Source: Candidatus Tayloriibacteriota bacterium
GTDB lineage: Bacteria > Patescibacteriota > Minisyncoccia > Phycocordibacterales > PALSA-1337
Length of the DNA: 64,000 nucleotides
Direction: 5' to 3'
Assembly (NCBI GenBank): GCA_031384385.1
Contig: JANNAN010000013.1
Location: forward strand, 6,015-70,014
Part shown: one piece after another, positions 1 to 64,000 of the stretch
Position numbering within the stretch: position 1 is the stretch's first letter
Layout of the letters: the number at the start of each line of letters is the position of its first letter
Notes under the pieces: generated by a model
What the model was told of the DNA's origin: nothing
Databases searched by the model: none
What the model saw: only the letters and a program-made list of their open reading frames with translations
Made by a program: the position numbers and the translations under genes

Positions 1-1211
1 TTGGAAAGTATAGTTTCTTTTAAAAAATTTACAAGGTTATAAATTATGTTAAAAGATTTTATTTGAATTGTTGAACGATCTACCAATGCTTGAGTTTTGG
101 CATCTGGTTTACTATTGAAACTTACAATAATAATACTTGGATCTCCTTGAACTACTTTTATATCATTCTCATTTATATCACCAATACTTTCAGAAACTAT
201 TTTGATTTTTACTTTATCATTTTTAATCTTTGCTAATTCATGTTTTATTCCTTCGAGACTTCCTATAACATCTGCTTTTATAATAATCGGAATAATAACT
301 GTTGTATCATTTTCGTCGCGTCTTATGGACTGAGTCTTTTTTGTATTTGATTTTAATTTAAATTCATTTGCAAGATTTTCTGCCTCCTTTTTTCCATCAC
401 AAGTAATGAATATTGCGCCAACTGTTGGGATTTTATTAAATCCAATAACTCTGACTGGACTTGAAAAACTTGCAGACTTAATTGCTTTACCTTGATAATC
501 TTCAAAAATACGAACAGGAGATATTGCATCTTCAGCAACTATATATTGACCAGATTGTAATGTTCCATTTTTAATGAGTAGAGTAGCTGAAATTCCTTTT
601 TTATTATCCAGTTTTGCTTCAATAATAGCTCCTTCAGCAAGAGCATTTAAATCTGCTTTTAAATCTTGTAAATCTGTTACAAGTAAAATCATATCTAATA
701 ATTCATCAATACCAGTACCTTTTATGGCTGAAATTGGAACTACAGGAATATCACCACCGAATCCTTCAACATAAACTTCATTTTCTGCGAGACTGGCTTT
801 TGTAACTTCTACATTTGCACCAGGTTTATCAATTTTATTTATTGCAACAATATATGGAATTTTTTCTGCAAGAATACATTTTAGAGCTTCAAGTGTTTGA
901 GGCTTAACTCCGTCTTCAGCTGATACAACAAGAACAGCAACATCAGCAACTTGTGCACCTCTTTCGCGAATACTACAAAAAGCTTCATGTCCTGGAGTGT
1001 CTAGAAAAGTTATTTTTCCATCTTTGCCGGCACTAGTTGTATGGGCAACTTCATATGCACCAAGGTGTTGAGTAATACCTCCAGCTTCACCAGCAACAAT
1101 ATTCGCTTTTCGAATATAATCTAGGAGGGTAGATTTACCATGATCAATATGACCCATGATAACAACCACAGGAGAACGCTTTATTAAGTTAGGGGTAATT
1201 TTTGCTGGCAT
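1..1211 (-). CDS. infB: translation initiation factor IF-2, short N-terminus; C-terminal part continues past window start
   Basis: Minus-strand ORF starts ATG at 1211-1209, preceded by GGAGG, and stays open to position 1 (missed by ORF track because no stop in window). Translation shows GTPase motifs [29 protein letters not shown] followed by IF-2 domain II/C-like sequence. Confidence 0.8.
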
Positions 1212-1274
1212 GTTAGTAAAATTAACAGATTCCTAATATATCAGGAAAAATGAGTAATGGCAATGGAGAATGGA

Positions 1275-1751
1275 TTATCTAGCAACCTTTTTTGCTTCTA
1301 CAACAGACTCCTTTTCTTCGTCAGAAAGTTCATATTCTGAAACTCCATTTTTAATTGGTTTTGAAAATATACTTGTATGTTCACGAGAATATAGACTTGA
1401 AATGACAACTCCATCATTTTCTTCATTTAAGAATGTTGTAGCGAAGCTTTGATTGCCACCAGAACCTGTGCCTTTGAAAGGATTAAAACGAATTGTGCTA
1501 ACAGCTTGAACACTTTTCTTTATTCTCTTTTCTACTGTTGTTAAATATTTTTCCAAATCAATTCTAAAAGTTTCAAGCTCTTTTATTGAATCATTCATTG
1601 AGGAAATAGAATCATCTAAGTTTTTTGAGGAAGAACCGATAAGAAATTTTTTCAATTTTAAATGTAAATGTATAACAATACTGATAAGCACTAAAATAGC
1701 GATAATTAAGATAATAAATCCAATAGTTGTTGAATCCATTGTAAAGTTCAT
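1275..1751 (-). CDS. hypothetical membrane-anchored protein (N-terminal TM helix, coiled-coil middle)
   Basis: 158-aa ORF with hydrophobic N-terminus IGFIILIIAILVLISIVI then charged/coiled segment. No recognisable catalytic motif. Confidence 0.45.
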   Translation of the reverse strand: MNFTMDSTTIGFIILIIAILVLISIVIHLHLKLKKFLIGSSSKNLDDSISSMNDSIKELETFRIDLEKYLTTVEKRIKKSVQAVSTIRFNPFKGTGSGGNQSFATTFLNEENDGVVISSLYSREHTSIFSKPIKNGVSEYELSDEEKESVVEAKKVAR

Positions 1752-1779
1752 AATAGAAGTATAGAATACTTTTTAAGAT

Positions 1780-2868
1780 ATGAAAAGAATTTATCTTGAT
1801 TATGCCTCACTTACACCATTAGATAAAGGGGTAATGAAGGAAATAAGGAAATACTCAACTGAGGAATATACCAATCCTTCAGCTCTTTATGTTTCAGCAA
1901 TTAATGCAAAAAATGCGATTGAAGATGCAAAAATTAGAATTGCAAAGGTAATTCATGCTCATTCAGATGAAATAGTATTTACTTCTGGTGGAACAGAATC
2001 AAATCATTTAATTTTAAAAGAATTTCAGGACAATCAGATTATTATTAGCAATATTGAACATTCTTCAATAATTAAAAATACAAAAGCAATTCATATTCCA
2101 GTTGATAAAGACGGAATTGTAGATTTGGAAATTCTCAAAAAATATATTACTCCAGAAATTAAATTAGTTTCTATAATGCTAGTAAACAATGAAATTGGAT
2201 CTATTCAGCCGATTCAAGAAATTGCAAAAATTGTTAGAGATTTTAAAAAGAATTCAGGCGGACAGTTCCCACTTTTACATACTGATGCATGCCAAGCTAT
2301 GATTCATTTGCCAATTTATATTGAAAAATTAGGTGTAGATCTACTAACCCTTGATGGTCATAAAATATATGGACCAAGAGGAATTGGAATGCTTTATATA
2401 AAAAGAGGAACTTTGAATATTCATAGAGCTGGTACAGAAAATGTCGCTGGAATTATGGGATTCGTATATGCGATGGAAATTGCAGAAAAAATGAGAGAAA
2501 AGGAAACATTAAGAATTACAGAATTAAAAAATTATTTTATAAATGAATTAATTAAAATAAATTCAGAAATTAATCTACGATATGAGTATTCTCTTAAAAT
2601 TAATGGAAATTTACAAACTTCAAGTCCACATATATTAAATATTTCTATTTCAAATATTGATAATGAATTTTTTCTACTTCAATTAGATGCAAAGGGAATT
2701 GAAATTTCTACAAAAAGTGCATGCCTGACAGATGAAAATGAATCTTATGTTTTAAGGGCCATAGGTGCAAATTCAAAAAATTCATTAAGATTTTCATTTG
2801 GAAAATATACAAAAAAATCAGATTTAAAATTTACAATTAAAATCATTAAAAAACTTTTACAGAAATAG
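1780..2868 (+). CDS. cysteine desulfurase / class V aminotransferase (IscS/NifS-like)
   Basis: 362 aa. DYASLTP start, SGGTESNHL, PLP-lysine context TLDGHKIYGPRGIGMLYI, C-terminal SAC motif typical of the NifS/IscS family. Confidence 0.75.
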   Translation: MKRIYLDYASLTPLDKGVMKEIRKYSTEEYTNPSALYVSAINAKNAIEDAKIRIAKVIHAHSDEIVFTSGGTESNHLILKEFQDNQIIISNIEHSSIIKNTKAIHIPVDKDGIVDLEILKKYITPEIKLVSIMLVNNEIGSIQPIQEIAKIVRDFKKNSGGQFPLLHTDACQAMIHLPIYIEKLGVDLLTLDGHKIYGPRGIGMLYIKRGTLNIHRAGTENVAGIMGFVYAMEIAEKMREKETLRITELKNYFINELIKINSEINLRYEYSLKINGNLQTSSPHILNISISNIDNEFFLLQLDAKGIEISTKSACLTDENESYVLRAIGANSKNSLRFSFGKYTKKSDLKFTIKIIKKLLQK

Positions 2869-2910
2869 TCGAAAATGCTATAATAGTTAAATAATAAGCA
2901 ATATAGCCAT

Positions 2911-5583
2911 ATGCCACCATTAACAAACTTTACAACTAAAGCCAAAGAAGCCATTCGTAGAGCACACGAATTGGCTATTGAGCGTGGAATGAATCATGTA
3001 AATCCAGTACATCTTATGTGCGCATTGATTTTACAAGAAGAAGGTATGGTTACTTCTATTTTAGAAAAACTCGAAGTAGATACTATGTTTCTGACGGATC
3101 TGATCCTTGAACAGATAGAAGCACCAGAAGCAGGAAAAACACTCTCACCTTCATATCAGATTTACATTACTCCAGAATTAGCTGCTGTTTTTGAAAATGC
3201 TGGCAAATTTTCTGCTGGTTTAAAAGACGAATTTATATCCACAGAGCATCTATTTGTAGCACTTTTTGATGTTCTTGGACCAGCAAAAGATATTTTGACC
3301 AGATTCAAAATTCAAAAAGTAAATGTTACGGAAATAATTAAAGAATTAAAGTCCTCAGATTTTGTTGGTGAACAAAAGCCAAAGCAATACAGAACTCTTT
3401 CAAAATATGCTAGAAGTCTTACAAAATTAGCAAAAGAAAATAAATTAGATCCAGTCATCGGAAGAGACAATGAGATTTTAAGAATTATTCAAATTCTTTC
3501 TCGAAGAACAAAAAATAATCCTATTTTAATAGGAGAAGCTGGTGTTGGAAAAACAGCAATTATTGAAGGTCTTGCTATCAGAATGGCACAGGGAGATATT
3601 CCAGAATCATTAAAAGACAAAGAATTGATCTCTCTTGACCTAGGTTCTCTTATCGCTGGTACGAAATATCGCGGAGAATTTGAAGAAAGATTAAAAAATA
3701 TTCTAAAAGAGGTTGAAAGAGCTGAAGGTAAGATTATTCTATTTATTGATGAAATTCATACAATTGTTGGCGCAGGAGCTTCTGAAGGTTCGATGGATGC
3801 ATCAAATATGTTAAAGCCAGCTCTTTCTAGGGGGGAACTTCGTGCTATAGGAGCTACAACACTTCGTGAATATCAAAAACATATTGAAAAAGATCCTGCT
3901 TTAACTCGTCGTTTCCAACCAGTATTTGTTAATGAACCATCTACAGAAGATGCTATTGCTATTCTTCGTGGTCTTAAAGAAAAATATGAACTTTTTCATG
4001 GTGTAAGAATTACTGATGAAGCTGTTGTTGCAGCTGTAAATCTTTCAACTCGATATATTTCTGATAGATTTTTACCCGATAAAGTTGTAGATCTTGTAGA
4101 CGAAGCTGCTTCTGCTTTGAAAATTTCTCTTGAAAATATGCCACCACTTCTTGAAGAAACTCGAAGAAAAATTATGCGTTTGGAAATTGAAAGAGAAGCT
4201 TTGAAAAAAGAATCAAATAAAGATGCAAAAACAAGAATGCATAAAATTGAAAAAGATATTGCAGATTTGAAAGAAAGTACTTCCGAACTTGAATTAAAAT
4301 GGACAAATGAAAAAAATACCATTACAGATATAAAAAAGATTAAAAAAGACCTTGAAACTCTTCGTATTGAGGCTGAAGCAGCAGAAGCTCGTGCCGATTT
4401 GTCAAAAGCTGCAGAAATTCGTTATGGAAAAATTCCAGATTTGGAAAAAGATTTAGAAATAAAAAGTAAGCGTTTGAAAAAATTACAGTCATCTCGTCGA
4501 ATTTTGAAAGAGGAGATTACAGAAGCAGATATTGCTGATGTTGTTGCTAGATGGACTGGAATTCCAGTTGCAAAAATGATGGAAGAAGAAGCTCAAAAAC
4601 TTGCTAAAATGGAAGAAAATTTGAAGAAACGTCTTGTTGGTCAAGACGAAGCTGTAAAAAAGATTTCAGATACAATAAAACGCTCTCGTGCTGGAATTGC
4701 AGATCCCAATCGTCCAATAGGTTCATTTATTTTTCTTGGTCCAACTGGAGTTGGAAAAACAGAGCTCACAAAATCTCTTGCAGAATTTTTATTCAATGAT
4801 GAAAAAGCATTGATTCGTATTGATATGTCTGAATTTATGGAAAAACATTCAGTTTCAAAACTGATCGGTGCTCCTCCTGGGTATATTGGCCATGATGAGG
4901 GTGGAAGTTTTACAGAACTTATTCGTCGTCGTCCATATTCTGTAATTCTTTTTGATGAAATTGAAAAAGCTCATCCAGAAATATTTAATATATTACTTCA
5001 AGTTCTCGATAATGGCCGTCTAACTGATTCAAAGGGTAGAACTGTAAATTTTAAAAATACAGTTATTGTAATGACTTCTAATATTGGTGCTCAATTCATT
5101 GAAAAAATGGAGAAGATTGGATTCGTAAATAATAGCAATAATCCTGAAAAAGATAATTATGATGAAGCAAAGACAAAAGTCATGGCTTCATTGAAAGACT
5201 ATTTCCGTCCAGAATTTTTGAATCGTGTTGATGATATTATTCTATTTGATATTTTAAGTAGAGAATCGATTGAAAAAATTGTAAAAATTCAAATTGACAT
5301 TATAATTGAAAGATTAAAATCGAAAGATATAAATCTAACTATTTCTCCTGAAGTTTTTAGTTATCTTGCAAAAGAAGGTTATAATCCACAATACGGAGCT
5401 AGACCATTGAAGAGATTGATTCAAAATAAAATATTGACTCCAGTTGCTGGGTTTATGATTTCTCAAGGTGTTATTAAGGGTGGAAGTATTCATGTTGGAC
5501 TAAAGAACGATGAATTTACTTTTGAAATTAAAAAGAAAAAGAAGGGAAATGGGCAGATGATGCTGCAGGAGAAGGTGGTTTAG
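2911..5583 (+). CDS. clpB: ClpB disaggregase chaperone (AAA+, two NBDs plus coiled-coil M domain)
   Basis: 890 aa. Clp N domain, Walker [11 protein letters not shown] and second [10 protein letters not shown], long coiled-coil between NBD1 and NBD2, C-terminal GARPLKR motif. Confidence 0.9.
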
Positions 5584-5629
5584 CCTTTTCCTGTTGCCGA
5601 AACCATAAAATCTGGTAAACTCTTGATAT

Positions 5630-5714
5630 GCGTCGGTCGGATAGCGGCTATTCCAGGAGACTGTAAATCTCCGGCCTTCGGGCATCACTGGTTCGAGTCC
5701 AGTCCGACGCACCA
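5630..5714 (+). tRNA. tRNA-Tyr (GTA), type II with long variable arm, CCA encoded
   Basis: Acceptor GCGTCGG/CCGACGC, anticodon stem AGGAGA/TCTCC with loop CTGTAAA, long variable arm GGCCTTCGGGC, T-arm GGTTCGAGTCC, ends ACCA. Confidence 0.8.
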
Positions 5715-5723
5715 GAAAAAGAA

Positions 5724-5755
5724 AAATCACTCTATGTTTAAGAGTGATTTTTCTT
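5724..5755 (+). terminator. rho-independent terminator after tRNA-Tyr
   Basis: Hairpin AATCACTCT..AGAGTGATT followed by TTTTCTTTT. Confidence 0.6.
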
Positions 5756-5759
5756 TTGA

Positions 5760-6887
5760 TTAAATTAAAACTCTTTTTAATTGTCCCGGAATCTTTACCA
5801 CTATTTCATATGAAATAGTTCCACAATCTCTAGCTATATTTTCTATTGAATTTTTATCTTCTTTAATATTACTCATCACAATAACTTCGTCTTCTAATTT
5901 AATTGAATTAATTCCAGTCACATCAACGATTGTAATATTCATACTAATTCTTCCAATGATTGGGCAGAAAATATTTTTTATTTTTACAAAACCATTATTA
6001 GAAAGTCTTCTGTCCAAACCTTCGTAATATCCGACAGGAATAAGTGCCACAGTCATATTTTCTTCTGCCTTAAATGTAAAACCATATCCGAGTCTATCTC
6101 CAGCTTTTATTTTTTTGATTCCAGTAATAATAGTCTTCATTTCAAGAACTGGTTTTAAATTTAATCCTTGAATATTTATCAATCCATAAAGCCCGATTCC
6201 AAGTCGTGTAAGATTTGCTTCAGCTTCTTTATAAATATATCCAGCACTAGCGCTAATATGCCAATATTTTAGAGTAAGAAATTGTTCTTTAAAATATTTT
6301 ACAGAATTATTCCATTCTTTTATTTGATTATTTGTAAATGTAGTATCAGAATTATCTGCATCAGCAAAATGAGAACAAATTCCTTCTATAATTATATTTG
6401 AATTGTTCCTAATTAAATCTATAGCTTCATTTTTTTCTTCATGAAGAATTCCTTGTCTATGCATTCCCGTATCTATTTTTAAATGAATTCTTGTTTTTGA
6501 TTTGATTAATTTCAAAGAATCAATTGAACTAATTACATAAATAATATCTTTTAATTTTGAATTATTTATATTTTCTGATCTAACATAACCAACTATCAGT
6601 AGGGGAGTTTTAATTCCTTCATTTCTTAATGACTGTGCTTCAAAATATGAATCAATTATAAAAAAAGGAGTATTTTCTTTTTCTAATGCTTGTGAAATTA
6701 GATTAATTCCATGTCCGTACGCATTACTTTTTAGAACTGGAGCTACTTGATGGCTGGATGCTAATCTACTAAATTCATTTAAATTATTTAATAAATTTGA
6801 CTGTGATAGAGAAAGAGTGATAAGGGGGTTAATTGAATTGTGGCTTGAATTATATAGCTTTATTAGCTTTTTAAGCAGTTTTTTCAT
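5760..6887 (-). CDS. alr: alanine racemase
   Basis: 375 aa. PLP-binding motif VLKSNAYGHG near N-terminus and overall Alr architecture (TIM barrel N-domain, beta C-domain). Confidence 0.85.
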   Translation of the reverse strand: MKKLLKKLIKLYNSSHNSINPLITLSLSQSNLLNNLNEFSRLASSHQVAPVLKSNAYGHGINLISQALEKENTPFFIIDSYFEAQSLRNEGIKTPLLIVGYVRSENINNSKLKDIIYVISSIDSLKLIKSKTRIHLKIDTGMHRQGILHEEKNEAIDLIRNNSNIIIEGICSHFADADNSDTTFTNNQIKEWNNSVKYFKEQFLTLKYWHISASAGYIYKEAEANLTRLGIGLYGLINIQGLNLKPVLEMKTIITGIKKIKAGDRLGYGFTFKAEENMTVALIPVGYYEGLDRRLSNNGFVKIKNIFCPIIGRISMNITIVDVTGINSIKLEDEVIVMSNIKEDKNSIENIARDCGTISYEIVVKIPGQLKRVLI

Positions 6888-7075
6888 AAATGTATTGTAC
6901 CTTTATTTGAATGGCAAGCCACCTTGACTTTGTTTATTATTTATGCTAATATTATCACTAGTCAAATAACGGGACAAAAGTCCCAATTTTGTTCTTCGAC
7001 AAATCAATACTAAAACTCATGGATGTGAGTTTTTATTTTTGTTTGATACAGAATAACAGTTACGGAGGAAAAATT

Positions 7076-7318
7076 ATGAAAATGAAAAAATGGTTGGTAA
7101 TTCTCATTGCTGTTAATCTTATGCTTTTGGGATACATTTTTGTGCCCAAGAATAAGGATTATGATCAGAAGCTTATGGATTCCGCCGCGATGGTGAATCC
7201 GATTACGTCTAGTTGTGTGCCGACAGTCAAAATAACTGCAGCACAGACGACTGAAAAGTCTTTGAACAAGCTAGGGCTCAGTTTGAGTAATAGCTTCAGT
7301 GTTGGTATCAAGAAATAA
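7076..7318 (+). CDS. small signal-peptide/membrane protein
   Basis: GGAGG RBS 7 nt upstream of ATG 7076. MKMKKWLVILIAVNLMLLGYIF hydrophobic N-terminus. The track ORF 6989-7318 probably starts too early. Confidence 0.35.
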   Translation: MKMKKWLVILIAVNLMLLGYIFVPKNKDYDQKLMDSAAMVNPITSSCVPTVKITAAQTTEKSLNKLGLSLSNSFSVGIKK

Positions 7319-7367
7319 AATCAGAAACGAAAAACAATTCAAACAAACAAAAACTACAGAAAAGAAT

Positions 7368-8459
7368 ATGAAAAAGATTATTGGCTTTGTGCTCGCTTCA
7401 ATCTTTACCTTCTGCACTTGTGTGCAGGTTCAAGGTCAAGAAGTCATCATTAATCCGTTGAATGTCGCTCGGGCTTTCGCCTTGAAGACACCAACACATT
7501 TCCACTGCTCTTTGCAGGGATTGGCATTTGTCAGCAATAGTTGGCAAAACATCAATATGGAATTCGTGATGAGAAAGTCTGACTTCGGCATTACGAATCT
7601 GACAATCAACGGCGTTGCCATTGATTTGCCAGAGCCGATCTACGGACTTCCGATTGGTGCTGGTGGATTCATTAAGGATGTTTGGCTTAATGTAACAGCA
7701 AAAACTAGTCATGGTGAATATGCTGGGAATGGCTACCTTCAAAAACCCATTGTTCTAAAAAGTGATCATTTGGATGTTGAAATTCGTCCTGCTGACATTA
7801 AGCAGGAAATTCCAATTGATGTTGGTATTTATGGAAATGACATTCGCATGGATATTGAGGGAGTTACATTTGGTTACGGTTATGGTGTCAGTGATGGAAA
7901 GTTTTATGTGTATCTTCCACCAGTTGGCGGCAGGTATCACTATATCCTTCGTCGCTGGAGTGATGGTTCAATCATCGGTGATGGTTGGGTTGAACCTTTC
8001 AAAGACACTGTAACTGCAAACAATACATATCTTGGAATTCACTACATTGGTAATGTTCTGGGAATTGAATTCCCGAATCAAATCGGTATGGAAGATTGGA
8101 TTGGCGTGAATAATGTTGATCTAAATTGCGAAATTCCTATGACCACAGGGTCTAATGTTCTCGGCAAAGTCATCTTCACAGATGTTGGTGCTGGGAATTT
8201 GGAAATCATGATTTGGGGCGATTTTCGGATTCATGTCCAAGGTGCAATAGGTCAGAATGGGGAAATGCCAAATATTCCTCTCGTTGATAACAGCATTGCG
8301 TATCCTTGGGGTGTGTATACGAAAGTCCACACAACCTCAGGGAATATTGGTAGGGTGGTAATCAGTATCATTCCTAAGCCAAGCAATAGTATTCAAAATC
8401 CGTGGGTTAACCTTCATCGTTTCTACGGCCCACTAAGCATGGATAACGGCAAGGGTTGA
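7368..8459 (+). CDS. hypothetical secreted protein (signal peptide, Gly/Val-rich beta-type repeats)
   Basis: Signal peptide MKKIIGFVLASIFTFCTCVQVQGQ. Gene is visibly GC-richer (~42%) than flanking DNA. No catalytic motif recognised. Confidence 0.5.
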   Translation: MKKIIGFVLASIFTFCTCVQVQGQEVIINPLNVARAFALKTPTHFHCSLQGLAFVSNSWQNINMEFVMRKSDFGITNLTINGVAIDLPEPIYGLPIGAGGFIKDVWLNVTAKTSHGEYAGNGYLQKPIVLKSDHLDVEIRPADIKQEIPIDVGIYGNDIRMDIEGVTFGYGYGVSDGKFYVYLPPVGGRYHYILRRWSDGSIIGDGWVEPFKDTVTANNTYLGIHYIGNVLGIEFPNQIGMEDWIGVNNVDLNCEIPMTTGSNVLGKVIFTDVGAGNLEIMIWGDFRIHVQGAIGQNGEMPNIPLVDNSIAYPWGVYTKVHTTSGNIGRVVISIIPKPSNSIQNPWVNLHRFYGPLSMDNGKG

Positions 8460-8482
8460 GTGTATTGATTGGAAAAACAGTA

Positions 8483-8516
8483 AACTGCAGAGCTTTCGAG
8501 CCCTGCAGTTTTCCTT
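8483..8516 (+). terminator. rho-independent terminator
   Basis: Hairpin built on palindromic CTGCAG arms (ACTGCAGAGC..GCCCTGCAGT) then TTTTCCTTT. Confidence 0.5.
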
Positions 8517-8607
8517 TGCCTTTTTTAATAAAGTAGTATATAGTATTTTAACTATGTCACAGATTCAACTTATACAATTAAAAAATAAAGAAACAGGGGA
8601 GGTTTAT

Positions 8608-8709
8608 ATGAGTCGTAAAAATAAGAAAAAAGTAGAGCGTAAAATTGAATTAAAGAAATTCAGTAAGAAGCTTAGAAAGCATGTTGTCTTTAAAGAAGCA
8701 AAGAAATAA
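8608..8709 (+). CDS. 33-aa lysine-rich small basic protein (function unknown)
   Basis: GGGGAGG RBS 6 nt upstream. MSRKNKKKVERKIELKKFSKKLRKHVVFKEAKK. Immediately followed by terminator hairpin. Below the 60-aa track threshold. Confidence 0.3.
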   Translation: MSRKNKKKVERKIELKKFSKKLRKHVVFKEAKK

Positions 8710-8715
8710 GAAAAT

Positions 8716-8738
8716 AGTCGCCGACAGGCGATTTTTTC
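8716..8738 (+). terminator. rho-independent terminator
   Basis: TCGCC-GACA-GGCGA hairpin followed by TTTTTT. Confidence 0.5.
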
Positions 8739-8776
8739 TTTATTATGATATAGTATTTTGGTTAGTTTCAATGATT

Positions 8777-8847
8777 GGGCGATTGGTGAAGCGGTATCAC
8801 AAACCTCTCCAAAAGGTTTATCGAGGGTTCGACTCCTTCATCGCCCG
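8777..8847 (+). tRNA. tRNA-Trp (CCA), compact 71 nt, CCA not encoded
   Basis: Acceptor GGGCGAT/ATCGCCC, D-stem GTGA/TCAC, anticodon stem AACCT/AGGTT with loop CTCCAAA, T-arm GAGGG-TTCGACT-CCTTC, discriminator G. Confidence 0.65.
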
Positions 8848-8861
8848 CAGAAAGTTTTGAA

Positions 8862-9701
8862 TTATTTATATCTCCTAAACCACAATATCTGTCTCTTTGC
8901 ATAATGCCAAATTTCTGTTTCTAATTGTTTTATCATCTCCTCTTTTGAAATTAATTCACGCAAGTATCTAGAAATATATCGATATTCAAGTCCAAAAGAT
9001 TCCATTCTTTTCCAAGATAAGCCGTTCTTGTGAAGATTATTTACTTCTTCAATCATTCCGTTCAGAAGTCTATTGAGAAGGCGAGTATGAATTCTTCTTC
9101 TCAACTCATCATTTGGTAAATTTAAATTGATCCACTCTATTTGATATGGAGATTTATTTATTTTAATTTTAGGAATTTTACCTAATGTTTTTGAAATTTC
9201 AATTGACCTTATTAATCTAATCTTATTATTTTTTTCAGAATTATTTAAATTTAGAGCAAATTTTTTGTCTAATTTTTTTAGTCTTTCAAAGAGTTCTTCG
9301 GTAGTATTTTTATTTAATTTTTTACGTAAATTCTTATCTTGTGGAACAGATGGATATTCAATATTATTTACAACTGCATCAATATAAAATCCAGTACCAC
9401 CACAAATGATTGGTAATTTGCCACGATTAGAAATATCAGATATTACTTTTTGAGCCAATTTTTTATATTTGCCAACATTAAATTGTTTTTTTGGATCCAA
9501 AATGTCTAAAAGATAATGCGGTACACCTTGCATTTCTTTTTTTGTAATTTTACCAGTTCCAATATCCATTCCTTTATAAACTTGTCTAGAATCAGCAGAA
9601 ATTATTTCGCCATTATGTTTGATAGCATATTGAACAGCAAAGTCACTTTTGCCGACCGCAGTTGGGCCAACAATACAAATCACTTTAATTTTATTTTTCA
9701 T
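8862..9701 (-). CDS. miaA: tRNA dimethylallyltransferase
   Basis: 279 aa. P-loop IVGPTAVGKS, ADSRQVYKGMDIGTGK and HYLLD motifs typical of MiaA. Confidence 0.85.
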   Translation of the reverse strand: MKNKIKVICIVGPTAVGKSDFAVQYAIKHNGEIISADSRQVYKGMDIGTGKITKKEMQGVPHYLLDILDPKKQFNVGKYKKLAQKVISDISNRGKLPIICGGTGFYIDAVVNNIEYPSVPQDKNLRKKLNKNTTEELFERLKKLDKKFALNLNNSEKNNKIRLIRSIEISKTLGKIPKIKINKSPYQIEWINLNLPNDELRRRIHTRLLNRLLNGMIEEVNNLHKNGLSWKRMESFGLEYRYISRYLRELISKEEMIKQLETEIWHYAKRQILWFRRYK

Positions 9702-9705
9702 ACTG

Positions 9706-9787
9706 TGCCGAAGGAGAGACTTGAACTCTCATGGGTTTCCCCGCACGATTTTGAGTCGTGTGCGTATACCAATTCCGCCACTTCGGC
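9706..9787 (-). tRNA. tRNA-Leu (CAA), type II
   Basis: Reverse complement gives acceptor GCCGAAG/CTTCGGC, anticodon stem CACGA/TCGTG with loop CTCAAAA, long variable arm CGGGGAAACCCATG, T-arm GAGAG-TTCAAGT-CTCTC. No encoded CCA. Confidence 0.75.
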
Positions 9788-9844
9788 AATACTGTTAGTC
9801 TACTAAATCTGGCGATAAAATCAATTATGATATAAAATATACCC

Positions 9845-10843
9845 ATGTCATCACAATTTTTTGGAGATTCAATTTTTTGGATAGAAGTAGAAAAGATTAA
9901 ACCAAATCCATATCAGCCGCGTAGAGATTTTGACGAAGCAAGATTAAAAGATCTTTCAGAATCTATTCGTATGTATGGTGTTTTACAACCACTTGTGGTT
10001 ACCCGCAAAGAATTTTCAAAGGAAGATGGAGGTCTTGCTGTTGAGTATGAATTGATTGCAGGAGAACGCCGTTTAAGAGCTTCCAAGCTTGCTGGTCTTC
10101 TACAAGTTCCTGTTCTTATTCGTAATGGTGAAGAAAATGACAAGATGAAGCTTGAATTGGCAATTATTGAAAACCTTCAAAGAGAAGATATAAATTCTGT
10201 AGATCGTGCAAGAGCATTCAATCGTCTTGCTGAAGAATTTGGAATGAAGCATATTCAAATTGCTGAAAAAGTTGGAAAGAGTAGAGAATATGTATCAAAT
10301 ACAATGCGCATTCTTCTTTTGCCAGAAGAAATTCTGAATGGTCTTTCAGAAGGAAAGCTTTCAGAAGGTCATACTCGTCCACTCTTAATGCTTGCTGATA
10401 GGCCAGAAGAGCAGTCTGTTCTTTTTAAAGAAATTGTAATGAAAAAACTAACTGTCCGCGAAGCAGAATCTTATGCTAGAAAAATTGCACAAGATAAGGT
10501 TAGAAAGAAATCTCTTATTGATCCAGAACTTATTGAAATGGAGAATAAATTAAAAGAAAGTCTTGGAACTCGAGTTTCAATTGAAAAAAGAGAAAATGGT
10601 GGAAGAATTACAATTGATTATTTTACTCCAGAAGATATAAGAAATTTCTTAGAAAAGATTTCATTAAATGCTATTTTACCTGTTGTAGATAAATCTTTAG
10701 ATATAATTTCAGATGCTACTCCATTACAAGTTGATGATTCTCCAGAAATGAAAGATAAGCCAGTAGATGATAGAGCTCCAGCAGAGATTGTTGCTGAAGA
10801 AAATACTGAAGATTTGTATTCAGTGAAGAATTTCGGGGTTTAA
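9845..10843 (+). CDS. ParB/Spo0J-like chromosome partitioning protein
   Basis: 332 aa. ParB N-terminal box KPNPYQPRRDFD..LQPLVV..GERRLRASKLAG and HTH region. Confidence 0.8.
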   Translation: MSSQFFGDSIFWIEVEKIKPNPYQPRRDFDEARLKDLSESIRMYGVLQPLVVTRKEFSKEDGGLAVEYELIAGERRLRASKLAGLLQVPVLIRNGEENDKMKLELAIIENLQREDINSVDRARAFNRLAEEFGMKHIQIAEKVGKSREYVSNTMRILLLPEEILNGLSEGKLSEGHTRPLLMLADRPEEQSVLFKEIVMKKLTVREAESYARKIAQDKVRKKSLIDPELIEMENKLKESLGTRVSIEKRENGGRITIDYFTPEDIRNFLEKISLNAILPVVDKSLDIISDATPLQVDDSPEMKDKPVDDRAPAEIVAEENTEDLYSVKNFGV

Positions 10844-10844
10844 T

Positions 10845-13115
10845 TTATTTAGCTTCTGTAGCCTTCTTTTTAAAGCCACCTCTTCTTCCAATCACTTTTG
10901 GTTTATTTAGAATTTCAATTGCTCTTTCTAGAGTAATTTCATATGGATTGTCACCATCTTTAACTTTCAGTGAACGGAAATCCGCATCATGCACTATATA
11001 TGGACCGAAACGCCCAATATTAGCTGTAATATTTTTTCCTGTAGCAGGGAATGCACCTAGAACCTTTGGTAGACTTAAATATTTCAATGCATTTTCCATA
11101 CTAATATTTGCAAGATCCATTCCTTTTGGAATTGAAGCCATACGAGGCTTGAAGACTACAGGTTTAGAAATAACTGGATCACCCTTTTTTCTACGGGGTT
11201 TTTTCTCGCCTTCAATTTTTTTAACTTTTGGTTCATATGCACCAAGTTGAACATAAGGGCCATATTTGCCAACTAATACAAATATTGGTAATCCAGAAAC
11301 AGGGTCAATACCAATTGGCTCATCTTTTTTTATTTCTGTACCATCCATCATTAGAGCACCATCACAGTCTGGATATGTTGAACATGAAAGAAATTTACCA
11401 TTTCTTCCAAGTTTAATAATCATATCCACCTTACATTTTGGACATTTATGATGAGATTCTGCATCTCCAAGATTTGTGATCTTTGCTTCTTTTTCTAAAA
11501 CTTTGATTTCTTTTGCGAATGGAATATAGAAATCTTTTAAAACTTTTAAATATTGCTTATCACCATTTGCAATATCGTCAAGTGAGTCTTCCATTTCAGC
11601 TGTAAATGAATCATTAATATATTTCATGAAATTGGCTTCAAGAAAAGATGAGACGACATCTCCAGTATCGGTAGGTTTTAGAGCTTTATTTTCTTTTTCA
11701 ACATAACCACGCTCTTCAATTGTACGAATAATAGATGCGTAAGTAGAAGGACGCCCAATTCCTCTTTTTTCTAATTCTTTAATTAAACCAGCTTCACTGT
11801 ATCTTCCCGGTGGTTGCGTGGCTTTTTCTTCACTTCTAATATCTTTTAGATTTAAAGAATCACCCTTTGAAATTTTTGGAAGTTCTACATCCTCACCTCT
11901 AGCATCTGGATCTGCAATTAACCAACCAGGAAATACTAGACGGGAGCCATTGGCTTGAAATTCAGGAATACTTTCTCTAGATTTTATATTGGCTGTTATT
12001 TTTGTTCTTAGAAGTTCAGCATCAGTCATTTGAGATGCTACAGTTCTTTGCCAAATTAATTTATACAAAGTTTTTTGTTCATCATTTAATCCTGCATTTT
12101 CTACATTTATATATGAAGGTCGAATAGCCTCATGAGCTTCTTGAGCATTTTTACTTTTCTTTGCATAAGTTCTGAATTGTAAATATGGCTTACCATATTT
12201 TTTTTCTACTACAGAGGCGATTTGACCAAGAGCAACTTGGCTTAGATTTGTACTATCTGTTCTCATATATGTAATATGTCCAGCCTCATAAAGTCTTTGC
12301 GCAATTTGCATTGTTCTTGATGGCGCATAACCAAGTCTAGAACTAGCTGCTTGTTGTAGTGTAGAAGTTATAAAAGGAGCTTTTGGTGAACGCTTTGCTG
12401 TACTTTCATTTACATCTGTAATTTCCCAAGGATTTTCTCTTCCTAATTTAAGAATATTTTCTACAATTTTAAAATCAATTGGTTCTTCAGAACAAGTTAA
12501 TGCAAAAGGTATTGCTGGTTTTGAGATAGTCTCTGTATCAGCTGTAATTACCCAGAATGCATGAGATTTGAAAGCACGAATTTCTCTTTCTCTTTCCATT
12601 ATTATTCTTAGTGCTGGTGATTGAACACGACCAGCAGAAAGACCATATCGAACTTTTTTCCAAATTAGACCAGAAAGATCATAACCAACTAGACGATCTA
12701 GAACTCTTCGAGCTTCTTGGGCCATACGAAGATTCTCATCAATTTTACGAGGATGATTCATTGCTTCTATAACTGCATCTTTTGTAATTTCATGAAAGAC
12801 TACGCGATTTGGATTTTTTAAATTTGCAGCTTCAGCGATATGCCAAGCAATAGCTTCTCCTTCACGATCGGGGTCAGTTGCCAGTATTACCTCATCAGCT
12901 TCTTTTGCTAATTGTCTTATTTCTGCAACAACTTTTTCTTTTCCCGGAGAGATTTCATAATGAGGAATAAAACCACCTTCAATATCAATAGCCTTCTTAT
13001 TACTCTTTGGTAGATCACGAATATGTCCAATAGAAGCTTTAACAGTATATTTCCCATCTAAATATTTGGAAATTGTTTGTGCTTTTGCTGGTGATTCAAC
13101 AATAAGTAATTTCAT
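10845..13115 (-). CDS. topA: DNA topoisomerase I
   Basis: 756 aa. TOPRIM start MKLLIVESPAKA, active-site Tyr region, C-terminal CxxC zinc ribbons (CPKCKV, CSTYPDC). Confidence 0.9.
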   Translation of the reverse strand: MKLLIVESPAKAQTISKYLDGKYTVKASIGHIRDLPKSNKKAIDIEGGFIPHYEISPGKEKVVAEIRQLAKEADEVILATDPDREGEAIAWHIAEAANLKNPNRVVFHEITKDAVIEAMNHPRKIDENLRMAQEARRVLDRLVGYDLSGLIWKKVRYGLSAGRVQSPALRIIMEREREIRAFKSHAFWVITADTETISKPAIPFALTCSEEPIDFKIVENILKLGRENPWEITDVNESTAKRSPKAPFITSTLQQAASSRLGYAPSRTMQIAQRLYEAGHITYMRTDSTNLSQVALGQIASVVEKKYGKPYLQFRTYAKKSKNAQEAHEAIRPSYINVENAGLNDEQKTLYKLIWQRTVASQMTDAELLRTKITANIKSRESIPEFQANGSRLVFPGWLIADPDARGEDVELPKISKGDSLNLKDIRSEEKATQPPGRYSEAGLIKELEKRGIGRPSTYASIIRTIEERGYVEKENKALKPTDTGDVVSSFLEANFMKYINDSFTAEMEDSLDDIANGDKQYLKVLKDFYIPFAKEIKVLEKEAKITNLGDAESHHKCPKCKVDMIIKLGRNGKFLSCSTYPDCDGALMMDGTEIKKDEPIGIDPVSGLPIFVLVGKYGPYVQLGAYEPKVKKIEGEKKPRRKKGDPVISKPVVFKPRMASIPKGMDLANISMENALKYLSLPKVLGAFPATGKNITANIGRFGPYIVHDADFRSLKVKDGDNPYEITLERAIEILNKPKVIGRRGGFKKKATEAK

Positions 13116-13238
13116 ATTTCACATAGTATTACATGATAATAGGGAAGGTGGCAAATCTGTAAAGATTTTTATATAAGAGAAACCCGCCAAGAAAGCTATC
13201 TTTCAATGACGGGGTCTTTGTTTTTTGAGATTATTTTT

Positions 13239-13571
13239 TTATCCTTTTTTCCACTCTTCACCATCATCTTCATCATCTCTAATTCGTCTCCTGAGATTTA
13301 ACATTTTTTGTTGAAGTTCAAATATTTGAAGAGAAAAGATTTCACTAATCAAATCAAGATATCCATCTTCTTCTGGCAAGCTTGAGTGTATCATATTTGT
13401 ACAAATTTTTTCAAATTGTTTTTCGCTTAATTTTATTCCCAACATTATCTGTGCAATCTCGATACCCTTTGATTGTGTTAGAAATGGTTCAGATTCAGAA
13501 CCATCGTTAAAAATTATGTAACCAACAATACCATTTTCGTCCATTTGGAAATATCCTTTTCTTATTGGCAT
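13239..13571 (-). CDS. hypothetical protein
   Basis: 110-aa ORF, acidic C-terminus, no recognisable domain. Confidence 0.4.
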   Translation of the reverse strand: MPIRKGYFQMDENGIVGYIIFNDGSESEPFLTQSKGIEIAQIMLGIKLSEKQFEKICTNMIHSSLPEEDGYLDLISEIFSLQIFELQQKMLNLRRRIRDDEDDGEEWKKG

Positions 13572-13725
13572 AATTATCCTTTGGTTGTGGGTTTACTGTT
13601 TGTGCTATTTAAATTAACTATACTACTTATATGAAATATAAGAAATCATAGCCATAAAGCCATATCTGTGGTAATGTAAATTCTACGGACAATTCTTATT
13701 AAAATAATAAATAATTCATAAATAT

Positions 13726-14235
13726 ATGGGAAATTTCGAAAGAGGGGGAAGAAATGGTGCTAGTAGAGGAGGTTTTGGTGGTGGAGATAGAGGCGGATTT
13801 AGGGGTGGAAGAGATGATGGTAGAGAATCAAGAGGTCCTGTAACTATGCATAGTGCTATTTGTGCTAGTTGTAAAAAATCTTGTGAAGTCCCATTCAGAC
13901 CGTCAGGGGATAAGCCAGTTTACTGTAGAGATTGCTTTGCTGGAAGAAATGCTATGGGTGGTGATAGATCAGATAGAAAAGATCCAAGATCTTTTTCAAA
14001 AGATACTTCTCAATCAAATTCAAATTCTGTCGGAAATAATGAAATTAAAAAACAGATAGAAGCGATAAATATTAAATTAGATAAAATTCTTTCTTTAGTA
14101 CATGCTAGTACTTTGAAGGGAACTCTAAAGGAAATTACGAATGAGTCAAAAGAGAATCCAAAAGAAAAAGCACCAGTAAGTATTGTAGAAAAAGCAGTTG
14201 CAAAGAAAGTTTCAAAAAAAGCAGGAAAGAAGTAA
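13726..14235 (+). CDS. RGG/Gly-Arg-rich protein with C4 zinc ribbon (possible RNA-binding protein)
   Basis: N-terminal GGRNGASRGGFGGGDRGGFRGGRDDGR then CASC-x15-CRDC, Lys-rich tail. Confidence 0.5.
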   Translation: MGNFERGGRNGASRGGFGGGDRGGFRGGRDDGRESRGPVTMHSAICASCKKSCEVPFRPSGDKPVYCRDCFAGRNAMGGDRSDRKDPRSFSKDTSQSNSNSVGNNEIKKQIEAINIKLDKILSLVHASTLKGTLKEITNESKENPKEKAPVSIVEKAVAKKVSKKAGKK

Positions 14236-14253
14236 AAAATAATTTAATTAAAA

Positions 14254-14290
14254 GAAAAAACCGAAGTCTGCTTGCACTTCGGTTTTTTTT
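14254..14290. terminator. bidirectional rho-independent terminator between convergent genes
   Basis: ACCGAAGT-CTGCTTGC-ACTTCGGT hairpin flanked by A-tract upstream and TTTTTTTT downstream. Confidence 0.6.
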
Positions 14291-14297
14291 GACGGAG

Positions 14298-15365
14298 TCA
14301 GAGATTTAACTCTCTTTTCATTTTTGCAATTGTTGCTGACATTAATGGTTGAGAAGCAAGTCCTTTGATTTGATTCCAAACTTTAATTTGATGCTCAACA
14401 GGAATGCGTGCAATCATGGCGCCGATATCTATTGTCATCCTTTCAGCACCAGTCTCTCTTGCAACACTTCGAGTGATATTGAGTAGTGGTTTAAGTTTAG
14501 GATGAAGATTTTTAATAGTGGCTACATTGTAAAATAAAGCCACACTTCCTTCCTTCATTCTTCTTGTGAATATGTTAGCTTTTATTTTCTCATCTTCAAG
14601 ATATTTACACAAACTTTTACAGACGTTCGTAACACGTATGTCACCATTGCAATATTCCTTTACGAATTTTGCAAATAGTGGATTGTTGTTGAATGTTCGA
14701 ACTAGTGGCTCCATATAGGTTGATCCATATTTTCTTTCCATTCTTTCCTCACTTAACAATTCAATACTTCCCACATTTTCTATGTAAATCCTGCTTGCAT
14801 TTTTAAAGAGATCAATCTTAGTTGAAATCTCTTTCGATACTTGCTTGGTGATAATTTCCCAAAATCCTATTTCTTCACCAATAATTGAGTAGGCCCTTGT
14901 GCCATCAGTTTGTTCCAATTCAATCATGATCCTTCCTTTTTCAATCAAAATTTTGCAATCACGATTGATAAGGTGTAGCTCAATTGGATTATTCATCATT
15001 ACTTTTTTTGAGATATATTCCAAAATCATGAATGTCTCTGAACCTTTGTCAGGGGCAATTCCTGTAATGTAATTTATCTTGTCAGAATTGACCGGATGAA
15101 TGGAAGTAAAAAATGCATCTTTCAATGCAGTAATACCGTTACTGAAAAGAGTTCCACTTGGACCATTTGAAACTTGAACAGAAATGATTTGTTCGATGGT
15201 TATTACCTTTTTTGATAAATCAGGTATCAGACTTTCTTTATTTGTTTTCATAATATCAAAGAGTCGTGAATTGCTACGAGCAATTCTGTTTTCTATATCT
15301 AAACTACAATATATTACTATACTCGTCAAATATTTTATTTTTGAATAAAAAAGAGAAGCAGACAC
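14298..15365 (-). CDS. hypothetical protein (start more likely at internal Met near 15251)
   Basis: 355-aa ORF. First 38 codons are AT-rich and hydrophobic with no RBS. MKTNKESL at codon 39 looks like a better start. No domain recognised. Confidence 0.45.
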   Translation of the reverse strand: MSASLFYSKIKYLTSIVIYCSLDIENRIARSNSRLFDIMKTNKESLIPDLSKKVITIEQIISVQVSNGPSGTLFSNGITALKDAFFTSIHPVNSDKINYITGIAPDKGSETFMILEYISKKVMMNNPIELHLINRDCKILIEKGRIMIELEQTDGTRAYSIIGEEIGFWEIITKQVSKEISTKIDLFKNASRIYIENVGSIELLSEERMERKYGSTYMEPLVRTFNNNPLFAKFVKEYCNGDIRVTNVCKSLCKYLEDEKIKANIFTRRMKEGSVALFYNVATIKNLHPKLKPLLNITRSVARETGAERMTIDIGAMIARIPVEHQIKVWNQIKGLASQPLMSATIAKMKRELNL

Positions 15366-15393
15366 CGAAAAGGTAATCTGCTTCCTGAATTCT

Positions 15394-15888
15394 TCATTTC
15401 CTATAATTTATGCGGTATATCACCGCTATCCTTACTGCAGTAAAAGTTATTTTGCCAGTAGGATCAGAGTTCCTGATTATTTTGTATGCTGGATCCAGCC
15501 ATACATGATTGAGTTCGATTAAGATATCGTCAGTTGTAAGTTTGGAAAATAAACAATTCCATGCCCACTGACGCTTGATTCTACAATCTTGATCTCGTTG
15601 CCGTTCCGCATGAATCCAATTCTGCAAACGAGTCTTTTCCTCTAAAGACTGGGGTTTGTCATCATTGAATAGATCATAATAAAACTGTAATTTTTTGCAT
15701 ACATCAGGTACGGCCAAACTATCGAAAAGCCTATGATATGCTTCATGTTTGTAACGAGGGACAAGTGAAATATTTTCGCTATTACGATTTCCTCCACGAC
15801 TTTTGGGTCTGCGATGGTGTTCGGTAATATCATTTGGTTTGCATTTATGATTTCGCCGATGTTTTTTATGTGGCTTTCTCGTAAATCC
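15394..15888 (-). pseudogene. HNH-endonuclease-like ORF lacking a canonical start (possible remnant)
   Basis: Open frame of ~165 codons with no ATG. Contains EHHRRPKSRGGNRNSENI..HEAYH resembling the HNH His-Asn-His core (E-HH-x-P-x-S-x-GG-x-N). Track shows only a TTG-initiated 107-aa tail. Confidence 0.3.
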
Positions 15889-15953
15889 TCCTGGGTTGAT
15901 TGTTTACTTTTACAAAGTTTTGCTACTATTAATAACTATATCACTTTTATTTT

Positions 15954-16823
15954 TTAAATCAATTTGAATTTTCCAAATTTTTCTTCAATTAATCCTTGAA
16001 TTTCTAAAGACGAAAGTATTTCATTAATTTCTTTTGCTGATAAATCGGTTTTTAAAACCAATTGTTCATTTGTGTAAAATTCTATTTGTAAATATTCTAC
16101 AATCTTTCTTTCATTCTCTGATAAATTTAAAAGCAAACTCGGTTGAATGTTCCGAATTTCTTCTTTTGTCTTTAATCCTAACATTTCTAAAATATCATTT
16201 GAACAAGTTATTGGAGTTGCACCAAGACGAATAAGCATATGTGGTCCTTCAGAAAGTGATGAGAAAATTTGACCGGGAACAGCTCCAACATCTCTATTAT
16301 AATCCGTAGCAAATTTTGAAGTTATTAATGTGCCAGATTTTAGCTCTGCTTCAATTACAATTGTGGCTTTTGAAATACCTGCCATTAAACGATTTCTTTG
16401 TGGAAATGTCCAGGGAGTACCTTTTTGATCCATTTCAAATTCTGAAATAAGTGCACCGCCAGCATATAGAATTTCGTCAGCCAATTTTTTATTTGCTGAT
16501 GGATAAAGTACATTATCATTCAATCCAGAACCTGGAAATGCAATAGTCTGCAAACCAGCATCTAAAGCTGCTCTATGAGCAATTGCATCAATTCCTAATG
16601 CTAAACCAGATACTATACATATATTGTATCCCTTTAAGCCTAAAATAAGCTTTCTGCACACTTCTTCGCCATAATTTGAGTATTTACGAGCTCCAACAAT
16701 GCAGAGGTTCACTGTGTCAGTTTTAGGTAAATTACCTTTTATATGAAGTTTCTTTGGTGGATCTGTAATTTGTTGAAGTAAAAATGGTATTTCATCTTTT
16801 TCTAATGTATAGATATTATTCAT
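15954..16823 (-). CDS. dprA: DNA processing protein DprA/Smf
   Basis: 289 aa. Rossmann-like core LCIVGARKYSNYGEE..VSGLALGIDAIAHRAAL..GSGL typical of the DprA/SMF/DNA_processg_A family. Confidence 0.8.
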   Translation of the reverse strand: MNNIYTLEKDEIPFLLQQITDPPKKLHIKGNLPKTDTVNLCIVGARKYSNYGEEVCRKLILGLKGYNICIVSGLALGIDAIAHRAALDAGLQTIAFPGSGLNDNVLYPSANKKLADEILYAGGALISEFEMDQKGTPWTFPQRNRLMAGISKATIVIEAELKSGTLITSKFATDYNRDVGAVPGQIFSSLSEGPHMLIRLGATPITCSNDILEMLGLKTKEEIRNIQPSLLLNLSENERKIVEYLQIEFYTNEQLVLKTDLSAKEINEILSSLEIQGLIEEKFGKFKLI

Positions 16824-16904
16824 AAAATCTTAAGATTAATTAATAAAGTATCAATTATATCAAATACTAATGAATTTTTTAATAAATATGTTAATATATA
16901 TAAT

Positions 16905-18164
16905 ATGTTAGATATTAAATTTATAAGAGAGAATAAAGATTTAGTACAAGCTGGAGCAAAGAAAAAAAATGTTGAAATAAACATTGAAGAGCTTCTTGTT
17001 ATTGATGATAAAAGAAAAGAACTACTTACATCTATAGAAAAGAAACGATCAGAGCAAAATGCTATTAGCGAAAAAATAACTAAAGCAACTCCAGAGATTC
17101 GTCAACAAATGATTAATGATATGAAAGTTGTTAAAGAGTCTCTTCAAAAAGAAGAAGAATTTTTAAAAGAAACAATGAAATCTTGGCAAGATATGATGCT
17201 CAGAGTTCCAAATATTCCTGATATGTCTGTTCCAGAAGGAAATACAGATAAAGACAATAAAGAGATAAAAACTTGGGGAGAAAAACCGATATTTGATTTT
17301 GAACCAAAAGATCATGTTGAAATAATGACAAAGTTGAATATGGTTGATTTTGAAAGAGGAGCCAAAGTTCATGGTTTTAGAGGTTATTATCTTATGGGAG
17401 ATGGAGCGAGATTGTCTTTTGCTATCTGGCAATATGCTATGGAGTTCTTTAGTAATAAAAATTTTATTCCAGTAATTCCACCAACTATTGTAAGAAAAGC
17501 TTTCCTATATGGTACAGCTCATCTTCCTGGAGATGTGGAAGATTTTTATATGACACAAGATGGTGACGCACTTGCCGGTACTGCAGAAGTTCCATTAATG
17601 GGTATGCATAGCGAAGAAGTTTTAGAATTAAAAGATCTACCAAAACGTTATTTAGGATTCTCACCTTGTTATAGGCGTGAAGCTGGTGCACATAGTAAAG
17701 ATGTAAAGGGTCTTATTCGTGTCCATGAATTTTATAAATTTGAACAGTTAATTCTTTGCGAAGCTAGCCATGAATTTTCAGTAGCTTTTCATGAAGAAAT
17801 AAACAATAATACTGAACAATTTATTGAATCATTAGGTATTCCATATCATACAGTTTTAAATTGTGGCGCAGATCTTGGACTTGGACAAGTTAAAAAATAC
17901 GATATTGAACTTTGGGTTCCAAAAGAAAATACATATAGAGAAATTTCATCAGCATCATATTTTCATGATTTCCAAACTCGACGCTTGAATACTCGCTATA
18001 AAGATTCTGAAGGCAAACTTCGTTATGCTCATTCATTAAATTGTACAGCCATTCCAACTCCTAGAATTCTCGTGTCTTTGGTTGAAAACTATCAACAGGC
18101 TGATGGCTCAATAAAGATTCCAGAAGTTTTGCATAAATATATGGGTAAAAATGTTATCAAATAA
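16905..18164 (+). CDS. serS: seryl-tRNA synthetase
   Basis: 419 aa. N-terminal coiled-coil arm plus class II aaRS motifs (FRRE-like YRREAG, motif 3 region). Confidence 0.9.
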   Translation: MLDIKFIRENKDLVQAGAKKKNVEINIEELLVIDDKRKELLTSIEKKRSEQNAISEKITKATPEIRQQMINDMKVVKESLQKEEEFLKETMKSWQDMMLRVPNIPDMSVPEGNTDKDNKEIKTWGEKPIFDFEPKDHVEIMTKLNMVDFERGAKVHGFRGYYLMGDGARLSFAIWQYAMEFFSNKNFIPVIPPTIVRKAFLYGTAHLPGDVEDFYMTQDGDALAGTAEVPLMGMHSEEVLELKDLPKRYLGFSPCYRREAGAHSKDVKGLIRVHEFYKFEQLILCEASHEFSVAFHEEINNNTEQFIESLGIPYHTVLNCGADLGLGQVKKYDIELWVPKENTYREISSASYFHDFQTRRLNTRYKDSEGKLRYAHSLNCTAIPTPRILVSLVENYQQADGSIKIPEVLHKYMGKNVIK

Positions 18165-18984
18165 ACGCTCACGTCTTTTACATTCACCAAAACAATTACA
18201 GAAAAAACGTAAGAAGAATATTATGCTTGTTAGCTTTATTTTTTTAGGTGTTATCTCTGTACTATTTGCGATTATATTAATTTTACGTTTTAATTTTCTT
18301 CAGATTTCATCAATTAAAGTAATTGGCGCGAATACATTAAATGCTTATGAAATTGAACAAAAAACTCTGTCACTTTTAGATGGTAATTATTTATATTTTA
18401 TTCCAAAATCTAATTTATTTTTTTATCCTAAAAACTTTATTAAAAATATTTTAATTGATTCATATAAAAAAATAGAAAGTTTAGAAATCAATTACGAAAG
18501 TCTGTCAGAAATTGGTATTACTATAAAAGAAAGAAATCCAAACATTTTAGTTTGTGAAGGATTCCATGAAGAAAATGGTCAAAATGAAAATTGTTTTTTT
18601 GCTGATAAAAATGGATATGTATATGAAAAAGCACCACCATTCTCAAGTGGCGTGTATATCAGATATTACATTGATTCAGATATTAACGATAAAATAATTG
18701 GTACAACCTTTATTGATAAAAAACTTTTCAATGATTTGCAAAATTTTATTGATATTACAAAAAGATCCAAGATAAATTTAATAGGTATTTTGATAGGAGC
18801 TGAAGGGAATTATGAAATGTATTCAAAAAATTCAAATAATTCAGAGACTGTTATATATTTTAATGATCGCATTCCTTTTGATAAAACTGCTGGAAATTTA
18901 TTAACTTTTCTTAATAATTCAAAAGGAAATTTTGATTCTATAAATCTTCGATTTGGAAATAATATTTTCTATGTCAACAAATAA
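18151..18984 (+). CDS. FtsQ/DivIB-like cell-division protein (POTRA-type)
   Basis: Basic cytoplasmic N-terminus, single TM (MLVSFIFLGVISVLFAIILIL), then ISSIKVIGANTLNAYEIEQ-type POTRA-like segment. Weak family assignment. Confidence 0.4.
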   Translation: MLSNKRSRLLHSPKQLQKKRKKNIMLVSFIFLGVISVLFAIILILRFNFLQISSIKVIGANTLNAYEIEQKTLSLLDGNYLYFIPKSNLFFYPKNFIKNILIDSYKKIESLEINYESLSEIGITIKERNPNILVCEGFHEENGQNENCFFADKNGYVYEKAPPFSSGVYIRYYIDSDINDKIIGTTFIDKKLFNDLQNFIDITKRSKINLIGILIGAEGNYEMYSKNSNNSETVIYFNDRIPFDKTAGNLLTFLNNSKGNFDSINLRFGNNIFYVNK

Positions 18985-19936
18985 TTTTAAAGCATTATTG
19001 TATTCAATGTTTACTGCCACTATATTTGGTGGAATATTGGCTTTTTCATTTATTTCTTTATATTCATATTTTTCAAATTCTGAGCCCGTTACAGCACAGA
19101 TTTCATTACCACAACTATCTGAAGAAGATTCTACATTTTCTTCGAGATTATCAAATTCAACAGTTTCTTCAATAGAGAAAGACTTAGAAATTATTGAAGG
19201 TATAAAAAAATCATTACCAAGAGTTGGTTCCAAAAAAGTTTCTGCTGCTGGATATATTGTTGTAAATGTAGGAGATAATTTTACTGTACTTGAAGAAAAT
19301 ACTGAAATACTTATGCCAATAGCTTCTATTACAAAACTTATAACAGCAGTTGTCGCAAGAAAATTATTTGATAAAGATAAGTATATTAATATTACCTCAG
19401 AAATTTTGAAAACTTATGGAAATGAAGGAAGATTGAGATTAAATGAAAAATTTAAATTAGATGAATTAATGTTCCCACTTCTTATGGTTTCAAGTAATGA
19501 TTCTGCTGAAGCTATAGCCCAATCTTATCCACAAGGTCGACAAAAGTTTATTAAAGAAATGAATAATTGGGTAAATAGTATTGGTGCGTATAGAACATAT
19601 TTCAAAGACCCATCAGGACTTTCATCATCAAATATTTCGACTGCAAAAGATTTAATTATTATAACTAAATGGATTTTGGAAAATGATCCAGAAATTTTTG
19701 ATATTACATTAAATAAAACAAAAACTATTAGAACACATACATGGACTAATCCAACTCACTTTTTAAATTTATCAACCTATGCTGGTGGGAAAAATGGATA
19801 TACAGTAGAAGCTAACAGAACAAGTATTTCACTGTTTAAATTGGGTCTTCAAAAGAAACTCTTTGCTGTAGTTTTACTTGGAAGTTCTATTCGTGACAAT
19901 GACACATTATATTTGCTAGAAGAGGCTCTGAGGTAG
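18953..19936 (+). CDS. D-alanyl-D-alanine carboxypeptidase (peptidase S11 / PBP5-like)
   Basis: SxxK motif ASITKL, SxN motif SSND, KTG-like GGKNGYT, N-terminal signal/TM. Confidence 0.65.
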   Translation: MEIIFSMSTNNFKALLYSMFTATIFGGILAFSFISLYSYFSNSEPVTAQISLPQLSEEDSTFSSRLSNSTVSSIEKDLEIIEGIKKSLPRVGSKKVSAAGYIVVNVGDNFTVLEENTEILMPIASITKLITAVVARKLFDKDKYINITSEILKTYGNEGRLRLNEKFKLDELMFPLLMVSSNDSAEAIAQSYPQGRQKFIKEMNNWVNSIGAYRTYFKDPSGLSSSNISTAKDLIIITKWILENDPEIFDITLNKTKTIRTHTWTNPTHFLNLSTYAGGKNGYTVEANRTSISLFKLGLQKKLFAVVLLGSSIRDNDTLYLLEEALR

Positions 19937-19948
19937 TAGTATTAAATA

Positions 19949-20947
19949 ATGTTTAAAATAGGAAGTAAAAAAACCAATAAAAACTTTTGGAAAAGCTTGA
20001 AAAGGCCTTTATTTGTCATAGCTCCAATGGCAAATGTTACTGATGTGGCTTTTCGTTCAATGTTCGCAAAGTACGGTAAGCCAGATGTAATGTGGACTGA
20101 ATTCGTATCAGCAGATGGTCTTTGTTCTGCTGGTAAAAAAATGCTTTTGCATGATTTAGAATTTTCAAAAAATGAAGGACCAATAGTTGCTCAACTTTTT
20201 TCTGCTCATCCACAAAAAATGCGAGAAGCCTGTGCTTTGGTCGCTAGACTTGGTTTTGACGGAATTGATTTAAATATGGGATGTCCAGATAAATCTGTAG
20301 AAAAACAAGGTTCAGGTGCTGCTCATATTAAATATCCAGAATTAGCAAAAGAAATTATCGAAGCAGCAAGAGCTGGAGTAAAAGATGCTAGTAAGGATAT
20401 TCCAATTTCTGTAAAAACAAGAATTGGCTATAATAAAATTGATTTATCGTGGATTGAATTTCTTTTAAAATTGAATTTACCAAATTTAACAGTTCACTTG
20501 CGAACAAGAAAAGAAATGTCAGATGTTCCCGCACATTGGGATTTAATGTCGGAAATTATTAAATTGAGAGATAGAATTTCTCCAGAAACTTTAATTATAG
20601 GGAATGGTGATGTTAATAGTTTGGAAGACGCTAAAATGAAAGTAAAAGAAAGTGGATGCGATGGTGCAATGATTGGGCGTGGAATTTTTGGTAATCCTTG
20701 GTTTTTCAGTGGTAAACTTGTCTCAGAAATTCCTGTAGAGGAAAGATTAAAAGTGATGCTGGAACATGCAAAAGCTTTTGATAAATATCTTGGTAAAGTA
20801 AAGAACTTCGCAATTATGAAAAAACATTTTAAAGCTTATGTTTCTGGCTGGGATGGGGCAAAGGAATTGAGAATTAAACTTATGGAAAGTAGTGGATTTG
20901 GGGAGATGGAGAAGATTGTGAAAGATTATCTTAAAATGTTAAAATAA
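19949..20947 (+). CDS. tRNA-dihydrouridine synthase (Dus family)
   Basis: 332 aa. VIAPMANVTD..DLNMGCP..GNGD flavin TIM-barrel motifs of Dus enzymes. Confidence 0.8.
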   Translation: MFKIGSKKTNKNFWKSLKRPLFVIAPMANVTDVAFRSMFAKYGKPDVMWTEFVSADGLCSAGKKMLLHDLEFSKNEGPIVAQLFSAHPQKMREACALVARLGFDGIDLNMGCPDKSVEKQGSGAAHIKYPELAKEIIEAARAGVKDASKDIPISVKTRIGYNKIDLSWIEFLLKLNLPNLTVHLRTRKEMSDVPAHWDLMSEIIKLRDRISPETLIIGNGDVNSLEDAKMKVKESGCDGAMIGRGIFGNPWFFSGKLVSEIPVEERLKVMLEHAKAFDKYLGKVKNFAIMKKHFKAYVSGWDGAKELRIKLMESSGFGEMEKIVKDYLKMLK

Positions 20948-20951
20948 AAGC

Positions 20952-22019
20952 ATGCCCATAAAAACTATTGATAAATCCTCAAAGTCCTCAAAAGATACTT
21001 CATCTGTACTTTATCGTAAATACCGTCCTTTTGATTGGTCTGATGTTATTGGCCAAGAGCATGTTGTAAGTGTTTTAGAAAGTTCAATTAAATCTGATCG
21101 CATCGCTCACGCATATCTTTTTTCTGGAAGTCGTGGAACTGGTAAAACTTCTATAGCTCGTATTTTTTCTAGAGCATTAGGAATTAGCGATAATGATATT
21201 TATGAAATTGATGCCGCTTCGAATCGTGGTATTGATGATATTCGTGAAATTCGTGATGGTGTAAGTGTTCTTCCTTTTGAATCAAAATACAAAGTTTATA
21301 TAATAGATGAAGTCCATATGCTTACAAAAGAAGCTTTTAATGCGCTCCTTAAAACTCTAGAAGAACCACCAGCGCATGCTTTATTTATTTTGGCTACTAC
21401 AGAAACAGAAAAGATTCCCGAAACTGTTATTTCTCGTTGCCAAGTTTTTACTTTCAAAAAACCTACGAGAGAAATTTTGAAAACTTTAATTTCTAAGGTT
21501 GGTAAAAAAGAGGGCTTTGTTCTAGAAACTGGGATTGCAGATTTAATTTCATTATTGGGAGATGGATCATTCCGAGATAGTCTTGGGATTTTGCAAAAAG
21601 TTATAAGTTCTATATCAGGCGAGAAAATTTCCATAAAAGAAGTAGAAAATATTACAGGCGCTCCAAAGGGAAGTCTGGTAAATGATTTTATAATTGCAAT
21701 TGCTAAAAATGATAAAGAAAAAGCTTTGCAAACTATTTCATTAGCAAAGGAAGGGAATATTTCAATGAAAATTTTTATTGCATTAATTCTTGAGAAAGTT
21801 CGTATTATTTTATTATTAAAAAATGCACCAGCTTTACTGAAAACTTTACAAGAACAAGTTTCTGAAGATGATTGGAAAGTGCTTGAGACTTTGGCGAACG
21901 ATAAAGAATCAAAGTTAGGCTCATTGACACTTCTGATGCTTCTTAAAGCTTATGATACTACTGGAAAAGCATATATTGAAAGTTTGCCATTGGAATTGGG
22001 GGTGGTGGAGATGGGGTAA
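20952..22019 (+). CDS. dnaX: DNA polymerase III subunit gamma/tau (short form)
   Basis: 355 aa. KYRPFDWSDVIGQEH, Walker A GSRGTGKTS, DEVHML, sensor ISRCQVFTFK. Confidence 0.8.
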   Translation: MPIKTIDKSSKSSKDTSSVLYRKYRPFDWSDVIGQEHVVSVLESSIKSDRIAHAYLFSGSRGTGKTSIARIFSRALGISDNDIYEIDAASNRGIDDIREIRDGVSVLPFESKYKVYIIDEVHMLTKEAFNALLKTLEEPPAHALFILATTETEKIPETVISRCQVFTFKKPTREILKTLISKVGKKEGFVLETGIADLISLLGDGSFRDSLGILQKVISSISGEKISIKEVENITGAPKGSLVNDFIIAIAKNDKEKALQTISLAKEGNISMKIFIALILEKVRIILLLKNAPALLKTLQEQVSEDDWKVLETLANDKESKLGSLTLLMLLKAYDTTGKAYIESLPLELGVVEMG

Positions 22020-22127
22020 TTTAAAACCCCTATTTTTTGTAAATCTTTATCATTTCTTTATTCCGTCTACAGCGTTTCTTTATTTTGTCTTTAGAATTTC
22101 TTTATTTCGGTCTGTTAGGCTTGATGA

Positions 22128-22607
22128 ATGAAAAATACAAAAATAATTGGTATTTCAGTTTTATTAGAGAGAGTAAATAAAAATAGGTCAGGAATTTTTA
22201 ATAAAGAATCAGAAGTAATAGCGATTCTACCTGAGGAAATTGCTTTAATCATGGGTGATACTAAAATAAATATTTCTGAATTTATAATTGCAAAAATTAA
22301 GGGGTTCATTAAGAAAAATATTGGTCATAATGAAATAACAGATTCATTATTCTGTATGATTCCTAATAATTTATGTAATCCGAAAAAGATACTTCAAGAT
22401 ACGAGATCAAATAAGAAGTATTTATTTATAAGTGTTAATCCATTACATGAAATTGTGGTTGAAATTTCAAGAAACAATTTGGATAAAAGTGAGATTAATA
22501 CTATTCACCTTATTAATTATAATGAACTAAGACGACTGGAAATTTATTTTCCAGTCGTCTTTAGCTCTGGCGGAACCCCCGGTTTTCCGCATACGTGCAT
22601 CCTATAA
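22128..22607 (+). CDS. hypothetical protein (3' end overlaps strongly structured sequence)
   Basis: 159-aa ORF. C-terminal 25 codons coincide with a perfect 12-bp hairpin and alternative pairings (see findings). Confidence 0.35.
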   Translation: MKNTKIIGISVLLERVNKNRSGIFNKESEVIAILPEEIALIMGDTKINISEFIIAKIKGFIKKNIGHNEITDSLFCMIPNNLCNPKKILQDTRSNKKYLFISVNPLHEIVVEISRNNLDKSEINTIHLINYNELRRLEIYFPVVFSSGGTPGFPHTCIL

Positions 22608-22736
22608 GGATCGCTGGTGGGGGACTTTCCAGTCTTCAGATATTATCACTTTACATAACTATGCTATCAAAATAAAATAACTTGTCAATCTTAATCCCTT
22701 GAGTTTTCATTGATTTTAATGTATTTTATATAGCAT

Positions 22737-22810
22737 TGCGGGATCGTATAATGGTAGTACAGCGGCCTTTGAAGCCGTGAATCTTGGTTCGATTCCAAGT
22801 CCCGCAGCCA
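22737..22810 (+). tRNA. tRNA-Gln (TTG), CCA encoded
   Basis: Acceptor TGCGGGA/TCCCGCA (U1-A72), anticodon stem GCGGC/GCCGT with loop CTTTGAA, T-arm CTTGG-TTCGATT-CCAAG, ends GCCA. Confidence 0.8.
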
Positions 22811-22849
22811 ACTAGCATCAATTCTTACTTCTGCTATAATTAACCTACT

Positions 22850-23425
22850 ATGAAAGATCCAACATTATTGTTTATATTAATTTGTTTTATTATTCAGATT
22901 ATCATTTGGATTATTACTGGTTTTTCAACAAAAAGCACAAAGGTCAATAGTGGTGGTTGGTCACTAAGAATAATTGCTATTATTATAGTCGGTGCATTGA
23001 TTTTATTTAGACAACAAGTGATGGCAACTCTACCATTTTTGGGTATTGAAATTTGGCCTCGCTCATTCTCACTTGGAATTATCGCAGATATTATTGTTCT
23101 AATTGGAACAATAATCATGATTTGGGCGCGTGTAAGTATTGGTAAGAATTGGAGTGCAAATATTGTTCTAAAAGAAAATCATGAACTAATTATAAATGGT
23201 CCTTATAAATATATCCGTCACCCTATTTATTCTGGTCTACTTCTAATGATCCTTGGAATTTCTATATATTCTGGATTACTTTCAGAGATTCTACTCTTTG
23301 TTCTTTTCTTTCTTGGCGCAAATTATAAGGCAAATAAAGAAGAGAGACTTTTGATTGAGCATTTTCCTGGTAAATATATTGATTATAAAAATAAAGTTAA
23401 GGCTTTCATTCCTTTTGTTTTCTAA
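22850..23425 (+). CDS. isoprenylcysteine carboxyl methyltransferase (ICMT)/phospholipid methyltransferase family membrane protein
   Basis: Multi-TM protein with RHPIYSGLLL motif characteristic of ICMT/PEMT family. Confidence 0.7.
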   Translation: MKDPTLLFILICFIIQIIIWIITGFSTKSTKVNSGGWSLRIIAIIIVGALILFRQQVMATLPFLGIEIWPRSFSLGIIADIIVLIGTIIMIWARVSIGKNWSANIVLKENHELIINGPYKYIRHPIYSGLLLMILGISIYSGLLSEILLFVLFFLGANYKANKEERLLIEHFPGKYIDYKNKVKAFIPFVF

Positions 23426-23430
23426 AATTA

Positions 23431-23925
23431 ATGATAAATAGAGTAATTTCTTTAATAACTTTTCCTGGAGTAATGGTCCACGAATGGGCGCATAAGAAAT
23501 TTTGTAATTGGAATAATGTAAGAGTTCATAAGGTTAAATATTTTACTTTTGGAAATCCAGCAGGTTATGTTGAGCATGAATCCCCAGTAAATTTTAAGCA
23601 GACTTTCTGGATTTCTATTGGTCCATTGATTATAAATTCATTGGCAGTGGTCGCTCTTAGTTTCTTTGCTTTTAGAATTACTACTGATCCTAGGTGGTAT
23701 TGGATTTTTCTTTGGCTAGCTTTTTCAATTGGAATGCATTCATTTCCAAGTAATCATGATATGAAAAATATTTCGAGTGAAATACTACATGGTGGTCATC
23801 TTTTGTACTATTTAGCTTTTCCACTAGTTTGGCTTATTTGGATTGCTAATTTCTTAAGATTTTTCTGGTTTGATGCAATTTACTCTTTAATCCTTATTGC
23901 TTTGAGTTTTAATTTATTTAAATAA
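23431..23925 (+). CDS. membrane protein with HExxH motif (putative zinc metalloprotease-like)
   Basis: VMVHEWAHKKF (HExxH) followed by four hydrophobic helices. Confidence 0.45.
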   Translation: MINRVISLITFPGVMVHEWAHKKFCNWNNVRVHKVKYFTFGNPAGYVEHESPVNFKQTFWISIGPLIINSLAVVALSFFAFRITTDPRWYWIFLWLAFSIGMHSFPSNHDMKNISSEILHGGHLLYYLAFPLVWLIWIANFLRFFWFDAIYSLILIALSFNLFK

Positions 23926-23970
23926 AAACTAGATTTTTTATGTTAAAATATAATCAATTGAAATAATAAT

Positions 23971-24144
23971 TATGTCATCTAAATTTTTAATTTATATCGG
24001 AATGACAATTGGAGGTTATATTGGTGGTTATTTACCAACACTTTGGGGTGCTGATTATTTTTCATTTTCGTCTATAATATTTGGTATGTTTGGTGGAATA
24101 GCTGGTATTTGGCTTGGTTATAAAATTAGTCGTTTTGTCGTATA
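23971..24144 (+). CDS. 57-aa small membrane protein
   Basis: MSSKFLIYIGMTIGGYIGGYLPTLWGADYFSFSSIIFGMFGGIAGIWLGYKISRFVV with two Gly-rich TM segments. Below the track threshold. Confidence 0.3.
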
Positions 24145-24172
24145 ATATAATTATGTCTAAAAATAATTAAAT

Positions 24173-24544
24173 ATGAAAAATTTAAAAACTTATTCACCAA
24201 ATATTCTTAGAGTTGGCATTGCTGCGGTAATAATGTGGTTCGGTTTTCAACAGTTGATGCATCCAACATCATGGACTGGTTTTCTTCCTGATTTTGCAGA
24301 ATCAATTCCAATGTCAAAAATTTATCTTATTTATTTGAATGGTTTATTTGAAGTACTTGCTAGTCTATTGATGATTCTTGGTTTATTTACAAGAACTGCT
24401 TCATTATTGATGGCAATTCATTTGACCGCAATTATATATACACTTGGTTATGGCCCTATAGCTCTTAGAAATTTAGGCTTAGTTATTGCGCTGTTCGTAG
24501 TATTTCTTAACGGTAAAGATAGTTGGTCTATTTCAAATAAGTAA
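24173..24544 (+). CDS. DoxX-family membrane protein
   Basis: 123 aa, four TM helices, LRVGIAAVIMWFGFQQL DoxX-like N-terminus. Confidence 0.6.
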   Translation: MKNLKTYSPNILRVGIAAVIMWFGFQQLMHPTSWTGFLPDFAESIPMSKIYLIYLNGLFEVLASLLMILGLFTRTASLLMAIHLTAIIYTLGYGPIALRNLGLVIALFVVFLNGKDSWSISNK

Positions 24545-25730
24545 TATCTCGAGGATAGAAAAGATTGATAGTCCACTCAAGAACTATTTCTAATCTTTTT
24601 TTCAATGAATTAAATTTGAATAAGTATATTGTTCTCCAAATCAACCACATAATCGGACCTCTCAATGTAATTTTTCCAAATTGTCCAGCAGCTGACCATT
24701 GTCCAAGTGAAATAGTAAAACCTTTTATTCTTACTATAAACTTCTCTAATTCTTTTTTATTGGATAAAAAATAGATATTATTTGCTACGGTTTTTGCTTG
24801 TTGAACAGCTATTTGAGCAAGCATTGGATAAATTCCTGCAGAATCTCCAAGGCCAAATATTTCAGGATTTTTTATTGATTGTAAATATTCATTTGTTTCC
24901 AATCTTCCTTTTTGACCAATTTCAATCCCTATTATTTCTGAAAGAGAAGGTTTAACCCCAGCAACCCAAATAATAGTATTAGCTTTTATTGATGTATTAT
25001 CATCGAAAATAATTAAATTTGGTTCAACCCTTATTACCATTCTGTTCGTCATTAATTCAATTCCTTTCTTTTTTAATTGAGAAAGTGCAATCGAGCGCAT
25101 TTTAATAGGAAATTGTGGGATTATTTCTGGCGTATTAGTAATAATTGAAATTTTTACATCTTTATTTCTAAAAATTGAATCTTTATAATATAAATTTAAA
25201 ATATGATCAGTGTATTCTGTTAGTTCTGTAACTAGCTCTACACCAGTTGCTCCAGCACCAATTATTGCAAAAGAAAGTAGATCTTTATTTTTCTCAGTAT
25301 GAGCTTTTTTAAAAGTGGAAATAATATGATTTTTTAAAATCATCGCATCATTTATACTTTTTAGGCTAAAACTATTCTCTTGTGCACCATCAATTCCAAA
25401 ATAATTTGTTTCAGCGCCAGATGAAATAACTAGATAATCATAATTGAAAGATCTATTTCCAGTTCTTACTATTTTATTTACTCTATCAATTTCATTTACA
25501 GTATCTTCAATAAAGATAACTGAACTTTCACGAAATATTTCATATATAGACTCCGTAACACTTTGAGGAGTTAGTGAACCTGTTGCAACTTCATGTAAAA
25601 GTGGAGTAAAAATAAAATAATTACTTTTGTTAATTAAAGTTATTTCAGCTTTTTTGCCAAACAATTTACTCAGCTTTTTTGCTGTATAAATTCCTCCAAA
25701 TCCTCCACCAACAATTAAAATTTTATTCAT
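24528..25730 (-). CDS. type II NADH dehydrogenase (NDH-2) / FAD-dependent pyridine nucleotide-disulfide oxidoreductase
   Basis: 400 aa. N-terminal GGGFGG dinucleotide fold, second GAGATG fold, C-terminal amphipathic tail. Confidence 0.8.
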   Translation of the reverse strand: MNKILIVGGGFGGIYTAKKLSKLFGKKAEITLINKSNYFIFTPLLHEVATGSLTPQSVTESIYEIFRESSVIFIEDTVNEIDRVNKIVRTGNRSFNYDYLVISSGAETNYFGIDGAQENSFSLKSINDAMILKNHIISTFKKAHTEKNKDLLSFAIIGAGATGVELVTELTEYTDHILNLYYKDSIFRNKDVKISIITNTPEIIPQFPIKMRSIALSQLKKKGIELMTNRMVIRVEPNLIIFDDNTSIKANTIIWVAGVKPSLSEIIGIEIGQKGRLETNEYLQSIKNPEIFGLGDSAGIYPMLAQIAVQQAKTVANNIYFLSNKKELEKFIVRIKGFTISLGQWSAAGQFGKITLRGPIMWLIWRTIYLFKFNSLKKRLEIVLEWTINLFYPRDITYLK

Positions 25731-25792
25731 ATCATTTGTATATCTGCATTATTTTTAATATAATGATTATATTAATATATAATATAGCACAT

Positions 25793-26173
25793 ATGGAATA
25801 CTTATTTTTACTGGGCAGGATATTATTTGGAGGATATTTTTTAATGAATGGGTATAATCATTTGAAAAATATTTCAGGAATGGCGGGATATGCTCAATCT
25901 AAGGGAGTACCTTATGCGAAAGCATCAATTGTAATTACCGGTATTCTTCTTGTTCTGGGTGGTACAGGTATTGTTCTTGGTCTGTACCCAAGAATTGCTG
26001 TTGTATTACTTTTAATTTTCTTAATTCCAGTTACATTTAAAATGCATCAATATTGGAAAATCCAAGATCCTATGCAAAAAATGGGGGAAGAAATTCATTT
26101 TATGAAGAATATTGCATTGATTGGTGCAACTATTACATTTCTATTCGTAACTGCTTGGCCACTATCTTTATAA
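25793..26173 (+). CDS. DoxX-like membrane protein
   Basis: MEYLFLLGRILFGGYFLMNGYNHL start is in frame with track ORF 25679-26173, whose AT-rich 5' part looks non-coding. Confidence 0.5.
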   Translation: MEYLFLLGRILFGGYFLMNGYNHLKNISGMAGYAQSKGVPYAKASIVITGILLVLGGTGIVLGLYPRIAVVLLLIFLIPVTFKMHQYWKIQDPMQKMGEEIHFMKNIALIGATITFLFVTAWPLSL

Positions 26174-26246
26174 TTAAGCAATAGACTATATCAGTACAAG
26201 CTATGATTGTAGATAATCTAAATTTTACTTATGATATAATAAAACT

Positions 26247-27239
26247 ATGAAAAAAATAAGAGTTGCCATTAATGGCTTTGGCCGAATCGGTCGTGCATTT
26301 TATAAAGTAGCAAAAGAAAATCCAAATATTGAAATTGTTGCTGTTAATGATTTAACTTCTCTTGAAAATGTAGAATATCTTTTAAAATATGATTCTGTTT
26401 ATGGGAAAAGTGACTATACTTTGAAAGGTGTTGAATATTTATCTGAAAAAGATCCAACATTATTACCATGGGGTAAATTTAATATTGATGTAGTTATAGA
26501 ATCTACTGGGTTATTTACATCAAGCGATAAGGCTCAAGCCCATATTCTTGCTGGTGCAAAGAGAGTTGTTGTTTCTGCGCCAATAAAAGATGATGCAATG
26601 TCAGTTGTAAAAGGTGAGACTATTCTAATGGGAATGAATGAAGAAAAGCTTTCTACTTGTCAGATTTCTTCTAATGCTTCTTGTACAACAAATGCCGGAA
26701 GCCCATTGCTTGCAATTCTGGATGAAGTTATCGGTGTTGAAAAAGCAGTTCTAAATACTGTACATGCATATACCGCTAGTCAGGCAATTGTTGATGGACC
26801 AAGTAAAAAAGATATGCGAGAAGGACGAGCAGCAGCAGAAAATATTGTTCCCTCAACTACTGGAGCAGCTATTGCAGTAACAAAGGTTATGACAGGTCTT
26901 ACTGGACTTTTTGATGGCATTTCTATAAGAGTTCCTGTTATCGCTGGTTCTATAGTGGATGTAACATTTATTTCAAAGAAAAATACAACAGTTGAAGAAG
27001 TAAATGAAGCTTTGAAAAAAGCAGCTTCAGAAGATCGTTGGAAGGGAATATTTACAGTTACAGAAGAAGATTTAGTTTCTTCAGATATAAAAGGGAATCC
27101 ACATGCATCAATCGCAGATCTTGCATTTACAAAAGTAGTTGGTGGAAATTTGGTAAAAGTTTTAGCTTGGTATGACAATGAGATGGGGTACACACATACC
27201 CTCGTGAATCATGTCATTGCGGCAGGAAGATTAGTCTAA
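26247..27239 (+). CDS. gap: glyceraldehyde-3-phosphate dehydrogenase (type I). Last ~25 codons are GC-richer and coincide with the integration site of the downstream element
   Basis: INGFGRIGR NAD fold, catalytic SNASCTTN, C-terminal WYDNEMGY. Confidence 0.9.
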   Translation: MKKIRVAINGFGRIGRAFYKVAKENPNIEIVAVNDLTSLENVEYLLKYDSVYGKSDYTLKGVEYLSEKDPTLLPWGKFNIDVVIESTGLFTSSDKAQAHILAGAKRVVVSAPIKDDAMSVVKGETILMGMNEEKLSTCQISSNASCTTNAGSPLLAILDEVIGVEKAVLNTVHAYTASQAIVDGPSKKDMREGRAAAENIVPSTTGAAIAVTKVMTGLTGLFDGISIRVPVIAGSIVDVTFISKKNTTVEEVNEALKKAASEDRWKGIFTVTEEDLVSSDIKGNPHASIADLAFTKVVGGNLVKVLAWYDNEMGYTHTLVNHVIAAGRLV

Positions 27240-27268
27240 AACCCAGACTTCTAAAATTCAATAAATTT

Positions 27269-27296
27269 AAAGACCTAGTAAATCTAGGTCTTTTTT
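27269..27296 (+). terminator. rho-independent terminator after gap
   Basis: AGACCTAG-TAAAT-CTAGGTCT hairpin plus TTTTTT. Confidence 0.6.
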
Positions 27297-27381
27297 GTAC
27301 CTAGGCTCGTCTACCAAAGGTCGAAATTTATTAACTAAAAAGTCATTGTCCTGAAAAGGATCAGCCGATGTACAACGGCAG

Positions 27382-27696
27382 ATGCTACCAATGAAAAATA
27401 AACCTAAAAGCACTAGAGCAGTTACCTATCGGAGATACGGCATCCCCGCCCTCATCCTCGAGGGAAAATGGCTCACAGAAAAATATCGATTGAACATAGG
27501 TGATGTCGTCGATATCGATTATCAACCTAAAAAAATTCGACTGCGAAAGAACCCTACTCTTAGTAAAGAGCGACAAACCATGCTCAAAGAGAAGGCAGAA
27601 ATCCGCAAACGAAGAATCCAAGGATACGCACATGACACCATCACAAACCAAGATGAAAACGCTAGCCAGAGAAGCATTAAAGTTAGTGAAGGATAA
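27382..27696 (+). CDS. SymE-family / AbrB-fold swapped-hairpin protein (toxin-like or regulator)
   Basis: VTYRRYGIPALILEGKWLTEKYRLNIGDVVDIDYQPKKIRL matches the SymE pattern (T-Y-RY-IP-L-G-WL-G-G-V-V-L). Confidence 0.45.
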   Translation: MLPMKNKPKSTRAVTYRRYGIPALILEGKWLTEKYRLNIGDVVDIDYQPKKIRLRKNPTLSKERQTMLKEKAEIRKRRIQGYAHDTITNQDENASQRSIKVSEG

Positions 27697-27928
27697 AGCG
27701 CCGACAATTGTCGACGAACAGATCTTGCCTCACATGCTCGATGAAGTAGCGGAATTCAGCGGCGACATCATGGGAAAGCTCACCAATCTTGATGCGGAAA
27801 ATGACAAAGCCATAACAATGGCACACGGCATTATCCGGGACGGATTGTTTAGCGAAATCATGAGTCAGATCAATGAAACGATGCTGGTAGAAGCCGACAA
27901 GAGAATTACTAAATTATTCAAAAAATAA
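27632..27928 (+). CDS. hypothetical protein (start uncertain; overlaps previous gene in another frame)
   Basis: In-frame Met codons at 27632 and 27653 within track ORF 27500-27928. Helical, no motif. Confidence 0.3.
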   Translation: MTPSQTKMKTLAREALKLVKDKAPTIVDEQILPHMLDEVAEFSGDIMGKLTNLDAENDKAITMAHGIIRDGLFSEIMSQINETMLVEADKRITKLFKK

Positions 27929-28006
27929 AATCTCCACGCAGGGAGAGATCGGATCCGTCAGATAGATTCATTCTCTCAAAAAGCCTCCGGGAAGTCAATA
28001 ACCATA

Positions 28007-29152
28007 ATGAACACACAAAATATAACAACAAATAAGCCAAAGGTGCATGATAACTTCTTCGCGCTAATTGGAAACACCAAACCCTACTTCAAGGCAGCCT
28101 TCGAAGGCTTCGCCGGAACGGGAAAAACCTATACGGCAGCTAAGGTTGCCATAGGTCTACACAAGAGAGTCGGATCAAAGAAACCGGTCATCATCTTTGA
28201 CACCGAGAAGGCGGCTAAGTTTCTTAAGTCCATGTTCGCAGCAGAAGGGATAGAGGTACTGGTCCGTGAATCAAAATCCCTCGCTGACCTCAAGGAGACG
28301 ATGACTCGCATGAGAGAGGGTGCGAGCGATGTTCTCATCATCGACTCAATCAGCCATGTCTGGGAGGACTTCCTCAAATCATACGCAGAGAAGGTACGAC
28401 GCACCAGATTGGAATTTCAAGACTGGGGCGTGATCAAGCCTACATGGAAGACAGAATTCTCCGATGTCTTCGTACGTGATCCATATCACATCATCATGAC
28501 TGGTCGTGCTGGCTATGAGTACGAGAACGAGATCAACAAAGAGACTGGGAAAAGAGAAATTTATAAGTCGGGAATAAAGATGAAGGTTGAGGGAGAGACG
28601 GCATATGAGCCTGACCTGCTTGTCCTCATGGAACGCATGCAGGAAATGGAAGGAGGTTCTATCAAGAAGGTGACACGACAAGGAATTGTTATCAAAGATC
28701 GATCGACCGTAATCGACGGTAAGGTCTTCGAAAATCCTGACTTCAAGGATTTTGCACCTGCAGTTGAAGTGATGCTAGAAGCTCCTGAAAAACTTGAGAC
28801 TACGGCTGAACGTGATGCAGGAACGCTCTTCCGAACCGAGGAAGAAAAGTATGAGTGGAAACAGATGAAGAAGCGATGGCTCGAGGAGATTGAGAATTAT
28901 CTCGTCTCTGTTTGGCCAGGACAATCTGCCGATCAAAAGAAACTCAAGATCGATGCCATCCAGTTTGCCTTCAACACAATGAGTTGGACGGTAGTCGAAT
29001 CATTGCGACCCGAAGCACTGGAAGCGGGATTCGCAAAGGTTCAGGAGTTTGTACGAAAGCACACCGCACTTCAGAGCGCAGAGATGAGTGGTGAACCAAT
29101 AAAGGTCGAAAAGCCAGTCAAGAAGACAGAAGCCAAGGCAAAAACAAAATAA
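28007..29152 (+). CDS. phage-type RecA-like ATPase (AAA_24 / Sak4-like) with C-terminal extension
   Basis: Walker A GFAGTGKT, Walker B LIIDSIS, ~230-aa core typical of phage Sak4-like recombination ATPases, Lys-rich tail. Confidence 0.55.
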   Translation: MNTQNITTNKPKVHDNFFALIGNTKPYFKAAFEGFAGTGKTYTAAKVAIGLHKRVGSKKPVIIFDTEKAAKFLKSMFAAEGIEVLVRESKSLADLKETMTRMREGASDVLIIDSISHVWEDFLKSYAEKVRRTRLEFQDWGVIKPTWKTEFSDVFVRDPYHIIMTGRAGYEYENEINKETGKREIYKSGIKMKVEGETAYEPDLLVLMERMQEMEGGSIKKVTRQGIVIKDRSTVIDGKVFENPDFKDFAPAVEVMLEAPEKLETTAERDAGTLFRTEEEKYEWKQMKKRWLEEIENYLVSVWPGQSADQKKLKIDAIQFAFNTMSWTVVESLRPEALEAGFAKVQEFVRKHTALQSAEMSGEPIKVEKPVKKTEAKAKTK

Positions 29153-29265
29153 AGAAAGCACTCGGAGCTTGGCCACTGACTCAATCCTCATCGCAGTGGC
29201 GTGAGGATTGAGATCAGGAGCTAAGCATCAAGGATCGCCTACGGGCGCTTTCTTTCTTCATCAAA

Positions 29266-29832
29266 ATGGAAGAACACAAAAAATACAATTTAATACCGAA
29301 TAGTACGCAGTTACCAAATATTCTTCTAGACAAGATCATTCCTCTTATCCCTGAAGCTGAAGCACGATGCTTGATTTACATATGTCGTCGCACCTTCGGT
29401 TTCCAAAAAGAATCGGATCGGATTAGTTTTTCGCAATTCATGGAAGGGATCAAAGATAGGAGAGGAATAGTTCTTGATTATGGAACCGGACTATCCCGCC
29501 AGTCAGTTTCTCAAGGACTCAAGAATCTGGTCCGTGCAGGGGTAGTCATTTCAAGCAAAAATAGCAAGGGAAATTTCTACAAAATTAACCTTGAAATGGC
29601 TGTGGATAAAGTAGTCTACCTAGTAGACCAGTCTAGAAAATTGACCAAAAGTGGTCTAAAGAATAGACCGAAATCGGTCTACCTAGTAGACACACAAAAC
29701 CAAGGAAACAAAGAGAAACCAAGTATTAGGGGTTCTACTGATCCTCCTGTGGATAACCGCCCTGAGTTTTTGAGGCTCATGGCAGATCTCACACAGAAGT
29801 TCTCTTTAAAAACTACTAACCAAAAATCATGA
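29266..29832 (+). CDS. replication initiator / replisome-organizer-like winged-helix protein with internal iterons
   Basis: N-terminal wHTH-like segment (CLIYICRRTF..SRQSVSQGLKNLVRAGVV). Coding sequence contains a cluster of palindromic repeats (see repeat feature). Confidence 0.45.
   Translation: MEEHKKYNLIPNSTQLPNILLDKIIPLIPEAEARCLIYICRRTFGFQKESDRISFSQFMEGIKDRRGIVLDYGTGLSRQSVSQGLKNLVRAGVVISSKNSKGNFYKINLEMAVDKVVYLVDQSRKLTKSGLKNRPKSVYLVDTQNQGNKEKPSIRGSTDPPVDNRPEFLRLMADLTQKFSLKTTNQKS
29614..29691. repeat. iteron-like cluster: GTCTACCTAGTAGAC x2 plus related GTCTAG and GGTCTAAAGAATAGACC; candidate origin of replication
   Basis: Exact 15-mer palindrome at 29614-29628 and 29677-29691. Related palindromes at 29631-29636 and 29653-29669, all inside the rep-like gene, encoding repeated VYLVD peptide. 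Confidence 0.5.
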
Positions 29833-30242
29833 AGCAATTCTCATTTACCATAGAAGGCAACCAAGATGATCGACTTGGAAATGCTATACCAAAGATCAGA
29901 AAGACATACCGACAGCAATGGACACCTGAAGCCCAAAGATATACGGCATGGAAAGGATTCATACAAGAAGCATTTCTCAGGTCTCTTGTAGATATTGATT
30001 TCAAAGTTCACATAAGATTTCAGAGATTGGTGAAGAAACCAATAAAACTTGCTGAGGGTGAGAAAGCTATTATGGACATCCGTATTTTCTGGAAAGACGA
30101 AACACATGGTGACCCAGAGAATATATTCGGCTCGATTGCAGATGCACTCTTCTACAACGATAAGTACCTTGACGGCTCATTCAAAAGTGAACTCGCCAAG
30201 GATGGAAAAGGTCGAGTGGAAATAATTATCAATATAAATTAA
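29829..30242 (+). CDS. rusA: RusA-family Holliday-junction resolvase
   Basis: 137 aa. GDPENIFGSIADALFYNDKYLDGSF matches the RusA D-x-DN-x-K-x3-DAL catalytic region. Confidence 0.55.
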   Translation: MKQFSFTIEGNQDDRLGNAIPKIRKTYRQQWTPEAQRYTAWKGFIQEAFLRSLVDIDFKVHIRFQRLVKKPIKLAEGEKAIMDIRIFWKDETHGDPENIFGSIADALFYNDKYLDGSFKSELAKDGKGRVEIIININ

Positions 30243-30248
30243 AAAACA

Positions 30249-30626
30249 ATGACAGCAGAACAAACAGGAGTAATCAAAGATAAATTTATTCTAGAACTTA
30301 ATGAGCAGATTTGGCGTAAGGAAATGAATATCGCCTTTGACCTCAGTAAAATTCCAGATATTGAAAAACTCCGCGATGTTAGGTTCAAGGAACTTGATGG
30401 TCTTAATGCCGATCTAAAGCTCATAGATTCAACTGACACAACAAAACAGAGTCGAATAAAGAGAAAGGATCTAGAAAAGAAAATAGCCCTAGCTGAGGAT
30501 TTCACCTTGAAGTGTGATGAGACGATCGTTGTAATTAGAGACAATACCAATAAGGAAAAAGAAAAGGTTGACCAATTACAAGCCAGAATTAAATTCGCAG
30601 AAACCTATGGAATCGACAAAAATTAA
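30249..30626 (+). CDS. hypothetical coiled-coil protein
   Basis: 125 aa, charged/helical, no motif. Confidence 0.4.
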   Translation: MTAEQTGVIKDKFILELNEQIWRKEMNIAFDLSKIPDIEKLRDVRFKELDGLNADLKLIDSTDTTKQSRIKRKDLEKKIALAEDFTLKCDETIVVIRDNTNKEKEKVDQLQARIKFAETYGIDKN

Positions 30627-31300
30627 AATTAATGAGTTAAGACGAGCTGAGTATAACCCACGCATTATGCCAGAAAATGAAATGTCTGCGCTTAAGACAA
30701 GTATCAAGACCTTCGGCTTTGTCGAATCAGTAGTGGTAAATACCCACACCTGTGACCAATGTGGTGACAGAAAATGGGTACTGGTAGGGGGTCATCAGCG
30801 AACTACCGCCGTAGAGGGGCTTGTAGCACAAGGTGAAGCCATAAAAGGCATTGAAACCAAGGATGGAGTCACCCTCATTCCAGCCAACCTAGTTGATTTA
30901 CACCTTCCTGAAGAAAAGCTTTTGAATCTCGCCCTCAATAAAATCAAAGGAAAATGGGATGAGAAAAAACTCTTCGAAATTATTGTCGAGCTTAAGGAAT
31001 CACCATCCATTCCCGCTTCGGGATTTCGAGACGATGAGATCAGCCGAATACTCGATCAGACTCTTGAGGACGAGGAAGAGGATGAAGGTGAGGGCGACGG
31101 TGCCGACAAAGAACCTCGCTCAAAGCTTGGCGAAATCTATGAGCTCGGGTCCCACAGGCTCATATGTGGTGATTCAACAGATCCCGATACGTACAAAAAA
31201 CTTCTTGGAGAGGAAAGGGCTGATATGGTTTTCACTGACCCTCCATACAATGTGAACTATAAAAGTCGAGGAAATAAACTCAAAGAGGAAGGTAATGAGT
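30568..31300 (+). pseudogene. ParB-like nuclease domain fused to N4/N6 DNA methyltransferase, truncated after motif IV by IS insertion
   Basis: ParB-nuclease-like N-terminus (INELRRAEYNPRIM..GGHQR) and methyltransferase motif IV MVFTDPPYNV. Reading frame runs straight into the IS left inverted repeat at 31301. Catalytic motif I and TRD missing. Confidence 0.6.
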
Positions 31301-31369
31301 TGGCCCTCCCCCCAAATTTAATACACCAATCTTGTATAATTAATAGAAATAATTAAATATATAAGGAAT

Positions 31370-31627
31370 ATGAAAACACATAAAATATCACCAGAGTTAA
31401 AGGAACAAATAATTAACAGGGTAAAGAATGAAGGTATATCAGTAGCACAAGCAGTAAAAGATCATGGTGTATCTGATAACACAATATATGGTTGGATATC
31501 AAAGAAAGTAGAAGGACAACCTACATTAGCTGAAGTATTGAAATTAAGAAAAGAAAATGATGAATTGAAAAGACTTGTCGGTGATATCACATTGAAACTT
31601 TCTCTACCCCAAAAAAAGAAGTGGTAA
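31370..31627 (+). CDS. IS3-family transposase OrfA (HTH)
   Basis: 85 aa, helix-turn-helix GISVAQAVKDHGVSDNTIYGW, ends at the frameshift window. Confidence 0.7.
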   Translation: MKTHKISPELKEQIINRVKNEGISVAQAVKDHGVSDNTIYGWISKKVEGQPTLAEVLKLRKENDELKRLVGDITLKLSLPQKKKW

Positions 31628-32412
31628 CTGAATCTAAAACTCTCAGGGCCAGAGAGTTAGGTATATCTAGAAGTAGTCTGTATTACAAACAAAAGAAACC
31701 AGAGGAAGACTGGAAATTAAAATGTAAAATTGAAGAAATACTCCGAGAACATCCAAGTTATGGTTCTCCACGTATTGCCATAGCTTTAAAACGTAATCAT
31801 AAACCAATTGAAAGAGTGATGAAGCTCTTTGGTATTAAGGCATATCGTAGAAGAGGTAAGAAGTGGAAAAAAACTAAGAACATCAAGGTAGTATACCCAA
31901 ATCTTCTTTTAACAAATCATCCAATGTATGAGAATCATATCTGGGTATCTGACTTTACTTACATCCCATTTCAAGGAAAATTTGTATATGTTGCTACTGT
32001 TGAAGATTTGTTTACAAGAAAAATAGTTGGAGTGGCGGTATATACCACGCATGCTACACAATTGGTATTGTCAGCATTCATGTCTGCAATACATAACAAT
32101 CCTAGACCTCTAATATTCCATTCAGACAATGGAAGTGAGTATGATTCAGATATATTCATACATGCATTAAATACCGTTGGAGTTTCAATATCTAGATCAG
32201 CTCCAGGTTGTCCGTGGGAAAATGGATATCAAGAATCATTCTATGATAAATTTAAAATTGATTTAGGTGATCCTAGTAGATTCAAGACTCTTGGAGAATT
32301 AGTATATGAAATCTATCATCGTATTTATGTTTACAACAATACTAGAATACATACAGCACTTAAAATGTCTCCAGTTCAATTTGCATTAAAAATTCGTCAG
32401 GGATACAATTAA
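31621..32412 (+). CDS. IS3-family transposase OrfB (DDE integrase core), expressed as OrfAB by -1 frameshift
   Basis: In -1 frame relative to orfA. rve-type DDE motifs. Confidence 0.7.
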   Translation: MVTESKTLRARELGISRSSLYYKQKKPEEDWKLKCKIEEILREHPSYGSPRIAIALKRNHKPIERVMKLFGIKAYRRRGKKWKKTKNIKVVYPNLLLTNHPMYENHIWVSDFTYIPFQGKFVYVATVEDLFTRKIVGVAVYTTHATQLVLSAFMSAIHNNPRPLIFHSDNGSEYDSDIFIHALNTVGVSISRSAPGCPWENGYQESFYDKFKIDLGDPSRFKTLGELVYEIYHRIYVYNNTRIHTALKMSPVQFALKIRQGYN

Positions 32413-32509
32413 CTCAATACAAGATTAGTGTCTAAAGAAATGGGGGAGGTACATTCTCTCAAAAGAACTCGCCACACATCTCACGGGTAGACATATTCCC
32501 ATAGAAATA

Positions 32510-33343
32510 TTGCCATTCGATTTCAAAGAGATTTTGAAAGCTAAGCAGTATGAATATTCAGCAGACAAAATGTTGTTACCCGAGGAAAAAGCTAAACTTC
32601 AGGGATACATAACTCAATACATGACAAATGGCGGCTTTCCAGAAGTTGTCACAAAAGATGTTGAACCTCGTGGCTATCTTGATGTACTCTTTGATGCAGT
32701 GCTTTTCAAAGATGTCATAAAGCGTCACAAGGTCCGCTTCTCAAAACAGATAGACAATCTTGGATCGTATTTGATAAATAATGTTTCAAGTCAGTACACT
32801 GCTAGAAAACTTGCTAGCGTTCTCACATTCAAGAGTGACGTTACTGTGGCAAAATACCTTGATTATTTGATTGAGGCATACCTAGTTTTCTCCTTGGATC
32901 GTCATTCGACCAAAGCTACTATGAGATTACAGCTGCCAAAGAAAACCTATGTGGTAGATAACGGCCTCGTTACTGCCAAGGCGGTTCAGCATTCTCCTAA
33001 TAGTGGTAAGCTAATGGAGAATCTCGTATTTATGGAACTTGTAAAAAGAGGACATCAGCCAAACCGTGAATTGTTCTACTACAGGACTCGTAACGATCGA
33101 GAGATAGATTTTGTACTTAAAAAAGGGCATGAGGTGGTCGAACTGCTACAGGTTTCCTATGATTCTACTAGCCAGGATGTTGAGGAGAGAGAAGTAAAGG
33201 CACTAGTTGAGGCAGCTGAGGAATTGAAAGTCACGAAGCTCACTGTACTCACTTGGAATGAAAAGAGGGAAATGAAGAAGGACGGAATGACGATACAGTT
33301 TATTCCACTTTGGGAATGGCTAACAAATAATTCTAACGAGTAA
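32510..33343 (+). pseudogene. C-terminal fragment of an AAA-ATPase with DUF4143-like domain (5' part removed at IS boundary)
   Basis: Frame is open back to the IS right end (..SKELATHLTGRHIPIEILPFDF..) with no ATG. Downstream sequence (ELFYYRTRNDREIDFVL, GHEVVELLQVSY) resembles the DUF4143 C-terminal module of AAA ATPases. The AAA domain itself is absent. Confidence 0.45.
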
Positions 33344-33347
33344 AATT

Positions 33348-33878
33348 ATGGTAGGGATTATTTTTGAAGCACATGGCACGACATTTGATAACGAAGCACA
33401 CCTTGCCTCTGGTCACTTTGATGTCGAACTTTCTCCTCTCGGTATTAAACAGTCTCAAGAAATGGGAGAAAGGTACAAAGATGAGCACTTTGAGATAATT
33501 TTCTGCTCGGATTTGCAAAGATCATATAAAAGTGCGGAGATTGCATTCGGCAATAGGTTTCCGATTGTGAAAGATGCACGATTGCGAGAATGCGACTATG
33601 GTGATTATACTCAACAACCTAGCGAAATAGTTGATCGACAAAAACCACAGAGAATTCATGAACCCTTTCCTAAAGGAGAAAGCTATGAGCAAACTACAGA
33701 AAGGATGAAGGCATTTCTCGAGGATCTTAGGAAGAAATGTGAAAACAGGAGAGTTATGATTATAGGTCATAGAGCCACTCAGTACGCACTCGAAAATCTT
33801 ATAAAGGGTGTTCCACTCGAAGAAATTATTCCTGCACCATGGAAATGGCAGCCGGGATGGAAGTATGAGTTGGAGTAA
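33348..33878 (+). CDS. histidine-phosphatase superfamily (phosphoglycerate-mutase-like) protein, noncanonical AHG instead of RHG
   Basis: IIFEAHGTTFDN..ELSPLG..IIFCSDLQRS..IIGHRATQYAL matches branch-1 histidine phosphatase layout. The Arg of the RHG motif is Ala. Confidence 0.55.
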   Translation: MVGIIFEAHGTTFDNEAHLASGHFDVELSPLGIKQSQEMGERYKDEHFEIIFCSDLQRSYKSAEIAFGNRFPIVKDARLRECDYGDYTQQPSEIVDRQKPQRIHEPFPKGESYEQTTERMKAFLEDLRKKCENRRVMIIGHRATQYALENLIKGVPLEEIIPAPWKWQPGWKYELE

Positions 33879-33888
33879 GTATTAAAAT

Positions 33889-34278
33889 ATGGAAAAGAAA
33901 TTCAAACATTTAGAATTTATCCAGTCAGTCATTAATAGAATGACAAACAATTCTTTTTTACTGAAAGGTTGGTGTTTGAGTATAATTGGAGCAATTTTTG
34001 CACTTAGAGGTGGAAATTCCTCAACCAGCATACTTCCACTCTTTGTAATTATGTTTTGGCTTCTAGATAGTTATTATCTTTCTCAGGAGAGACTATTTAT
34101 TGCTTTATATAACGACGTCGTTCCTAGATCAGAGGATAAAATCGATTTCTTAATGCATACAAAAAAGTTTTGTAGAGGAAGAAACACATGGTGGAGATCA
34201 TTTTTTTCTCATACCCCTGTGATTTTCTACGGATTTATTTTGATCGTAATCATATTTATTAATTCTAATTCTATATAG
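33889..34278 (+). CDS. small 3-TM membrane protein (candidate membrane effector partner of the downstream TIR protein)
   Basis: 129 aa. Amphipathic N-terminal helix then three hydrophobic helices. 10 bp after the phosphatase gene and 4 bp before the TIR-like gene. Confidence 0.5.
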   Translation: MEKKFKHLEFIQSVINRMTNNSFLLKGWCLSIIGAIFALRGGNSSTSILPLFVIMFWLLDSYYLSQERLFIALYNDVVPRSEDKIDFLMHTKKFCRGRNTWWRSFFSHTPVIFYGFILIVIIFINSNSI

Positions 34279-34282
34279 ATTT

Positions 34283-34768
34283 ATGGCAAGAAAAGTATTT
34301 TTTAGTTTTCATCATCAGGGCGACATATTGAGGGTAGGGCAGATTCGTAATAGCTGGCTTCTTAGAGATGAGCGCGAGGATCTGGGCTTCGTAGATGCGG
34401 CAGCATGGGAATCAATTAAAAGAAATGGTGATGAGGCTATAAAGCGATGGATCGATACTCAATTAAGTGGAACATCTGTTACGGTTGTGTTGATTGGACA
34501 AGAAACTGCTAGTAGACCGTGGGTCATTCATGAGATCATTGAGAGTCATAATAAAGGAAATGGGCTTTTGGGTATAAGAATACATAATGTTAAAGATTTG
34601 CACGGTCGCTACTCACTCCAAGGATCTAACCCGTTCGATCAAGTAAGTATCACTTCTACAGGTAAATCCTTGTCTCAAATTTACCCTGTCTATGACTGGG
34701 TAACAAACAATGGACGTGAAAATATGCCTATTTGGATAGAAGAAGCTGCACGAAAAGCGAGCAGATAA
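34283..34768 (+). CDS. TIR-like domain protein of the DUF1863 / Thoeris ThsB-like family
   Basis: MARKVFFSFHHQGDILRVGQIRNSWL..FVDAAAWESIKRNGDEAIKRWIDTQLSGTSVTVVLIGQETASRPWVIHEIIESHNKGNGLLGIRIHN..SNPFD follows the conserved ThsB/DUF1863 signature (KxVFFSFH, W..D..L..VL.G.T..WV..EI..G...GI.I). Confidence 0.65.
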   Translation: MARKVFFSFHHQGDILRVGQIRNSWLLRDEREDLGFVDAAAWESIKRNGDEAIKRWIDTQLSGTSVTVVLIGQETASRPWVIHEIIESHNKGNGLLGIRIHNVKDLHGRYSLQGSNPFDQVSITSTGKSLSQIYPVYDWVTNNGRENMPIWIEEAARKASR

Positions 34769-35317
34769 TTATTGTTGATTTAATGATTCAGCTATAGGTA
34801 CAAACCTCCACTTCTGGTTTTGATAGGATTTTATCCCATCCTTATTTACAAAATCGAGCATTGTTTCGAGCTCGTGAACACTAAAGGGATATTTAAAACC
34901 TTGCTTATCGAAGCAAGTATATTTGTCATTCCAACCCTTCTCAATAATAAATGAATGTGCCATCTCACCAGTTTCCGCATCAAGAATTTGACCGACATAG
35001 AATTTCCCAGGCTCACAGTTCATGGCTGCAAGCGAGTATAAGGATTTGATATCCCCAACAAGAGTAAATGGTGCACCTGAAGTGTCCCGTACCTTTTCGC
35101 CAAAAGTAAAATCAAGTCCAGCATCCTTTTGTGCTTGTGAATCCGAAATCATTTCTTCCCATGAGATGCGTCTGATCACATATAGAACAAATTTATGACA
35201 ATTAACATTTTTTATCTTATCATTCGAAACAGGAGGGATAGTATTCCAGTTGCCCGCATCATCTTTTGTTAGAAATTTATCTTTCATATTGATTATAATA
35301 TTACCACATTGACACAC
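34769..35317 (-). CDS. hypothetical protein, possibly papain-like Cys/His peptidase (start likely at internal MKDKF)
   Basis: Convergent with TIR gene (stop codons abut). Candidate Cys (AMNCEPG) and His (AHSFII) in papain-like order. Weak. Confidence 0.3.
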   Translation of the reverse strand: MCQCGNIIINMKDKFLTKDDAGNWNTIPPVSNDKIKNVNCHKFVLYVIRRISWEEMISDSQAQKDAGLDFTFGEKVRDTSGAPFTLVGDIKSLYSLAAMNCEPGKFYVGQILDAETGEMAHSFIIEKGWNDKYTCFDKQGFKYPFSVHELETMLDFVNKDGIKSYQNQKWRFVPIAESLNQQ

Positions 35318-35386
35318 TTGAGTAGAAATTAATCAAACAAAAAAGCGTTGGTCAGACGCTTTGAAATTTTATGACCTGAGGAACTG

Positions 35387-35986
35387 CTATTTAGATTCCT
35401 CGTGAAGCTCGTCCATCTTTTTGTGGATTTCCTGAGCTTCCTTCAGGGTGATGACAAACGGATCGTCACTTTTCTCCGGCAATTCCAACTCGGAGATACC
35501 CGCACCGAGAAAACAATACTCATTTTCTTTCTGATCATAAGTCTCCCCAGGATCTAGTATCGTTCTCCCATGCCTCTTGATCGGTGTGCGCGTAGTCTGT
35601 CCACGCAGACTCCCCATCTTTTCCACCACCTCAAGTCGCAACTTCTCGATCTTACCTCGCACTTGTGCGACCCTCATCTTTTCGACCGTTTCCGCTGTGG
35701 GTATGTCGGTTTCCTTTTCGGGAAACAAACGGGGATCTACCGACCGAAGGATGGAGAGCAGATCGGTGAGGGATCGGTAGGTGACATACTCGTCAGTACC
35801 GAACTCTCCCGACTTCTTATTGGCTGTGGGATCGACTTTCACAGTGACTGCGTAGTCATCGTGAGAAGGGTCAAACCTTGACTCCTGAACCGTGACCCAG
35901 CGAGGATTTGTGATTTTCCTTACTGCATCATGGAAGTTGCCGATTGCACCGCTTGGGACACCTGCGATTTTCAATGTGATAACCAT
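35387..35986 (-). CDS. hypothetical protein
   Basis: 199 aa, GC-rich island composition, no motif. Confidence 0.4.
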   Translation of the reverse strand: MVITLKIAGVPSGAIGNFHDAVRKITNPRWVTVQESRFDPSHDDYAVTVKVDPTANKKSGEFGTDEYVTYRSLTDLLSILRSVDPRLFPEKETDIPTAETVEKMRVAQVRGKIEKLRLEVVEKMGSLRGQTTRTPIKRHGRTILDPGETYDQKENEYCFLGAGISELELPEKSDDPFVITLKEAQEIHKKMDELHEESK

Positions 35987-36045
35987 ACAAACCTACCTTT
36001 CTTTTTTGCATACGCACCGCGTATCGCAAATACTTACACCGTAAG

Positions 36046-36118
36046 TTCCGATTTCGTCCTCGTTCTCTACCACAAGGCAGAGGGACTCATCAGCGAGAAT
36101 AACATTCTCGGATCGAAA
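36046..36118 (-). ncRNA. hammerhead ribozyme (type III topology) HHR-1
   Basis: Minus-strand RNA: UUUCG-AUC|CGAGAAU..AUUCUCG-CUGAUGA-GUCCC..(extended stem II)..GAGGAC-GAAA-UCGGAA. CUGAUGA and GAAA cores, AUC cleavage triplet, three closing stems. Confidence 0.75.
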
Positions 36119-36124
36119 AGGTTT

Positions 36125-36574
36125 TTAGAGAACCTTTGAAACTCTTGATACCGCTACTATGCCAACGAATACGCACCAAATGGCAAGAAAGACGAAACAG
36201 AGTAGCACGACCGTTTTGCTTCTTCCATCGCCATATGCACAGTACAAGTCTGATCTTAGACCAGCTTCTTCATACATATAGAAGAATGAGCAGAAGATTA
36301 TCCACAGAAATGCAAATGATGCTGTCGTTGATACCATACCGTTGGTGATAAGCACGATCGTTCCAATGGGTATGAACCAAGAGGACCAGCTAATGACACC
36401 ATCGTACGGCAGAAGGTGATAGAGCATCCAAGCAGTTGCGCCTCGCCTTGGGTCCCACAGTACATTGCTGTACTTGCGGGAGTACTGATACAAACACCAC
36501 CATGTAACTGACAGTGTCCAAAGCAGAATAATAATCGTAATTTTCACAAAGAACTCCTTTCTCAAAGAATCCAC
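36125..36574 (-). CDS. hypothetical 4-TM membrane protein
   Basis: 149 aa with four hydrophobic helices. Confidence 0.45.
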   Translation of the reverse strand: MDSLRKEFFVKITIIILLWTLSVTWWCLYQYSRKYSNVLWDPRRGATAWMLYHLLPYDGVISWSSWFIPIGTIVLITNGMVSTTASFAFLWIIFCSFFYMYEEAGLRSDLYCAYGDGRSKTVVLLCFVFLAIWCVFVGIVAVSRVSKVL

Positions 36575-36637
36575 GACTTCATGTCATGAACTCTATAAAG
36601 TGGACATTTGAGGAAAATGTCCGAACCCCCGATTTGC

Positions 36638-37495
36638 CTAACTGTTGACAGCCTCGAGGAGCTTGTTCCAGTCTTTCGCGCCGGAAGGCGTGGAGCAATG
36701 ATTGGTGCATACCACCTTGACGTCACCCTTGGCAAAGCCGCGGAGACCATCGAAGGCGAATACGAACGGATCATCGTGATGGTTGCCGGCAGTGATAATG
36801 CCGATCTTCTTCACACCTTTTTGAATGGCGTGGAGCGCGATGATGGGTCCGTAAGGCATGACACCCTGACAGTTAACCATTGCCTGACCTCTCGGTCCCA
36901 TGCAAGCATAACCACCCTTGGGAATCATGCAGTCGGTGAGGACTACTTCCGGCTGTCGTTCAAGTGCGTCGAGCGCCTGATCGAATCCAGAAACGATTGT
37001 GAGATCGTATACTCCAAGAAGCTCCTTCGCCGAGGCGATATTTGCCGGATCATCTTCCACTACGAGAATGCGAGTCTTACCCGCAGTTCCGATGGCTTGA
37101 ACGATCACGTCATCCCTCCAATCATTGAAGGGTATCACGCCGGTCTTGTGAACGGCAACTTCACGGACACCTTCCATGAGTTGAGCGAAGATTTTCGCCT
37201 TGCTCGACTTTTGCAGTCTTCGAGCAATTGAAGCCGAGGCTTCATGAGGATCGATGGTCTTGTACCAGTCGTTTCCCTCTGGATGCGTCCAAGCGTCGAG
37301 GAGAATGACGTCGGCGTCAACAGCTTCCTTGATGAAAGCCTCAGCGTGATCTCCATGGAGATATCCGCCGAAGCCGACATAGGTGAGCTTCTGACCAGTC
37401 TTCTCTTCGAGATCCCGATGAACGACACCGCCTGGTCCATACAAAGGATCATTGGTGCCGTGATTTGCCATGCAATGAAGCAGAATCTTTTTCAT
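36638..37495 (-). CDS. hypothetical protein with central CheY-like receiver (REC) domain
   Basis: ILVVEDDPANIASAKELLGVYDLTIVSGFDQALDALERQPEVVLTDCMIP fits the REC consensus including acidic pocket and D-phosphorylation position. Flanking N- and C-regions unrecognised. Confidence 0.5.
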   Translation of the reverse strand: MKKILLHCMANHGTNDPLYGPGGVVHRDLEEKTGQKLTYVGFGGYLHGDHAEAFIKEAVDADVILLDAWTHPEGNDWYKTIDPHEASASIARRLQKSSKAKIFAQLMEGVREVAVHKTGVIPFNDWRDDVIVQAIGTAGKTRILVVEDDPANIASAKELLGVYDLTIVSGFDQALDALERQPEVVLTDCMIPKGGYACMGPRGQAMVNCQGVMPYGPIIALHAIQKGVKKIGIITAGNHHDDPFVFAFDGLRGFAKGDVKVVCTNHCSTPSGAKDWNKLLEAVNS

Positions 37496-37524
37496 TCGTT
37501 TCTCTTTCGTTGTTGATTGTTATG

Positions 37525-37603
37525 TAAAGAACTGAACTCTCAGGGTTCGCGACATCAGTCGTAAACCCAGTTGAGTCCCTGTAACCATTGCTAGTCACAG
37601 GGG
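37525..37603 (-). ncRNA. family-1 structured element E1 (two-hairpin motif, unknown class)
   Basis: Minus-strand: hairpin2-ACUCAACUG-GGUUUACGAC-UGAU-GUCGCGAACCC-UGAGAGUUCAGUUCUUUAC. Shares linear motifs and covarying 11-bp hairpin with six other copies. Confidence 0.55.
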
Positions 37604-37623
37604 TTGAGTGAGATTTCAGGTAC

Positions 37624-37983
37624 TCACTTCATAAACTCGAAATGGATCTCAGTGATCCAGTCGAAATCGAATTTAACCTCGCGTACAGTCAAACCCATTT
37701 TTGCCGCCTCCTGTTGGAGGATTTCTTCGGCATGTTTAAGTTTCTCAGCCTTGCCATTTCCTCGCAAGTACGCCGGAAAGACGATCTTTCCAGAGGTATT
37801 GAGGAAGCGTTCACACTCAGGTTTCTCGGCGAAAATGAGAAACTGATGATTCCAACCGAAGTACGCATACAGGTTGGTTGTGAGTGACGGCTGTGCTGGT
37901 CTCGGACGTTTGTCGAGCATCCTGTGGCACCTTTCGGTAACTTGCAACAGGTCATGATCTTGAAGTGCGCTTGCGTCTACCAT
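37624..37983 (-). CDS. hypothetical protein (start at MVDASALQD)
   Basis: ATG 37983 with AGGAG 6 nt upstream. The track ORF start at 38049 lies inside element E2. Confidence 0.4.
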   Translation of the reverse strand: MVDASALQDHDLLQVTERCHRMLDKRPRPAQPSLTTNLYAYFGWNHQFLIFAEKPECERFLNTSGKIVFPAYLRGNGKAEKLKHAEEILQQEAAKMGLTVREVKFDFDWITEIHFEFMK

Positions 37984-38013
37984 AGTTTTTATCTCCTGGT
38001 TTGATTGTTGATG

Positions 38014-38092
38014 TAAAGAACTACTGAACTCTATAGATTCACAACACATTCGTTATGAATCTAATAAAGTCGGGGAGGTTTTTGAAGTCTCC
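38014..38092 (-). ncRNA. family-1 structured element E2
   Basis: Minus-strand 11-bp perfect hairpin AGAUUCAUAAC-GAAUGU-GUUGUGAAUCU flanked by ACUUUAUUA and AGAGUUCAGUAGUUCUUUAC. Second hairpin GGAG..CUCC. Confidence 0.55.
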
Positions 38093-38148
38093 TCGATTTT
38101 GAAAGTTTTAGACTTGCGTCACCGTTACTTCACGGAGTGGGTTGACCA

Positions 38149-38361
38149 CTATTTTGTTTCGGTCTTCTCCACAATCACCATTGCGACATGATAGGTATGC
38201 ATTGCGCATGGCATCTGGAGTGGCTCCCGCATCTCACCCCAAGGGGCGATTGCGTAGGACGACGAAACAACCTTCCAGCCCGGCCCAAGTTTCTCAAGTT
38301 CTTCATTGAGTTCGGGCTCAGGTGTTGCATTCATCGTTTTAACGATAATGGTTTTCAACAT
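38149..38361 (-). CDS. hypothetical 70-aa protein
   Basis: Start MLKTIIVK chosen downstream of element E3. The track ORF begins inside E3. Confidence 0.3.
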   Translation of the reverse strand: MLKTIIVKTMNATPEPELNEELEKLGPGWKVVSSSYAIAPWGEMREPLQMPCAMHTYHVAMVIVEKTETK

Positions 38362-38424
38362 AAGAATAGTCTTTCTGTACTGGTGTATTGTTTCGGCACA
38401 CCTACTTGAAGCCGTTTTATATTC

Positions 38425-38504
38425 CAAAGAACTGAACTCTGAGAGCTCACAACGGATTTGTTGCGAACTCAGTAAAGTGCTCATTTTAGGTGAATGAGCA
38501 AAAC
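38425..38504 (-). ncRNA. family-1 structured element E3
   Basis: GGUUUUGCUCAUUCACCUAAAAUGAGC-ACUUUACUG-AGUUCGCAAC-AAAUCC-GUUGUGAGCUC-UCAGAGUUCAGUUCUUUG. Compensatory changes relative to E7 (G-C to A-U). Confidence 0.55.
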
Positions 38505-38517
38505 CGAATCGAGCAAA

Positions 38518-38925
38518 CTACTGAACCTTTCTCCAGCACAGAGCCGGATGTTCGCTCGGGCCACCACCGTGGTCGAGGTGATAGAAACATAGACCATCAT
38601 TCTGGTTGGCCAAGCCGAGGCTCTTCATTCGCCTGGCGTGCCTGCCGAGGTAGTATCCGATCCTATCGTTCATGTTTTCACGACAGTCATACAAAGTGAT
38701 CCATCCTTTGTACTTTCGGAACTCCTTGTGTTTGAAGATGCTCACATCCCGGATCTGCGCGGGGATGTGACCGGCAGCGTCGGATGCTTCCTTGGCATCA
38801 CGATGCGTTGACCGATCTAGGCCAGCCTTCGCTTTGAACTCTACGAGATAGTATTCCATACCATCGTGAGTGAAAAGCGTAGGTTGCGGAATTGCGGTGA
38901 ACTTCAGACTTTGCGTCGCATTCAT
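38518..38925 (-). CDS. hypothetical protein
   Basis: 135-aa ORF, no motif. Confidence 0.4.
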   Translation of the reverse strand: MNATQSLKFTAIPQPTLFTHDGMEYYLVEFKAKAGLDRSTHRDAKEASDAAGHIPAQIRDVSIFKHKEFRKYKGWITLYDCRENMNDRIGYYLGRHARRMKSLGLANQNDGLCFYHLDHGGGPSEHPALCWRKVQ

Positions 38926-38980
38926 TATTTCGTTTCTTTCTTGGTTGAGTTTGTTTGTGATTACTAAATTTGAAAGAGCT

Positions 38981-39029
38981 TTCTGTTTCGTCCTTCTGGA
39001 CTCATCAGTCGGAATACATTCCGAGACAG
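38981..39029 (-). ncRNA. hammerhead ribozyme HHR-2
   Basis: Minus-strand: CUG-UC|UCGGAA-UGUA-UUCCGA-CUGAUGA-GUCC-AGAA-GGAC-GAAAC-AGA. Minimal ~49-nt hammerhead with GUC triplet. Confidence 0.8.
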
Positions 39030-39099
39030 TCGGTCAGTAAAAATTTACCGACCATTCACACAATTTTTAGGTAGTGTGCGTACCTCTATGTGGTAGAAC

Positions 39100-39390
39100 T
39101 TATTTTCCTTTTGATTCGACCAGGGAAACGTAATTTTGAATCCCTTGTTTAACCAATTCTTCAATAAGTACCACCAACGGGCATGGATGATACTTTTCAG
39201 TATCCAATGCCATTGTTGCTTCCACAAACGCAACTGCGTCTGTGAATTTGTAACCTTCATCAGTTGGGACAATGAAGATCGTTTCTCTAACTTCCTCTCC
39301 AGCGATACTGGAGCCGTCATCAAACTCTCCTCGAGTTGGGCGGAAGCACAAGCTCACCCGACCTTCCTCGTTCACACGCAATCCCATCAT
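39100..39390 (-). CDS. hypothetical 96-aa protein flanked by two hammerhead ribozymes
   Basis: Start MMGLRV at 39390 just downstream of HHR-3. The track start 39456 lies inside the ribozyme. Confidence 0.4.
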   Translation of the reverse strand: MMGLRVNEEGRVSLCFRPTRGEFDDGSSIAGEEVRETIFIVPTDEGYKFTDAVAFVEATMALDTEKYHPCPLVVLIEELVKQGIQNYVSLVESKGK

Positions 39391-39416
39391 ATATATAAAG
39401 AGCAGTCGTTGTTGTG

Positions 39417-39497
39417 TTCTGTTTCGTCCTTCACCTTGGCTTCGTCTGAAGCACAAGGGGACTCATCAGTACAGATTATATCTGTAGACAGAAGGGG
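39417..39497 (-). ncRNA. hammerhead ribozyme HHR-3 (extended stem II)
   Basis: Minus-strand: CCCCUUCUG-UC|UACAGAU-AUA-AUCUGUA-CUGAUGA-GUCC-(long imperfect stem II CCUUGUGCUUC..GAAGCCAAGG)-GGAC-GAAAC-AGAA. Confidence 0.75.
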
Positions 39498-39576
39498 CTA
39501 GATTTAAATCTTGCCCCATTTTATGACAATTCTTGAGCAGGTAGTCATCATACCTTCTAGCACTGCATGCCAGCCT

Positions 39577-39641
39577 CACCATTTCAAACGGTGACATTCA
39601 CACTCTTCTGTAACAAAGGTTAGAGTGATCCTTTGGTAGTC
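39577..39641 (-). ncRNA. family-3 conserved element (copy a), downstream of stop codon
   Basis: ~65-bp block CACCAUUUCAAACGGUGACAUUCACACUCUU..AAGGUUAGAGUGAUCCUU..GUAGUC, ~85% identical to 41206-41275. Contains CACACUCU/AGAGUGAU inverted repeat. Confidence 0.45.
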
Positions 39642-39651
39642 TTTCCTACAG

Positions 39652-40017
39652 TCAGATGCCGCAGAGCGAACGTATCTTGCAAATTTCCCTCAATGTCTGT
39701 TGACGTCCCGGAAGTCCATTCTCAACCCATCCTCCAAATTGCTTCAGAGTGGTGAGAATTTCTTCCCGAGTGCCAGGTTCCCCGATACAAATGGGGATGA
39801 ACTGACGTTTGTCTTCAGACTTAGCGAGGAACTTGCAAGCGATCGGTATTGAGGATTTCACCTGAACCACGGGGATGGTGTTGTCATTGGTAGTGACATC
39901 CAATCCGTGATCATTGAAACCTCCGATTACCTGTACGCCAAATACTTTGGCGTACGCTTTCTCTAGCTCGGCACCGACGAATTCCTTCGTCACTCCCATG
40001 GTTTTCATAGAGTTCAT
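39652..40017 (-). CDS. hypothetical protein
   Basis: 121-aa ORF, no motif. Confidence 0.4.
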   Translation of the reverse strand: MNSMKTMGVTKEFVGAELEKAYAKVFGVQVIGGFNDHGLDVTTNDNTIPVVQVKSSIPIACKFLAKSEDKRQFIPICIGEPGTREEILTTLKQFGGWVENGLPGRQQTLREICKIRSLCGI

Positions 40018-40064
40018 AATATTATGAGATGTGGTACCGAGTTAGGCACCGTTGTTGTTTACTG

Positions 40065-40328
40065 TTATCCGTAGGTGACCGATGACTGTCGCAGAGATCG
40101 AATGAGAACAGGGAAGATGAGTAACGGATGCTTAAGCATGAATTTTGCTTTTTCTTTGCCTTGAAGGTGTCGAGCTGCGATGAGAAGAACAACTTCTCGG
40201 CTCATCGCTTCTTGACCCTCCACCTTGCATTCCGTAAATATCTTCTGAGCCTTTTCGTCTCCTTGGTGTCGCCTGACGCGATCCAGAATATCAGTAAGTA
40301 ACATTTGGTATTTCGTGTTGTTTTTCAC
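40065..40328 (-). CDS. hypothetical protein
   Basis: 87-aa ORF, helical, no motif. Confidence 0.35.
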   Translation of the reverse strand: MKNNTKYQMLLTDILDRVRRHQGDEKAQKIFTECKVEGQEAMSREVVLLIAARHLQGKEKAKFMLKHPLLIFPVLIRSLRQSSVTYG

Positions 40329-40494
40329 AAAGAGCTTTCCTCAATGAATCCACCAGGTCCAGCACACGCTGGCTGACGGACTCAATAAAGGACTTTTTTC
40401 AATACTTCTACGATGTTACTATTATAGCATAGTATATACTACTTGTCCAGTGTATTGTTAAATATAATGAACAGGGAAGTATGGCTTATTTTAA

Positions 40495-40546
40495 GGCTGC
40501 TTTCGTCGTTTTCGACTCATCAGTCTGGACAATATCCAGAGAGCAG
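40495..40546 (-). ncRNA. hammerhead ribozyme HHR-4
   Basis: Minus-strand: CUGC-UC|UCUGGA-UAUUG-UCCAGA-CUGAUGA-GUCG-AAAA-CGAC-GAAA-GCAG. Stem II GUCG/CGAC is a compensatory variant of GUCC/GGAC. Triplet CUC. Confidence 0.75.
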
Positions 40547-40596
40547 AGGTTGATTCCGTACAATCAACCTGATTAATGTGAATGCGGTTCGGCGCA

Positions 40597-40914
40597 TTAT
40601 TGACCCTTCAGAAAGGCCATCGCTTCGATCAATCCCATCCCGTGTGCCATTTTGCCATCGGGAAATGAATTGAAGATCTTGAAGCGATCAGATTCAGGAA
40701 TGGTGGCGGCTTTCTGTTTCCACCACAGAACCTGTGCAACGCGCTTGGATGTATTGTCCAAATACACCTGCACTTTTTCTGGTTCATCGGTCATGATGCC
40801 GTCGGCTTCCTGAACCGTCTTCACAAACTCCAAACCCCCGATAGTTGTGAAGATCTGAACGATTGCCTTATGGACAGGACTGTCCGGCGTCGCAAGATCC
40901 AGAAATATTTTCAT
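40597..40914 (-). CDS. hypothetical protein
   Basis: 105-aa ORF, overlaps upstream small gene by ATGA. Confidence 0.4.
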   Translation of the reverse strand: MKIFLDLATPDSPVHKAIVQIFTTIGGLEFVKTVQEADGIMTDEPEKVQVYLDNTSKRVAQVLWWKQKAATIPESDRFKIFNSFPDGKMAHGMGLIEAMAFLKGQ

Positions 40915-41051
40915 ACCTCTTTCCTCCAGTTTTGTTTTTGTTTGTTGCGGTTGTATCCACGGACACCTTTCGGAGTTCCGTAGGGTTTACCGATGAAAAG
41001 AGTTTGCTTGCGCACACTCTTCATCGCCTTCAACTGAATTGTATTGTTCAT
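40911..41051 (-). CDS. 46-aa basic protein (upstream partner in a two-gene cassette)
   Basis: MNNTIQLKAMKSVRKQTLFIGKPYGTPKGVRGYNRNKQKQNWRKEV. Track ORF extends further 5' into ribozyme-flanking sequence. Confidence 0.3.
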   Translation of the reverse strand: MNNTIQLKAMKSVRKQTLFIGKPYGTPKGVRGYNRNKQKQNWRKEV

Positions 41052-41118
41052 AGTAATCTGCCACTGATGATCGCGTGAGTGGCAAGTTGCTATGAACAAT
41101 ATTTTATTTAAAGAACTT

Positions 41119-41172
41119 TTCTGTTTCGTCCTTTCGGACTCATCAGTCGAGACTCGCATCTCGAGACAGAAC
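41119..41172 (-). ncRNA. hammerhead ribozyme HHR-5 (near-consensus)
   Basis: Minus-strand: UUCUG-UC|UCGAGAU-GCGA-GUCUCGA-CUGAUGA-GUCC-GAAA-GGAC-GAAAC-AGAA. GNRA loops on stems I and II, GUC triplet. Confidence 0.85.
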
Positions 41173-41205
41173 GAATCCTTTGATCCGTAGCGCTGCACGC
41201 CAACT

Positions 41206-41275
41206 CACCATATAGATACGGTGACATTCACACTCTTTTGAATAGAAGGTTAGAGTGATCCTTCTTTTTGTAGTC
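41206..41275 (-). ncRNA. family-3 conserved element (copy b)
   Basis: See 39577-39641. Lies between stop of 41289-41705 and HHR-5. Confidence 0.45.
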
Positions 41276-41288
41276 AGACAAGCTGACA

Positions 41289-41705
41289 TCATAACCAAGA
41301 CAGTTGTTCCCTTATATCCGGATTTCGCTGATCGAATACCGGATTTAAAGAGATTTCCTGTTTGGCTAGACTAGTGAAACCATCTACGCCGTCAACAACC
41401 TTTCCTTTGGAATCATGTCTGATACTCAGCTCAGTTCCTCCGGTAAAATTATTGGCTGCGAATTGTTTCAAGAAGGCTTGCACCTCCTCTCGCAATTTGG
41501 TCTCAGCAAAAGGTTCCTTATCTACACTCACAATCTCGTACGTATCTTCGGCGTATGAATTTTTTTCATCGCCACTCTGATCGTACCAGCTGTATGAGTG
41601 CTTCAGGTAAACCCTTCGGCCAGCAAGTTCAATGACAAATAGAGATTCACCTCCACCGCCATTACTTGCCCCCTCGTCATGACTACGAATAACGAACGCT
41701 TTCAT
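41289..41705 (-). CDS. hypothetical protein
   Basis: 138-aa ORF, Gly-rich N-terminal segment, no motif. Confidence 0.4.
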   Translation of the reverse strand: MKAFVIRSHDEGASNGGGGESLFVIELAGRRVYLKHSYSWYDQSGDEKNSYAEDTYEIVSVDKEPFAETKLREEVQAFLKQFAANNFTGGTELSIRHDSKGKVVDGVDGFTSLAKQEISLNPVFDQRNPDIREQLSWL

Positions 41706-41792
41706 ATCTCACCTCCTTTCGTTTTGTTGAGTGTTTATTCAATGAGGTGGAGGATTAGGGATAGAACCCAATCCTCCCAACGACACCCGAAC

Positions 41793-42065
41793 CTAATCAG
41801 GGTCGATCAATATGTGGGCGATCGCGAATGGCCCACCCCAGTCTTCACCGGGATTCACCATTCCATGATCGTGCGTGCACATCAAGGTGGTGGATTTCGG
41901 TGTCGGATAAAACTTTGCAGGATTATCCGTGAGAATCCAGTCTGCTCCTTCTGGAGACGAGACGAACTCCCAACCGTCGGAACGCAGCATTGTCTTGCTG
42001 CCTGTGATCTTTTCGATCAACTCCTCTTTTCCGACCGCGACTTCGATATACATTTTTCGGGGCAT
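41793..42065 (-). CDS. hypothetical protein
   Basis: 90-aa ORF immediately downstream of element E4. Confidence 0.4.
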   Translation of the reverse strand: MPRKMYIEVAVGKEELIEKITGSKTMLRSDGWEFVSSPEGADWILTDNPAKFYPTPKSTTLMCTHDHGMVNPGEDWGGPFAIAHILIDPD

Positions 42066-42088
42066 AAATTCTACTTGTTGATTGTTTG

Positions 42089-42169
42089 AAAAGAACTGAA
42101 ATTCTATGAATCTGCGACTTCAGTCGTAGACTCAATAAAGTGCAGATTTTGATGGAATCTGCTAAAACC
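42089..42169 (-). ncRNA. family-1 structured element E4
   Basis: GGUUUUA-GCAGAUUCCAUCAAAAUCUGC-ACUUUAUUG-AGUCUACGAC-UGAA-GUCGCAGAUU-CAUAGAAUUUCAGUUCUUUU. Confidence 0.55.
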
Positions 42170-42852
42170 TGACCTCTAGCAATAGTGATCCACACGGATC
42201 GTATTGAAAGAGTAATCCCACCGACTCCCCGAGTACCTCTGATATCTCCACTTTCGTGAAAGTGTCAGTAGGCGACTGCGCTCTCGCTTGGAGAGCCGAC
42301 GACCTGTGTCGTCTGCGAACTTCAGTGTTCGCGATCTCCTTCTGTGGGAGATATCGAGTACACCATCGGTGGTGCTCGATTTTACAGGCTTAAAGCCAGG
42401 AAACTGCACCGTTGCACTACCGTATGATGTACTCATATTTTTATTTCGGTTGGTTGTTTTTGAAATATTCGCAGTTCGGAATCACCATGAATGTTCCTTG
42501 ACCAGGTACACACTCACAACTATCCGATGATGTATAAGAGATGGGGTTGTTATCCCGCATGAGGTTATGCCTCTAATCTCCCGTACACCTTGTTCTTTCC
42601 AGGGATGCATGCCCACGTAACGAACGTGGATTGGTCGAGCATTCCCTTTCGACAACAACCTTTCGGTTGAGGTGAAAGAACTAGAGCCCTACAAAATTCT
42701 GCCAATCTACTGAAAACCCTTGCAAGTTTTCTAAGTAATCGGAGCTAGAACAGTGTAGACCCCACACAATGGCTTCTGCGTAGCCTGTGCATATAACTGT
42801 CCTTAATAATTAATTCAGACCAATTATATGCACAAGCATTTCAAAATTTATT

Positions 42853-42931
42853 TAAAGAACTAAACTCTTTGGGCCAGCAACATTGTTGTAAGCCCAATAA
42901 AGTGCAGATTTTGATGGAATCTGCGAAAACC
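42853..42931 (-). ncRNA. family-1 structured element E5
   Basis: Same hairpin-2 sequence as E4 (GCAGAUUCCAUCAAAAUCUGC). Hairpin 1 GGGCUUACAAC-AAUG-UUGCUGGCCC. Not followed by an ORF for >400 nt. Confidence 0.5.
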
Positions 42932-43005
42932 ATTTGCTTTTCGGGGTTGATTATTGTCCGATAGCAGTGCGACTCTTTTTTGTTAGGAAAAGAGCTAGAG
43001 AAACC

Positions 43006-43395
43006 TTAGTAATCAAGAGGGTGGCATCTGTGCCCGACGCTCTCGCCCCATTTGTTTCTTTCAATCGGAGATTCGAGACCTCCAGACCGATAGAGACATT
43101 TGGTACGCGAGACCGCCAAGGCTTTGATGACATCGTCTCCGATCGTCCCTCGACGCACGAACTGCTTGCGCAAGCGGCGATATTCACGCGGGTTCTTGAT
43201 CAAGCCTAAGCTCTCACAAGTATCCCCGTAGTGACTACCCCGATTGTCGACAGCAATTGTGTGCCTGAAGAACAACCGTCGACCCTCGACCTTGAACGAG
43301 ATGACCCTGTAAGGGATCAGGCTCGCCCAATGGTGGTCCCTCGTGAACCTCTCCGTATGGATTTTGATTTCCATGGTTTGATTCGTTTTCATAGT
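43006..43395 (-). CDS. hypothetical protein
   Basis: Start taken at MKTNQTMEIK inside track ORF 43006-43416. Basic, no motif. Confidence 0.35.
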   Translation of the reverse strand, partial: TMKTNQTMEIKIHTERFTRDHHWASLIPYRVISFKVEGRRLFFRHTIAVDNRGSHYGDTCESLGLIKNPREYRRLRKQFVRRGTIGDDVIKALAVSRTKCLYRSGGLESPIERNKWGESVGHRCHPLDY

Positions 43396-43631
43396 TTCTC
43401 TATTTTTAATGTGCAAATTGGGCTGGCACCAGGGCTAGACTTCTTCAAGTGGCTAACTTGATAAAGCTTTCGCCGTGATGCCAGGAGAGTTTTTTGCGGG
43501 CTCTCAAACCGCCACATAGTACGACCGGCCAAGGTCTTCCTTGCTATATCTCCGTCTTTCAGGAGCTTCCAAGTGACCCTTAGAGCCCTTGGCTGATTTT
43601 CAGCAAATCTCATGCTCGCTACTTCTCGCAC
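43389..43631 (-). CDS. hypothetical protein
   Basis: 80-aa ORF, weak. Confidence 0.25.
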   Translation of the reverse strand: MREVASMRFAENQPRALRVTWKLLKDGDIARKTLAGRTMWRFESPQKTLLASRRKLYQVSHLKKSSPGASPICTLKIEKL

Positions 43632-43804
43632 TTTCGTGCAGTAGCTTCACACAAGTTCTCTGGTCGCGTGCCAGAGGGGATAGTACCGCCAACCCGGATG
43701 GGTCCGTATAGCATCTCCCTTCGGCCAAACACCATGTGAGTGTTCTGCCCTATGGGTATTCGAATTTCGAGTACCCATTTCGACAGAACACAATTTCAAG
43801 AAAC

Positions 43805-43859
43805 TTCTGTTTTCGTCTTTCAAGACTCATCAGTCGGAATACATATTCCGAGAACAGAG
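43805..43859 (-). ncRNA. hammerhead ribozyme HHR-6 (1-nt insertion at cleavage triplet)
   Basis: Minus-strand: CUCUG-UUC|UCGGAAU-AUGU-AUUCCGA-CUGAUGA-GUCU-UGAA-AGAC-GAAAAC-AGAAG. Stem II GUCU/AGAC compensatory variant. Extra U and extra A suggest a slightly degenerate copy. Confidence 0.65.
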
Positions 43860-43931
43860 AGACGATTTGCATCATCCCAGTAGTTTCCGCTCACCAAGCG
43901 CCCTGGAGCTACCCCAGAGAATTACGGGAGT

Positions 43932-44294
43932 TTAATGACTTCCATGGTCAGTCGAAGCGAGAACACTACGGTGTACCCACTGCACGGCTCCAAAGCCGGT
44001 GTCGTAGGATCTCTCGTAGTACACTGTTGCGTTTACATGCACAGGCTGGCCGTTGGTGAAGCCAGTCTCACCGGGAAAAAATCCCTTTTTGCCTTTGATT
44101 TTTCCTTCGAGAAAACGGACTTCGATTCCGTTCGCGCTCACCTTGGAAACAATTCCGGTGGCACTCGCTTCCTCACTCCATTTTTGTGGAGTAGCCAACT
44201 TTTTTGGTAAAGTGGCATAGAAACCGAAACCGATCAGGGCAAAGCCCAGAACAACCAAGAGAACCGCTAATGTCTTCTTCATAGAACTCTCCAT
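43932..44294 (-). CDS. hypothetical secreted/membrane-anchored protein
   Basis: Signal peptide/TM MKKTLAVLLVVLGFALIGFGFYA. Confidence 0.45.
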   Translation of the reverse strand: MESSMKKTLAVLLVVLGFALIGFGFYATLPKKLATPQKWSEEASATGIVSKVSANGIEVRFLEGKIKGKKGFFPGETGFTNGQPVHVNATVYYERSYDTGFGAVQWVHRSVLASTDHGSH

Positions 44295-44301
44295 TTTAAT
44301 T

Positions 44302-44380
44302 TAAAGAACTGAAATCTATGAATCTACGACTTCAGTCGCAGACTCAATAAATTGATCATTTGAGGATTAATGATCAAACC
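44302..44380 (-). ncRNA. family-1 structured element E6
   Basis: Fills the whole intergenic space. Hairpin 2 UUGAUCAUU..AAUGAUCAA (different sequence, same fold). Hairpin 1 AGUCUGCGAC-UGAA-GUCGUAGAUU. Confidence 0.55.
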
Positions 44381-44381
44381 G

Positions 44382-44636
44382 TTACCCCATTTTGCACCGC
44401 AGGATTTTGCGGCAACCTCTTGCGAGAAGGTCACTCAGCCATGCTGCCCAGAGCGAACGTCGCCAGAAGCGCCGAAGCAGAAGGTATATAACCAGCGCCT
44501 CGATCACCAACGCTACCACAAGACACACGAGTGTCAGACAGTAGACGAAGGTTTCCGGAAATATTTGCCCCAGAGTAGCCTGCGTAAGTTTGTAGAGCAT
44601 TTCCATGCTCTGTCGCATTATTTCATTGAGTTGCAT
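44382..44636 (-). CDS. hypothetical small membrane protein
   Basis: 84 aa with one long hydrophobic helix. Confidence 0.4.
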   Translation of the reverse strand: MQLNEIMRQSMEMLYKLTQATLGQIFPETFVYCLTLVCLVVALVIEALVIYLLLRRFWRRSLWAAWLSDLLARGCRKILRCKMG

Positions 44637-44700
44637 AGTGAGCGAAGCTCAATTCTTGAGCGTCATTCACTACACAACTCTAATGTAAAGAACCGCAGAA

Positions 44701-44775
44701 GTATCTGCACTATGCCGCGCCTCCGTTTTTTTAATATAATTATATAGTTTATGAGGCGCGAGATAGTGCAGACAC
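44701..44775. repeat. large imperfect palindrome (23-bp arms, AT-rich 29-bp centre)
   Basis: GTATCTGCACTATGCCGCGCCTC ... GAGGCGCGAGATAGTGCAGACAC. Confidence 0.5.
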
Positions 44776-44783
44776 ATTTTTAT

Positions 44784-44862
44784 TAAAGAACTGAACTCAA
44801 TGGATTCACAACATCAGTTGCGAACCCAATAAAGTGCTGATTTTGAGAAAATCAGCGAAAAC
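44784..44862 (-). ncRNA. family-1 structured element E7 (most upstream copy)
   Basis: GGUUUUCGCUGAUUUUCUCAAAAUCAGC-ACUUUAUUG-GGUUCGCAAC-UGAU-GUUGUGAAUCC-AUUGAGUUCAGUUCUUUAAU. Confidence 0.55.
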
Positions 44863-45540
44863 TGCGCGCGATGCCTCATCCTAAGATCACCGTTAGGTGA
44901 TAGCCAGTTATTCAGCAAAGCTGTTACTGGTGATGAAAGCTGGTGGAGGCTCAATGGCCACAACCATCACATTTTTATTTAAGGCTGTGTACACCCACTC
45001 CAATTTGTCCTTGGAGTATTCATGATTATTTTTTCGTACCCTCATGACTGGACGGAGTGGACTAGCAGGTAGCTGTTGCTACGACTTGATGTGTCAAATT
45101 CCCGAAGGAACCAAGACTTCCATCATCTGCTATCCACCCATATTTTTTAGGTACTATGGGGTCGCGACACTCCCTGTACCATATTTAAATCCAAATTATT
45201 TTGATTCAAATACGGTACAAGGAGAAAAACTTATTTCAAGTGAACTGTTTACATGTCAATCGTTCTGGGGTGTAGTATAGCAGATACAATAATTTTGTCA
45301 AGTATAATTAACACTTTATACCTAAATACAGCAAATATAGCCCTATAAATATGGATATTTAAGCTATATAAGAGTTATCAAGAAGTGACATATTATAAAT
45401 AATTTTGACAAAGTCAAAATGTAATTTGAAATAAAATATTTCTGTTAAACAATAAAAACATGATAAAAAGGCATAAAATGAATGTTTTCTTGTATCTATG
45501 GCTTAAAATATGGGGTTTATTATGAAAATGACAATAAAAC

Positions 45541-45568
45541 TTGACAAATACAATACATTTGCTATTAT
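45541..45568 (+). promoter_or_regulatory. near-consensus sigma70-type promoter (TTGACA-16 nt-TATTAT) reading rightwards
   Basis: TTGACA at 45541-45546, TATTAT at 45563-45568. Confidence 0.45.
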
Positions 45569-45669
45569 AGTCATGGAAGTGAGTGGTGAGCAGTACATGC
45601 TCTTAAAAGAGTGCCATTCACAATCCCATTAACAAGGAGGACACAATGAGCGACTAGAATGTCGGTAAG

Positions 45670-45710
45670 TACCGTCTTCTAGTGGACCTCATTGGCACTA
45701 GAAGACGGTA
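45670..45710 (+). other. perfect 15-bp inverted repeat hairpin (no U-tract) downstream of promoter and mini-ORF
   Basis: TACCGTCTTCTAGTG-11 nt-CACTAGAAGACGGTA, preceded by AAGGAGG-ATGAGCGACTAG (M-S-D-stop). Confidence 0.45.
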
Positions 45711-45937
45711 TTGAAACCGTTCAAGTCGGATCCTCCGAGTAGTATGGGAAATTGAAAAGAAAGGAAGGTAGGTATGTGTGATTAGCTCAAAAACCGCAGT
45801 GTGTGTTGTCGTGACCGAAAATTCGGAAAAGATCAACATGAAGAAAACTCCATCGGCGAATATTGATCACATTAGCGCTCTGTCAAACAGCGCCTGAAGG
45901 TCTCGATCAAAAGCTAGTTCCCAGGCTCCAATCGTCT

Positions 45938-46696
45938 TTACGGTTGGAGCCTCTTCTTTTTCTCATCAAAGCCAACATTGAAGATACTTCTGAATGTTTC
46001 TGCGAATTCCTTACTTCTTATAAAAATACCAGAAAGTTTTTTGCCAAGAATTGCAATTTTAACACGGTCTTCACAGATTGATATATCACATAATATTGGA
46101 TACTTATCTGCATCTACCTTCACCCTCTCACCGTCTTCACTTGTAGGGACTTCTCCATTTTTGTAAGTATACATTACTTTAGATTTGATGTTTTTACCTA
46201 GGCGCATACCTCGATATCTATCTCGCTCTTGTTTCGAAAATATTTCATCAACTAGATCCTTTGAGTATATTAAATAGCTGATGGCGTTTTCATTTTGTCC
46301 AAGAAAAAACTCTTCATGTAGACTTACCAATCCATCTCGACCTTCAAAATATTTTACGATAGGTTTTTCACCACCCTCTCTCTGAACACTCTTTATTTGA
46401 GGAATGACATCCTTTAATTTCTTTGACTGTTCATCAAGCATTATTTTTCGCTGCTCAACATATGTCTCTAATCTTTCTGGCGGCTCAGCTTGGTAATGAG
46501 TTTTCTTGCCAACTGTGGTTTCGGTCACCAGACCTTTTTTTGCAAGAGATTCCAACACGACATAGGTAGTCGATCGATTTAATTTGGTCTTTTTTGAGAG
46601 ATCAAGCACAGAGCTGTTCTCCATAGAAAGCAATGATATATAAACAATTGCCTCCTTCTCGCTCAGCCCGATGTCTTGTAGGTATTTTTCCAACAT
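45938..46696 (-). CDS. TrmB-family transcriptional regulator
   Basis: N-terminal HTH LGLSEKEAIVYISLL..SVLDLSKKTKLNRSTTYVVLESLAKKGLV typical of TrmB. AT-rich host-like composition. Confidence 0.6.
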   Translation of the reverse strand: MLEKYLQDIGLSEKEAIVYISLLSMENSSVLDLSKKTKLNRSTTYVVLESLAKKGLVTETTVGKKTHYQAEPPERLETYVEQRKIMLDEQSKKLKDVIPQIKSVQREGGEKPIVKYFEGRDGLVSLHEEFFLGQNENAISYLIYSKDLVDEIFSKQERDRYRGMRLGKNIKSKVMYTYKNGEVPTSEDGERVKVDADKYPILCDISICEDRVKIAILGKKLSGIFIRSKEFAETFRSIFNVGFDEKKKRLQP

Positions 46697-46720
46697 GCGA
46701 TTATATTAACATTGAAATCC

Positions 46721-47023
46721 TTAAAACGGAAGGGTCCCTGATAACTGGGGTGGTTCAACGAGATATTTCTCAATCAAATAAATCTCCTGCAAAAGACTGA
46801 CATAGTGCTTCTCATCCAGCTCATCATTTTTGAATTCTACCTTCTGATTTCTTTCGTTCACTTCAAGATAGATTCGACGTTTCTTATCACCAAAATCATA
46901 TAGTGTGAGTATGGTAAAAGATCCATCAAGTTTTTCGTTATACCAGATGATGGCATACTCGCCACGCCAGATGTGAGCATTTTTTCTTGCATCTTTAAAC
47001 GGATCAATGTTATACAAAGGCAT
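46721..47023 (-). CDS. hypothetical protein
   Basis: 100-aa ORF co-directional with the TrmB-like gene. Confidence 0.4.
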   Translation of the reverse strand: MPLYNIDPFKDARKNAHIWRGEYAIIWYNEKLDGSFTILTLYDFGDKKRRIYLEVNERNQKVEFKNDELDEKHYVSLLQEIYLIEKYLVEPPQLSGTLPF

Positions 47024-47119
47024 GTGGTATAATTACCATACTAATTCAAAAGTAAGTAATGTCCTTCAGCCAACTGGCAGATACTTTATGGGAGTAGAAG
47101 TAAATGATAATATATATCT

Positions 47120-47437
47120 ATGACTGACGAAGAAAAAAATGGAATATGGGCAGAACTAGAAAAAAAATCTCCTGATTTGATCAAGGCTTTTCTATCGCTT
47201 AAGAACGAAGATGAGCTAAAGGCATTTTTTAGAGATCTTATGAGTGAAAGAGATTTACGAGAGTTTGCGATGAGGTGGGAGGTGGCGAAGAAACTAGACG
47301 CCGGTACTCCATTTTCGCAGATTCAGGAAGAATCTGGTGAATCACCAGTAACAATCACAAAGATCAACCGATGGTTGAAGGAAGGTTGTGGTGGATATAA
47401 AATGATGATTGATCGACTCAATGGTGATCAAAAATAA
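47120..47437 (+). CDS. YerC/YecD-family TrpR-like protein
   Basis: FAMRWEVAKKLDAGTPFSQIQEESGESPVTITKINRWLKEGCGGYKMMIDRL matches the YerC/YecD helix-turn-helix family signature (RW.VA..L..G..Y..I...G.S..TI.R....L..G.GGY). Confidence 0.6.
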   Translation: MTDEEKNGIWAELEKKSPDLIKAFLSLKNEDELKAFFRDLMSERDLREFAMRWEVAKKLDAGTPFSQIQEESGESPVTITKINRWLKEGCGGYKMMIDRLNGDQK

Positions 47438-47519
47438 TTCGCACTTCCGCAAATTAAAGTATAGACTAAGGATTGATTCAGTCAGTTCTTTTTAACAACT
47501 CAACCAAAGGGAGGCTCCC

Positions 47520-48518
47520 ATGCAAACAGTCGATCAGACTCATGGGACCTACGTGGTTACCTATGATGTCGCTAGTCGCATTCAATCATTCCGCTCGAAA
47601 GGTTTTCATGTCCCGAATCAAAATGATTCAATGTTCGATAGATTCCACCTGCGTCTTCTTGAAACGATGCAAGATGCTCTACCAGGTGTGATGATTGACT
47701 CTATTGATATGAGCAAGCTTCGGCTTGAAATCTGGGAACAGGTGGAGGGTCGAATGGTAGATCTCAATCGTCAGGCTGTTCTCAGTACATGCCCAGAAAT
47801 CGCTGATTCGAATCCTAAAAGCGAGGGTTTGTTACTTAACGTCAACCGACTGTTCGACAAGAACGGACAGTTGATTGGGTACGGTCCTCGTCCTGGATTT
47901 GAATTGTTGACAAATCAACTTGATAAATTGGCAAGAAAAATTGCCGGCCGATCCGTCATTCTCATCGAGGACGGCGCATTTACTGGTGGCACTCTCAGCT
48001 TTGTTTTGAAGGAGCTCGAGAGTCGAGGTATTAAGGTCACTGCCATAATTATTGGTTTCTGCTGTAATGGCTCGCGAACTGTTCTCCGGAAGGCGTTCAG
48101 TGAAGAGCTTGTTATGGTACATCCGGTCACTGATTTGGTGGACTGGATTCCTGACCATGATCTCATTCCGTTCATTCCGAATTGTGGACGTGTCCTCGGT
48201 GAACATTCGATGCAAGGCTATATGCCGATCCGAACGGTCAGTGGTTTCAGTTGTGCTTATCCCTACATTCTTCCTTTCGGCAGGATCGAGGAGTGGGCGA
48301 GTCTACCGGACGAAGGCGCTCGAGCTGTATCGAGACTTTGTCTTGATACTAGTATCGAAATCTTCAGCCATGTAGGGTGTAAAATCACGATAGGAAAGCT
48401 TCTGGAACTGAATCCGAGGGTCTCATTGCCTATCAGGATCGGTTCTCATGAGGTGTTGCCTGCCTTGGATATGGAGATTGTTAGCTTTTTGAAGCAGATG
48501 CGAGAAAAGCTAGAATAG
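47520..48518 (+). CDS. phosphoribosyltransferase-domain protein (type I PRTase fold with N- and C-terminal extensions)
   Basis: AAGGGAGG RBS. PRPP-binding loop VILIEDGAFTGGTL. Function of extensions unknown. Confidence 0.5.
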   Translation: MQTVDQTHGTYVVTYDVASRIQSFRSKGFHVPNQNDSMFDRFHLRLLETMQDALPGVMIDSIDMSKLRLEIWEQVEGRMVDLNRQAVLSTCPEIADSNPKSEGLLLNVNRLFDKNGQLIGYGPRPGFELLTNQLDKLARKIAGRSVILIEDGAFTGGTLSFVLKELESRGIKVTAIIIGFCCNGSRTVLRKAFSEELVMVHPVTDLVDWIPDHDLIPFIPNCGRVLGEHSMQGYMPIRTVSGFSCAYPYILPFGRIEEWASLPDEGARAVSRLCLDTSIEIFSHVGCKITIGKLLELNPRVSLPIRIGSHEVLPALDMEIVSFLKQMREKLE

Positions 48519-48540
48519 ACCTCCTATTTTCCATGAAAAA

Positions 48541-48577
48541 TCAGTCGCATTGCTCAAAAGGTAGTGCGATTTTTTTC
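48541..48577 (+). terminator. rho-independent terminator
   Basis: TCGCA..TGCGA hairpin followed by TTTTTTT. Confidence 0.5.
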
Positions 48578-48890
48578 TAAATTGTCATTAAACCCTTATT
48601 CTTGTTGACATAATAGATATTTTACTCTGCATATTACTATCCAATGAAATATCCTTCTTGACAATGGTTAAGCACTACACTAGGATGTAGTGACAACCGA
48701 ATATGAATCCATTGCCCCGAAAGGGATCAGGCCATAGTGGCCGGATGCTACCGATGGACTTTTGATTAACATTGCCTTGCTATTTCCAAAAAGATAGGGG
48801 AAAATGTAAATGATGTGGTCGCAAGACTACGTCTCCCTAGCTAGGGAATGACAAGACGCTCATTGAGCTGACAGCCACCAAAAGTCCACT

Positions 48891-49898
48891 TTGAGTAGCA
48901 TCGAGTGGGCTTTTTGGTTGGCTATTATGTTATTCAAAGATGCAATAAACGAATTCAGTGGCTGGAGACAGATCAAGGTTTCCGGTCACACAGTTATAAG
49001 ATACGATAAAGTATTGAAGATTTTTTGTCTGTACCTACGCAACCCACACATTGAAGCCATAACGCTCAATGATGTGATGAATTATTTGAATATGATGAAG
49101 GAGCTCGGATGGAAACGAAACGGCATAATAATTGTAACTTTGGCGCTAAAGAAATTCTTTGAGTTTTATAACTTGCAGAAGTTCAACGTAATCAATGAAT
49201 CTCTCATACCCACCCCTCGCAAAGAATACAACATACCACGCATCGCAACAGAGCAAGGATATAAAAAACTTATTAACTCGATACCGAAGGACAATAAACC
49301 ACATCACATTAGGAACCGCGCATTGATGGCTTTACTCTGGGATACTGGTGCTCGAAATGGGGAGATCATATCACTCAATGTAAGTGACCTTGATTTAAAC
49401 AAAAGGACTGCGTTGATCAGAACTGAAAAGTCCCGCGGACGTAGACCGATCCGTGAAATATTCTGGACACCGAGTACGAATGCGCTCTTGAAAAGATGGG
49501 TGAAGAAAAGAAAGTATTTGTTACAACTCTTCACCTTTGAAGATCTCGATTCATTATTTGTATCAATTTCTAAATGCGGTCAAAATGCTGTCAGGGGACG
49601 TAGAATGTCCGTTGTTGGTGTTGCTGAAATGTTGCGCACTAATTCTAACCGTGCAGGTATACCAACCTTGAATGCACACTCGATGAGACATTTCATGGGG
49701 CGAGATATTGTGAATAGGGGTGGATCAAATTCTGATGTCTCAAACATTCTTGGCCACTCTAGTCTAGAAAGTTCGATGATTTACACTATGATGACAGGTC
49801 CCGATCTTCACAGGAGATACGATATGTTTCGGGATGTGCCGAGGAACCAGAGAGCAAAGAAATATAAAATTCCCAGAACAAGAGCTATTCATTGCTAA
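48891..49898 (+). CDS. tyrosine site-specific recombinase / integrase
   Basis: 335 aa. Catalytic R..HxxR..Y region (HSMRHFMGR, ILGHSS, IYT). At the island end adjacent to displaced gap-terminus copies. Confidence 0.75.
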   Translation: MSSIEWAFWLAIMLFKDAINEFSGWRQIKVSGHTVIRYDKVLKIFCLYLRNPHIEAITLNDVMNYLNMMKELGWKRNGIIIVTLALKKFFEFYNLQKFNVINESLIPTPRKEYNIPRIATEQGYKKLINSIPKDNKPHHIRNRALMALLWDTGARNGEIISLNVSDLDLNKRTALIRTEKSRGRRPIREIFWTPSTNALLKRWVKKRKYLLQLFTFEDLDSLFVSISKCGQNAVRGRRMSVVGVAEMLRTNSNRAGIPTLNAHSMRHFMGRDIVNRGGSNSDVSNILGHSSLESSMIYTMMTGPDLHRRYDMFRDVPRNQRAKKYKIPRTRAIHC

Positions 49899-49921
49899 CA
49901 TACGTCTGTTATAATAACCCT

Positions 49922-50065
49922 GTGAAAAATAAAGCAGCACAGCAACTTGGTCGTAAGGGCGGATCAACAACGATTCGCAAGTATGGCAAAAGACACTTCA
50001 GCCGAATGGGGAAGCTGAGTGGTAAGAAAAGGCGAAGTAAGGCCATAAAAGAGGCCGTATTTTGA
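49922..50065 (+). CDS. 47-aa basic KGG-repeat-like small protein
   Basis: GTG start. GRKGGSTTIRKYGKRHFSRMGKLSGKKRRSK. Followed by AACGCTTG..CAAGCGTT hairpin. Confidence 0.3.
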   Translation: MKNKAAQQLGRKGGSTTIRKYGKRHFSRMGKLSGKKRRSKAIKEAVF

Positions 50066-50262
50066 CGCTTGCTATTAAACAAGCGTTTGTTTATGATGAT
50101 GTTAACGAACTTTGACAGCTGAATTTCAAATCCTCGCTCGCCTTTCAAGATCACAATTTCATTGCTATTTTGGAAGACGAGCGTACTAGGAATTTAAATC
50201 AAATTGAATCCCGTGTTAAAATAAAGTTATGAAAAAGTCGAAAAACACGGAAAATCTGCCAG

Positions 50263-50336
50263 CATGGTACCGATGTGAAATGGGGTATACGTATACTCTG
50301 GTACGGCACGTAATTGAAGCTGGAAAATTGATTTAA
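50263..50336 (+). repeat. diverged copy B of the gap 3' terminus (encodes AWYRCEMGYTYTLVRHVIEAGKLI-stop), displaced att-associated remnant
   Basis: ~60% nt identity but conserved translation relative to gap 27165-27239. Confidence 0.6.
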
Positions 50337-50342
50337 CCTAAA

Positions 50343-50534
50343 ATGAAGATACTAAAAATAATTTTAAGTGTAATAATCTTGTATCTAGTACTTTCATTTT
50401 TCCTGCCAATTTTTCCTCACTGGACTAAACACAGCTATACTGGCGGTGGGGTTGCTGGCGGTGTCTTTACCAACATCTGGTATACGGTGAGCTGGGATAC
50501 CTTGACGGTATCAATAGTAACCGAACAAAAATGA
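50343..50534 (+). CDS. 63-aa small membrane protein between the two displaced gap-terminus copies
   Basis: AT-rich, hydrophobic N-terminus. May be relic cargo of an older insertion. Confidence 0.3.
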   Translation: MKILKIILSVIILYLVLSFFLPIFPHWTKHSYTGGGVAGGVFTNIWYTVSWDTLTVSIVTEQK

Positions 50535-50608
50535 CTTGGTACGACAATGAAGTAAGGTATACATATACACTGGTGGATCATGTGGTAAAGATGGGGAGAC
50601 TTGTTTAA
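50534..50608 (+). repeat. copy C of the gap 3' terminus (TWYDNEVRYTYTLVDHVVKMGRLV-stop), host-like AT-rich codons. Probable original gene end displaced by integration
   Basis: 15/16 identity to gap over CTTGGTAYGACAATGA (candidate core), then diverges. Codon usage matches backbone. Confidence 0.6.
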
Positions 50609-50768
50609 TTAAATTAAATTTAACTCATAATCTAAGCCATAAAATTTCTACTCGATAGACACATTCTATTTTCTATTGTTGAACCACCAAAATCCTCAAA
50701 ATCTTTATCATTTCTTTATCTCACTTATGTACAATTTATGATATTATTAATTTTAAACATAAATAAAA

Positions 50769-51050
50769 ATGTTGCATACACAATTAGATACAGGTTTTGT
50801 TACTAGATTAGAGTTCAATGAATTTAAAAATATGAACGAGTTAAATTTTACTAAAATTGATGAGAATTTCTTTAAAATAGATAAGAAATTTGATTATCTA
50901 ACAGAAACCATGATCAATGGTTTTGATAGAATTTACGATAGAATTGATGTAAAATTTTGGGAAGTTGATAAAAGATTTGATAAATTAGAAAGAGATATGA
51001 ATCTTATTAAAAAGCATTTCGGAATAAAAGATGCTACAATAAATGCATAA
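50769..51050 (+). CDS. hypothetical protein
   Basis: 93 aa, Asp/Lys/Phe-rich. Confidence 0.4.
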   Translation: MLHTQLDTGFVTRLEFNEFKNMNELNFTKIDENFFKIDKKFDYLTETMINGFDRIYDRIDVKFWEVDKRFDKLERDMNLIKKHFGIKDATINA

Positions 51051-51504
51051 AATTATGAAAATATTACTTGCAGCAGATCATGCTGGATTTGAGTTAAAAA
51101 ATAAGATTTTTGCTTTTTTAAAGCAAGAAGGTTTTGATGTCGAAGATTTGGGTGCGGCTACTTTTATGCCTGATGATAATTATCCTGAAATTATGATTCC
51201 TGTAGCAATGAGAGTTTTACATGATCCAGAAAATACAAAAGCAATTATTTTTGGTAAATCTGGACAGGGTGAGGCAATGGTTGTTAATCGTTTTCCTGGA
51301 ATTCGTGCTGCTGTTTATTATGGTAAAAATCCTCAAATGATTAAACTTTCAAAAGAGCACAATGATGCTAATATTCTTTCAATCGGAGCTCAATTTGTAG
51401 ACGAAGAAGAAGCAAAAGAGATCGTAAAGCTTTGGATAGCTACACCATTCAGTGGTGATGAAAGACATTTAAAAAGAATTGAGCAAATGGATAATATTCA
51501 ATAA
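51043..51504 (+). CDS. rpiB: ribose-5-phosphate isomerase B (RpiB/LacAB family)
   Basis: MKILLAADHAGFELK..IFGKSGQGEAMV motifs. Confidence 0.8.
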   Translation: MHKIMKILLAADHAGFELKNKIFAFLKQEGFDVEDLGAATFMPDDNYPEIMIPVAMRVLHDPENTKAIIFGKSGQGEAMVVNRFPGIRAAVYYGKNPQMIKLSKEHNDANILSIGAQFVDEEEAKEIVKLWIATPFSGDERHLKRIEQMDNIQ

Positions 51505-51522
51505 TTTAATTATATTAATAAT

Positions 51523-52200
51523 ATGGAAATAATTCCTGCAATACTACCAAAGAATTTTAAAGAAATTGAAGAAAAAATTGAGCTTTTAATTAATAATTCT
51601 GAAATGGTTCAAATTGATATTTGTGATGGTAAATTTGTACCAACTACAACTTGGCCGTATTGGAAAGCTGATGAAAATTTTGAATCAATTTTACGCGAAG
51701 AAAGGGGAATGCCAGCTTGGGAAAATATAAATTACGAATTTGATTTAATGATTAATAATCCTACTGTTGATGATGCCAGAAAATGGCTATCAGCTGGAGC
51801 GGAGAGAATTGTTTTACACTTGGCTAGTTCAAAGGATTTAAATCCAATAATAGAGATTTTAAAAGGTCTTGTAGAAATTGGTATTGCTATAAATAATAAT
51901 GCTAATATTGAAGATTTGAAAAAATATTCTGATAAAATTCAATTTATTCAAATAATGGGAATTAGAAAGGCTGGTTTTCAGAGACAAAAATTTGAAGCAA
52001 ATACAGTAGATAAGATAAAAGAAGTAAAAATAATGTTTCCAAATTTAAAAATACAAGTTGACGGTGGTGTTTCCTTAGAAAATGCACCATTATTAAAGCA
52101 TGCTGGAGTGGATACTTTGATAATAGGTTCTGCTATATTTGGTCGTGATAATTCTATTGAGGAAGTTGTGGATAATATTGAACAATTTAAAAAGATTTAA
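51523..52200 (+). CDS. rpe: ribulose-phosphate 3-epimerase
   Basis: ILPKNF..DICDGKFVP..DGGV TIM-barrel epimerase motifs. Confidence 0.8.
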   Translation: MEIIPAILPKNFKEIEEKIELLINNSEMVQIDICDGKFVPTTTWPYWKADENFESILREERGMPAWENINYEFDLMINNPTVDDARKWLSAGAERIVLHLASSKDLNPIIEILKGLVEIGIAINNNANIEDLKKYSDKIQFIQIMGIRKAGFQRQKFEANTVDKIKEVKIMFPNLKIQVDGGVSLENAPLLKHAGVDTLIIGSAIFGRDNSIEEVVDNIEQFKKI

Positions 52201-52227
52201 TATATAGCATTATGCTATAATATTTGT

Positions 52228-53088
52228 ATGCTCCTTAAACCTCTAACAGACGAAAAAGCGCAATTGCTTTTTGAAAAAGCGCATGCCATTCGACAGTCTA
52301 TTGTTGAAATGCTAATAGAAGCAAAATCCGGTCATACAGCAGGTCCTCTAGATATGGCTGATATATTTTCATATTTATATTTTCATGCTTTAAAATATGA
52401 TCCGAAGAAACCAAATTGGGAATATAGAGATCGTTTGGTACTTTCTAATGGCCATATTTGTCCTGTGCTTTATGCAACAATGGCACATGCTGGATATTTT
52501 CCACTTTCAACTTTAAAAACTTTAAGAAAATTTAATTCAAAACTCCAAGGTCATCCACATAGAGAATTTTTACCAGCTTTGGAAAATTCCTCTGGCCCAC
52601 TTGGTGCTGGTCTTTCACAAATAGTTGGAATGGCAATTGCTGAAAGAATTGATTTTGGAAAAACTTCAGGAAAGCAATTTATTTGCTTAATGGGAGATGG
52701 GGAATTAAATGAAGGACAAAATTGGGAGGCGATAATGTTGGCTGGAAAAGAAAAATTACAAAATGTTATTGTTTTTGTTGATAGAAATAATATTCAAATA
52801 GATGGATTTACAGAAGATGTGATGCCGTTAAATCCTCTGACTGATAAATGGAGAGCATTTAATTGGCATGTTCAAGAAATCGATGGACATAATTTTAGAG
52901 CAATTGATCAGGCTTATACTCAGGCATTGTCAGTATTTGATAAACCATCAGTAATTATTGCAAATACTATTTCATCAAAGGGAATTCCAGCTTTTGAAAG
53001 AAAATATGAATGGCATGGTAAGCCACCGACAACAGAAGAGGAAATTAGGACAGCAAGAAAAGCGTTGGGGATTATTAGTCATAATTAA
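52228..53088 (+). CDS. transketolase, N-terminal (TPP-binding) subunit
   Basis: GHTAGPLDMADI, GDGELNEGQNWEA. Split-type transketolase. Confidence 0.8.
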   Translation: MLLKPLTDEKAQLLFEKAHAIRQSIVEMLIEAKSGHTAGPLDMADIFSYLYFHALKYDPKKPNWEYRDRLVLSNGHICPVLYATMAHAGYFPLSTLKTLRKFNSKLQGHPHREFLPALENSSGPLGAGLSQIVGMAIAERIDFGKTSGKQFICLMGDGELNEGQNWEAIMLAGKEKLQNVIVFVDRNNIQIDGFTEDVMPLNPLTDKWRAFNWHVQEIDGHNFRAIDQAYTQALSVFDKPSVIIANTISSKGIPAFERKYEWHGKPPTTEEEIRTARKALGIISHN

Positions 53089-53093
53089 ATTAT

Positions 53094-53372
53094 ATGAATA
53101 AAAAGATTAAAAGTATTATTTATTTGATAATTGCATGTGTTCCAGCTCTTTTGTTTGGTCTAACTGGAACTATTTTTAAATATATTGGCTCAGCATTTTT
53201 AGCAAAATATTGGACTATTCTTTTCTTTTTAATTCCACTCTTTGCATTGATTTCTTTTATTTATTCATTACTATCAATAAAAGAGGACAAGAAAATGATT
53301 ATTGTATCCATAATAGATATTATTCTGATTGGAATATTTATTTTTGGTTTATATTTAGGATTACGTATTTAG
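53094..53372 (+). CDS. small membrane protein (paralog 1 of 3)
   Basis: 92 aa, three hydrophobic helices. Confidence 0.4.
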   Translation: MNKKIKSIIYLIIACVPALLFGLTGTIFKYIGSAFLAKYWTILFFLIPLFALISFIYSLLSIKEDKKMIIVSIIDIILIGIFIFGLYLGLRI

Positions 53373-53378
53373 TATTAT

Positions 53379-53615
53379 ATGAAAAACAAAAAGAATTATA
53401 TATTATTTGGTGGATTGATAAGTGCAGTGTTAGTTTTTCTTTATCAATATGTAATTGTCACATTTCGTATAGAACTTCCTGTGGATGGTATATTAATTCA
53501 ATTGGCTTCATTTGTATCCAATCCTTGGTTCTTTCCTGTTAATATATTAGTAATATTTGCAGTAGGTGGACTTATAGGTTATATATTTGGAATGATTAAG
53601 AATAGAAATAAATAA
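53379..53615 (+). CDS. small membrane protein (paralog 2 of 3)
   Basis: 78 aa. Shares N-terminal K-Y-L-GGL and C-terminal IKNRNK with 53621-53908. Confidence 0.4.
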   Translation: MKNKKNYILFGGLISAVLVFLYQYVIVTFRIELPVDGILIQLASFVSNPWFFPVNILVIFAVGGLIGYIFGMIKNRNK

Positions 53616-53620
53616 ATTAT

Positions 53621-53908
53621 ATGCAAAATAATAAAAAATATTGGTTGAGGGGAGGAACAGTTGGATTAATTATATCAATTATAATTTTAATTTTGATTCT
53701 TCTAAGCCCAGTATACTGTGTTGGTCTCAGTGTTGATGGAACAGGATGTACTTCACCTCAAGGTATTGAAGCTATAATCTATAATATAAATTTAATGGCG
53801 AATTATTTAGGACAGTTGCTGTTCTATTTTGTAATTCTACCAATCTTAATCTGCATATTTTTCGGCTGGCTTTACGGCAAAATTAAGAATAGAAATAAGT
53901 CTATTTAA
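53621..53908 (+). CDS. small membrane protein (paralog 3 of 3)
   Basis: 95 aa. C-terminal GKIKNRNKSI. Confidence 0.4.
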   Translation: MQNNKKYWLRGGTVGLIISIIILILILLSPVYCVGLSVDGTGCTSPQGIEAIIYNINLMANYLGQLLFYFVILPILICIFFGWLYGKIKNRNKSI

Positions 53909-54013
53909 ATTTTAGAAAACCTTAAAGTATATCACAACATCGTTCAAGAAACGCTGGAATTTTTGTGATTTTTTACCTATACATATTTAATTCAACTGAT
54001 AGAGTATCTGTGT

Positions 54014-54331
54014 ATGGAAATAATTTATTATAATGAAAAAGTTATTAAGTTTATAAAAGATTTGGATCTTGAAACTATGGCACGCATTGATAAGACAAGG
54101 GAAGTTTTAGAAAAACTTGGCCATCTTATTGATATGCCAGATTCGAAAAGTCTAGGTATGGGTTTATTTGAGTTGCGTATATTGGGGAAAAAACAAGTCA
54201 GAATATTATATGTATTCAAGAATAATAAAGCATATATTTTACATGGTTTTGTAAAGAAAACTTGGAAAATACCATATCGTGAAATTAAATATGCAAGAAA
54301 AATTCAAAAAGAGATTAATAAACTTGTATAA
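54014..54331 (+). CDS. HigB/RelE-superfamily (Gp49-like) toxin
   Basis: LGMGLFELRILGKKQVRILYVFKNNKAYILHGFVKK matches the Gp49/HigB-like family. Confidence 0.55.
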   Translation: MEIIYYNEKVIKFIKDLDLETMARIDKTREVLEKLGHLIDMPDSKSLGMGLFELRILGKKQVRILYVFKNNKAYILHGFVKKTWKIPYREIKYARKIQKEINKLV

Positions 54332-54360
54332 TATAACATATATGTGATATTATTAATATC

Positions 54361-54627
54361 ATGAAAACAGGAAAACAATTACATGAAGAGTTAATAAAGA
54401 ATTCAAAATATAAGAAAGCTTATGATGATTTGGAAATAGAATTCAGAATATATGAAGCATTAATCAGGACTCGCATCGAAAAGAAACTTACTCAAAAACA
54501 ATTAGCAGAAAAATTAGGCATCGCCCAATCAGCTCTTGCGCGTTTTGAATCAGGAAGAACAAATCCCACCCTTTCATTTCTTCAAAAAGTAACTAGAGGT
54601 CTTGGTTTAAAGTTAACAATTATATAG
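54361..54627 (+). CDS. XRE-family HTH antitoxin (HigA-like)
   Basis: LTQKQLAEKLGIAQSALARFESGRTNPTLSFLQKV helix-turn-helix. Confidence 0.55.
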   Translation: MKTGKQLHEELIKNSKYKKAYDDLEIEFRIYEALIRTRIEKKLTQKQLAEKLGIAQSALARFESGRTNPTLSFLQKVTRGLGLKLTII

Positions 54628-54661
54628 TTTTAATTATTTTAATATAGGTTATAATTAATCC

Positions 54662-55663
54662 ATGTTAAATCCCCATCAAAAATTAAATCCAGAAATATTT
54701 GAAAAAAATAATAAGCAAATTCCTATTCGTAGGGGATTTGGCGAGGGTTTAGTTCTTGCTGCGGATATGAATAAAAATATTGTTGGACTTTGTTCTGATC
54801 TTACAGAATCTACAACAATGAATTTATTCAAAGAAAAATATCCAGATAGATTTATTGAAATAGGAATTGCTGAACAAAATATGGCATCAGTAGCTTCTGG
54901 AATGGCAGCAATGGGAAAGATTCCATTTATAACTTCGTATGCAATGTTTAGTCCTGGAAGAAATTGGGAACAGATCCGAACTACTATTTGTTATAACGAT
55001 AGATCAGTAAAAATTGCAGGTTCTCATGCTGGAGTTTCTGTTGGGCCAGATGGGGGAACTCATCAAGCAATTGAGGATATTGCTATTACTCGTGTAATTC
55101 CAAATATGGTTGTGATTTCTCCTTGCGACGCTATTGAGGCTAGAAAAGCAACAATGGCTTGTTCACAAACAAAAGAGCCAACTTATATTCGTTTAGCAAG
55201 AAATGCCACACCTCTGATTACAACAGATGAAAGTCCTTTTGAAATTGGTAAAGCACAATTACTTTTTGAACCAGAAAAAAACAAAAAAGCTGAAGTAGGA
55301 ATAATCGCAACCGGTGCATTAGTACATAAGGCATTAAAAGTTGCACAAGCTTTGGAAAAAGAAGGGAAATTTGTAAAAGTTTTAAATTTATCAACAATTA
55401 AGCCATTGGATGAAAATACTATTTGGACTTTAGCCCATGAAGCTGGTGCGATAGTTACTGTAGAAGAACATCAAATTGCTGGTGGTATGGGTTCTGCTAT
55501 TGCTGAATGTATTGCAAAACATTATCCAGTGCCGATAGAATTTATTGGTATAAAAGATAAATTTGGGCAATCAGGAACTCCAGAAGAATTAATTGAATAT
55601 TATGGAATGGGCGAAAAGGATATTAAAGAAGCAGTAATAAAGGTTATGTTAAGAAAAAAATAA
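54662..55663 (+). CDS. transketolase, C-terminal (pyrimidine-binding) subunit
   Basis: Pyr and C-terminal domains. 1.5 kb downstream of the N-subunit gene. Confidence 0.8.
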   Translation: MLNPHQKLNPEIFEKNNKQIPIRRGFGEGLVLAADMNKNIVGLCSDLTESTTMNLFKEKYPDRFIEIGIAEQNMASVASGMAAMGKIPFITSYAMFSPGRNWEQIRTTICYNDRSVKIAGSHAGVSVGPDGGTHQAIEDIAITRVIPNMVVISPCDAIEARKATMACSQTKEPTYIRLARNATPLITTDESPFEIGKAQLLFEPEKNKKAEVGIIATGALVHKALKVAQALEKEGKFVKVLNLSTIKPLDENTIWTLAHEAGAIVTVEEHQIAGGMGSAIAECIAKHYPVPIEFIGIKDKFGQSGTPEELIEYYGMGEKDIKEAVIKVMLRKK

Positions 55664-55686
55664 TATTACTATATTACTATACTACT

Positions 55687-55965
55687 ATGTCATATTATGA
55701 TTTCTTAGATAAAAAATCCTTTCTGAAAACACAAAAAAAGCCATTGATTTTACTATCCTCAATTTTATTATTTGTAATTATTGTTTCTTGTATAATTAAA
55801 TTTGGTATTAATAATGTTGAAGAAAAACAAACAAAGCCGATACAAAATTATAAAGTTCTTACTAAAGAGGATGAGTTACAGCTTTTAAATAGAATAGCAA
55901 CGGGAACACCTGTGAATAAATTAACAAAAGAACAAGAAGAGCAACTTTCATCAAGAATTAAATAA
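55687..55965 (+). CDS. hypothetical membrane-anchored protein
   Basis: 92 aa, single TM then charged tail. Confidence 0.35.
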   Translation: MSYYDFLDKKSFLKTQKKPLILLSSILLFVIIVSCIIKFGINNVEEKQTKPIQNYKVLTKEDELQLLNRIATGTPVNKLTKEQEEQLSSRIK

Positions 55966-55971
55966 AAATTT

Positions 55972-56358
55972 ATGAAAAATCAAATCACACAAAATATAAA
56001 AGCAATAATACTAGGACTAGTCATAGCTGTCGGTGCTGGATATGTATCAGCTTGGACACCCCCTACATTACCACCTACAGGGGGAAACGTGGCTGCACCT
56101 ATTAATGTTTCAAATACATTACAACATAAATATGGAAGTCTAATTTTGAATGAAAGTACGGCTGGTATTTCACCATTTGCAACTGGGTTGGTTGTTTTAA
56201 ATGGCAATATGGGAATTGGGACATCTTCACCTTCAAAAAAGCTAGAGGTTGTGGGAGGATCTATAAAAGCAACTGGTGGATTGATACTAGAAACTAGAGC
56301 TACTGATCCAGCAGCTGCAAGTGTAGAGACAGGAAGAATGTGGTTAATCACAAACTAG
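55972..56358 (+). CDS. hypothetical secreted protein with GIGTSSPSKKLEV motif
   Basis: Signal anchor. NMGIGTSSPSKKLEVVGG resembles a motif seen in some tail-fibre and surface proteins. Recalled similarity only. Confidence 0.35.
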   Translation: MKNQITQNIKAIILGLVIAVGAGYVSAWTPPTLPPTGGNVAAPINVSNTLQHKYGSLILNESTAGISPFATGLVVLNGNMGIGTSSPSKKLEVVGGSIKATGGLILETRATDPAAASVETGRMWLITN

Positions 56359-56362
56359 ATAA

Positions 56363-57073
56363 ATGAAAAAATTAATTTTTACAATTAATTTTGTTCTCGT
56401 ATTAATATTTGTATTTCCTTATATTACTTTTGCCACTGTAAGTGCTCCTGCTGCGGGATATAGTGGCTCGCAAATGTTTACTACATATGGTGCTGTAAAA
56501 GAACCGGGAGAACCAAATTTCTGCGGTAATCCCGGAGGAGCATCATATTGGTATAGTTATCAACCTCCAGTAAATGGATATTTGCAAGCAAGTACTACTG
56601 GTAGTACTTATGACACTATCCTTGCTGCATATTATGATACTGGTAACGGAACAAGTTTTGATACATTAGTTCAAGTAGCGGCAGATAATAATAGTGGACC
56701 ATCAAATACATCAATGATAACTTTTCCTGTAGTTGCAAATCGTATATATTATATTGTTGGGGATGGTATTAATGGTGCAACTGGAAATTTGCGAGTAAGT
56801 TATTTGTTAAAGGGAACTATTGGAGAATTTACTCCACCACTTGGTAATGATTGTGTAGCTTCAAATATTGATTTGGGTCTCCATGTAAAACAAGCAGATG
56901 GCTCTATCGTTTCTATTGCTGGGTCTGAAGATCTAACCGCCTCAAAATTACACATTAAAACAGCAACTGGAATTAAAAGTGTTTTGACTGTACCAATCAC
57001 TGATATTAACGCATCTAAAGCCCACATTAAACTTGCCGATAATACTATCGTTGCTTTGAAAATATTTAGGTAA
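56363..57073 (+). CDS. hypothetical secreted protein
   Basis: Signal peptide, Gly/Thr/Asn-rich beta-type sequence. Confidence 0.4.
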   Translation: MKKLIFTINFVLVLIFVFPYITFATVSAPAAGYSGSQMFTTYGAVKEPGEPNFCGNPGGASYWYSYQPPVNGYLQASTTGSTYDTILAAYYDTGNGTSFDTLVQVAADNNSGPSNTSMITFPVVANRIYYIVGDGINGATGNLRVSYLLKGTIGEFTPPLGNDCVASNIDLGLHVKQADGSIVSIAGSEDLTASKLHIKTATGIKSVLTVPITDINASKAHIKLADNTIVALKIFR

Positions 57074-57126
57074 ATTGTTGCAGTATTACAGAAGGCTATC
57101 TTCAGGAAGATTAAATAAAATATTAA

Positions 57127-58008
57127 TTATTTTCTCTTTAATATCAGTGTCAAAATTATAATAACTAGTACCCCGATAAATATTTGGTAACTTAATGAAG
57201 ATATTGGCTTTTCAGATTTATTTGTAGATTTATCAATTATTTCTGAATTATTGTCATATCTAATGTTATTTTGTGCATTATCTACTACTTCATTATTTTT
57301 ACTATCATTTATTACCTTTTGATTTTGGGCAATAAAAGATAAATTACTTTTATTATTTGTTGGTTCAGCATTTATAGACTCAATTGGAATAGCTGCTTCG
57401 TCGTAGAAATTAATATTAGATAAAGAATATATACTCTGTGATGTATAGCCACCTTCAAAACAATCGCCTATTGTAGATACTTTTAAAATTATGTAGTTGC
57501 TTTCAGGATTCGCATACCCCTCAATTGTATGATTTTGTTCTGGTCTGCATCCTGAATACTCTAATGTTGTTTTCTTCACATTATTTTGGAAAATGTCAAC
57601 GCTAAAATCCGTTTTACCCCAAAGACCTTTTGATTCATCATATTTTTCTTCTCTAATAACTTTTGCAACTGCACTAATTTTATTTTTATTTAAATCAATC
57701 TTATTTAATATAATGGGATACTTTGAAAGTGTAATTTCAAGTTCAGTCATGGCGTCTACACTATTTAATTTTTCTAGATCATTACAAGAGAGTATTAAAT
57801 TACTTTTTCCGTTTATTACATTATAAGAATAAACTTCTGGTGGACATCCTCTACCACCCATATTTGATACTTGATACGCTATATCTTGACCATTATTTGT
57901 TTGAATATTACTTATATAAGTTGGTCCTCCTACTGTGGCATTTGTTATCGAAACATTTATAAAATAAGTCAAAATTAATAATAAACCAAAATAAGTAATT
58001 TTTTTCAT
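57127..58008 (-). CDS. hypothetical surface protein (signal peptide, C-terminal TM anchor)
   Basis: MKKITYFGLLLILTYFINVSITNA and C-terminal IFIGVLVIIILTLILKRK. Confidence 0.4.
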   Translation of the reverse strand: MKKITYFGLLLILTYFINVSITNATVGGPTYISNIQTNNGQDIAYQVSNMGGRGCPPEVYSYNVINGKSNLILSCNDLEKLNSVDAMTELEITLSKYPIILNKIDLNKNKISAVAKVIREEKYDESKGLWGKTDFSVDIFQNNVKKTTLEYSGCRPEQNHTIEGYANPESNYIILKVSTIGDCFEGGYTSQSIYSLSNINFYDEAAIPIESINAEPTNNKSNLSFIAQNQKVINDSKNNEVVDNAQNNIRYDNNSEIIDKSTNKSEKPISSLSYQIFIGVLVIIILTLILKRK

Positions 58009-58065
58009 AAATAAATTATATCATATATTTTTCAGGTTTTTATGATATATTAACAAATACTAATT

Positions 58066-60081
58066 ATGTCACTATTTCAGCTTTCACAAACCATGTCACC
58101 AGCAGGTGATCAGCCAAAGGCTATTGAATTACTCAATAAAGGGCTTAAAAAGGGTATGAAAAAACAGACCTTGTTCGGCGTTACTGGTTCCGGAAAGACT
58201 TTTACTATGGCAAATGTCATTGCAAATAATGGAAAACCAACTCTTGTAATAGCACATAATAAAACTCTAGCTGCTCAACTTGCTCAGGAATATCGTGAAT
58301 TTTTTCCAAATAATGCTGTTCATTACTTTGTTTCCTATTACGATTACTATCAGCCAGAAGCATATATGCCCATAACTGATACTTATATTGAAAAAGAAGC
58401 AATGATAAATGAAGAGATTGATAGACTTCGTCATGCATCAACTCAGGCTTTGCTTACCAGAAAAGATGTAATCATTGTTGCATCAGTTTCTTGTATTTAT
58501 GGTCTAGGAAGTCCAGAAGAATATGAAAAAGTAAATTTAAAAATGGCAAAAAGCATGGAACTCTCTCGTGCTGATTTAATTCGTAAGTTAATTGATATTC
58601 ATTTTGAAAGAACAAATGCAGACCTTAACGCTGGACAATTCCGTGCTATTGGAAATATGATTGAAATAATGCCAGTAAGCGATAGAACTATTTATAGAAT
58701 TGAATATGATGGAAGTATTATTTCAAATATTATTGAATTAGATCCAGTAACAATGGTAATTAAAAAAGAACATGATACCACTTTTCTTTTTCCAGCAAAA
58801 CATTTTATAAGTACAGATGAACAATCAAAAAAGGCTTTTGAATCAATCAAAAAAGAATTAGAAATTCGCTTAAAAGAGCTAGAGAAATCTGGAAAAATAC
58901 TTGAAGCAGAAAGATTGAAGCGTCGTGTAAAATATGATTTAGCACTTATTTGTGAGGTCGGATATTGTAATGGAATTGAAAATTACTCTAGACATTTTTC
59001 TGGTAAAAAAGCTGGAGAAGCACCAGATTCACTTCTTGCATATTTTCCTCATAAAGCTAATGGAAGTCCTGATTTTTTAACGGTAATTGATGAAAGTCAT
59101 GTTACAGTGCCTCAGCTCGGTGGAATGTATGCTGGCGATGCTTCGAGAAAAGAAACCCTTGTAGATTTTGGTTTTAGATTGCCATCAGCAAAGGACAATA
59201 GGCCAATGAAATTTGGGGAATTTGAAAAGGCTGTAGGGCAAGTTATTTATACAACTGCAACTCCCGGTAAATTTGAAAAAGAACATAGTGAACAGATAGT
59301 TGAGCAAATTATTCGTCCAACAGGATTGATTGATCCAGTGATTGAAGTAAAACCAGTAGCTCAAAAAGGTAAATATGTCGGTCAAATCTTCGATTTTATT
59401 TCAGAAGCAGAAAAAGTAATTAAAAAAGGAGATCGTGTGATTGCTACAACCCTTACAAAAAAGATGGCAGAGGATCTTAGCGAATTTTTAAAAGAAAAGG
59501 GAATTAAAGCTGAATATTTGCATAGTGATATAAAAACCATTGATCGTATTACAATTCTAACTGAGTTCAGAAGAGGTAAATTTGATGTGCTTGTTGGAGT
59601 TAATCTTCTTCGAGAGGGTCTAGATCTTCCAGAAGTATCATTGATCGGAATTTTAGATGCAGATAAGGCTGGTTTTCTTAGATCAGAAACTTCCTTAATT
59701 CAAATAATTGGTCGTGCAGCTAGAAATGTTAATGGACGAGTAATTCTTTATGCTGATGTAATGAATAATGCTTTGAATTATGCAATAAATGAAACAAATC
59801 GTCGTAGAAAAATTCAAACAGATTACAATATAAAAAATGGAATTACCCCAAAAACTATTATCAAAAAAATTCAAGATATTACAGATCAATTAAAAACTGA
59901 ACATGATAAAGCTGTTGGTGAATTGATGCGTCTTGATGAAGAAATATTTTTAAAAGATCCTAAAAAATTAATGAAAATGAAGGAGCAAGAAATGAATGAA
60001 GCGGTAAAGAAACTAGATTTTGAAACTGCAGCATTAATAAGAGATGAAATTGCCAAACTCAAAGAAAAGATGGTAAAATAA
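58066..60081 (+). CDS. uvrB: excinuclease ABC subunit B
   Basis: GVTGSGKT, helicase motifs, C-terminal UVR domain. Confidence 0.9.
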   Translation: MSLFQLSQTMSPAGDQPKAIELLNKGLKKGMKKQTLFGVTGSGKTFTMANVIANNGKPTLVIAHNKTLAAQLAQEYREFFPNNAVHYFVSYYDYYQPEAYMPITDTYIEKEAMINEEIDRLRHASTQALLTRKDVIIVASVSCIYGLGSPEEYEKVNLKMAKSMELSRADLIRKLIDIHFERTNADLNAGQFRAIGNMIEIMPVSDRTIYRIEYDGSIISNIIELDPVTMVIKKEHDTTFLFPAKHFISTDEQSKKAFESIKKELEIRLKELEKSGKILEAERLKRRVKYDLALICEVGYCNGIENYSRHFSGKKAGEAPDSLLAYFPHKANGSPDFLTVIDESHVTVPQLGGMYAGDASRKETLVDFGFRLPSAKDNRPMKFGEFEKAVGQVIYTTATPGKFEKEHSEQIVEQIIRPTGLIDPVIEVKPVAQKGKYVGQIFDFISEAEKVIKKGDRVIATTLTKKMAEDLSEFLKEKGIKAEYLHSDIKTIDRITILTEFRRGKFDVLVGVNLLREGLDLPEVSLIGILDADKAGFLRSETSLIQIIGRAARNVNGRVILYADVMNNALNYAINETNRRRKIQTDYNIKNGITPKTIIKKIQDITDQLKTEHDKAVGELMRLDEEIFLKDPKKLMKMKEQEMNEAVKKLDFETAALIRDEIAKLKEKMVK

Positions 60082-60088
60082 GTCTAAT

Positions 60089-60874
60089 ATGAAAGAAAAA
60101 ATTCTCATTGCTCTTAATGATCAAATATTAGTTAATTTATTAATTCAAACACTTAAAAAATTTGGATATGAAATTGAAATAGTAAAAAACGGTGGTGATG
60201 TAATTGAAAGTCTAAAAACAAATAAACCAGATTTAATTTTATTAGATACAATTCTTCCCGGTAGAGATGGCTATGATATTTTAAAAGAAAAAAATTCAGA
60301 TAATAATATATCAAAAATTCCCATTATCATAATCTCAAATTCTGGAGTACCAATAAGAATGTCACAAATTCCATCTACTCCATCAATTAAAGATTATATT
60401 ATTAGATTTCATATAGAGCCTTCAGAGATAATTGAAAAAATTGAAAAAGCTTTTGGAAGAGGTTTTATTTCTGATTCACCAGTATCGAGATTTACCGGTA
60501 ATGGTAAAAAGATATTATGGGTTGAAGATGATAAATTACTAAGTACCATTCTTTCAAAAAAAATACAGCAGTCAAATTTTATTTTACTGAAAGCTATTAG
60601 TGGTGAGGAAGTATTCAAATTTTTAGAAACAGAGATTCCGGATGTTATTATTCTAGATATTCTTTTACCAGAAATGAATGGTTTTGATATTTTGCAAAAA
60701 ATAAAAATGATTGGAAAATTTAAAAATATTCCAGTTATTATGCTTTCAAATTTGAGTAAACAAAGTGATATTGATAAAGCGAAACTACTTGGTGCGAACA
60801 AGTTCATTGTAAAAGCTGCGGTTTCATTAGATGAAATAATGAAAGAAATTGACATTTTGATTAATGCTAAATAA
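60089..60874 (+). CDS. response-regulator-like protein with two tandem receiver (REC) domains and no output domain
   Basis: DLILLDTILPGRDGYDIL and DVIILDILLPEMNGFDIL REC signatures. Confidence 0.55.
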   Translation: MKEKILIALNDQILVNLLIQTLKKFGYEIEIVKNGGDVIESLKTNKPDLILLDTILPGRDGYDILKEKNSDNNISKIPIIIISNSGVPIRMSQIPSTPSIKDYIIRFHIEPSEIIEKIEKAFGRGFISDSPVSRFTGNGKKILWVEDDKLLSTILSKKIQQSNFILLKAISGEEVFKFLETEIPDVIILDILLPEMNGFDILQKIKMIGKFKNIPVIMLSNLSKQSDIDKAKLLGANKFIVKAAVSLDEIMKEIDILINAK

Positions 60875-60929
60875 CTAAATAAGCCGTATCTATTTACCAA
60901 ATGTGTATATACTGATATAGTTATTTGTC

Positions 60930-63545
60930 ATGATAAAGAAGAAGCAAATAACAGAATACGAAGATGAAAAAATCATTGTAAAGGGGGCTAGGACTCACAA
61001 TTTAAAGAATATTACTGTTGAAATGCCTCGTAATAAGATGATAGCAATAACAGGACTTTCTGGTTCTGGTAAGTCTTCACTTGCTTTTGATACTATTTTT
61101 GCTGAAGGGCAAAGACGCTATGTTGAATCACTTTCTTCATATGCGCGTCAATTTTTAAAACAAATGCAAAAACCAGATGTTGATGAAATTATCGGACTTT
61201 CACCAGCTATTTCTATTGATCAAAAATCTCGATCAAATAATCCAAGATCTACTGTTGCAACAATTACAGAAATTTATGATTATCTCCGCATTTTATATGC
61301 TCGTGTGGGAAAGCCACATTGTTTGATTTGTAATAGAGAAATTCATAGAATTACAAAAGAAGAAATTCTAGAAACAATAATTAAACAAGTTACGAATCAC
61401 AATAAACAGATTGGATATAAAAATAAAAAAATAATGGGCGTTGAAATTGGTGAGGGTAAGGTAAAAATCTTCGCCCCCATTGTTGTTGGTAGAAAAGGTG
61501 AATATTATCAATTGCTGTATGATCTATTGGGTAAGGGATATGATAAGGTAAAAGTTGATGGGAAATTGATGCGACTCCGTGAACAGATTATTCTTGATAA
61601 AAATAAGAAACACAATATAGATGTACTTGTTGATGAAATTTTCTTAAGTGAATTTAAAAAATCGCCTACGGGTGATAATGCTCGGGAACGTCTTTCTGAG
61701 GCTTTAGAAAAAGCAATTGAAGAAGCTCAAGGATTAATTAAAATAGAATTTATAAATGGCGATATCACTGAAGAAAAATTGATGTCAGTAAAATTTATGT
61801 GTCCATATGATGGATTTTCATATCCAGAGATTGAACCTCGTCTTTTTTCATTTAATTCACCTTATGGAGCTTGTGCTTTATGTAATGGTCTTGGTACAAA
61901 AGAATTTTTTAGTAATGAAAATTGTCCAGATTGTAATGGTGCTAGATTAAGAAAAGAGGCCCTATTCGTTAAAATAAACAATAAAAATATAGTTGAAACA
62001 ACATCTATGTCGATAGAGCAAGTTAAAGCTTTTTTTGAAAAAATAGAATTAACAGAAACGGAAAAAGAAATTGCAAAAATAATTTTGAAAGAAATTGAAT
62101 CACGCCTTCAGTTTATGGTGAATGTTGGTATTGAATATCTTACATTAGATCGTAGAGCTCATACACTTTCTGGTGGAGAAGCACAGCGTATTCGACTAGC
62201 CTCTCAGCTTGGTTCTGGGCTTGTGGGAGCACTTTATGTTCTTGATGAACCTACAATTGGTCTTCATCAGCGTGATAATGATCGTTTGATAAAAACACTT
62301 ACAAGTCTTAGAGATTTGGGTAATACAATTATTGTTGTTGAACATGATGAAGATACAATGTTTTCATCTGATTATATTATTGATATTGGTCCAGGAGCTG
62401 GGGTTCATGGTGGAAATGTTGTAGTATCTGGTTATCTCGACGAACTTCTTACTGCAAAGAAAAATGATTCAAATTCTCTAACCCTTGCATATCTTCGTGG
62501 TGAAAAAAGAATAGAGATTCCAGAAAAAAGGCGTGAGCCAAAAGGTAAGATCTCTGTTAAAGGAGGAAATATTTTTAATATTAAAGATATGAATGCCGAT
62601 ATTTCTTTAGGATGTTTGAATGCCATTACTGGAGTTTCTGGTTCAGGAAAATCATCTTTCATGTATGAAATTTTGCATAAAAATTTACAAGCAAGATTGG
62701 AATTTAGACACAGAACTGCAAATATCTATAATTGTACTAGTTTCACCGGAAGTGAATATCTTGGAAGAACTATTCTGATCGATCAATCAGCTATTGGACG
62801 TACACCAAGATCAAATCCTGTAACATATACTGGATCATGGACTCATATTCGTGATTTATTCGCAGCTTCTTCTGAAGCTCGCGCTCATGGTTGGGGAGCT
62901 GGAAGATTCTCATTTAATGTAAAAGGTGGACGCTGTGAAGCTTGTCAAGGAAATGGTGAAATTGCTGTTGAAATGCATTTTCTTCCAACTGTTTATGTTC
63001 CTTGTGAAGTATGCAATGGAAAAAGATTTATGAAAGAAACTCTAGATATAAAATATAGAGGTAAAAATGTTTATGATATTTTACAAATGACAGTTGAAGA
63101 GGGATTAAAATTTTTTGAAGATATACCAGCTGTTTGTGATAGATTGTCTACTTTACAAGAGGTTGGACTTGGATATTTACAATTAGGTCAATCAGCCACA
63201 ACACTTTCTGGTGGAGAAGCACAGCGTGTAAAAATTTCGTCTGAACTTTATAGAGCTCATTTACAAAAGACTATTTATTTACTTGATGAACCAACTGTGG
63301 GACTTCACTACGAAGATGTTAAAAAACTTATTGAAATTTTACAAAGATTAGTTGATAAGGGAAATACTGTAGTTGTGATTGAACATAATTTAGATCTAAT
63401 TAAATCTGCTGATTATATTATTGATATTGGTCCAGATGGAGGAAGTCGTGGTGGGAAAATAATTGCAAGGGGAACTCCAGAAGATATTGCAAGAAATGAA
63501 AAATCATACACAGGGCAGTATTTAAAGAAAGTCTTAAAAAGATAG
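60930..63545 (+). CDS. uvrA: excinuclease ABC subunit A
   Basis: Two ABC ATPase modules ([21 protein letters not shown]), zinc fingers ([19 protein letters not shown]). Confidence 0.9.
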
Positions 63546-63584
63546 AAATAATTAAATTTAATTAAATGGTATAATATTCTTATT

Positions 63585-63923
63585 ATGATTATAGAAATGC
63601 CTCAAGAAAATTTTTCTCCAGAATATAAATCTGAGAGAGAAAAATTAGAAGAATTAAAAGATATTTTATATAAAAAAGCTGAAAATATTGGCTTCATTAT
63701 TGCTCATGAAAAGATTGTTCAATTTATTAAAAAAATAGAAAATGAATATAAAGAAAATGAAAATGTTGAAGAAAAAAATATAAAACACGAGCTAGGTCGT
63801 CCAAAGTTGAATCATATGAAGTTATATCATTTGATTATTGGCTCAACTATTAATGATAAAATAGAAAGGGAATTTGATACTCCAACTGGTGAAATAGAGA
63901 AATTTATTAGAGAAGAATTATAA
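63585..63923 (+). CDS. hypothetical protein
   Basis: 112 aa, Glu/Lys-rich. Confidence 0.4.
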   Translation: MIIEMPQENFSPEYKSEREKLEELKDILYKKAENIGFIIAHEKIVQFIKKIENEYKENENVEEKNIKHELGRPKLNHMKLYHLIIGSTINDKIEREFDTPTGEIEKFIREEL

Positions 63924-63934
63924 TAAAAAAATCA

Positions 63935-63958
63935 CCCGCGCTCTGCAAGAAGCGCGGG
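63935..63958. terminator. GC hairpin terminator (U-tract on minus strand, A-tract upstream on plus)
   Basis: CCCGCGC-TCTGCAAGAA-GCGCGGG preceded by AAAAAAA. Confidence 0.45.
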
Positions 63959-64000
63959 GATGTAATTGGAGAGATTATCTATCCTCTCTTATAAACTTAA

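Follow-up and report, generated by a model that had tools for sequence, protein, structure and literature searches.

Evidence for a defective prophage in the 3' end of gap and for phage-borne replacement of the gene terminus in Paceibacteria

How does a gap gene come to be accompanied by two further versions of its own 3' end, and which of the three belongs to the host? In the window (the whole 64-kb stretch of DNA analysed here), an intact gap ORF of 330 codons ends in terminus A (27165-27239), the sole working terminus, and two other versions of it, copies B and C, lie about 23 kb downstream, past an intact tyrosine integrase gene. A first-pass annotation had read this arrangement as an integrative element in the 3' end of gap that supplied a substitute terminus and displaced the original. 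Our analysis indicates that a temperate tailed phage of Paceibacteria very probably integrated into the last gap codons by tyrosine-integrase site-specific recombination and is now a 23-kb defective prophage. The features on which this reading draws are collected in Table 1.

Table 1. Features of the gap-rpiB interval in the window
Feature	Position	Strand	Basis or remark
gap (GAPDH, 330 aa), chimeric	26247..27239	+	translation; host-derived to the core, last 16 codons and stop phage-derived
attL crossover interval GAGATGGGGTA	27180..27190	+	last host-vs-P-arm informative codon 27177-27179; first phage-vs-host informative base 27191 (C vs T)
Phage-borne replacement terminus of gap, ..(Y)THTLVNHVIAAGRLV*	27191..27239	+	identities in text
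Defective prophage, about 23.1 kb	27191..50279	+	GC island; L105 alignment jumps from 27199 to 50276; arms match other prophages
Three-way-junction motif, copy 1	27342..27398	+	covariance model R1, 81 bits; covariation seen; 3' strand holds ATG of ORF 27382-27696
Phage replication/recombination module	28007..31299	+	Pfam, PHROGs; tblastn with L089 proteins, 90-98% identity
AAA_24/Sak4-like ATPase	28007-29152	+	Pfam/PHROGs
RepO-like	29266-29832	+	Pfam/PHROGs
RusA-like	29829-30242	+	Pfam/PHROGs
orf125, then ParB-N6/N4 methyltransferase truncated at residue 231 of 427	within 28007..31299	+	L089 match of methyltransferase ends at 31299
IS3-family insertion sequence	31305..32449	+	orfA 31370-31627, orfB 31621-32412; 33-nt terminal inverted repeats
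Non-phage cargo	32510..34768	+	Pfam: 5'-truncated DUF4143 protein, histidine phosphatase, membrane protein, ThsB-like TIR protein (34283-34768)
Small-ORF block, predicted function none	35387..44294	-	punctuated by six type III hammerhead motifs
Predicted type III hammerheads (RF00008)	36052-36112, 38980-39032, 39416-39494, 40495-40548, 41118-41172, 43805-43859		Rfam
Regulatory genes and integration-module neighbours	45938..48518	.	Pfam
TrmB-like	45938-46696	-	Pfam; orf100 (-) in same neighbourhood
TrpR-like	47120-47437	+	Pfam
PRTase-like	47520-48518	+	Pfam
Three-way-junction motif, copy 2	48708..48761	+	upstream of int; R1, 67 bits
Tyrosine integrase (XerC/D-like fold), apparently intact	48891..49898	+	PF00589 E=8e-25, PF02899
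P arm, phage right end adjoining core	50217..50279	+	identities in text
Copy B	50262..50336	+	left third, phage mimic of AWY..E; from 50288 on, displaced former working gap terminus
attR core ATGGGGTA	50280..50287	+	identical to attL core at 27183-27190
Spacer or mini-cassette with 63-aa membrane-type ORF (50343-50534)	50337..50533	+	orthologous ORF at same place in island-free L105
Copy C, older decayed terminus, core GTAAGGTA	50534..50608	+	hybrid of L105 T2 (left) and T3 (right)
rpiB, conserved downstream neighbour of gap	51043..51504	+	synteny anchor

Three gap termini and an unoccupied site

A terminus profile made from 80 patescibacterial gap termini was run over the window and matched A, B and C with E values of 5e-13, 3.5e-10 and 1e-7, respectively. 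No fourth match was found anywhere in the 64 kb. These values, and the lack of any other match, indicate that the three termini noted in the first-pass annotation are not a chance occurrence; its copy B, placed at 50263-50336, exists and starts one base earlier, sharing the reading frame of an ATG at 50229. Terminus A has every conserved C-terminal residue. The other two copies are substituted at sites where working genes do not vary (DN replaced by RC in B, MG by VR in C), which makes both of them pseudo-copies. Terminus A has a GC content of 0.45, against 0.35 in the preceding 900 nt of gap, and the whole A-B interval is a compositional island (0.37-0.50, versus 0.25-0.35 on both sides).

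The closest island-free relative, L105, presents an unoccupied attB with syntenic flanks. Its gap runs directly into B, a small ORF, C and rpiB, and it aligns to the window over 26221-27199, then directly over 50276-50590 and on to rpiB, skipping 23 kb. Up to 27199 the two gap genes are 96% identical in amino acids and 90% in nucleotides, and four of the 14 amino acid differences between the two GAPDH proteins fall within the last 10 residues. In 65 of the 74 patescibacterial loci, at most 4 kb separates gap from rpiB. The working gap of L105 ends in the B type, not the A type; an island-free relative with an A-type end was the finding that the first-pass annotation had named as telling against its reading.

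The A-type terminus (CACACATACCCTCGTGAATCATGTCATTGCGGCAGG...) travels with the phage, in L004, L089 and L093, and appears to be a functional substitute, carried by the element, for the displaced codons. Together with the same phage left arm it adjoins gap in hosts with gap bodies about 65% (L004) and 79% (L093) identical in nucleotides. One could still propose that A is native to gap, that the element inserted just downstream, and that local duplication or a decoy role accounts for B and C, in keeping with the observation that only A keeps all conserved residues and that B and C are degenerate. This proposal is already contradicted by the B-type end of the island-free sister and is, in our judgement, almost certainly wrong: the A-type sequence adjoins phage DNA without a break and has 88-90% nucleotide identity between hosts in which the gap bodies reach 65-79%, and L093 has an A-type right half joined to a degenerate left half at a distance of 1.9 kb from the working gap.

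Reciprocal att sites and the integrase

The crossover was placed by a reciprocal four-way comparison of attL, attR, attP and attB. To the left of the core, attL is identical to attB at 36/39 positions versus 21/39 for attP; to the right, it matches the phage copies of L004 (44/49) and L089 (43/49) and the attP of L087 (39/49) better than the empty site of L105 (31/49). The left side of attR is identical at 34-36/39 positions to the P arms that follow int in L087, L081 and L103, versus 20/39 for attB, and its right side at 39-41/49 to attB (39/49 for the working terminus of L105, 41/49 for that of L002), versus 32/49 for attP. The last 12 residues encoded by copy B are identical to those of the L105, L002 and L093 termini. 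Inside these reciprocal flanks, of host and element origin, the same core, ATGGGGTA, stands in attL, attR, attP and attB, and it is only 8 bp long; the core of copy C has three mismatches in eight. On these comparisons the recombination partner of A is B, not C, and the core, inside GAGATGGGGTA, is not the stretch CTTGGTAYGACAATGA shared with C that had been put forward earlier. The element-borne part of gap, previously taken as the last ~25 codons, is likewise reduced to the last 16.

In L087 the order is int, P arm, 'AWYSNEMGYTHTLVQHVIKAGMLV*' and phage left-end genes, an attP-type junction, although tandem prophages instead of a circle could be its source; the integrase of L087 is 91% identical to that of the window. 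In L103 the same P arm is joined, at the core, with a host terminus rich in GC and overlapping the start of rpiB.

The putative recombinase lies beside attR, its gene ending 364 nt before copy B. Its catalytic R, HxxR, H and Y positions (ARNGE, HSMRH, GHSS and IYT) are conserved in an alignment to XerA (4a8e), and full-length homologues are 77-92% identical. It is at most 27% identical to any integrase in deposited phage genomes. No excisionase was identified in the element; the remnant may still be able to excise.

We infer the following course of events. The attP of the phage would bear a mimic of the gap 3' end, and strand exchange, presumably catalysed by this integrase, would take place inside GAGATGGGGTA, the informative bases placing the probable cleavage positions. 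After integration, gap consists of host DNA followed by 16 phage-supplied codons and a stop (attL, 27183-27239), so that the gene stays intact, and the old terminus is cut off from it on the far side of int (attR, copy B). The empty site, the A-type terminus that accompanies the phage and the attP-type junction of L087 bear out the earlier proposal of an integrase-bearing element with a replacement terminus, and the sequence comparisons support its central reading, integration at the 3' end of gap; this integration is of the e14/icd type.

A decayed tailed-phage genome

The integrative element can be specified further as a degraded prophage, since related phages occupy this site in other hosts. 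Its left arm shares 86% of nucleotides with prophages L004 and L089-L094, and the right arm, by segment, is 72-97% identical to L087 and L095. The former relatives carry Dcm, a terminase-like gene, a portal-MuF fusion, an HK97 capsid and a connector. No terminase, portal or major capsid gene was found in the window by tblastn with L089 and L093 proteins, Pfam and PHROGs. Because head genes are present in the relatives and absent here, the window copy is a defective derivative of a tailed temperate phage (Caudoviricetes); as regards late genes, the loss is shown only for those of the head and for the Dcm methylase. Scans of viral-contig collections returned no free phage genome of the gap-specific phage family.

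Similarity to the intact prophages ends at 31298, just before the IS3 element, which marks the point of the missing late genes and has no target-site duplication. At a later step the prophage would have lost its late and morphogenesis genes at the junction that the IS3 element now holds, and would have gained unrelated cargo, the His_Phos segment of which is 81% identical in nucleotides to a different gap-linked island, L098. Toward the other end, the TrpR-like gene, a gene of ~320-340 codons and int are co-linear in L081, L087, L095 and L098, with a faint or weak PRTase match for the middle gene in L087 and L095 and no Pfam match in L081 and L098.

The element might be thought never to have been a complete phage in this lineage, but a PICI-like satellite or an integrative island related to phages, dependent on a helper and having its integration and replication modules in common with the phage family. 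It does have int, a replication module and regulators and lacks structural genes, and the TrpR-like/int module also occurs with non-phage cargo in L098 and L081. We nonetheless regard such an origin as very improbable, because the left arm is co-linear with the intact prophages exactly up to the methyltransferase cut. The methyltransferase truncated at an IS3 element without target duplication, and the 5' truncation of the next gene (DUF4143), point to secondary deletion and rearrangement of a prophage rather than to a designed satellite. An identity as an ICE or IME was rejected, since the 30 island ORFs scanned contain no Pfam family for a relaxase, a coupling protein or type IV secretion (including VirB4).

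Between 33.9 and 44.3 kb, 18 ORFs were tested, and 17 of them have no Pfam or PHROG family; the one assignment, the ThsB-like TIR protein, lies outside the small-ORF block. Among the six predicted hammerheads of this block, that at 41118-41172 scores 49.6 bits, against a gathering cut-off of 48.5, and the other five fall below it (24-40 bits, E 1e-5 to 0.37). The same small-ORF module, with homologous hammerhead copies, is found in L087 and L095. Multiple hammerheads between short genes near the integrase have been described in prophages and interpreted as processing long transcripts (PMC3088659). The arrangement here is alike in having several type III motifs between short genes, on one strand and near the integrase end, and differs in that only one of six copies reaches the Rfam gathering score; the host phylum is new for it in the literature searched. 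Separately, an unlisted 55-nt structured motif with a conserved three-way junction occurs in two copies in the element.

Older termini in the gap-rpiB interval

Copies B and C are separated by a 197-nt spacer and repeat with a period of 272 nt. The B-C unit (50337-50608) is present in island-free L105 and therefore predates the prophage; before the phage arrived, the site would already have held the older pseudo-terminus C and the small ORF from earlier events. Flanked by att repeats of the resident element and devoid of recombination and mobilisation genes, the unit resembles a CIME or microCIME in these respects. That it is a large element shrunken to ~270 bp, as first suggested, is plausible but unproven. 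Decayed gap-terminus arrays recur across Paceibacteria, which supports the earlier claim that the site was used more than once, and the gap-rpiB interval is a recurrent landing site in this group.

Such units may instead be small cassettes, each of one to three genes and one gap-terminus repeat, that are gained and lost at the repeats and mobilised in trans by phage integrases (in a CIME-like or integron-like manner) or by homologous recombination. Arrays of two to five termini separate toxin-antitoxin, Fic or membrane-protein genes in nine loci (L002, L009, L022, L023, L036, L070, L081, L093 and L096); L105 has an 821-bp unit, orf216 plus one terminus, that is absent from the window and bounded exactly by terminus repeats; copy C is a T2-left/T3-right hybrid; and in L093 a complete-looking prophage lies distal to three small units, having used a distal pseudo-site. 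We consider the cassette interpretation rather unlikely, however. In most pseudo-termini, decay has gone as far in the core (0-5 mismatches in 8) as in the flanks, which fits relics rather than maintained sites, no cassette was found nearly identical in two unrelated hosts (best cases, 49-73% in amino acids), no circular cassette junction was seen, and homologous recombination between the 40-nt identical repeats T2 and T3 of L105 explains the indel without an integrase. An integron as such was rejected: the repeats are gap-terminus copies, not attC hairpins, and the integrase is phage-encoded and located at the distal element end.

The principle of integration proposed here is already known. 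According to PMC6379469, citing Hill et al. 1989, e14 (and phage 21) in the icd 3' end of Escherichia coli supplies alternative terminal codons and displaces a 163-bp icd'. Judged by that account, in both cases a (defective) prophage that encodes a tyrosine integrase lies in the 3' end of a gene of central metabolism, with a displaced pseudo-terminus at the other prophage end. Unlike the lambdoid e14, the element in this Paceibacteria (Patescibacteria) host uses gap, replaces 16 codons, has an identical core of ~8 bp and an XerC/D-like integrase, and lies at a site where several older pseudo-termini have accumulated. In streptococci, the ICESt1/ICESt3 family and its CIMEs and microCIMEs occupy the 3' ends of fda, rpsI and rpmG by accretion-mobilisation, leaving decayed relics, gene-poor or gene-free, that keep their att repeats (microCIMEs of 130-220 bp, CIMEs of 1.2-13 kb; PMC7563491). 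Their targets, too, are 3' ends of glycolytic or housekeeping genes, and tandem arrays form by integration into an att site flanking a resident element, but the large elements are conjugative there and phages here, where the att repeats are mostly decayed. The DusA-specific integrases, found with prophages and islands in many genomes (PMC4482086), are likewise a tyrosine-integrase clade dedicated to one protein-coding gene whose end the element restores; they use the 5' end of dusA, in an unrelated host range, rather than the 3' end of gap. The target had been called unusual: gap is indeed new as a target, as are the host group and the phage family, whereas replacement of a terminus by 3'-end integration, and tandem accretion that leaves tiny relics, were established before (PMC6379469, PMC7563491).

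A broader possibility, which we hold to be unlikely, is that the gap-rpiB interval of Paceibacteria is a multi-site landing pad, in which each integration adds a gap-terminus repeat, and repeat-bounded cassettes (toxin-antitoxin, Fic, TIR, membrane proteins) are acquired, dropped and reshuffled when the repeats recombine, perhaps with mobilisation in trans by gap-specific phage integrases. If true, an essential gene would have attached to it an integron-like cassette array driven by phages. The integration itself would represent the classic replacement-terminus trick at a new target gene, in the Paceibacteria, a poorly known bacterial group of the candidate phyla radiation.

Termini of gap and the island-free sister genome

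The working gap gene (330 aa) ends in AWYDNEMGYTHTLVNHVIAAGRLV-stop at terminus A, and two further copies of this terminus, B (AWYRCEMGYTYTLVRHVIEAGKLI-stop) and C (TWYDNEVRYTYTLVDHVVKMGRLV-stop), lie about 23 kb downstream of the gap end. The first-pass annotation had claimed three gap termini, and a profile derived from 80 gap termini of Patescibacteria recovered all of them (E values of 5e-13 for A, 3.5e-10 for B and 1e-7 for C), with no further terminus match in the window; only the start of copy B had been placed one base too late. The GC content is 0.37-0.50 between A and B versus 0.25-0.35 outside, which delimits a compositional island, and a tyrosine integrase gene ends 364 nt before B. 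Copy B is in frame with an upstream ATG. The resulting 35-aa ORF (MKKSKNTENLPAWYRCEMGY...KLI-stop) begins in the P arm, the phage right end that abuts the core, and its ATG and frame are kept in the attP-type junction of L087, a relative with a similar right arm, and after int in L081, another gap-linked integrase element.

The closest gap genes are patescibacterial, from MAGs labelled Paceibacteria, Parcubacteria or Nomurabacteria. In 65 of 74 patescibacterial loci, gap is followed by rpiB at a distance of at most 4 kb, and in 28 of these within 150 nt, with rpe and tkt next after rpiB. The gap-rpiB distance in the window is 23.8 kb. Only one of the 74 loci, the prophage-bearing L004, has over 10 kb of sequence past gap in which rpiB does not appear.

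The nearest relative found, L105 (JGI Ga0456297_000002), has a GAPDH (P0242) that is 96% identical at the amino acid level and is syntenic with the window on both sides of the island at 82-87% nucleotide identity. It matches window positions 26221-27199 at 90% and then directly 50276-50590, 50615-50983 and 51013 onward, skipping the island. The finding named beforehand as speaking against an insertion was an A-type native end in island-free relatives; the working gap terminus of L105 (..MGYTHTLVRHVIEAGKLI-stop) is of the B type. The two GAPDH proteins differ at 14 residues, four of them within the last 10.

Coordinates of features in the window
Feature	Position	Strand	Remark
gap	26247-27239		
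Terminus A	27165-27239		working terminus
Exchange interval	27180-27190		GAGATGGGGTA
Core ATGGGGTA	27183-27190; 50280-50287		
Phage DNA within gap	27191-27239		
IS3-family element	31305-32449		
Histidine phosphatase region	32510-33878		
ThsB-like TIR-domain protein	34283-34768		PF08937, E=1e-25
Type III hammerhead motifs	36052-36112; 38980-39032; 39416-39494; 40495-40548; 41118-41172; 43805-43859	minus	
Repeated unit	37525-37576; 38018-38045; 38426-38453; 42090-42168; 42854-42930; 44302-44380; 44784-44862	minus	
Three-way-junction motif	27342-27398; 48708-48761	plus	55 nt; covarying helices
Three-gene module	47120-49898		
Tyrosine integrase gene	48891-49898		
35-aa ORF	50229-50336		ATG at 50229
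Copy B	50262-50336		
Copy C	50534-50608		
Core variant GTAAGGTA	50552-50559		EVRY for EMGY

Position of the crossover and use of the gap site

When A, B and C were aligned with native termini and the junctions of relatives, a conserved P arm emerged, TAAAATAAAGTxATGAAAAAGxCGAAAAACAxGxAAAATCTGCCAGCATGGTAC, which continues into B in the window and, in L081 and L087, into the sequence that follows int. Half-site identities were counted on either side of the common 8-mer ATGGGGTA. The left half of attL (at A) matched attB of L105 at 36/39 positions, as compared to 21/39 for attP of L087, and its right half matched the phage copies of L004 and L089, two relatives with a similar left arm, at 44/49 and 43/49, attP of L087 at 39/49 and attB of L105 at 31/49. 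At attR (B), the left half matched the P arms of L087, L081 and L103 at 34-36/39 versus 20/39 for attB, and the right half matched attB of L105 and L002 at 39/49 and 41/49 versus 32/49 for attP. By these identities the crossover partner of A is B, not C as previously suggested. Informative positions bracket the exchange to 27180-27190, and the phage DNA within gap is limited to 16 codons and the stop.

The stretch CTTGGTAYGACAATGA, initially put forward as the core, falls left of the exchange and is not shared by B; it was ruled out because the P-arm side of B reads CGATGTGAA there while A retains host sequence. An identity jump at 27136 between the window and L004 was also rejected as the crossover, since L002 is equally similar and the jump reflects general conservation of that gap stretch. 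In L103, a natural control, the same P arm meets a GC-rich host terminus at the core, and the stop of that terminus overlaps the start of rpiB.

Integrases 77-92% identical lie between gap and rpiB in several other hosts (L081-L086, L095-L097, L098-L101 and L102-L104), always with a terminus copy after the integrase. Arrays of two to five pseudo-termini, separated by genes for small membrane proteins, AbiEii or Fic, occur in L002, L009, L022, L023, L036, L070, L081, L093 and L096. The phage of L093 occupies a distal pseudo-site, 1.9 kb from the working gap end, and its attL (RLTWHID joined to EMGYTYTLVNHVIAAGRLV-stop) combines a degenerate left half with a perfect phage right half. Because of the gap-linked integrases, the arrays and this distal integration, repeated use of the gap site, as the first-pass annotation proposed, is well supported.

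In L087 (NCBI JBQVBM010009808.1, 31.9 kb), whose integrase is 91% identical to that of the window, the int gene is followed by the P arm, the terminus mimic AWYSNEMGYTHTLVQHVIKAGMLV-stop and the phage left-end genes; the attP-type segment covers L087 11290-11445, and the corresponding attB-type gap end of L105 covers L105 10898-10993. Such a junction would fit a circular or concatemeric phage genome and, equally, tandem prophages; judging from gene order, the contig would probably not close into a circle. The left part of the mimic is variable (AWYSN, AWYRC, AWYRY), as expected if a coding role falls only to the portion right of the core. The viral_contigs set held no match to the integrase protein or to the P-arm plus core DNA pattern, one metagenome scan with that pattern returned attR-type junctions only (L102-L104) and no attP, and deposited phage genomes included no close relative (capsid 24% and integrase at most 27% identity).

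The B-C unit, which the first-pass annotation took for an older element much reduced in size and which may be the remnant of a large one, is already present in L105. At 11194-12090 that genome contains an extra 821-bp unit (orf216, 216 aa, plus one terminus), absent from the window at copy C, whose boundaries fall exactly at terminus repeats; the repeats T2 and T3 of L105 share about 40 identical nt, and copy C looks like a hybrid of the two repeats that bound the unit. Units are thus acquired or deleted at the repeats. Decay in most pseudo-cores equals that of their own flanks, and an all-against-all tblastx of the spacers found no cassette nearly identical between unrelated hosts, which together lead us to favor relics over active mini-elements as the origin of the pseudo-terminus units. 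Recent cassette mobility was rejected, as the spacer search gave distant relatives only (49-73% amino acid identity).

Two further observations concern these arrays. The three-base core variant GTAAGGTA is found in three genomes, each time in the second pseudo-terminus, namely the window, L070 (about 11298) and L096 (about 9195), and T2 of L105, which has the same left flank (orf63) as copy C, has the normal core; the recurrence may have arisen by convergence or gene conversion, or may be a footprint left by a second family of elements. As compared to the window, L105 alone has a PemK-type toxin gene (L105 12107-12920), bracketed by two stretches of ~160 nt that both match window 50615-50774, a local duplication around the insertion.

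A rearranged prophage and its RNA motifs

The left arm of the island (27.2-31.3 kb) encodes an AAA_24/Sak4-like ATPase, a RepO-like initiator, a RusA-like resolvase and a ParB-methyltransferase, and is ~86% identical in nucleotides to gap-adjoining DNA in L004, L089-L092 and L093/L094. These loci go on with a Dcm methylase, terminase-like genes, a 731-aa portal-MuF, an HK97-fold capsid and a connector, a gene content that identifies the family as temperate tailed phages.

Similarity of the window to the left arms of intact relatives ends at 31298. An IS3-family element with 33-nt inverted repeats and no target-site duplication interrupts the ParB-methyltransferase at residue 231 of 427, and the DUF4143 gene after the element is 5'-truncated; since the element lies between a 3'-truncated and a 5'-truncated gene, it marks a deletion or rearrangement junction and not a simple insertion. 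No Dcm, terminase, portal or capsid sequence was detectable in the window. Unrelated cargo follows at 32.5-35.3 kb (a histidine phosphatase and a ThsB-like TIR protein), part of which matches L098, a different gap-linked island, and the right arm (about 36.6-50.3 kb) is common to L087 and L095. On sequence grounds, the similarity stop, the interrupted methyltransferase, the truncated DUF4143 gene, the missing head genes and the foreign cargo characterize the window copy as a defective, rearranged prophage of ~23.1 kb. A Logan assembly, run SRR20217212, contains the lysogen as well. An intact relative would span roughly 45 kb by the contig coordinates of L081 and L093, if these two ~92.7-kb contigs are taken as one locus in opposite orientations.

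The histidine phosphatase is 81% identical in nucleotides to its counterpart in L098. No ThsA partner was detected in the vicinity of the adjoining TIR-domain protein.

The integrase is a full-length protein that retains R, HxxR, H and Y at its catalytic positions. It belongs to a conserved module of a TrpR-like gene (PF01371), a gene of ~320-340 aa and the integrase gene, also found in L081, L087, L095 and L098; the middle gene is PRTase-like in the window, L087 and L095 and has no Pfam match in L081 and L098. The TrpR/integrase module is kept even where the remainder of the element differs: this remainder is phage in L087 and L095, whereas L081 and L098 have glycosyltransferase or other cargo there. 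An excisionase was not recognized in the element; the TrpR-like protein is a candidate for a regulatory role or for that of directionality factor.

Six type III hammerhead motifs sit between small minus-strand ORFs in the right arm (36-44 kb), one above and five below the Rfam gathering score, and L087 and L095 each have three homologous motifs. This layout matches the arrangement of hammerheads among prophage genes described in PMC3088659.

A three-way-junction motif of the form CAUUG-[CCCnnnnGGG]-AUCAG-[variable hairpin]-nGAUGCUAC-CAAUG occurs twice per phage genome, with one copy across the initiation codon of the left-most ORF and a second ahead of int. Covariation is seen in each of its three helices. 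The motif was also found in L004, L017, L081, L087 (two copies), L089, L093, L095 and L098, with one L087 copy recovered though outside the seed alignment; it had zero matches in 1.36 Mb of host flanks and none in Rfam. A third apparent copy at 43305 was discarded as a partial chance match. The motif may represent a new regulatory RNA or ribozyme candidate.

A separate repeated unit immediately precedes or spans the starts of five or more minus-strand ORFs. Read on the minus strand, it consists of a covarying hairpin (e.g., GGGUUUACGACUGAUGUCGCGAACCC) and, after this, the conserved box GAGUUCAGUUCUUU; it may function in a 5'-UTR, in processing or as a promoter.

Relation to known elements and significance

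The mechanism matches that of e14/phage 21 in icd, in which the terminal codons come from the prophage and a pseudo-terminus stays behind (PMC6379469), and that of ICESt-type elements in fda, rpsI and rpmG, where tandem accretion leaves CIME/microCIME relics (PMC7563491). The gap-tied integrases resemble the integrase clade dedicated to dusA, a precedent for commitment to one protein gene (PMC4482086). No paper found in our literature search describes gap as a prophage attB. To our knowledge, the prophages of Patescibacteria (CPR) and their attachment sites are poorly documented.

The data define a family of temperate phages and islands that, in several lineages of Paceibacteria, have XerC/D-like integrases (77-92% identical among the copies inspected) at a single conserved site, the final codons of gap. 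In the gap-rpiB interval, a repeated gap terminus is a simple marker for such prophages and their relics, and a means to link uncultured phages with CPR hosts. The integrase and attP form a candidate pair for inserting DNA site-specifically into bacteria that are difficult to engineer. In the hosts, phages repeatedly replace the C-terminal end of an essential enzyme of glycolysis; here 4 of the last 10 residues are unlike those of L105.

Follow-up and report, generated by a model that had tools for sequence, protein, structure and literature searches.

A putative lambda-type replication origin, bracketed by DnaA boxes, inside the O-like initiator gene of a Patescibacteria prophage

Introduction

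Does a cluster of inverted repeats inside a gene for a replication-initiator-like protein mark the origin from which a phage of Patescibacteria replicates, and if so, how could such an origin be opened? The cluster lies in a prophage of an uncultured member of the Patescibacteria, within the 64-kb stretch of DNA analysed here (the window). To our knowledge, almost nothing is known experimentally about phage replication in Patescibacteria (CPR), and our full-text literature searches found no description of the origins of their phages. The first-pass annotation of the window had read the repeats as iterons of a candidate origin. Here, this reading is examined through the anatomy of the repeats, their conservation across homologs, and the genes that surround them.

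Results

The 15-mer GTCTACCTAGTAGAC occurs as two exact copies at positions 29614-29628 and 29677-29691, 63 bp apart from start to start, as had been reported, and none of 100 shuffles equalled the match count seen. The 15-mer had been called palindromic; it is a 6+3+6 dyad (GTCTAC-CTA-GTAGAC), but not a perfect palindrome. The related palindromes described between the two copies, GTCTAG (29631) and GGTCTAaagaaTAGACC (29653-29669), are present as well, but are better understood as the second and third members of a set of four equivalent units. These 17-bp dyad units (iterons 1-4, Table 1) share the consensus RGTCTA-N5-TAGACC and a 6+5+6 geometry. They start at 29613, 29630, 29653 and 29676, which gives start-to-start distances of 17, 23 and 23 bp. 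When the window was searched for GTCTA-N5-TAGAC with at most one mismatch, six matches were found against 1.28 expected, and four of the six were iterons 1-4.

Iterons 1-4 occupy codons 116-143 of the 188-aa initiator gene, and the translation of this ORF over the repeats contains DKVVYLVDQSRKLTKSGLKNRPKSVYLVDTQ. The units begin at codon positions 3, 2, 1 and 3, so that a single DNA motif is read in three frames and yields differing peptides. The peptide VYLVD, which the repeats had been said to encode, is indeed encoded twice, but as a by-product of iterons read in three frames, since units 2 and 3 lie in other frames. The sequence at 29574-29590 (TTCTACAAAATTAACC) was considered as a degenerate fifth iteron and rejected: in homologs it follows the wing peptide GN(F/Y)Y(K/Q)INL, which is conserved, and shows no change between iteron types.

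Table 1. Features of the putative origin and of the surrounding prophage (window coordinates)
Feature	Position	Strand	Remarks
attL region (left junction)	27160..27347	+	3' end of gap (GAPDH) gene supplied by element
Sak4-like AAA_24 ATPase, upstream neighbour	28007..29152	+	Pfam PF13479; PHROG 1366 and 124; syntenic in 46 loci
Replication initiator gene, lambda-O-like, 188 aa	29266..29832	+	Pfam PF04492; PHROG 678
DnaA box 1	29601..29609	+	TGTGGATAA (reverse complement of TTATCCACA); perfect consensus; ends 3 bp before iteron 1
Iteron 1	29613..29629	.	AGTCTAcctagTAGACC; 6+5+6 dyad
Iteron 2	29630..29646	.	AGTCTAgaaaaTTGACC; codon phase differs from unit 1
Iteron 3	29653..29669	.	GGTCTAaagaaTAGACC; third codon phase
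Iteron 4	29676..29692	.	GGTCTAcctagTAGACA
A-rich, T-free tract	29688..29723	+	AGACACACAAAACCAAGGAAACAAAGAGAAACCAAG; composed of AAAC(M)AAG-like repeats of ~10 nt
DnaA box 2	29748..29756	+	TGTGGATAA; perfect; 24 bp past A-rich tract
RusA-like Holliday junction resolvase, downstream neighbour	29829..30242	+	PHROG 6537 (E 1e-9); syntenic in 44 loci
ParB_N / N6-N4 methyltransferase gene, truncated	30568..31356	+	427 aa in intact relatives
IS3-type insertion sequence (orfA HTH_Tnp_1, orfB rve)	31370..32412	+	cuts prophage
attR region, displaced native gap 3' end	50262..50335	+	adjoins tyrosine integrase (48891-49898)

The protein encoded around the repeats matched Pfam Phage_rep_O over aa 14-101 with 38.8 bits (GA 28.7) and the PHROG family 'replication initiation O-like' with an E-value of 2e-19. 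The NCBIfam model TIGR01610 (phage_O_Nterm) scored 31.8, under its cut-off of 45.5, and the similarity to lambda O itself was marginal, with just 47 columns aligned by hhalign at a probability of 50%. Phage_rep_O was the sole Pfam domain on the protein, and an initiator of the RepA/RepE/pi type (WH1-WH2) was not found; Phage_rep_org_N was absent from the Pfam matches (E <= 0.1). The sequence is predicted to form a winged helix (~aa 14-107), followed by a disordered linker, which is encoded by the putative origin, and a short C-terminal helix. The AF2 model contains a single wHTH (pLDDT 74-90), and pLDDT falls below 55 at aa ~125-165. Foldseek comparison of this model with the PDB returned generic winged-helix matches only (E > 0.05) and assigned no family by structure, and PDB sequences searched with a profile yielded no match. 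The protein stops at aa 188 with a short tail only, without the C-terminal half of lambda O.

A total of 229 homologs of the initiator were collected. Position and spacing of the four units are preserved in ~60 homologous genes, taken from MAGs of Patescibacteria and from viral contigs, and every homolog with an identity of 48% or more has the four units at this position. Across the origin, 8 of 58 sequences have indels, compared to 49 of 58 in the following 22 codons. Synonymous codon identity was 0.40 for the N-domain, but reached 0.71 over the iterons and 0.90 over the A-rich tract. In-gene dyad repeats with CACAAAA/ACAAAAG tracts after them were also seen in distant Phage_rep_O relatives (30-40% identity) from Chloroflexi, Terriglobia and viral contigs.

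The inner triplet of the half-site varies by lineage, and it does so in concert over all units and both arms. At the three variable positions, complementarity of the arms was 0.79, whereas slid partners gave 0.05-0.31 and permuted columns 0.505 +/- 0.015 (maximum 0.567 in 2000 permutations). Several Watson-Crick pair types were seen per variable arm position, and the dyad of iteron 4 was the best kept among homologs, with a complementarity of 0.90-0.98 at its variable positions. The triplets were more alike within an element (identity 0.746) than between elements (0.487).

The half-site also varies along with two residues that begin the predicted recognition helix. In this helix, the motif ARAS went with half-site GTTCA in 16 of 17 cases (one ARGS), SRQ(S/A) with GTCTA in 12 of 14 (two SKQA), and SRP(S/A/T) with GTTAA/GTAAA in all 13. 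The exceptions ARGS and SKQA are single-residue variants, and six rarer pairings exist besides these three main classes; common ancestry, and the close linkage of helix and iterons within one gene, confound the whole correlation between the two. The adjacent Sak4-like gene, on the other hand, does not follow the iteron type: copies 82-88% identical to that of the window accompany four iteron types. According to the first-pass annotation, a lack of conservation among homologous elements would have refuted its reading; the repeats recur there in an unchanged position and co-vary with the protein.

Two perfect DnaA boxes, which the first-pass annotation had missed, bracket the iteron array. The window contains five such boxes against 0.82 expected, as scored against the general consensus, which may not be what DnaA of Patescibacteria recognises. 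Most short-form homologs have DnaA box 1 at gene offset ~+333/336, and its codons are xxT-GTG-GAT-AAr in 20 of 21, compared to a gene-wide usage of 22% for GTG and 63% for GAT. DnaA box 2 is encoded as CCT-GTG-GAT-AAC in all 11 homologs with the peptide PVDN, and the lineages without it have an inverted box TTATCCACA ~10 nt downstream, encoded as LST. The density of DnaA boxes is 1.39 per kb within the rep genes compared to 0.053 per kb in the flanks. Among the short-form initiators, a box lies upstream in 18 of 25 and downstream in 14 of 25, whereas the corresponding counts are 2 of 13 and 1 of 13 for the long-form relatives, which retain a C-terminal domain and are mostly without DnaA boxes. 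Perfect DnaA boxes bracketing in-gene iterons, held at the DNA level in homologs, are new here; full-text searches of the literature on O-type origins with DnaA boxes found nothing specific.

Iteron 4 overlaps the start of an A-rich tract of 36 nt, which is the longest T-free run in the window and opens with ACACAAAA. The tract is of ordinary stability (63% A+T, z 0.1-0.8) and forms no local stability minimum. The weakest duplex nearby is intergenic (30214-30250), ~520 bp from the tract. For comparison, the AT-rich tract of lambda is the least stable 30-mer of gene O (-30.3 vs a mean of -40.7, ~3 sd). A search for covariation between the two AAACCwAG copies within the tract gave no clear pattern. 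The tract is a candidate unwinding region or a candidate region for ssDNA binding and helicase entry.

The neighbouring genes had been described as a Sak4-like ATPase and RusA, and their PHROG families agree with this (a Pfam scan of the RusA-like gene gave no match). The order Sak4-like gene, initiator, RusA-like gene is conserved in ~45 loci. A ParB_N-domain gene follows 0.9 kb downstream of the iterons. It shows synteny in 48 loci, and its counterparts in relatives encode a fusion of the ParB_N domain with an N6/N4 DNA methyltransferase. No helicase, primase, P/DnaC-type loader or DnaB homolog was found in the conserved module, nor was a loader or helicase found in the intact relatives. These relatives are tailed phages, with terminase-region genes ~3-4 kb from the initiator locus. 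The copy in the window is without their terminase, portal and capsid genes, and no phage structural genes were detected when 20 ORFs of the island were scanned with PHROG and Pfam. Similarity to the relatives stops at 31298, the breakpoint of the insertion sequence. The first-pass annotation had seen here a complete module that can replicate autonomously after excision; this was over-stated, because the module lacks a helicase, a primase and a P/DnaC-type loader, and the prophage is truncated by the insertion sequence. As the prophage is an IS-cut remnant, its origin may be intact but stranded.

Two other readings of the island were tried and rejected. Recoding of stop codons does not explain the missing long ORFs at 38-46 kb, as ignoring any one stop codon restores no long frames. 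The array of small ORFs at 35-47 kb is not an integron, as its integrase is Xer/XerA-like and scores far under the integron-integrase cut-offs. The repeats within this array are hammerhead ribozymes and another structured repeat.

Discussion

The cluster is most probably (we put the probability at roughly 0.8) the putative initiator-binding part of a lambda-type in-gene origin of a temperate tailed phage of Patescibacteria. The proposal of a lambda-O-like origin within the initiator gene is supported by a Phage_rep_O match above GA and by repeats that share both their codons and their 6+5+6 geometry with the annotated iterons of lambda. The locus would be a new member of an already known class of origins, with a function that is inferred.

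According to the mechanism that we propose, dimers of the 188-aa O-like protein would bind the four 17-bp dyads via the N-terminal winged helix. These dyads lie in the part of the gene coding for the initiator's own disordered linker, and the resulting nucleoprotein complex would strain the adjoining A-rich, strand-asymmetric tract. Host DnaA at the two bracketing boxes could then bring the host helicase, as at iteron plasmids. DnaA is proposed as the recruiter of the helicase because both a lambda-P-type loader and the O C-terminal domain are missing.

Other functions of the dyads were weighed against this origin reading. They could be operator sites serving only transcription control (autoregulation or a roadblock in the early operon) by the O-like protein or another repressor. 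Dyad symmetry is typical of operators, some databases label the homologs as 'predicted transcriptional regulator', and the wHTH fold is generic, with regulators of the CodY, MarR and ArsR type as the nearest solved structures (all E > 0.05). We nevertheless regard an operator as unlikely, since the four sites lie within the coding sequence and not at a promoter, no further unit occurs elsewhere in the window, e.g., upstream of the operon, and DnaA boxes stand on both sides of the array. Moreover, the position, number and geometry of the sites and the trailing A-rich tract match the annotated ori-lambda, and it is this tract, which an operator does not need, that is under the strongest synonymous constraint. 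It is somewhat less likely again that the inverted repeats act as RNA or ssDNA hairpins (in mRNA stability, translation control, priming or packaging) rather than as duplex binding sites. Compensatory changes that keep the arms complementary would be expected of a conserved hairpin too, but independent hairpins would not need a half-site that is common to all four units and both arms and changes together, and this change tracks the recognition-helix motif. In addition, the non-complementary cells are mostly A.A, T.T, C.A and A.C and not G.T wobbles, and no Rfam family reached its gathering score in 27000-34500 (a permissive E-value scan covered the region from 34500 on).

Binding by another protein of the element, at a centromere for the ParB-domain protein or at a packaging (pac) site, has a still smaller chance of being correct. 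Centromeres are often clustered palindromes and the ParB_N-domain gene is a syntenic neighbour, but its fusion to a methyltransferase in relatives is not a partition architecture, and the terminase-region genes of intact relatives lie kilobases away. Besides, the iteron type goes with the motif in the Rep N-domain, and the layout is homologous to ori-lambda. We give hardly any credence to the idea that the DNA repeat is the mere trace of a VYLVD repeat selected in the protein. Although VYLVD has two copies in the protein and K-x-V-x-x-V-(D/N)-(T)-Q is found repeatedly among homologs, units 2 and 3 form the same dyad in other frames and encode the unrelated peptides SRKLT and GLKNRP. Dyad symmetry is meaningless for a peptide, synonymous sites are constrained, and the region is predicted to be disordered.

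Beyond the lambda-type origin itself, we tentatively suggest, at somewhat less than even odds, that the short (~180 aa) O-like initiators represent a P-independent form of the lambda origin, in which host DnaA at two bracketing boxes takes the place of the P loader and of the C-terminal domain of O, and that ~60 natural variants record a recognition code relating helix residues 77/79 to half-site bases 4-6. If this code is true, origin specificity and incompatibility of Patescibacteria phages would be predictable from sequence. The ~60 relatives provide a natural series of matched initiator/iteron pairs for specificity swaps, and the candidate origin is compact and synthesisable (~156 bp at 29601-29756 plus the 188-aa protein). 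That host DnaA stands in for the missing phage loader is a testable hypothesis. For annotation, the locus carries a warning that a strongly conserved 'linker' peptide may owe its conservation to overlapping DNA and not to the protein. Together with its relatives, it suggests that the lambda solution, an origin within the initiator gene, extends to Patescibacteria.

Phage initiators that bind repeats in their own coding sequence include G38P of SPP1, the 'replisome organizer', with oriL within gene 38. SPP1 encodes its own loader and helicase adjoining gene 38, whereas both are missing from the module described here, and the G38P family, Phage_rep_org_N, is not matched by our initiator. Iteron plasmids (P1 oriR, F, RK2 oriV, pSC101) likewise have clustered initiator sites beside DnaA boxes and an A/T-biased tract. 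However, their origins lie outside the rep gene, and WH1-WH2 Rep monomers bind direct repeats there, in contrast to the single-wHTH Phage_rep_O protein and the dyad sites seen here. At these plasmids, host DnaA helps origin opening and helicase delivery (PMC4980987).

The closest likeness is to lambdoid phages, in which the origin consists of iterons and an AT-rich tract in the middle of gene O (PMC7466680). The lambda system differs in its host and in the length of O (299 aa), whose C-terminal half has no counterpart here. The P gene follows O in lambda, in the place taken here by the RusA-like gene. No DnaA box was found in the lambda O-P region even at one mismatch, whereas two flank the array here, and only the lambda tract is a stability minimum. 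The annotated lambda iterons are 18 bp long at spacings of 20, 24 and 23 bp, compared to 17 bp at 17, 23 and 23 bp in our array. The Stx phages, which are lambdoid relatives, have six iterons. Lambda and the prophage in the window each have four dyad iterons with 6-nt arms, a 5-nt spacer and a spacing of roughly two turns. In both, the initiator has a Phage_rep_O N-terminal domain (aa 22-115 in lambda O), the origin lies inside the initiator gene right after this domain (codons 117-145 in lambda, two codons past the domain), and the array is followed by an A-rich, strand-asymmetric tract starting with ACACAAAA.

Dyad repeats within the initiator gene

The 15-mer GTCTACCTAGTAGAC is present in two exact copies (29614-29628 and 29677-29691), as the first-pass annotation had reported, and the observed number of matches was reached by 0 of 100 shuffles. 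It has dyad symmetry but is a 6+3+6 dyad and not a perfect palindrome. The related palindromes noticed between the copies do exist; together with both 15-mers, however, they form four equivalent 17-bp units (iterons 1-4), each made of two 6-nt arms around a 5-nt spacer, at start-to-start distances of 17, 23, and 23 bp. All four are contained in the initiator ORF, where they start at codon positions 3, 2, 1, and 3. The motif GTCTA-N5-TAGAC with at most one mismatch was observed 6 times in the window, compared to 1.28 expected; four of the six are the iterons, and the window scan found no further copy elsewhere in the element. The A-rich tract after iteron 4 is composed of ~10-nt AAAC(M)AAG repeats and spans 36 nt without a T; no other T-free run in the window is as long. 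It is only 63% A+T and, unlike the tract of lambda, is not a stability minimum.

Features of the probable origin region and the surrounding element (window positions)
Feature	Position	Strand	Sequence or remark
Initiator gene	29266-29832	+	188 aa
DnaA box 1	29601-29609		TGTGGATAA, perfect; ends 3 bp before iteron 1
Iteron 1	29613-29629		AGTCTAcctagTAGACC
Iteron 2	29630-29646		AGTCTAgaaaaTTGACC
Iteron 3	29653-29669		GGTCTAaagaaTAGACC
Iteron 4	29676-29692		GGTCTAcctagTAGACA
A-rich tract	29688-29723		T-free
DnaA box 2	29748-29756		TGTGGATAA, perfect; starts 24 bp after A-rich tract
Sak4-like AAA_24 ATPase gene			upstream of initiator gene
RusA-like resolvase gene			downstream of initiator gene
ParB_N/methyltransferase gene			downstream of initiator gene
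IS3-type insertion sequence	31298-32412 (region)		orfA (HTH_Tnp_1) 31370-31627; orfB (rve) 31621-32412
Hammerhead ribozymes	38980-39032, 39416-39494, 40495-40548, 41118-41172, 43805-43859	-	weak copy 36052-36112
Second structured repeat family	36540-36640, 37515-37620, 38417-38517, 42080-42180, 42845-42945, 44292-44392, 44775-44875		seven copies
TrmB-type wHTH protein gene	45938-46696	-	weak PHROG 'DnaD-like helicase loader' match
Trp-repressor-like protein gene	47120-47437	+
Phosphoribosyltransferase-like protein gene	47520-48518	+
Tyrosine integrase gene	48891-49898

The initiator and its link to the iteron type

The initiator matches Pfam Phage_rep_O at aa 14-101 of its 188 residues (38.8 bits; gathering score 28.7) and PHROG 678, 'replication initiation O-like' (E 2e-19), and scores under the cut-off of the NCBIfam phage_O_Nterm model. 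PDB structure and sequence searches returned only generic winged-helix proteins or no match. AlphaFold modeled a confident winged helix at aa 15-107, in which residues 78-91 form the recognition helix and 94-107 the wing. Its confidence was low for the residues that the repeats and the A-rich tract encode, which are presumably disordered.

The homologous gene was extracted from 73 loci, and a codon alignment was built. Four units with the same position and spacing were present in all homologs down to 48% identity, so the conservation that the first-pass annotation had asked for is borne out. Their consensus is RGTnnn-N5-nnnACC. The inner triplet varies by lineage (CTA, TCA, TAA/AAA, CAA, GCA, TCG, CCA, TTC), and within one element it is common to the four units and both arms. 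Across 50 distinct sequences, Watson-Crick complementarity of the three variable arm positions was 0.79, with several pair types at each, compared to 0.05-0.31 for slid partners and 0.505 +/- 0.015 (maximum 0.567) for 2000 column permutations. Half-site identity was 0.746 within and 0.487 between elements. Among 38 non-redundant homologs, codon identity was 0.40 in the N-terminal domain but 0.71 over the iterons and 0.90 over the A-rich tract, indicating synonymous constraint. Indels were found across the origin in 8 of 58 sequences, but in 49 of 58 over the next 22 codons.

The N-terminal motif of the predicted recognition helix (G-L-x-R-x-S/A) sorted almost perfectly with the half-site. GTTCA was accompanied by ARAS in 16 of 17 cases and once by ARGS, GTCTA by SRQ(S/A) in 12 of 14 and twice by SKQA, and GTTAA/GTAAA by SRP(S/A/T) in all 13. 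The six rarer pairs were SREA/GTCAA, SRQS/GTCAA, VRAS/GTCCA, ARSS/GTTCG, SRRS/GTGCA, and TRKY/GTTTC. In contrast, the Sak4-like gene was not sorted by iteron type, as copies 82-88% identical to that of the window accompany four types. Such a pattern would be expected of an initiator that reads the iterons, although the link remains correlative because helix and iterons lie ~100 bp apart in one gene. Of note, two initiator genes of the family co-occur in IMG/VR contig 3300025323_000513 (loci L041 and L057; GTCTA with GTAAA/GTTAA) and in MAG UBA5187 (loci L019 and L022; GTAAA/GTTAA with GTTCA). Such pairs are consistent with origin specificity being an incompatibility determinant.

DnaA boxes flanking the probable origin

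Two perfect DnaA boxes, the complement of TTATCCACA, flank the iteron array and had been missed in the first-pass annotation. The window holds 5 perfect boxes compared to 0.82 expected, the general consensus being assumed to apply in Patescibacteria. At each of the two positions, most short-form homologs have a box that is perfect or has a single mismatch. Perfect boxes were frequent in initiators of up to 200 aa (upstream 18/25, downstream 14/25) and rare in longer ones with an extra C-terminal domain (2/13 and 1/13). Synonymous positions were fixed as xxT-GTG-GAT-AAr in box 1 (20 of 21 sequences) and as CCT-GTG-GAT-AAC in box 2 (11 of 11), compared to gene-wide usages of 22% for GTG, 63% for GAT, and 22% for CCT. 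Where the box encoding PVDN has decayed, the lineages concerned show an inverted box TTATCCACA ~10 nt downstream, in codons for LST. Perfect boxes reached 1.39 per kb in rep genes and 0.053 per kb in 377 kb of flanks.

A truncated prophage

The order Sak4-like/initiator/RusA-like/ParB_N-methyltransferase is kept in ~45 related loci, and the great majority of initiator homologs are from Patescibacteria/Parcubacteria MAGs and IMG/VR viral contigs. Relatives with a 95%-identical initiator are genomes of tailed phages that carry portal, Mu-F, and HK97 capsid genes. The window lacks the terminase, portal, and capsid genes found in intact relatives. The IS3-type element truncates the ParB_N/N6-N4 methyltransferase gene, and similarity to all relatives ends there, at 31298; the prophage therefore survives only as its left ~4 kb. 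The suggested autonomous replication after excision is therefore an overstatement for this copy, which lies stranded in what remains of the prophage.

The island (~27.2-50.3 kb, GC 0.37-0.50, in an AT-rich host of GC ~0.30) has integrated into the GAPDH (gap) gene at its 3' end. A replacement for this end comes from the element (27160-27347), and the native one is displaced 23 kb rightward to 50262-50335, beside the tyrosine integrase. Several relatives (loci L001, L002, L003, L039, L042) use the same site.

Right of the IS, accessory or defence-like genes at 32510-34768 encode a DUF4143/Mrr-like protein, a histidine phosphatase, and a ThsB-type (Thoeris-like) TIR protein (34283-34768); in all relatives, the 6 kb around the rep gene lack these genes. 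The TrmB-type, Trp-repressor-like, and phosphoribosyltransferase-like genes neighbor the integrase gene, and in locus L041 the latter two are syntenic with it. At 36-45 kb, a minus-strand array of small unannotated ORFs is interspersed with five or six hammerhead ribozymes. The CUGAUGA...GAAAC cores of these ribozymes are intact; one exceeds the Rfam gathering score (49.6 vs 48.5 bits), and another four have E values from 6e-6 to 1e-4. These hammerheads (36052-43859) lie in a stretch of GC 0.44-0.50. They alternate with a dispersed repeat family (~85-100 nt per copy) that has no Rfam match. Its predicted minus-strand fold, a 7-bp hairpin and a long interrupted stem, shows compensatory changes at 9 of 25 pairs.

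Proposed mechanism and alternatives

Dimers of the O-like protein on the four dyads would form an O-some-like complex, the conserved, strand-asymmetric A-rich tract would be the entry or unwinding region, and host DnaA on the flanking boxes would recruit the host helicase. This recruitment could compensate for the missing P-type loader and O C-terminal domain. In iteron plasmids, DnaA boxes beside the iterons are a hallmark, and DnaA aids opening and helicase delivery (PMC4980987).

Dyads serving only as operator sites would leave the A-rich tract, the DnaA boxes, and the layout homology with ori-lambda unexplained. Were the inverted repeats RNA or ssDNA hairpins, it would remain unexplained why the eight half-sites of an element share one sequence that tracks the recognition helix; moreover, no Rfam family reached its gathering score within 27000-34500 (the E-value scan covered the sequence from 34500 on). 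A ParB or packaging site is unsupported because the ParB_N domain of intact relatives is fused to a methyltransferase. The peptide VYLVD is indeed encoded twice, as first noted, but a trace of a peptide repeat is contradicted because the same DNA motif, read in different frames, encodes VYLVD, SRKLT, GLKNRP, and VYLVD.

Comparison with lambda

In lambdoid phages, the middle of O holds the origin, which is made up of iterons and an AT-rich tract (PMC7466680). The lambda features refer to NC_001416. Iterons occupy codons 117-145 of lambda O and 116-143 of the window gene, after Phage_rep_O domains at aa 22-115 and 14-101, respectively. The lambda unit is TCCCTC-AAAAC-GAGGGA (18 bp as annotated; spacing 20/24/23), whereas that of the window is GGTCTA-N5-TAGACC (17 bp; 17/23/23). 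The last unit is followed by ACACAAAAGACAC... in lambda and by ACACACAAAACCAAGG... in the window. Phage_rep_O relatives of 30-40% identity (Chloroflexi and Terriglobia MAGs, viral contigs) also carry in-gene dyad repeats and then CACAAAA/ACAAAAG tracts. This motif directly follows the last iteron in lambda (locus L074, 619-665) and lies downstream of the repeats in loci L071, L072, L073, L036, and L069; it is perhaps an origin element of the whole family, over and above AT-richness as such.

By these sequence features, the lambda O-like origin proposed in the first-pass annotation belongs to the lambda-type in-gene iteron origins, and it probably works like them. It introduces no new principle; it is valuable for its comparative series and because it makes CPR phage replication accessible to experiment. 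In contrast to lambda, where no DnaA box was found in the O-P region even at one mismatch, the module here has extra, plasmid-like flanking boxes and lacks P and the O C-terminal domain; a variant mechanism of the lambda type is plausible.

Follow-up and report, generated by a model that had tools for sequence, protein, structure and literature searches.

Three co-directional genes follow one another closely in the window, by which we mean the whole stretch of 64,000 nucleotides of DNA that was analysed. They encode a histidine-phosphatase-fold protein, a small membrane protein and a TIR-domain protein; the genes for the latter two are designated thsF and thsB here (Table 1). The three open reading frames, their coordinates, their location on the + strand and the gaps that separate them (10 bp between the phosphatase gene and thsF, 4 bp between thsF and thsB) are exactly those given in the original prediction, which was made from the sequence alone and which joined all three genes into a single candidate module for TIR signalling in defence.

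Table 1. Features of the thsF-thsB locus and its upstream flank (positions are those of the window)
Feature	Position	Strand	Protein length	Remarks
C-terminally truncated ParB-methylase	30568-31356			On the far side of the IS3 element from the ATPase remnant
IS3-family insertion sequence (orfA + orfB)	31370-32412	+		HTH_Tnp_1 and rve matches; context only
5'-truncated AAA_14/DUF4143 ATPase remnant	32453-33343	+		PADLOC PDC-S01; context only
Histidine-phosphatase-fold gene	33348-33878	+	176 aa	His_Phos_1 match; neighbour, not a system component
thsF, membrane effector with three TM helices	33889-34278	+	129 aa	PADLOC PDC-M50A match
thsB, TIR-domain protein, presumed sensor and signal synthase	34283-34768	+	161 aa	ThsB_TIR match

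Genomic setting of the locus

Upstream of the three genes, an IS3 element is sandwiched between two truncated genes, one for a ParB-methylase and one for a DUF4143 ATPase. The homology of the latter to intact ATPases of 427-429 aa starts at residue 132 of these proteins (tblastn), corresponding to nucleotide 32453 of the window, and their N-terminal P-loop part is absent from the entire window; the match of the remnant to the PADLOC model PDC-S01 spans profile positions 150-409 of 412. The locus belongs to a variable region from about 27.5 to 50 kb, in which the GC content, 0.37-0.53, exceeds the background of this low-GC genome (about 0.30); gene by gene, it is 0.41 in both the phosphatase gene and thsB and 0.31 in thsF. 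This region is bounded by GAPDH on one side and by rpiB-rpe-tktN-tktC on the other, and on a related contig (L088) the distance from the phosphatase gene downstream to the rpiB-tkt block is only 3 kb. A search for tRNA genes or direct-repeat att sites bounding the island found none. At its start, the region has genes of phage type for replication and recombination (Sak4-like, Rep-O-like and RusA-like), and these, together with the IS3-like element, bear out the mobile setting, with an insertion sequence and phage replication genes, that had been described for the locus. The thsF-thsB cassette is situated in a variable, mobile-element-rich and defence-island-like region.

No terminator-like site lies between the phosphatase gene and thsF, and no promoter was recognised in the 10 bp that precede thsF, which makes co-transcription of the two genes likely. 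This arrangement looks like a by-product of the site at which the cassette landed.

The TIR protein ThsB

The profile search that the original prediction had suggested for the 161-aa protein confirmed its assignment as a ThsB-type TIR protein, with a match to Pfam ThsB_TIR (PF08937) at E=1.3e-25. The PADLOC models PDC-M50B and ThsB were matched at 4.2e-65 and 3.5e-63, respectively. Comparison with the structures of ThsB from Bacillus cereus MSX-D12 (BcThsB; PDB 9B7D and 6LHY) gave E=4e-34 with the entire TIR core aligned. Glu84 of the window protein aligns with the catalytic Glu85 of BcThsB, and the surrounding motif reads WVIHEI in the former and WVRYEI in the latter. Profile scans of eight proteins neighbouring the TIR protein revealed no SIR2, SLOG or Macro domain, so that the earlier statement that a ThsA partner of these kinds is missing holds for these neighbours.

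The membrane protein ThsF and its relation to type V Thoeris

Thoeris types V to XI were defined in a December 2025 preprint by Yirmiya et al. (bioRxiv 10.64898/2025.12.03.692087), in which type V consists of the TIR protein ThsB and of ThsF, a small effector that spans the membrane with three helices and is labelled 'DUF2270'. According to that study, two Bacillus type V systems shielded B. subtilis from phage as two genes, and the assayed TIRs of both these defensive systems produced 3'cADPR upon infection. Added 3'cADPR was toxic to cells with the system of B. thuringiensis DAR 81934, whereas the system of Bacillus sp. 1NLA3E was defensive, yet not triggered by 3'cADPR; a Vibrio cholerae type V system was tested and gave no defence. 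In AF3 models, ThsF assembled into a channel-like heptamer whose protomers have basic pockets between them (bioRxiv 10.64898/2025.12.03.692087).

The 129-aa protein has no significant match in Pfam or NCBIfam, only weak ones to DUF3278, DUF2270 and 8xMP, and its membership in this family therefore needed direct comparison with a validated ThsF. Membership was examined in three ways: through the type labels that the preprint assigns to TIRs in its Table S1, at the locus of Phocaeicola barnesiae, and, decisively, against the validated ThsF of B. thuringiensis. TIRs similar to that of the window carry the label 'DUF2270 - Type V' in Table S1 (bioRxiv 10.64898/2025.12.03.692087). The TIR of P. barnesiae DSM 18169 is likewise listed there as 'DUF2270 - Type V', and at its locus (L033) the sole co-directional neighbour is a ThsF homologue. 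For B. thuringiensis DAR 81934, a protein (P0241, locus L171) with 100% identity to the Table S1 sequence of ThsB was located. The gene directly downstream of it (L171:4773-5198) encodes 141 aa, and the IMG identifiers of the B. thuringiensis TIR and effector are consecutive; because of this position and these identifiers, the 141-aa protein was taken to be the validated ThsF. The window protein shares 44% identity with it over 125 aa (BLASTP, E=2e-31), and a profile built from 46 window-like homologues aligned with it at an hhalign probability of 100% and E=1.5e-46. Judged by sequence, the TM protein of the window is clearly a full-length homologue of the validated type V effector.

The PADLOC models lead to the same family. 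The 129-aa protein matches PDC-M50A at E=4e-43, and one model, PDLC04686, is the best match of both the window ThsF and the validated one. The two adjacent window genes match both the A and the B models of the candidate system PDC-M50 (PADLOC-DB v2.0.0), and since the validated ThsF matches M50A too, PDC-M50 appears to be identical with type V Thoeris. Searching the literature for 'PDC-M50' and '8xMP' turned up nothing relevant. The pairing of a TIR protein with a minimal multi-TM protein had been presented as uncharacterised; in fact, it has been catalogued as PDC-M50 and tested as type V (bioRxiv 10.64898/2025.12.03.692087). The 'DUF2270' label, on the other hand, is loose and unusable as a criterion, because the window ThsF and the validated ThsF both fail the Pfam HMM: PF10028 (DUF2270) gave no match to the window protein at E<=1 and no significant match to the validated ThsF (Pfam hmmscan), and just 10 of the 46 ThsF homologues matched it, at E>=0.02.

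The AF2 model of the ThsF monomer (mean pLDDT 89.8) has long helices at residues 2-38, 46-77 and 108-128. The hydropathy profile peaks at three places that coincide with these helices, with centres near residues 29-35, 51-58 and 112-122, and both lines of evidence agree with the three TM helices predicted earlier. Foldseek found no meaningful match of the model in the PDB (best E=2.3). Residues K6, H7, L8, E9, F10, R17, W28, F56, W57, E67, S107 and F113 are invariant in 46 close ThsF homologues, and all are kept in the window protein. Neither a Macro nor a SLATT domain was detected in the 129-aa protein or its 45 aligned homologues; the SLATT-family search that had been suggested thus returned no match, and a type II (Macro-TM) or type VII (SLATT) effector was rejected.

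Pairing of ThsF with TIR proteins in genomes and viruses

At E<=1e-3, the ThsF family comprises 1301 clusters, and species-representative genomes contain at least 566 ThsF loci, which are spread over many phyla of bacteria and also occur in some archaea. An adjacent same-strand TIR gene was found at 65 of the 80 genome loci that were fetched; it lies only downstream of thsF in 47 of these, only upstream in 7 and on both sides in 11, and both the thsF-thsB and the thsB-thsF order are common. Four of the 15 remaining loci are at contig edges, and several more have larger neighbours with TIR-like N-termini that were overlooked by the TIR queries used. Homologues of ThsF were also found on 23 IMG/VR viral contigs, 17 of which have an adjacent same-strand TIR, so that ThsF is commonly carried by mobile elements and prophages. 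By sequence, the TIRs paired with ThsF fall into six or more different clusters, in line with the usual arrangement of Thoeris, where a single effector serves diverse sensors. The two nearest relatives of the window ThsF (64-67% identity) have the thsF-thsB order, gaps of 4-6 bp and no phosphatase gene. They lie beside a divergent gene for a LexA/S24-type repressor in a prophage-like setting (terminase, ParB-methylase).

The histidine phosphatase

The match of the 176-aa protein to His_Phos_1 (PF00300; E=6e-33) supports the histidine-phosphatase fold that was initially ascribed to it. Its H9, the nucleophile His of the RHG motif, is invariant in 31 aligned homologues, and the motif FE[A/S/T/P]H[G/S/A]TT.DNE, in which an invariant Glu precedes the variable position, is present in 31/31 of them. 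None of these 31 homologues has the Arg of the RHG motif, its place being taken by A, S, T or P. The AHG variant to which the original prediction drew attention is indeed present at the locus, but it is not specific to it: according to the aligned sequences, 'AHG' is a trait of the whole phosphatase family and not a local lesion or adaptation. This very abundant family, which is plentiful in Patescibacteria, is highly conserved: its best 120 clusters are 70-89% identical, and the named members among them belong to Paceibacterota, Buchananbacteria, Minisyncoccia, Taylorbacteria and Parcubacteria.

Gene neighbourhoods separate the phosphatase from the thsF-thsB pair. Within ±5 kb of ThsF, the 103 loci examined (80 genome and 23 viral) contain no homologue of the phosphatase, and neither ThsF nor a TIR was found at any of 83 loci with phosphatase homologues (59-93% identity). 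The proposed three-gene module is thus not supported; what stands of the proposed TIR signalling defence module is the putative pair of a TIR protein and a membrane effector, with the phosphatase excluded. In the literature searched, no paper linking Thoeris with a histidine phosphatase was found. The phosphatase is a passenger next to the Thoeris system and not a component of it.

A DUF4143 ATPase gene precedes the phosphatase gene in four of the five closest relatives examined (78-87% identity), either directly or one gene apart, and in these relatives the ATPase is intact (427-429 aa, AAA_14+DUF4143, PADLOC PDC-S01). At one of the loci, a 931-aa Ppl/AriA-like ATPase is wedged between the DUF4143 ATPase and the phosphatase; the relative with 89% identity adjoins NYN and NUDIX genes, not the ATPase. 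The gene downstream of the phosphatase differs from one relative to another: a 115-aa unknown protein, a 205-aa unknown protein, a UvrD/GajB-like helicase, a NUDIX protein or a convergent PG-binding protein. In the wider family, the ATPase is directly upstream of the phosphatase at just one of the 52 loci whose upstream sequence is long enough. A general two-gene ATPase-phosphatase module was rejected on these counts, and the linkage, being confined to the closest relatives, represents a lineage-specific synteny. The ATPase-phosphatase pair looks like a resident synteny whose flanks act as a variable cargo slot, which holds thsF-thsB in the window.

Discussion

The identity of the thsF-thsB pair rests on homology, on the catalytic Glu and on the conserved pairing of the two genes. 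We consider it very likely that positions 33889-34768 hold a two-gene type V Thoeris system, thsF followed by thsB, in which a signal made by the TIR protein, probably 3'cADPR, would open the membrane through a ring of ThsF. By analogy with the validated systems, ThsB would detect phage infection, and its TIR domain would turn NAD+ into a cyclic ADP-ribose signal. This signal is most likely 3'cADPR, because the window ThsB bears its closest resemblance to BcThsB, and 3'cADPR is the product of type I TIRs. ThsF subunits are predicted to assemble in the membrane as a ring-shaped homo-oligomer, which, once it has bound the signal, may breach or permeabilise that membrane. Growth arrest or cell death would then precede the completion of phage replication, as in abortive infection. 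We infer the identity of the signal, the ThsF oligomer, the disruption of the membrane and the anti-phage activity in this host from the validated relatives, and neither the signal nor the activity can be assumed, because the Bacillus sp. 1NLA3E system ignored 3'cADPR and the V. cholerae system gave no defence.

The TIR might, for instance, make a different molecule (2'cADPR, canonical cADPR, His-ADPR or a new one) to which ThsF is tuned, within the same type V architecture. We regard this as rather unlikely, even though ThsF pairs with at least six TIR clusters, the ThsF of the window is just 44% identical to the validated one, and the system of Bacillus sp. 1NLA3E is not activated by 3'cADPR (bioRxiv 10.64898/2025.12.03.692087): the window TIR is closest to ThsB of B. 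cereus MSX-D12, type I TIRs make 3'cADPR, and so did both defensive type V TIRs assayed in the preprint. It is very unlikely that the cassette is a decayed or silent remnant in an IS-scrambled region, lacking its own promoter and serving no present role. The ATPase and the ParB-methylase are truncated around the IS3 element, and the intergenic region with the divergent repressor gene that is seen in the nearest relatives is missing, leaving only 10 bp before thsF. Yet the thsF and thsB reading frames are full length, all family-invariant residues of ThsF and the catalytic Glu of ThsB are kept, and read-through from the upstream genes could give transcription.

The close spacing of the three co-directional genes (10 bp and 4 bp, with no terminator-like site between them) and the unusual active-site motif of the phosphatase family would fit a genuine three-gene system, in which the phosphatase-fold enzyme processes, matures or degrades the TIR-made signal, for instance through dephosphorylation or a reset of the signal. 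Such a system is nevertheless highly improbable. The phosphatase is found within ±5 kb of ThsF at 0/80 genome and 0/23 viral loci, and ThsF or TIR at 0/83 phosphatase loci; the nearest ThsF relatives lack the phosphatase, and the nearest phosphatase relatives (78-89% identity) have other downstream genes. Moreover, the validated type V systems function with two genes (bioRxiv 10.64898/2025.12.03.692087), and the literature searched yielded no link between Thoeris and a histidine phosphatase. It is extremely unlikely, too, that the phosphatase, likely co-transcribed and devoid of the RHG Arg, has been recruited in this Patescibacteria lineage as a Thoeris accessory that hydrolyses or modifies a cADPR-type signal or an ADPR-phosphate precursor and thereby sets the activation threshold. 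If true, such recruitment would give a Thoeris system of three components, with an integral enzyme that clears the signal.

Read as a two-gene type V Thoeris system, the cassette belongs to a system type that has already been described and tested, and as a kind it is neither new nor uncharacterised. It shares with the validated type V systems the two-gene operon of a TIR protein and a small three-TM effector, and differs from them in several respects. The B. thuringiensis locus has the order thsB-thsF, whereas thsF comes first here; the B. thuringiensis TIR has 252 aa, whereas the BcThsB-like TIR of the window has 161 aa. The validated hosts are Bacillus, whereas the predicted system described here comes from Patescibacteria; unlike the validated systems, it abuts a phosphatase gene across a gap of 10 bp. 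Both component models of PDC-M50 are matched here, and PDC-M50 itself is a bioinformatic candidate without a mechanism. Type I Thoeris of B. cereus MSX-D12 has a close TIR with the catalytic Glu conserved and probably the same signal (3'cADPR). Its effector, however, is the SIR2-SLOG NADase ThsA, whereas the effector here is a small membrane protein, and the eight TIR-flanking proteins contain neither SIR2 nor SLOG. In type II (Macro-TM ThsC) and type VII (SLATT ThsH), a TIR-made signal likewise acts on a membrane-disrupting effector, but the signals of these types are His-ADPR and canonical cADPR, respectively, unlike that of type V.

The main value of these findings lies in correct annotation: the thsF-thsB pair is named type V Thoeris, and the phosphatase is removed from the system. 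Annotation pipelines that rely on PF10028 would miss ThsF effectors, which the PADLOC PDC-M50A models find. In related genomes, the surroundings of the ATPase-phosphatase pair resemble a variable slot with defence genes as cargo. Patescibacteria and viral contigs often carry ThsF-ThsB cassettes, and surveys of defence systems cover such hosts poorly.

Hammerhead ribozymes and repeats in the GC-rich block

The GC-rich block at ~35.4-45 kb of the window carries five matches to the type III hammerhead ribozyme (RF00008), all on the minus strand, within 38980-43859 (see table). Because all of them lie between small minus-strand ORFs, the arrangement suggests that the block is a mobile element or phage and that the hammerheads cleave its polycistronic transcript. 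The same ORFs are also separated by intergenic direct repeats of 47-61 nt, which fall into three families (D1-D3, with 4-6 copies each) and include sequences that begin 'AAAGAACTGAACTC...' and 'GTCGTAGACTCAATAAAGTG...'; these repeats may serve the hammerhead-bearing element as recurrent signals for regulation or processing. In Pfam, a 285-aa protein encoded within the block matched part of the response-regulator receiver domain weakly, at E=4.5e-4, which falls short of the gathering score.

Features of the window and of loci fetched for comparison (window positions unless a locus is named)
Feature	Position	Strand	Remarks
Hammerhead RF00008	41118-41172	minus	49.6 bits, above gathering score
Hammerhead RF00008	39416-39494	minus	35.7-40.1 bits, E 7e-6 to 1e-4 (range over four matches)
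Hammerhead RF00008	38980-39032	minus	as above (same range)
Hammerhead RF00008	43805-43859	minus	as above (same range)
Hammerhead RF00008	40495-40548	minus	as above (same range)
D1-D3 direct repeats	36583-44863
285-aa protein	36638-37495	minus
IS3-family element	31370-32412		between two different truncated genes (region 30568-33343)
GAPDH	26247-27239		island border
rpiB-rpe-tktN-tktC	51043-55663		island border
931-aa Ppl/AriA-like ATPase	L089:3194-5989		around ATPase-phosphatase pair
UvrD/GajB-like helicase	L198:2167-3504		around ATPase-phosphatase pair
NUDIX protein	L196:2233-2751		around ATPase-phosphatase pair
Large P-loop neighbour of ThsF	L011:2479-4377
Large P-loop neighbour of ThsF	L013:2871-4971

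Rearrangement, integration and defence cargo

An IS3-family element lies between a ParB-methylase gene without its C-terminal half and a gene for a DUF4143 ATPase (PADLOC PDC-S01) that lacks its first ~131 residues, P-loop included. Since its flanks are thus two different truncated genes, the gene order points to deletion or rearrangement mediated by the IS rather than to simple insertion. The wider region (~27.5-50 kb of the window) is bounded by GAPDH and rpiB-rpe-tktN-tktC. A search of its edges revealed neither a tRNA nor att repeats. In the related contig L088 (9412-12414), the same rpiB-tkt block lies 3 kb from the phosphatase, with phage tail and lysis genes upstream, which gives the interval between GAPDH and rpiB-rpe-tktN-tktC the appearance of a hot spot for recurrent integration.

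The histidine phosphatase next to thsF (33348-33878) belongs to a very abundant and highly conserved subfamily of His_Phos_1 (60-89% identity; loci L088-L170), which appears to be typical of Patescibacteria. Throughout this subfamily, A, S, T or P stands where the RHG motif has its Arg, and an invariant Glu precedes that position (FE.HGTT.DNE). From one close relative to another, different defence-like genes occupy the positions around the pair formed by this phosphatase and the DUF4143 ATPase, and this site resembles a slot with variable defence cargo.

Sensors and family relationships of ThsF

At some ThsF loci, such as L011 and L013, our TIR queries detected no TIR; in its place, these two have next to ThsF a large protein whose N-terminus carries a 'YSFKGGTGRSM' P-loop, and in L013 a small protein that starts like a TIR precedes it. 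This large neighbour may represent a variant sensor architecture for ThsF. The published label of ThsF is DUF2270, but the PF10028 (DUF2270) scores were below significance for the validated ThsF of B. thuringiensis DAR 81934 (L171:4773-5198) and its homologues (window 33889-34278, L033 and L067). The validated ThsF and homologues matched '8xMP, octameric membrane protein family' (PF24838) weakly but over the full length, with E about 0.01-0.04, a similarity that hints at a distant link between ThsF and another oligomeric membrane family.
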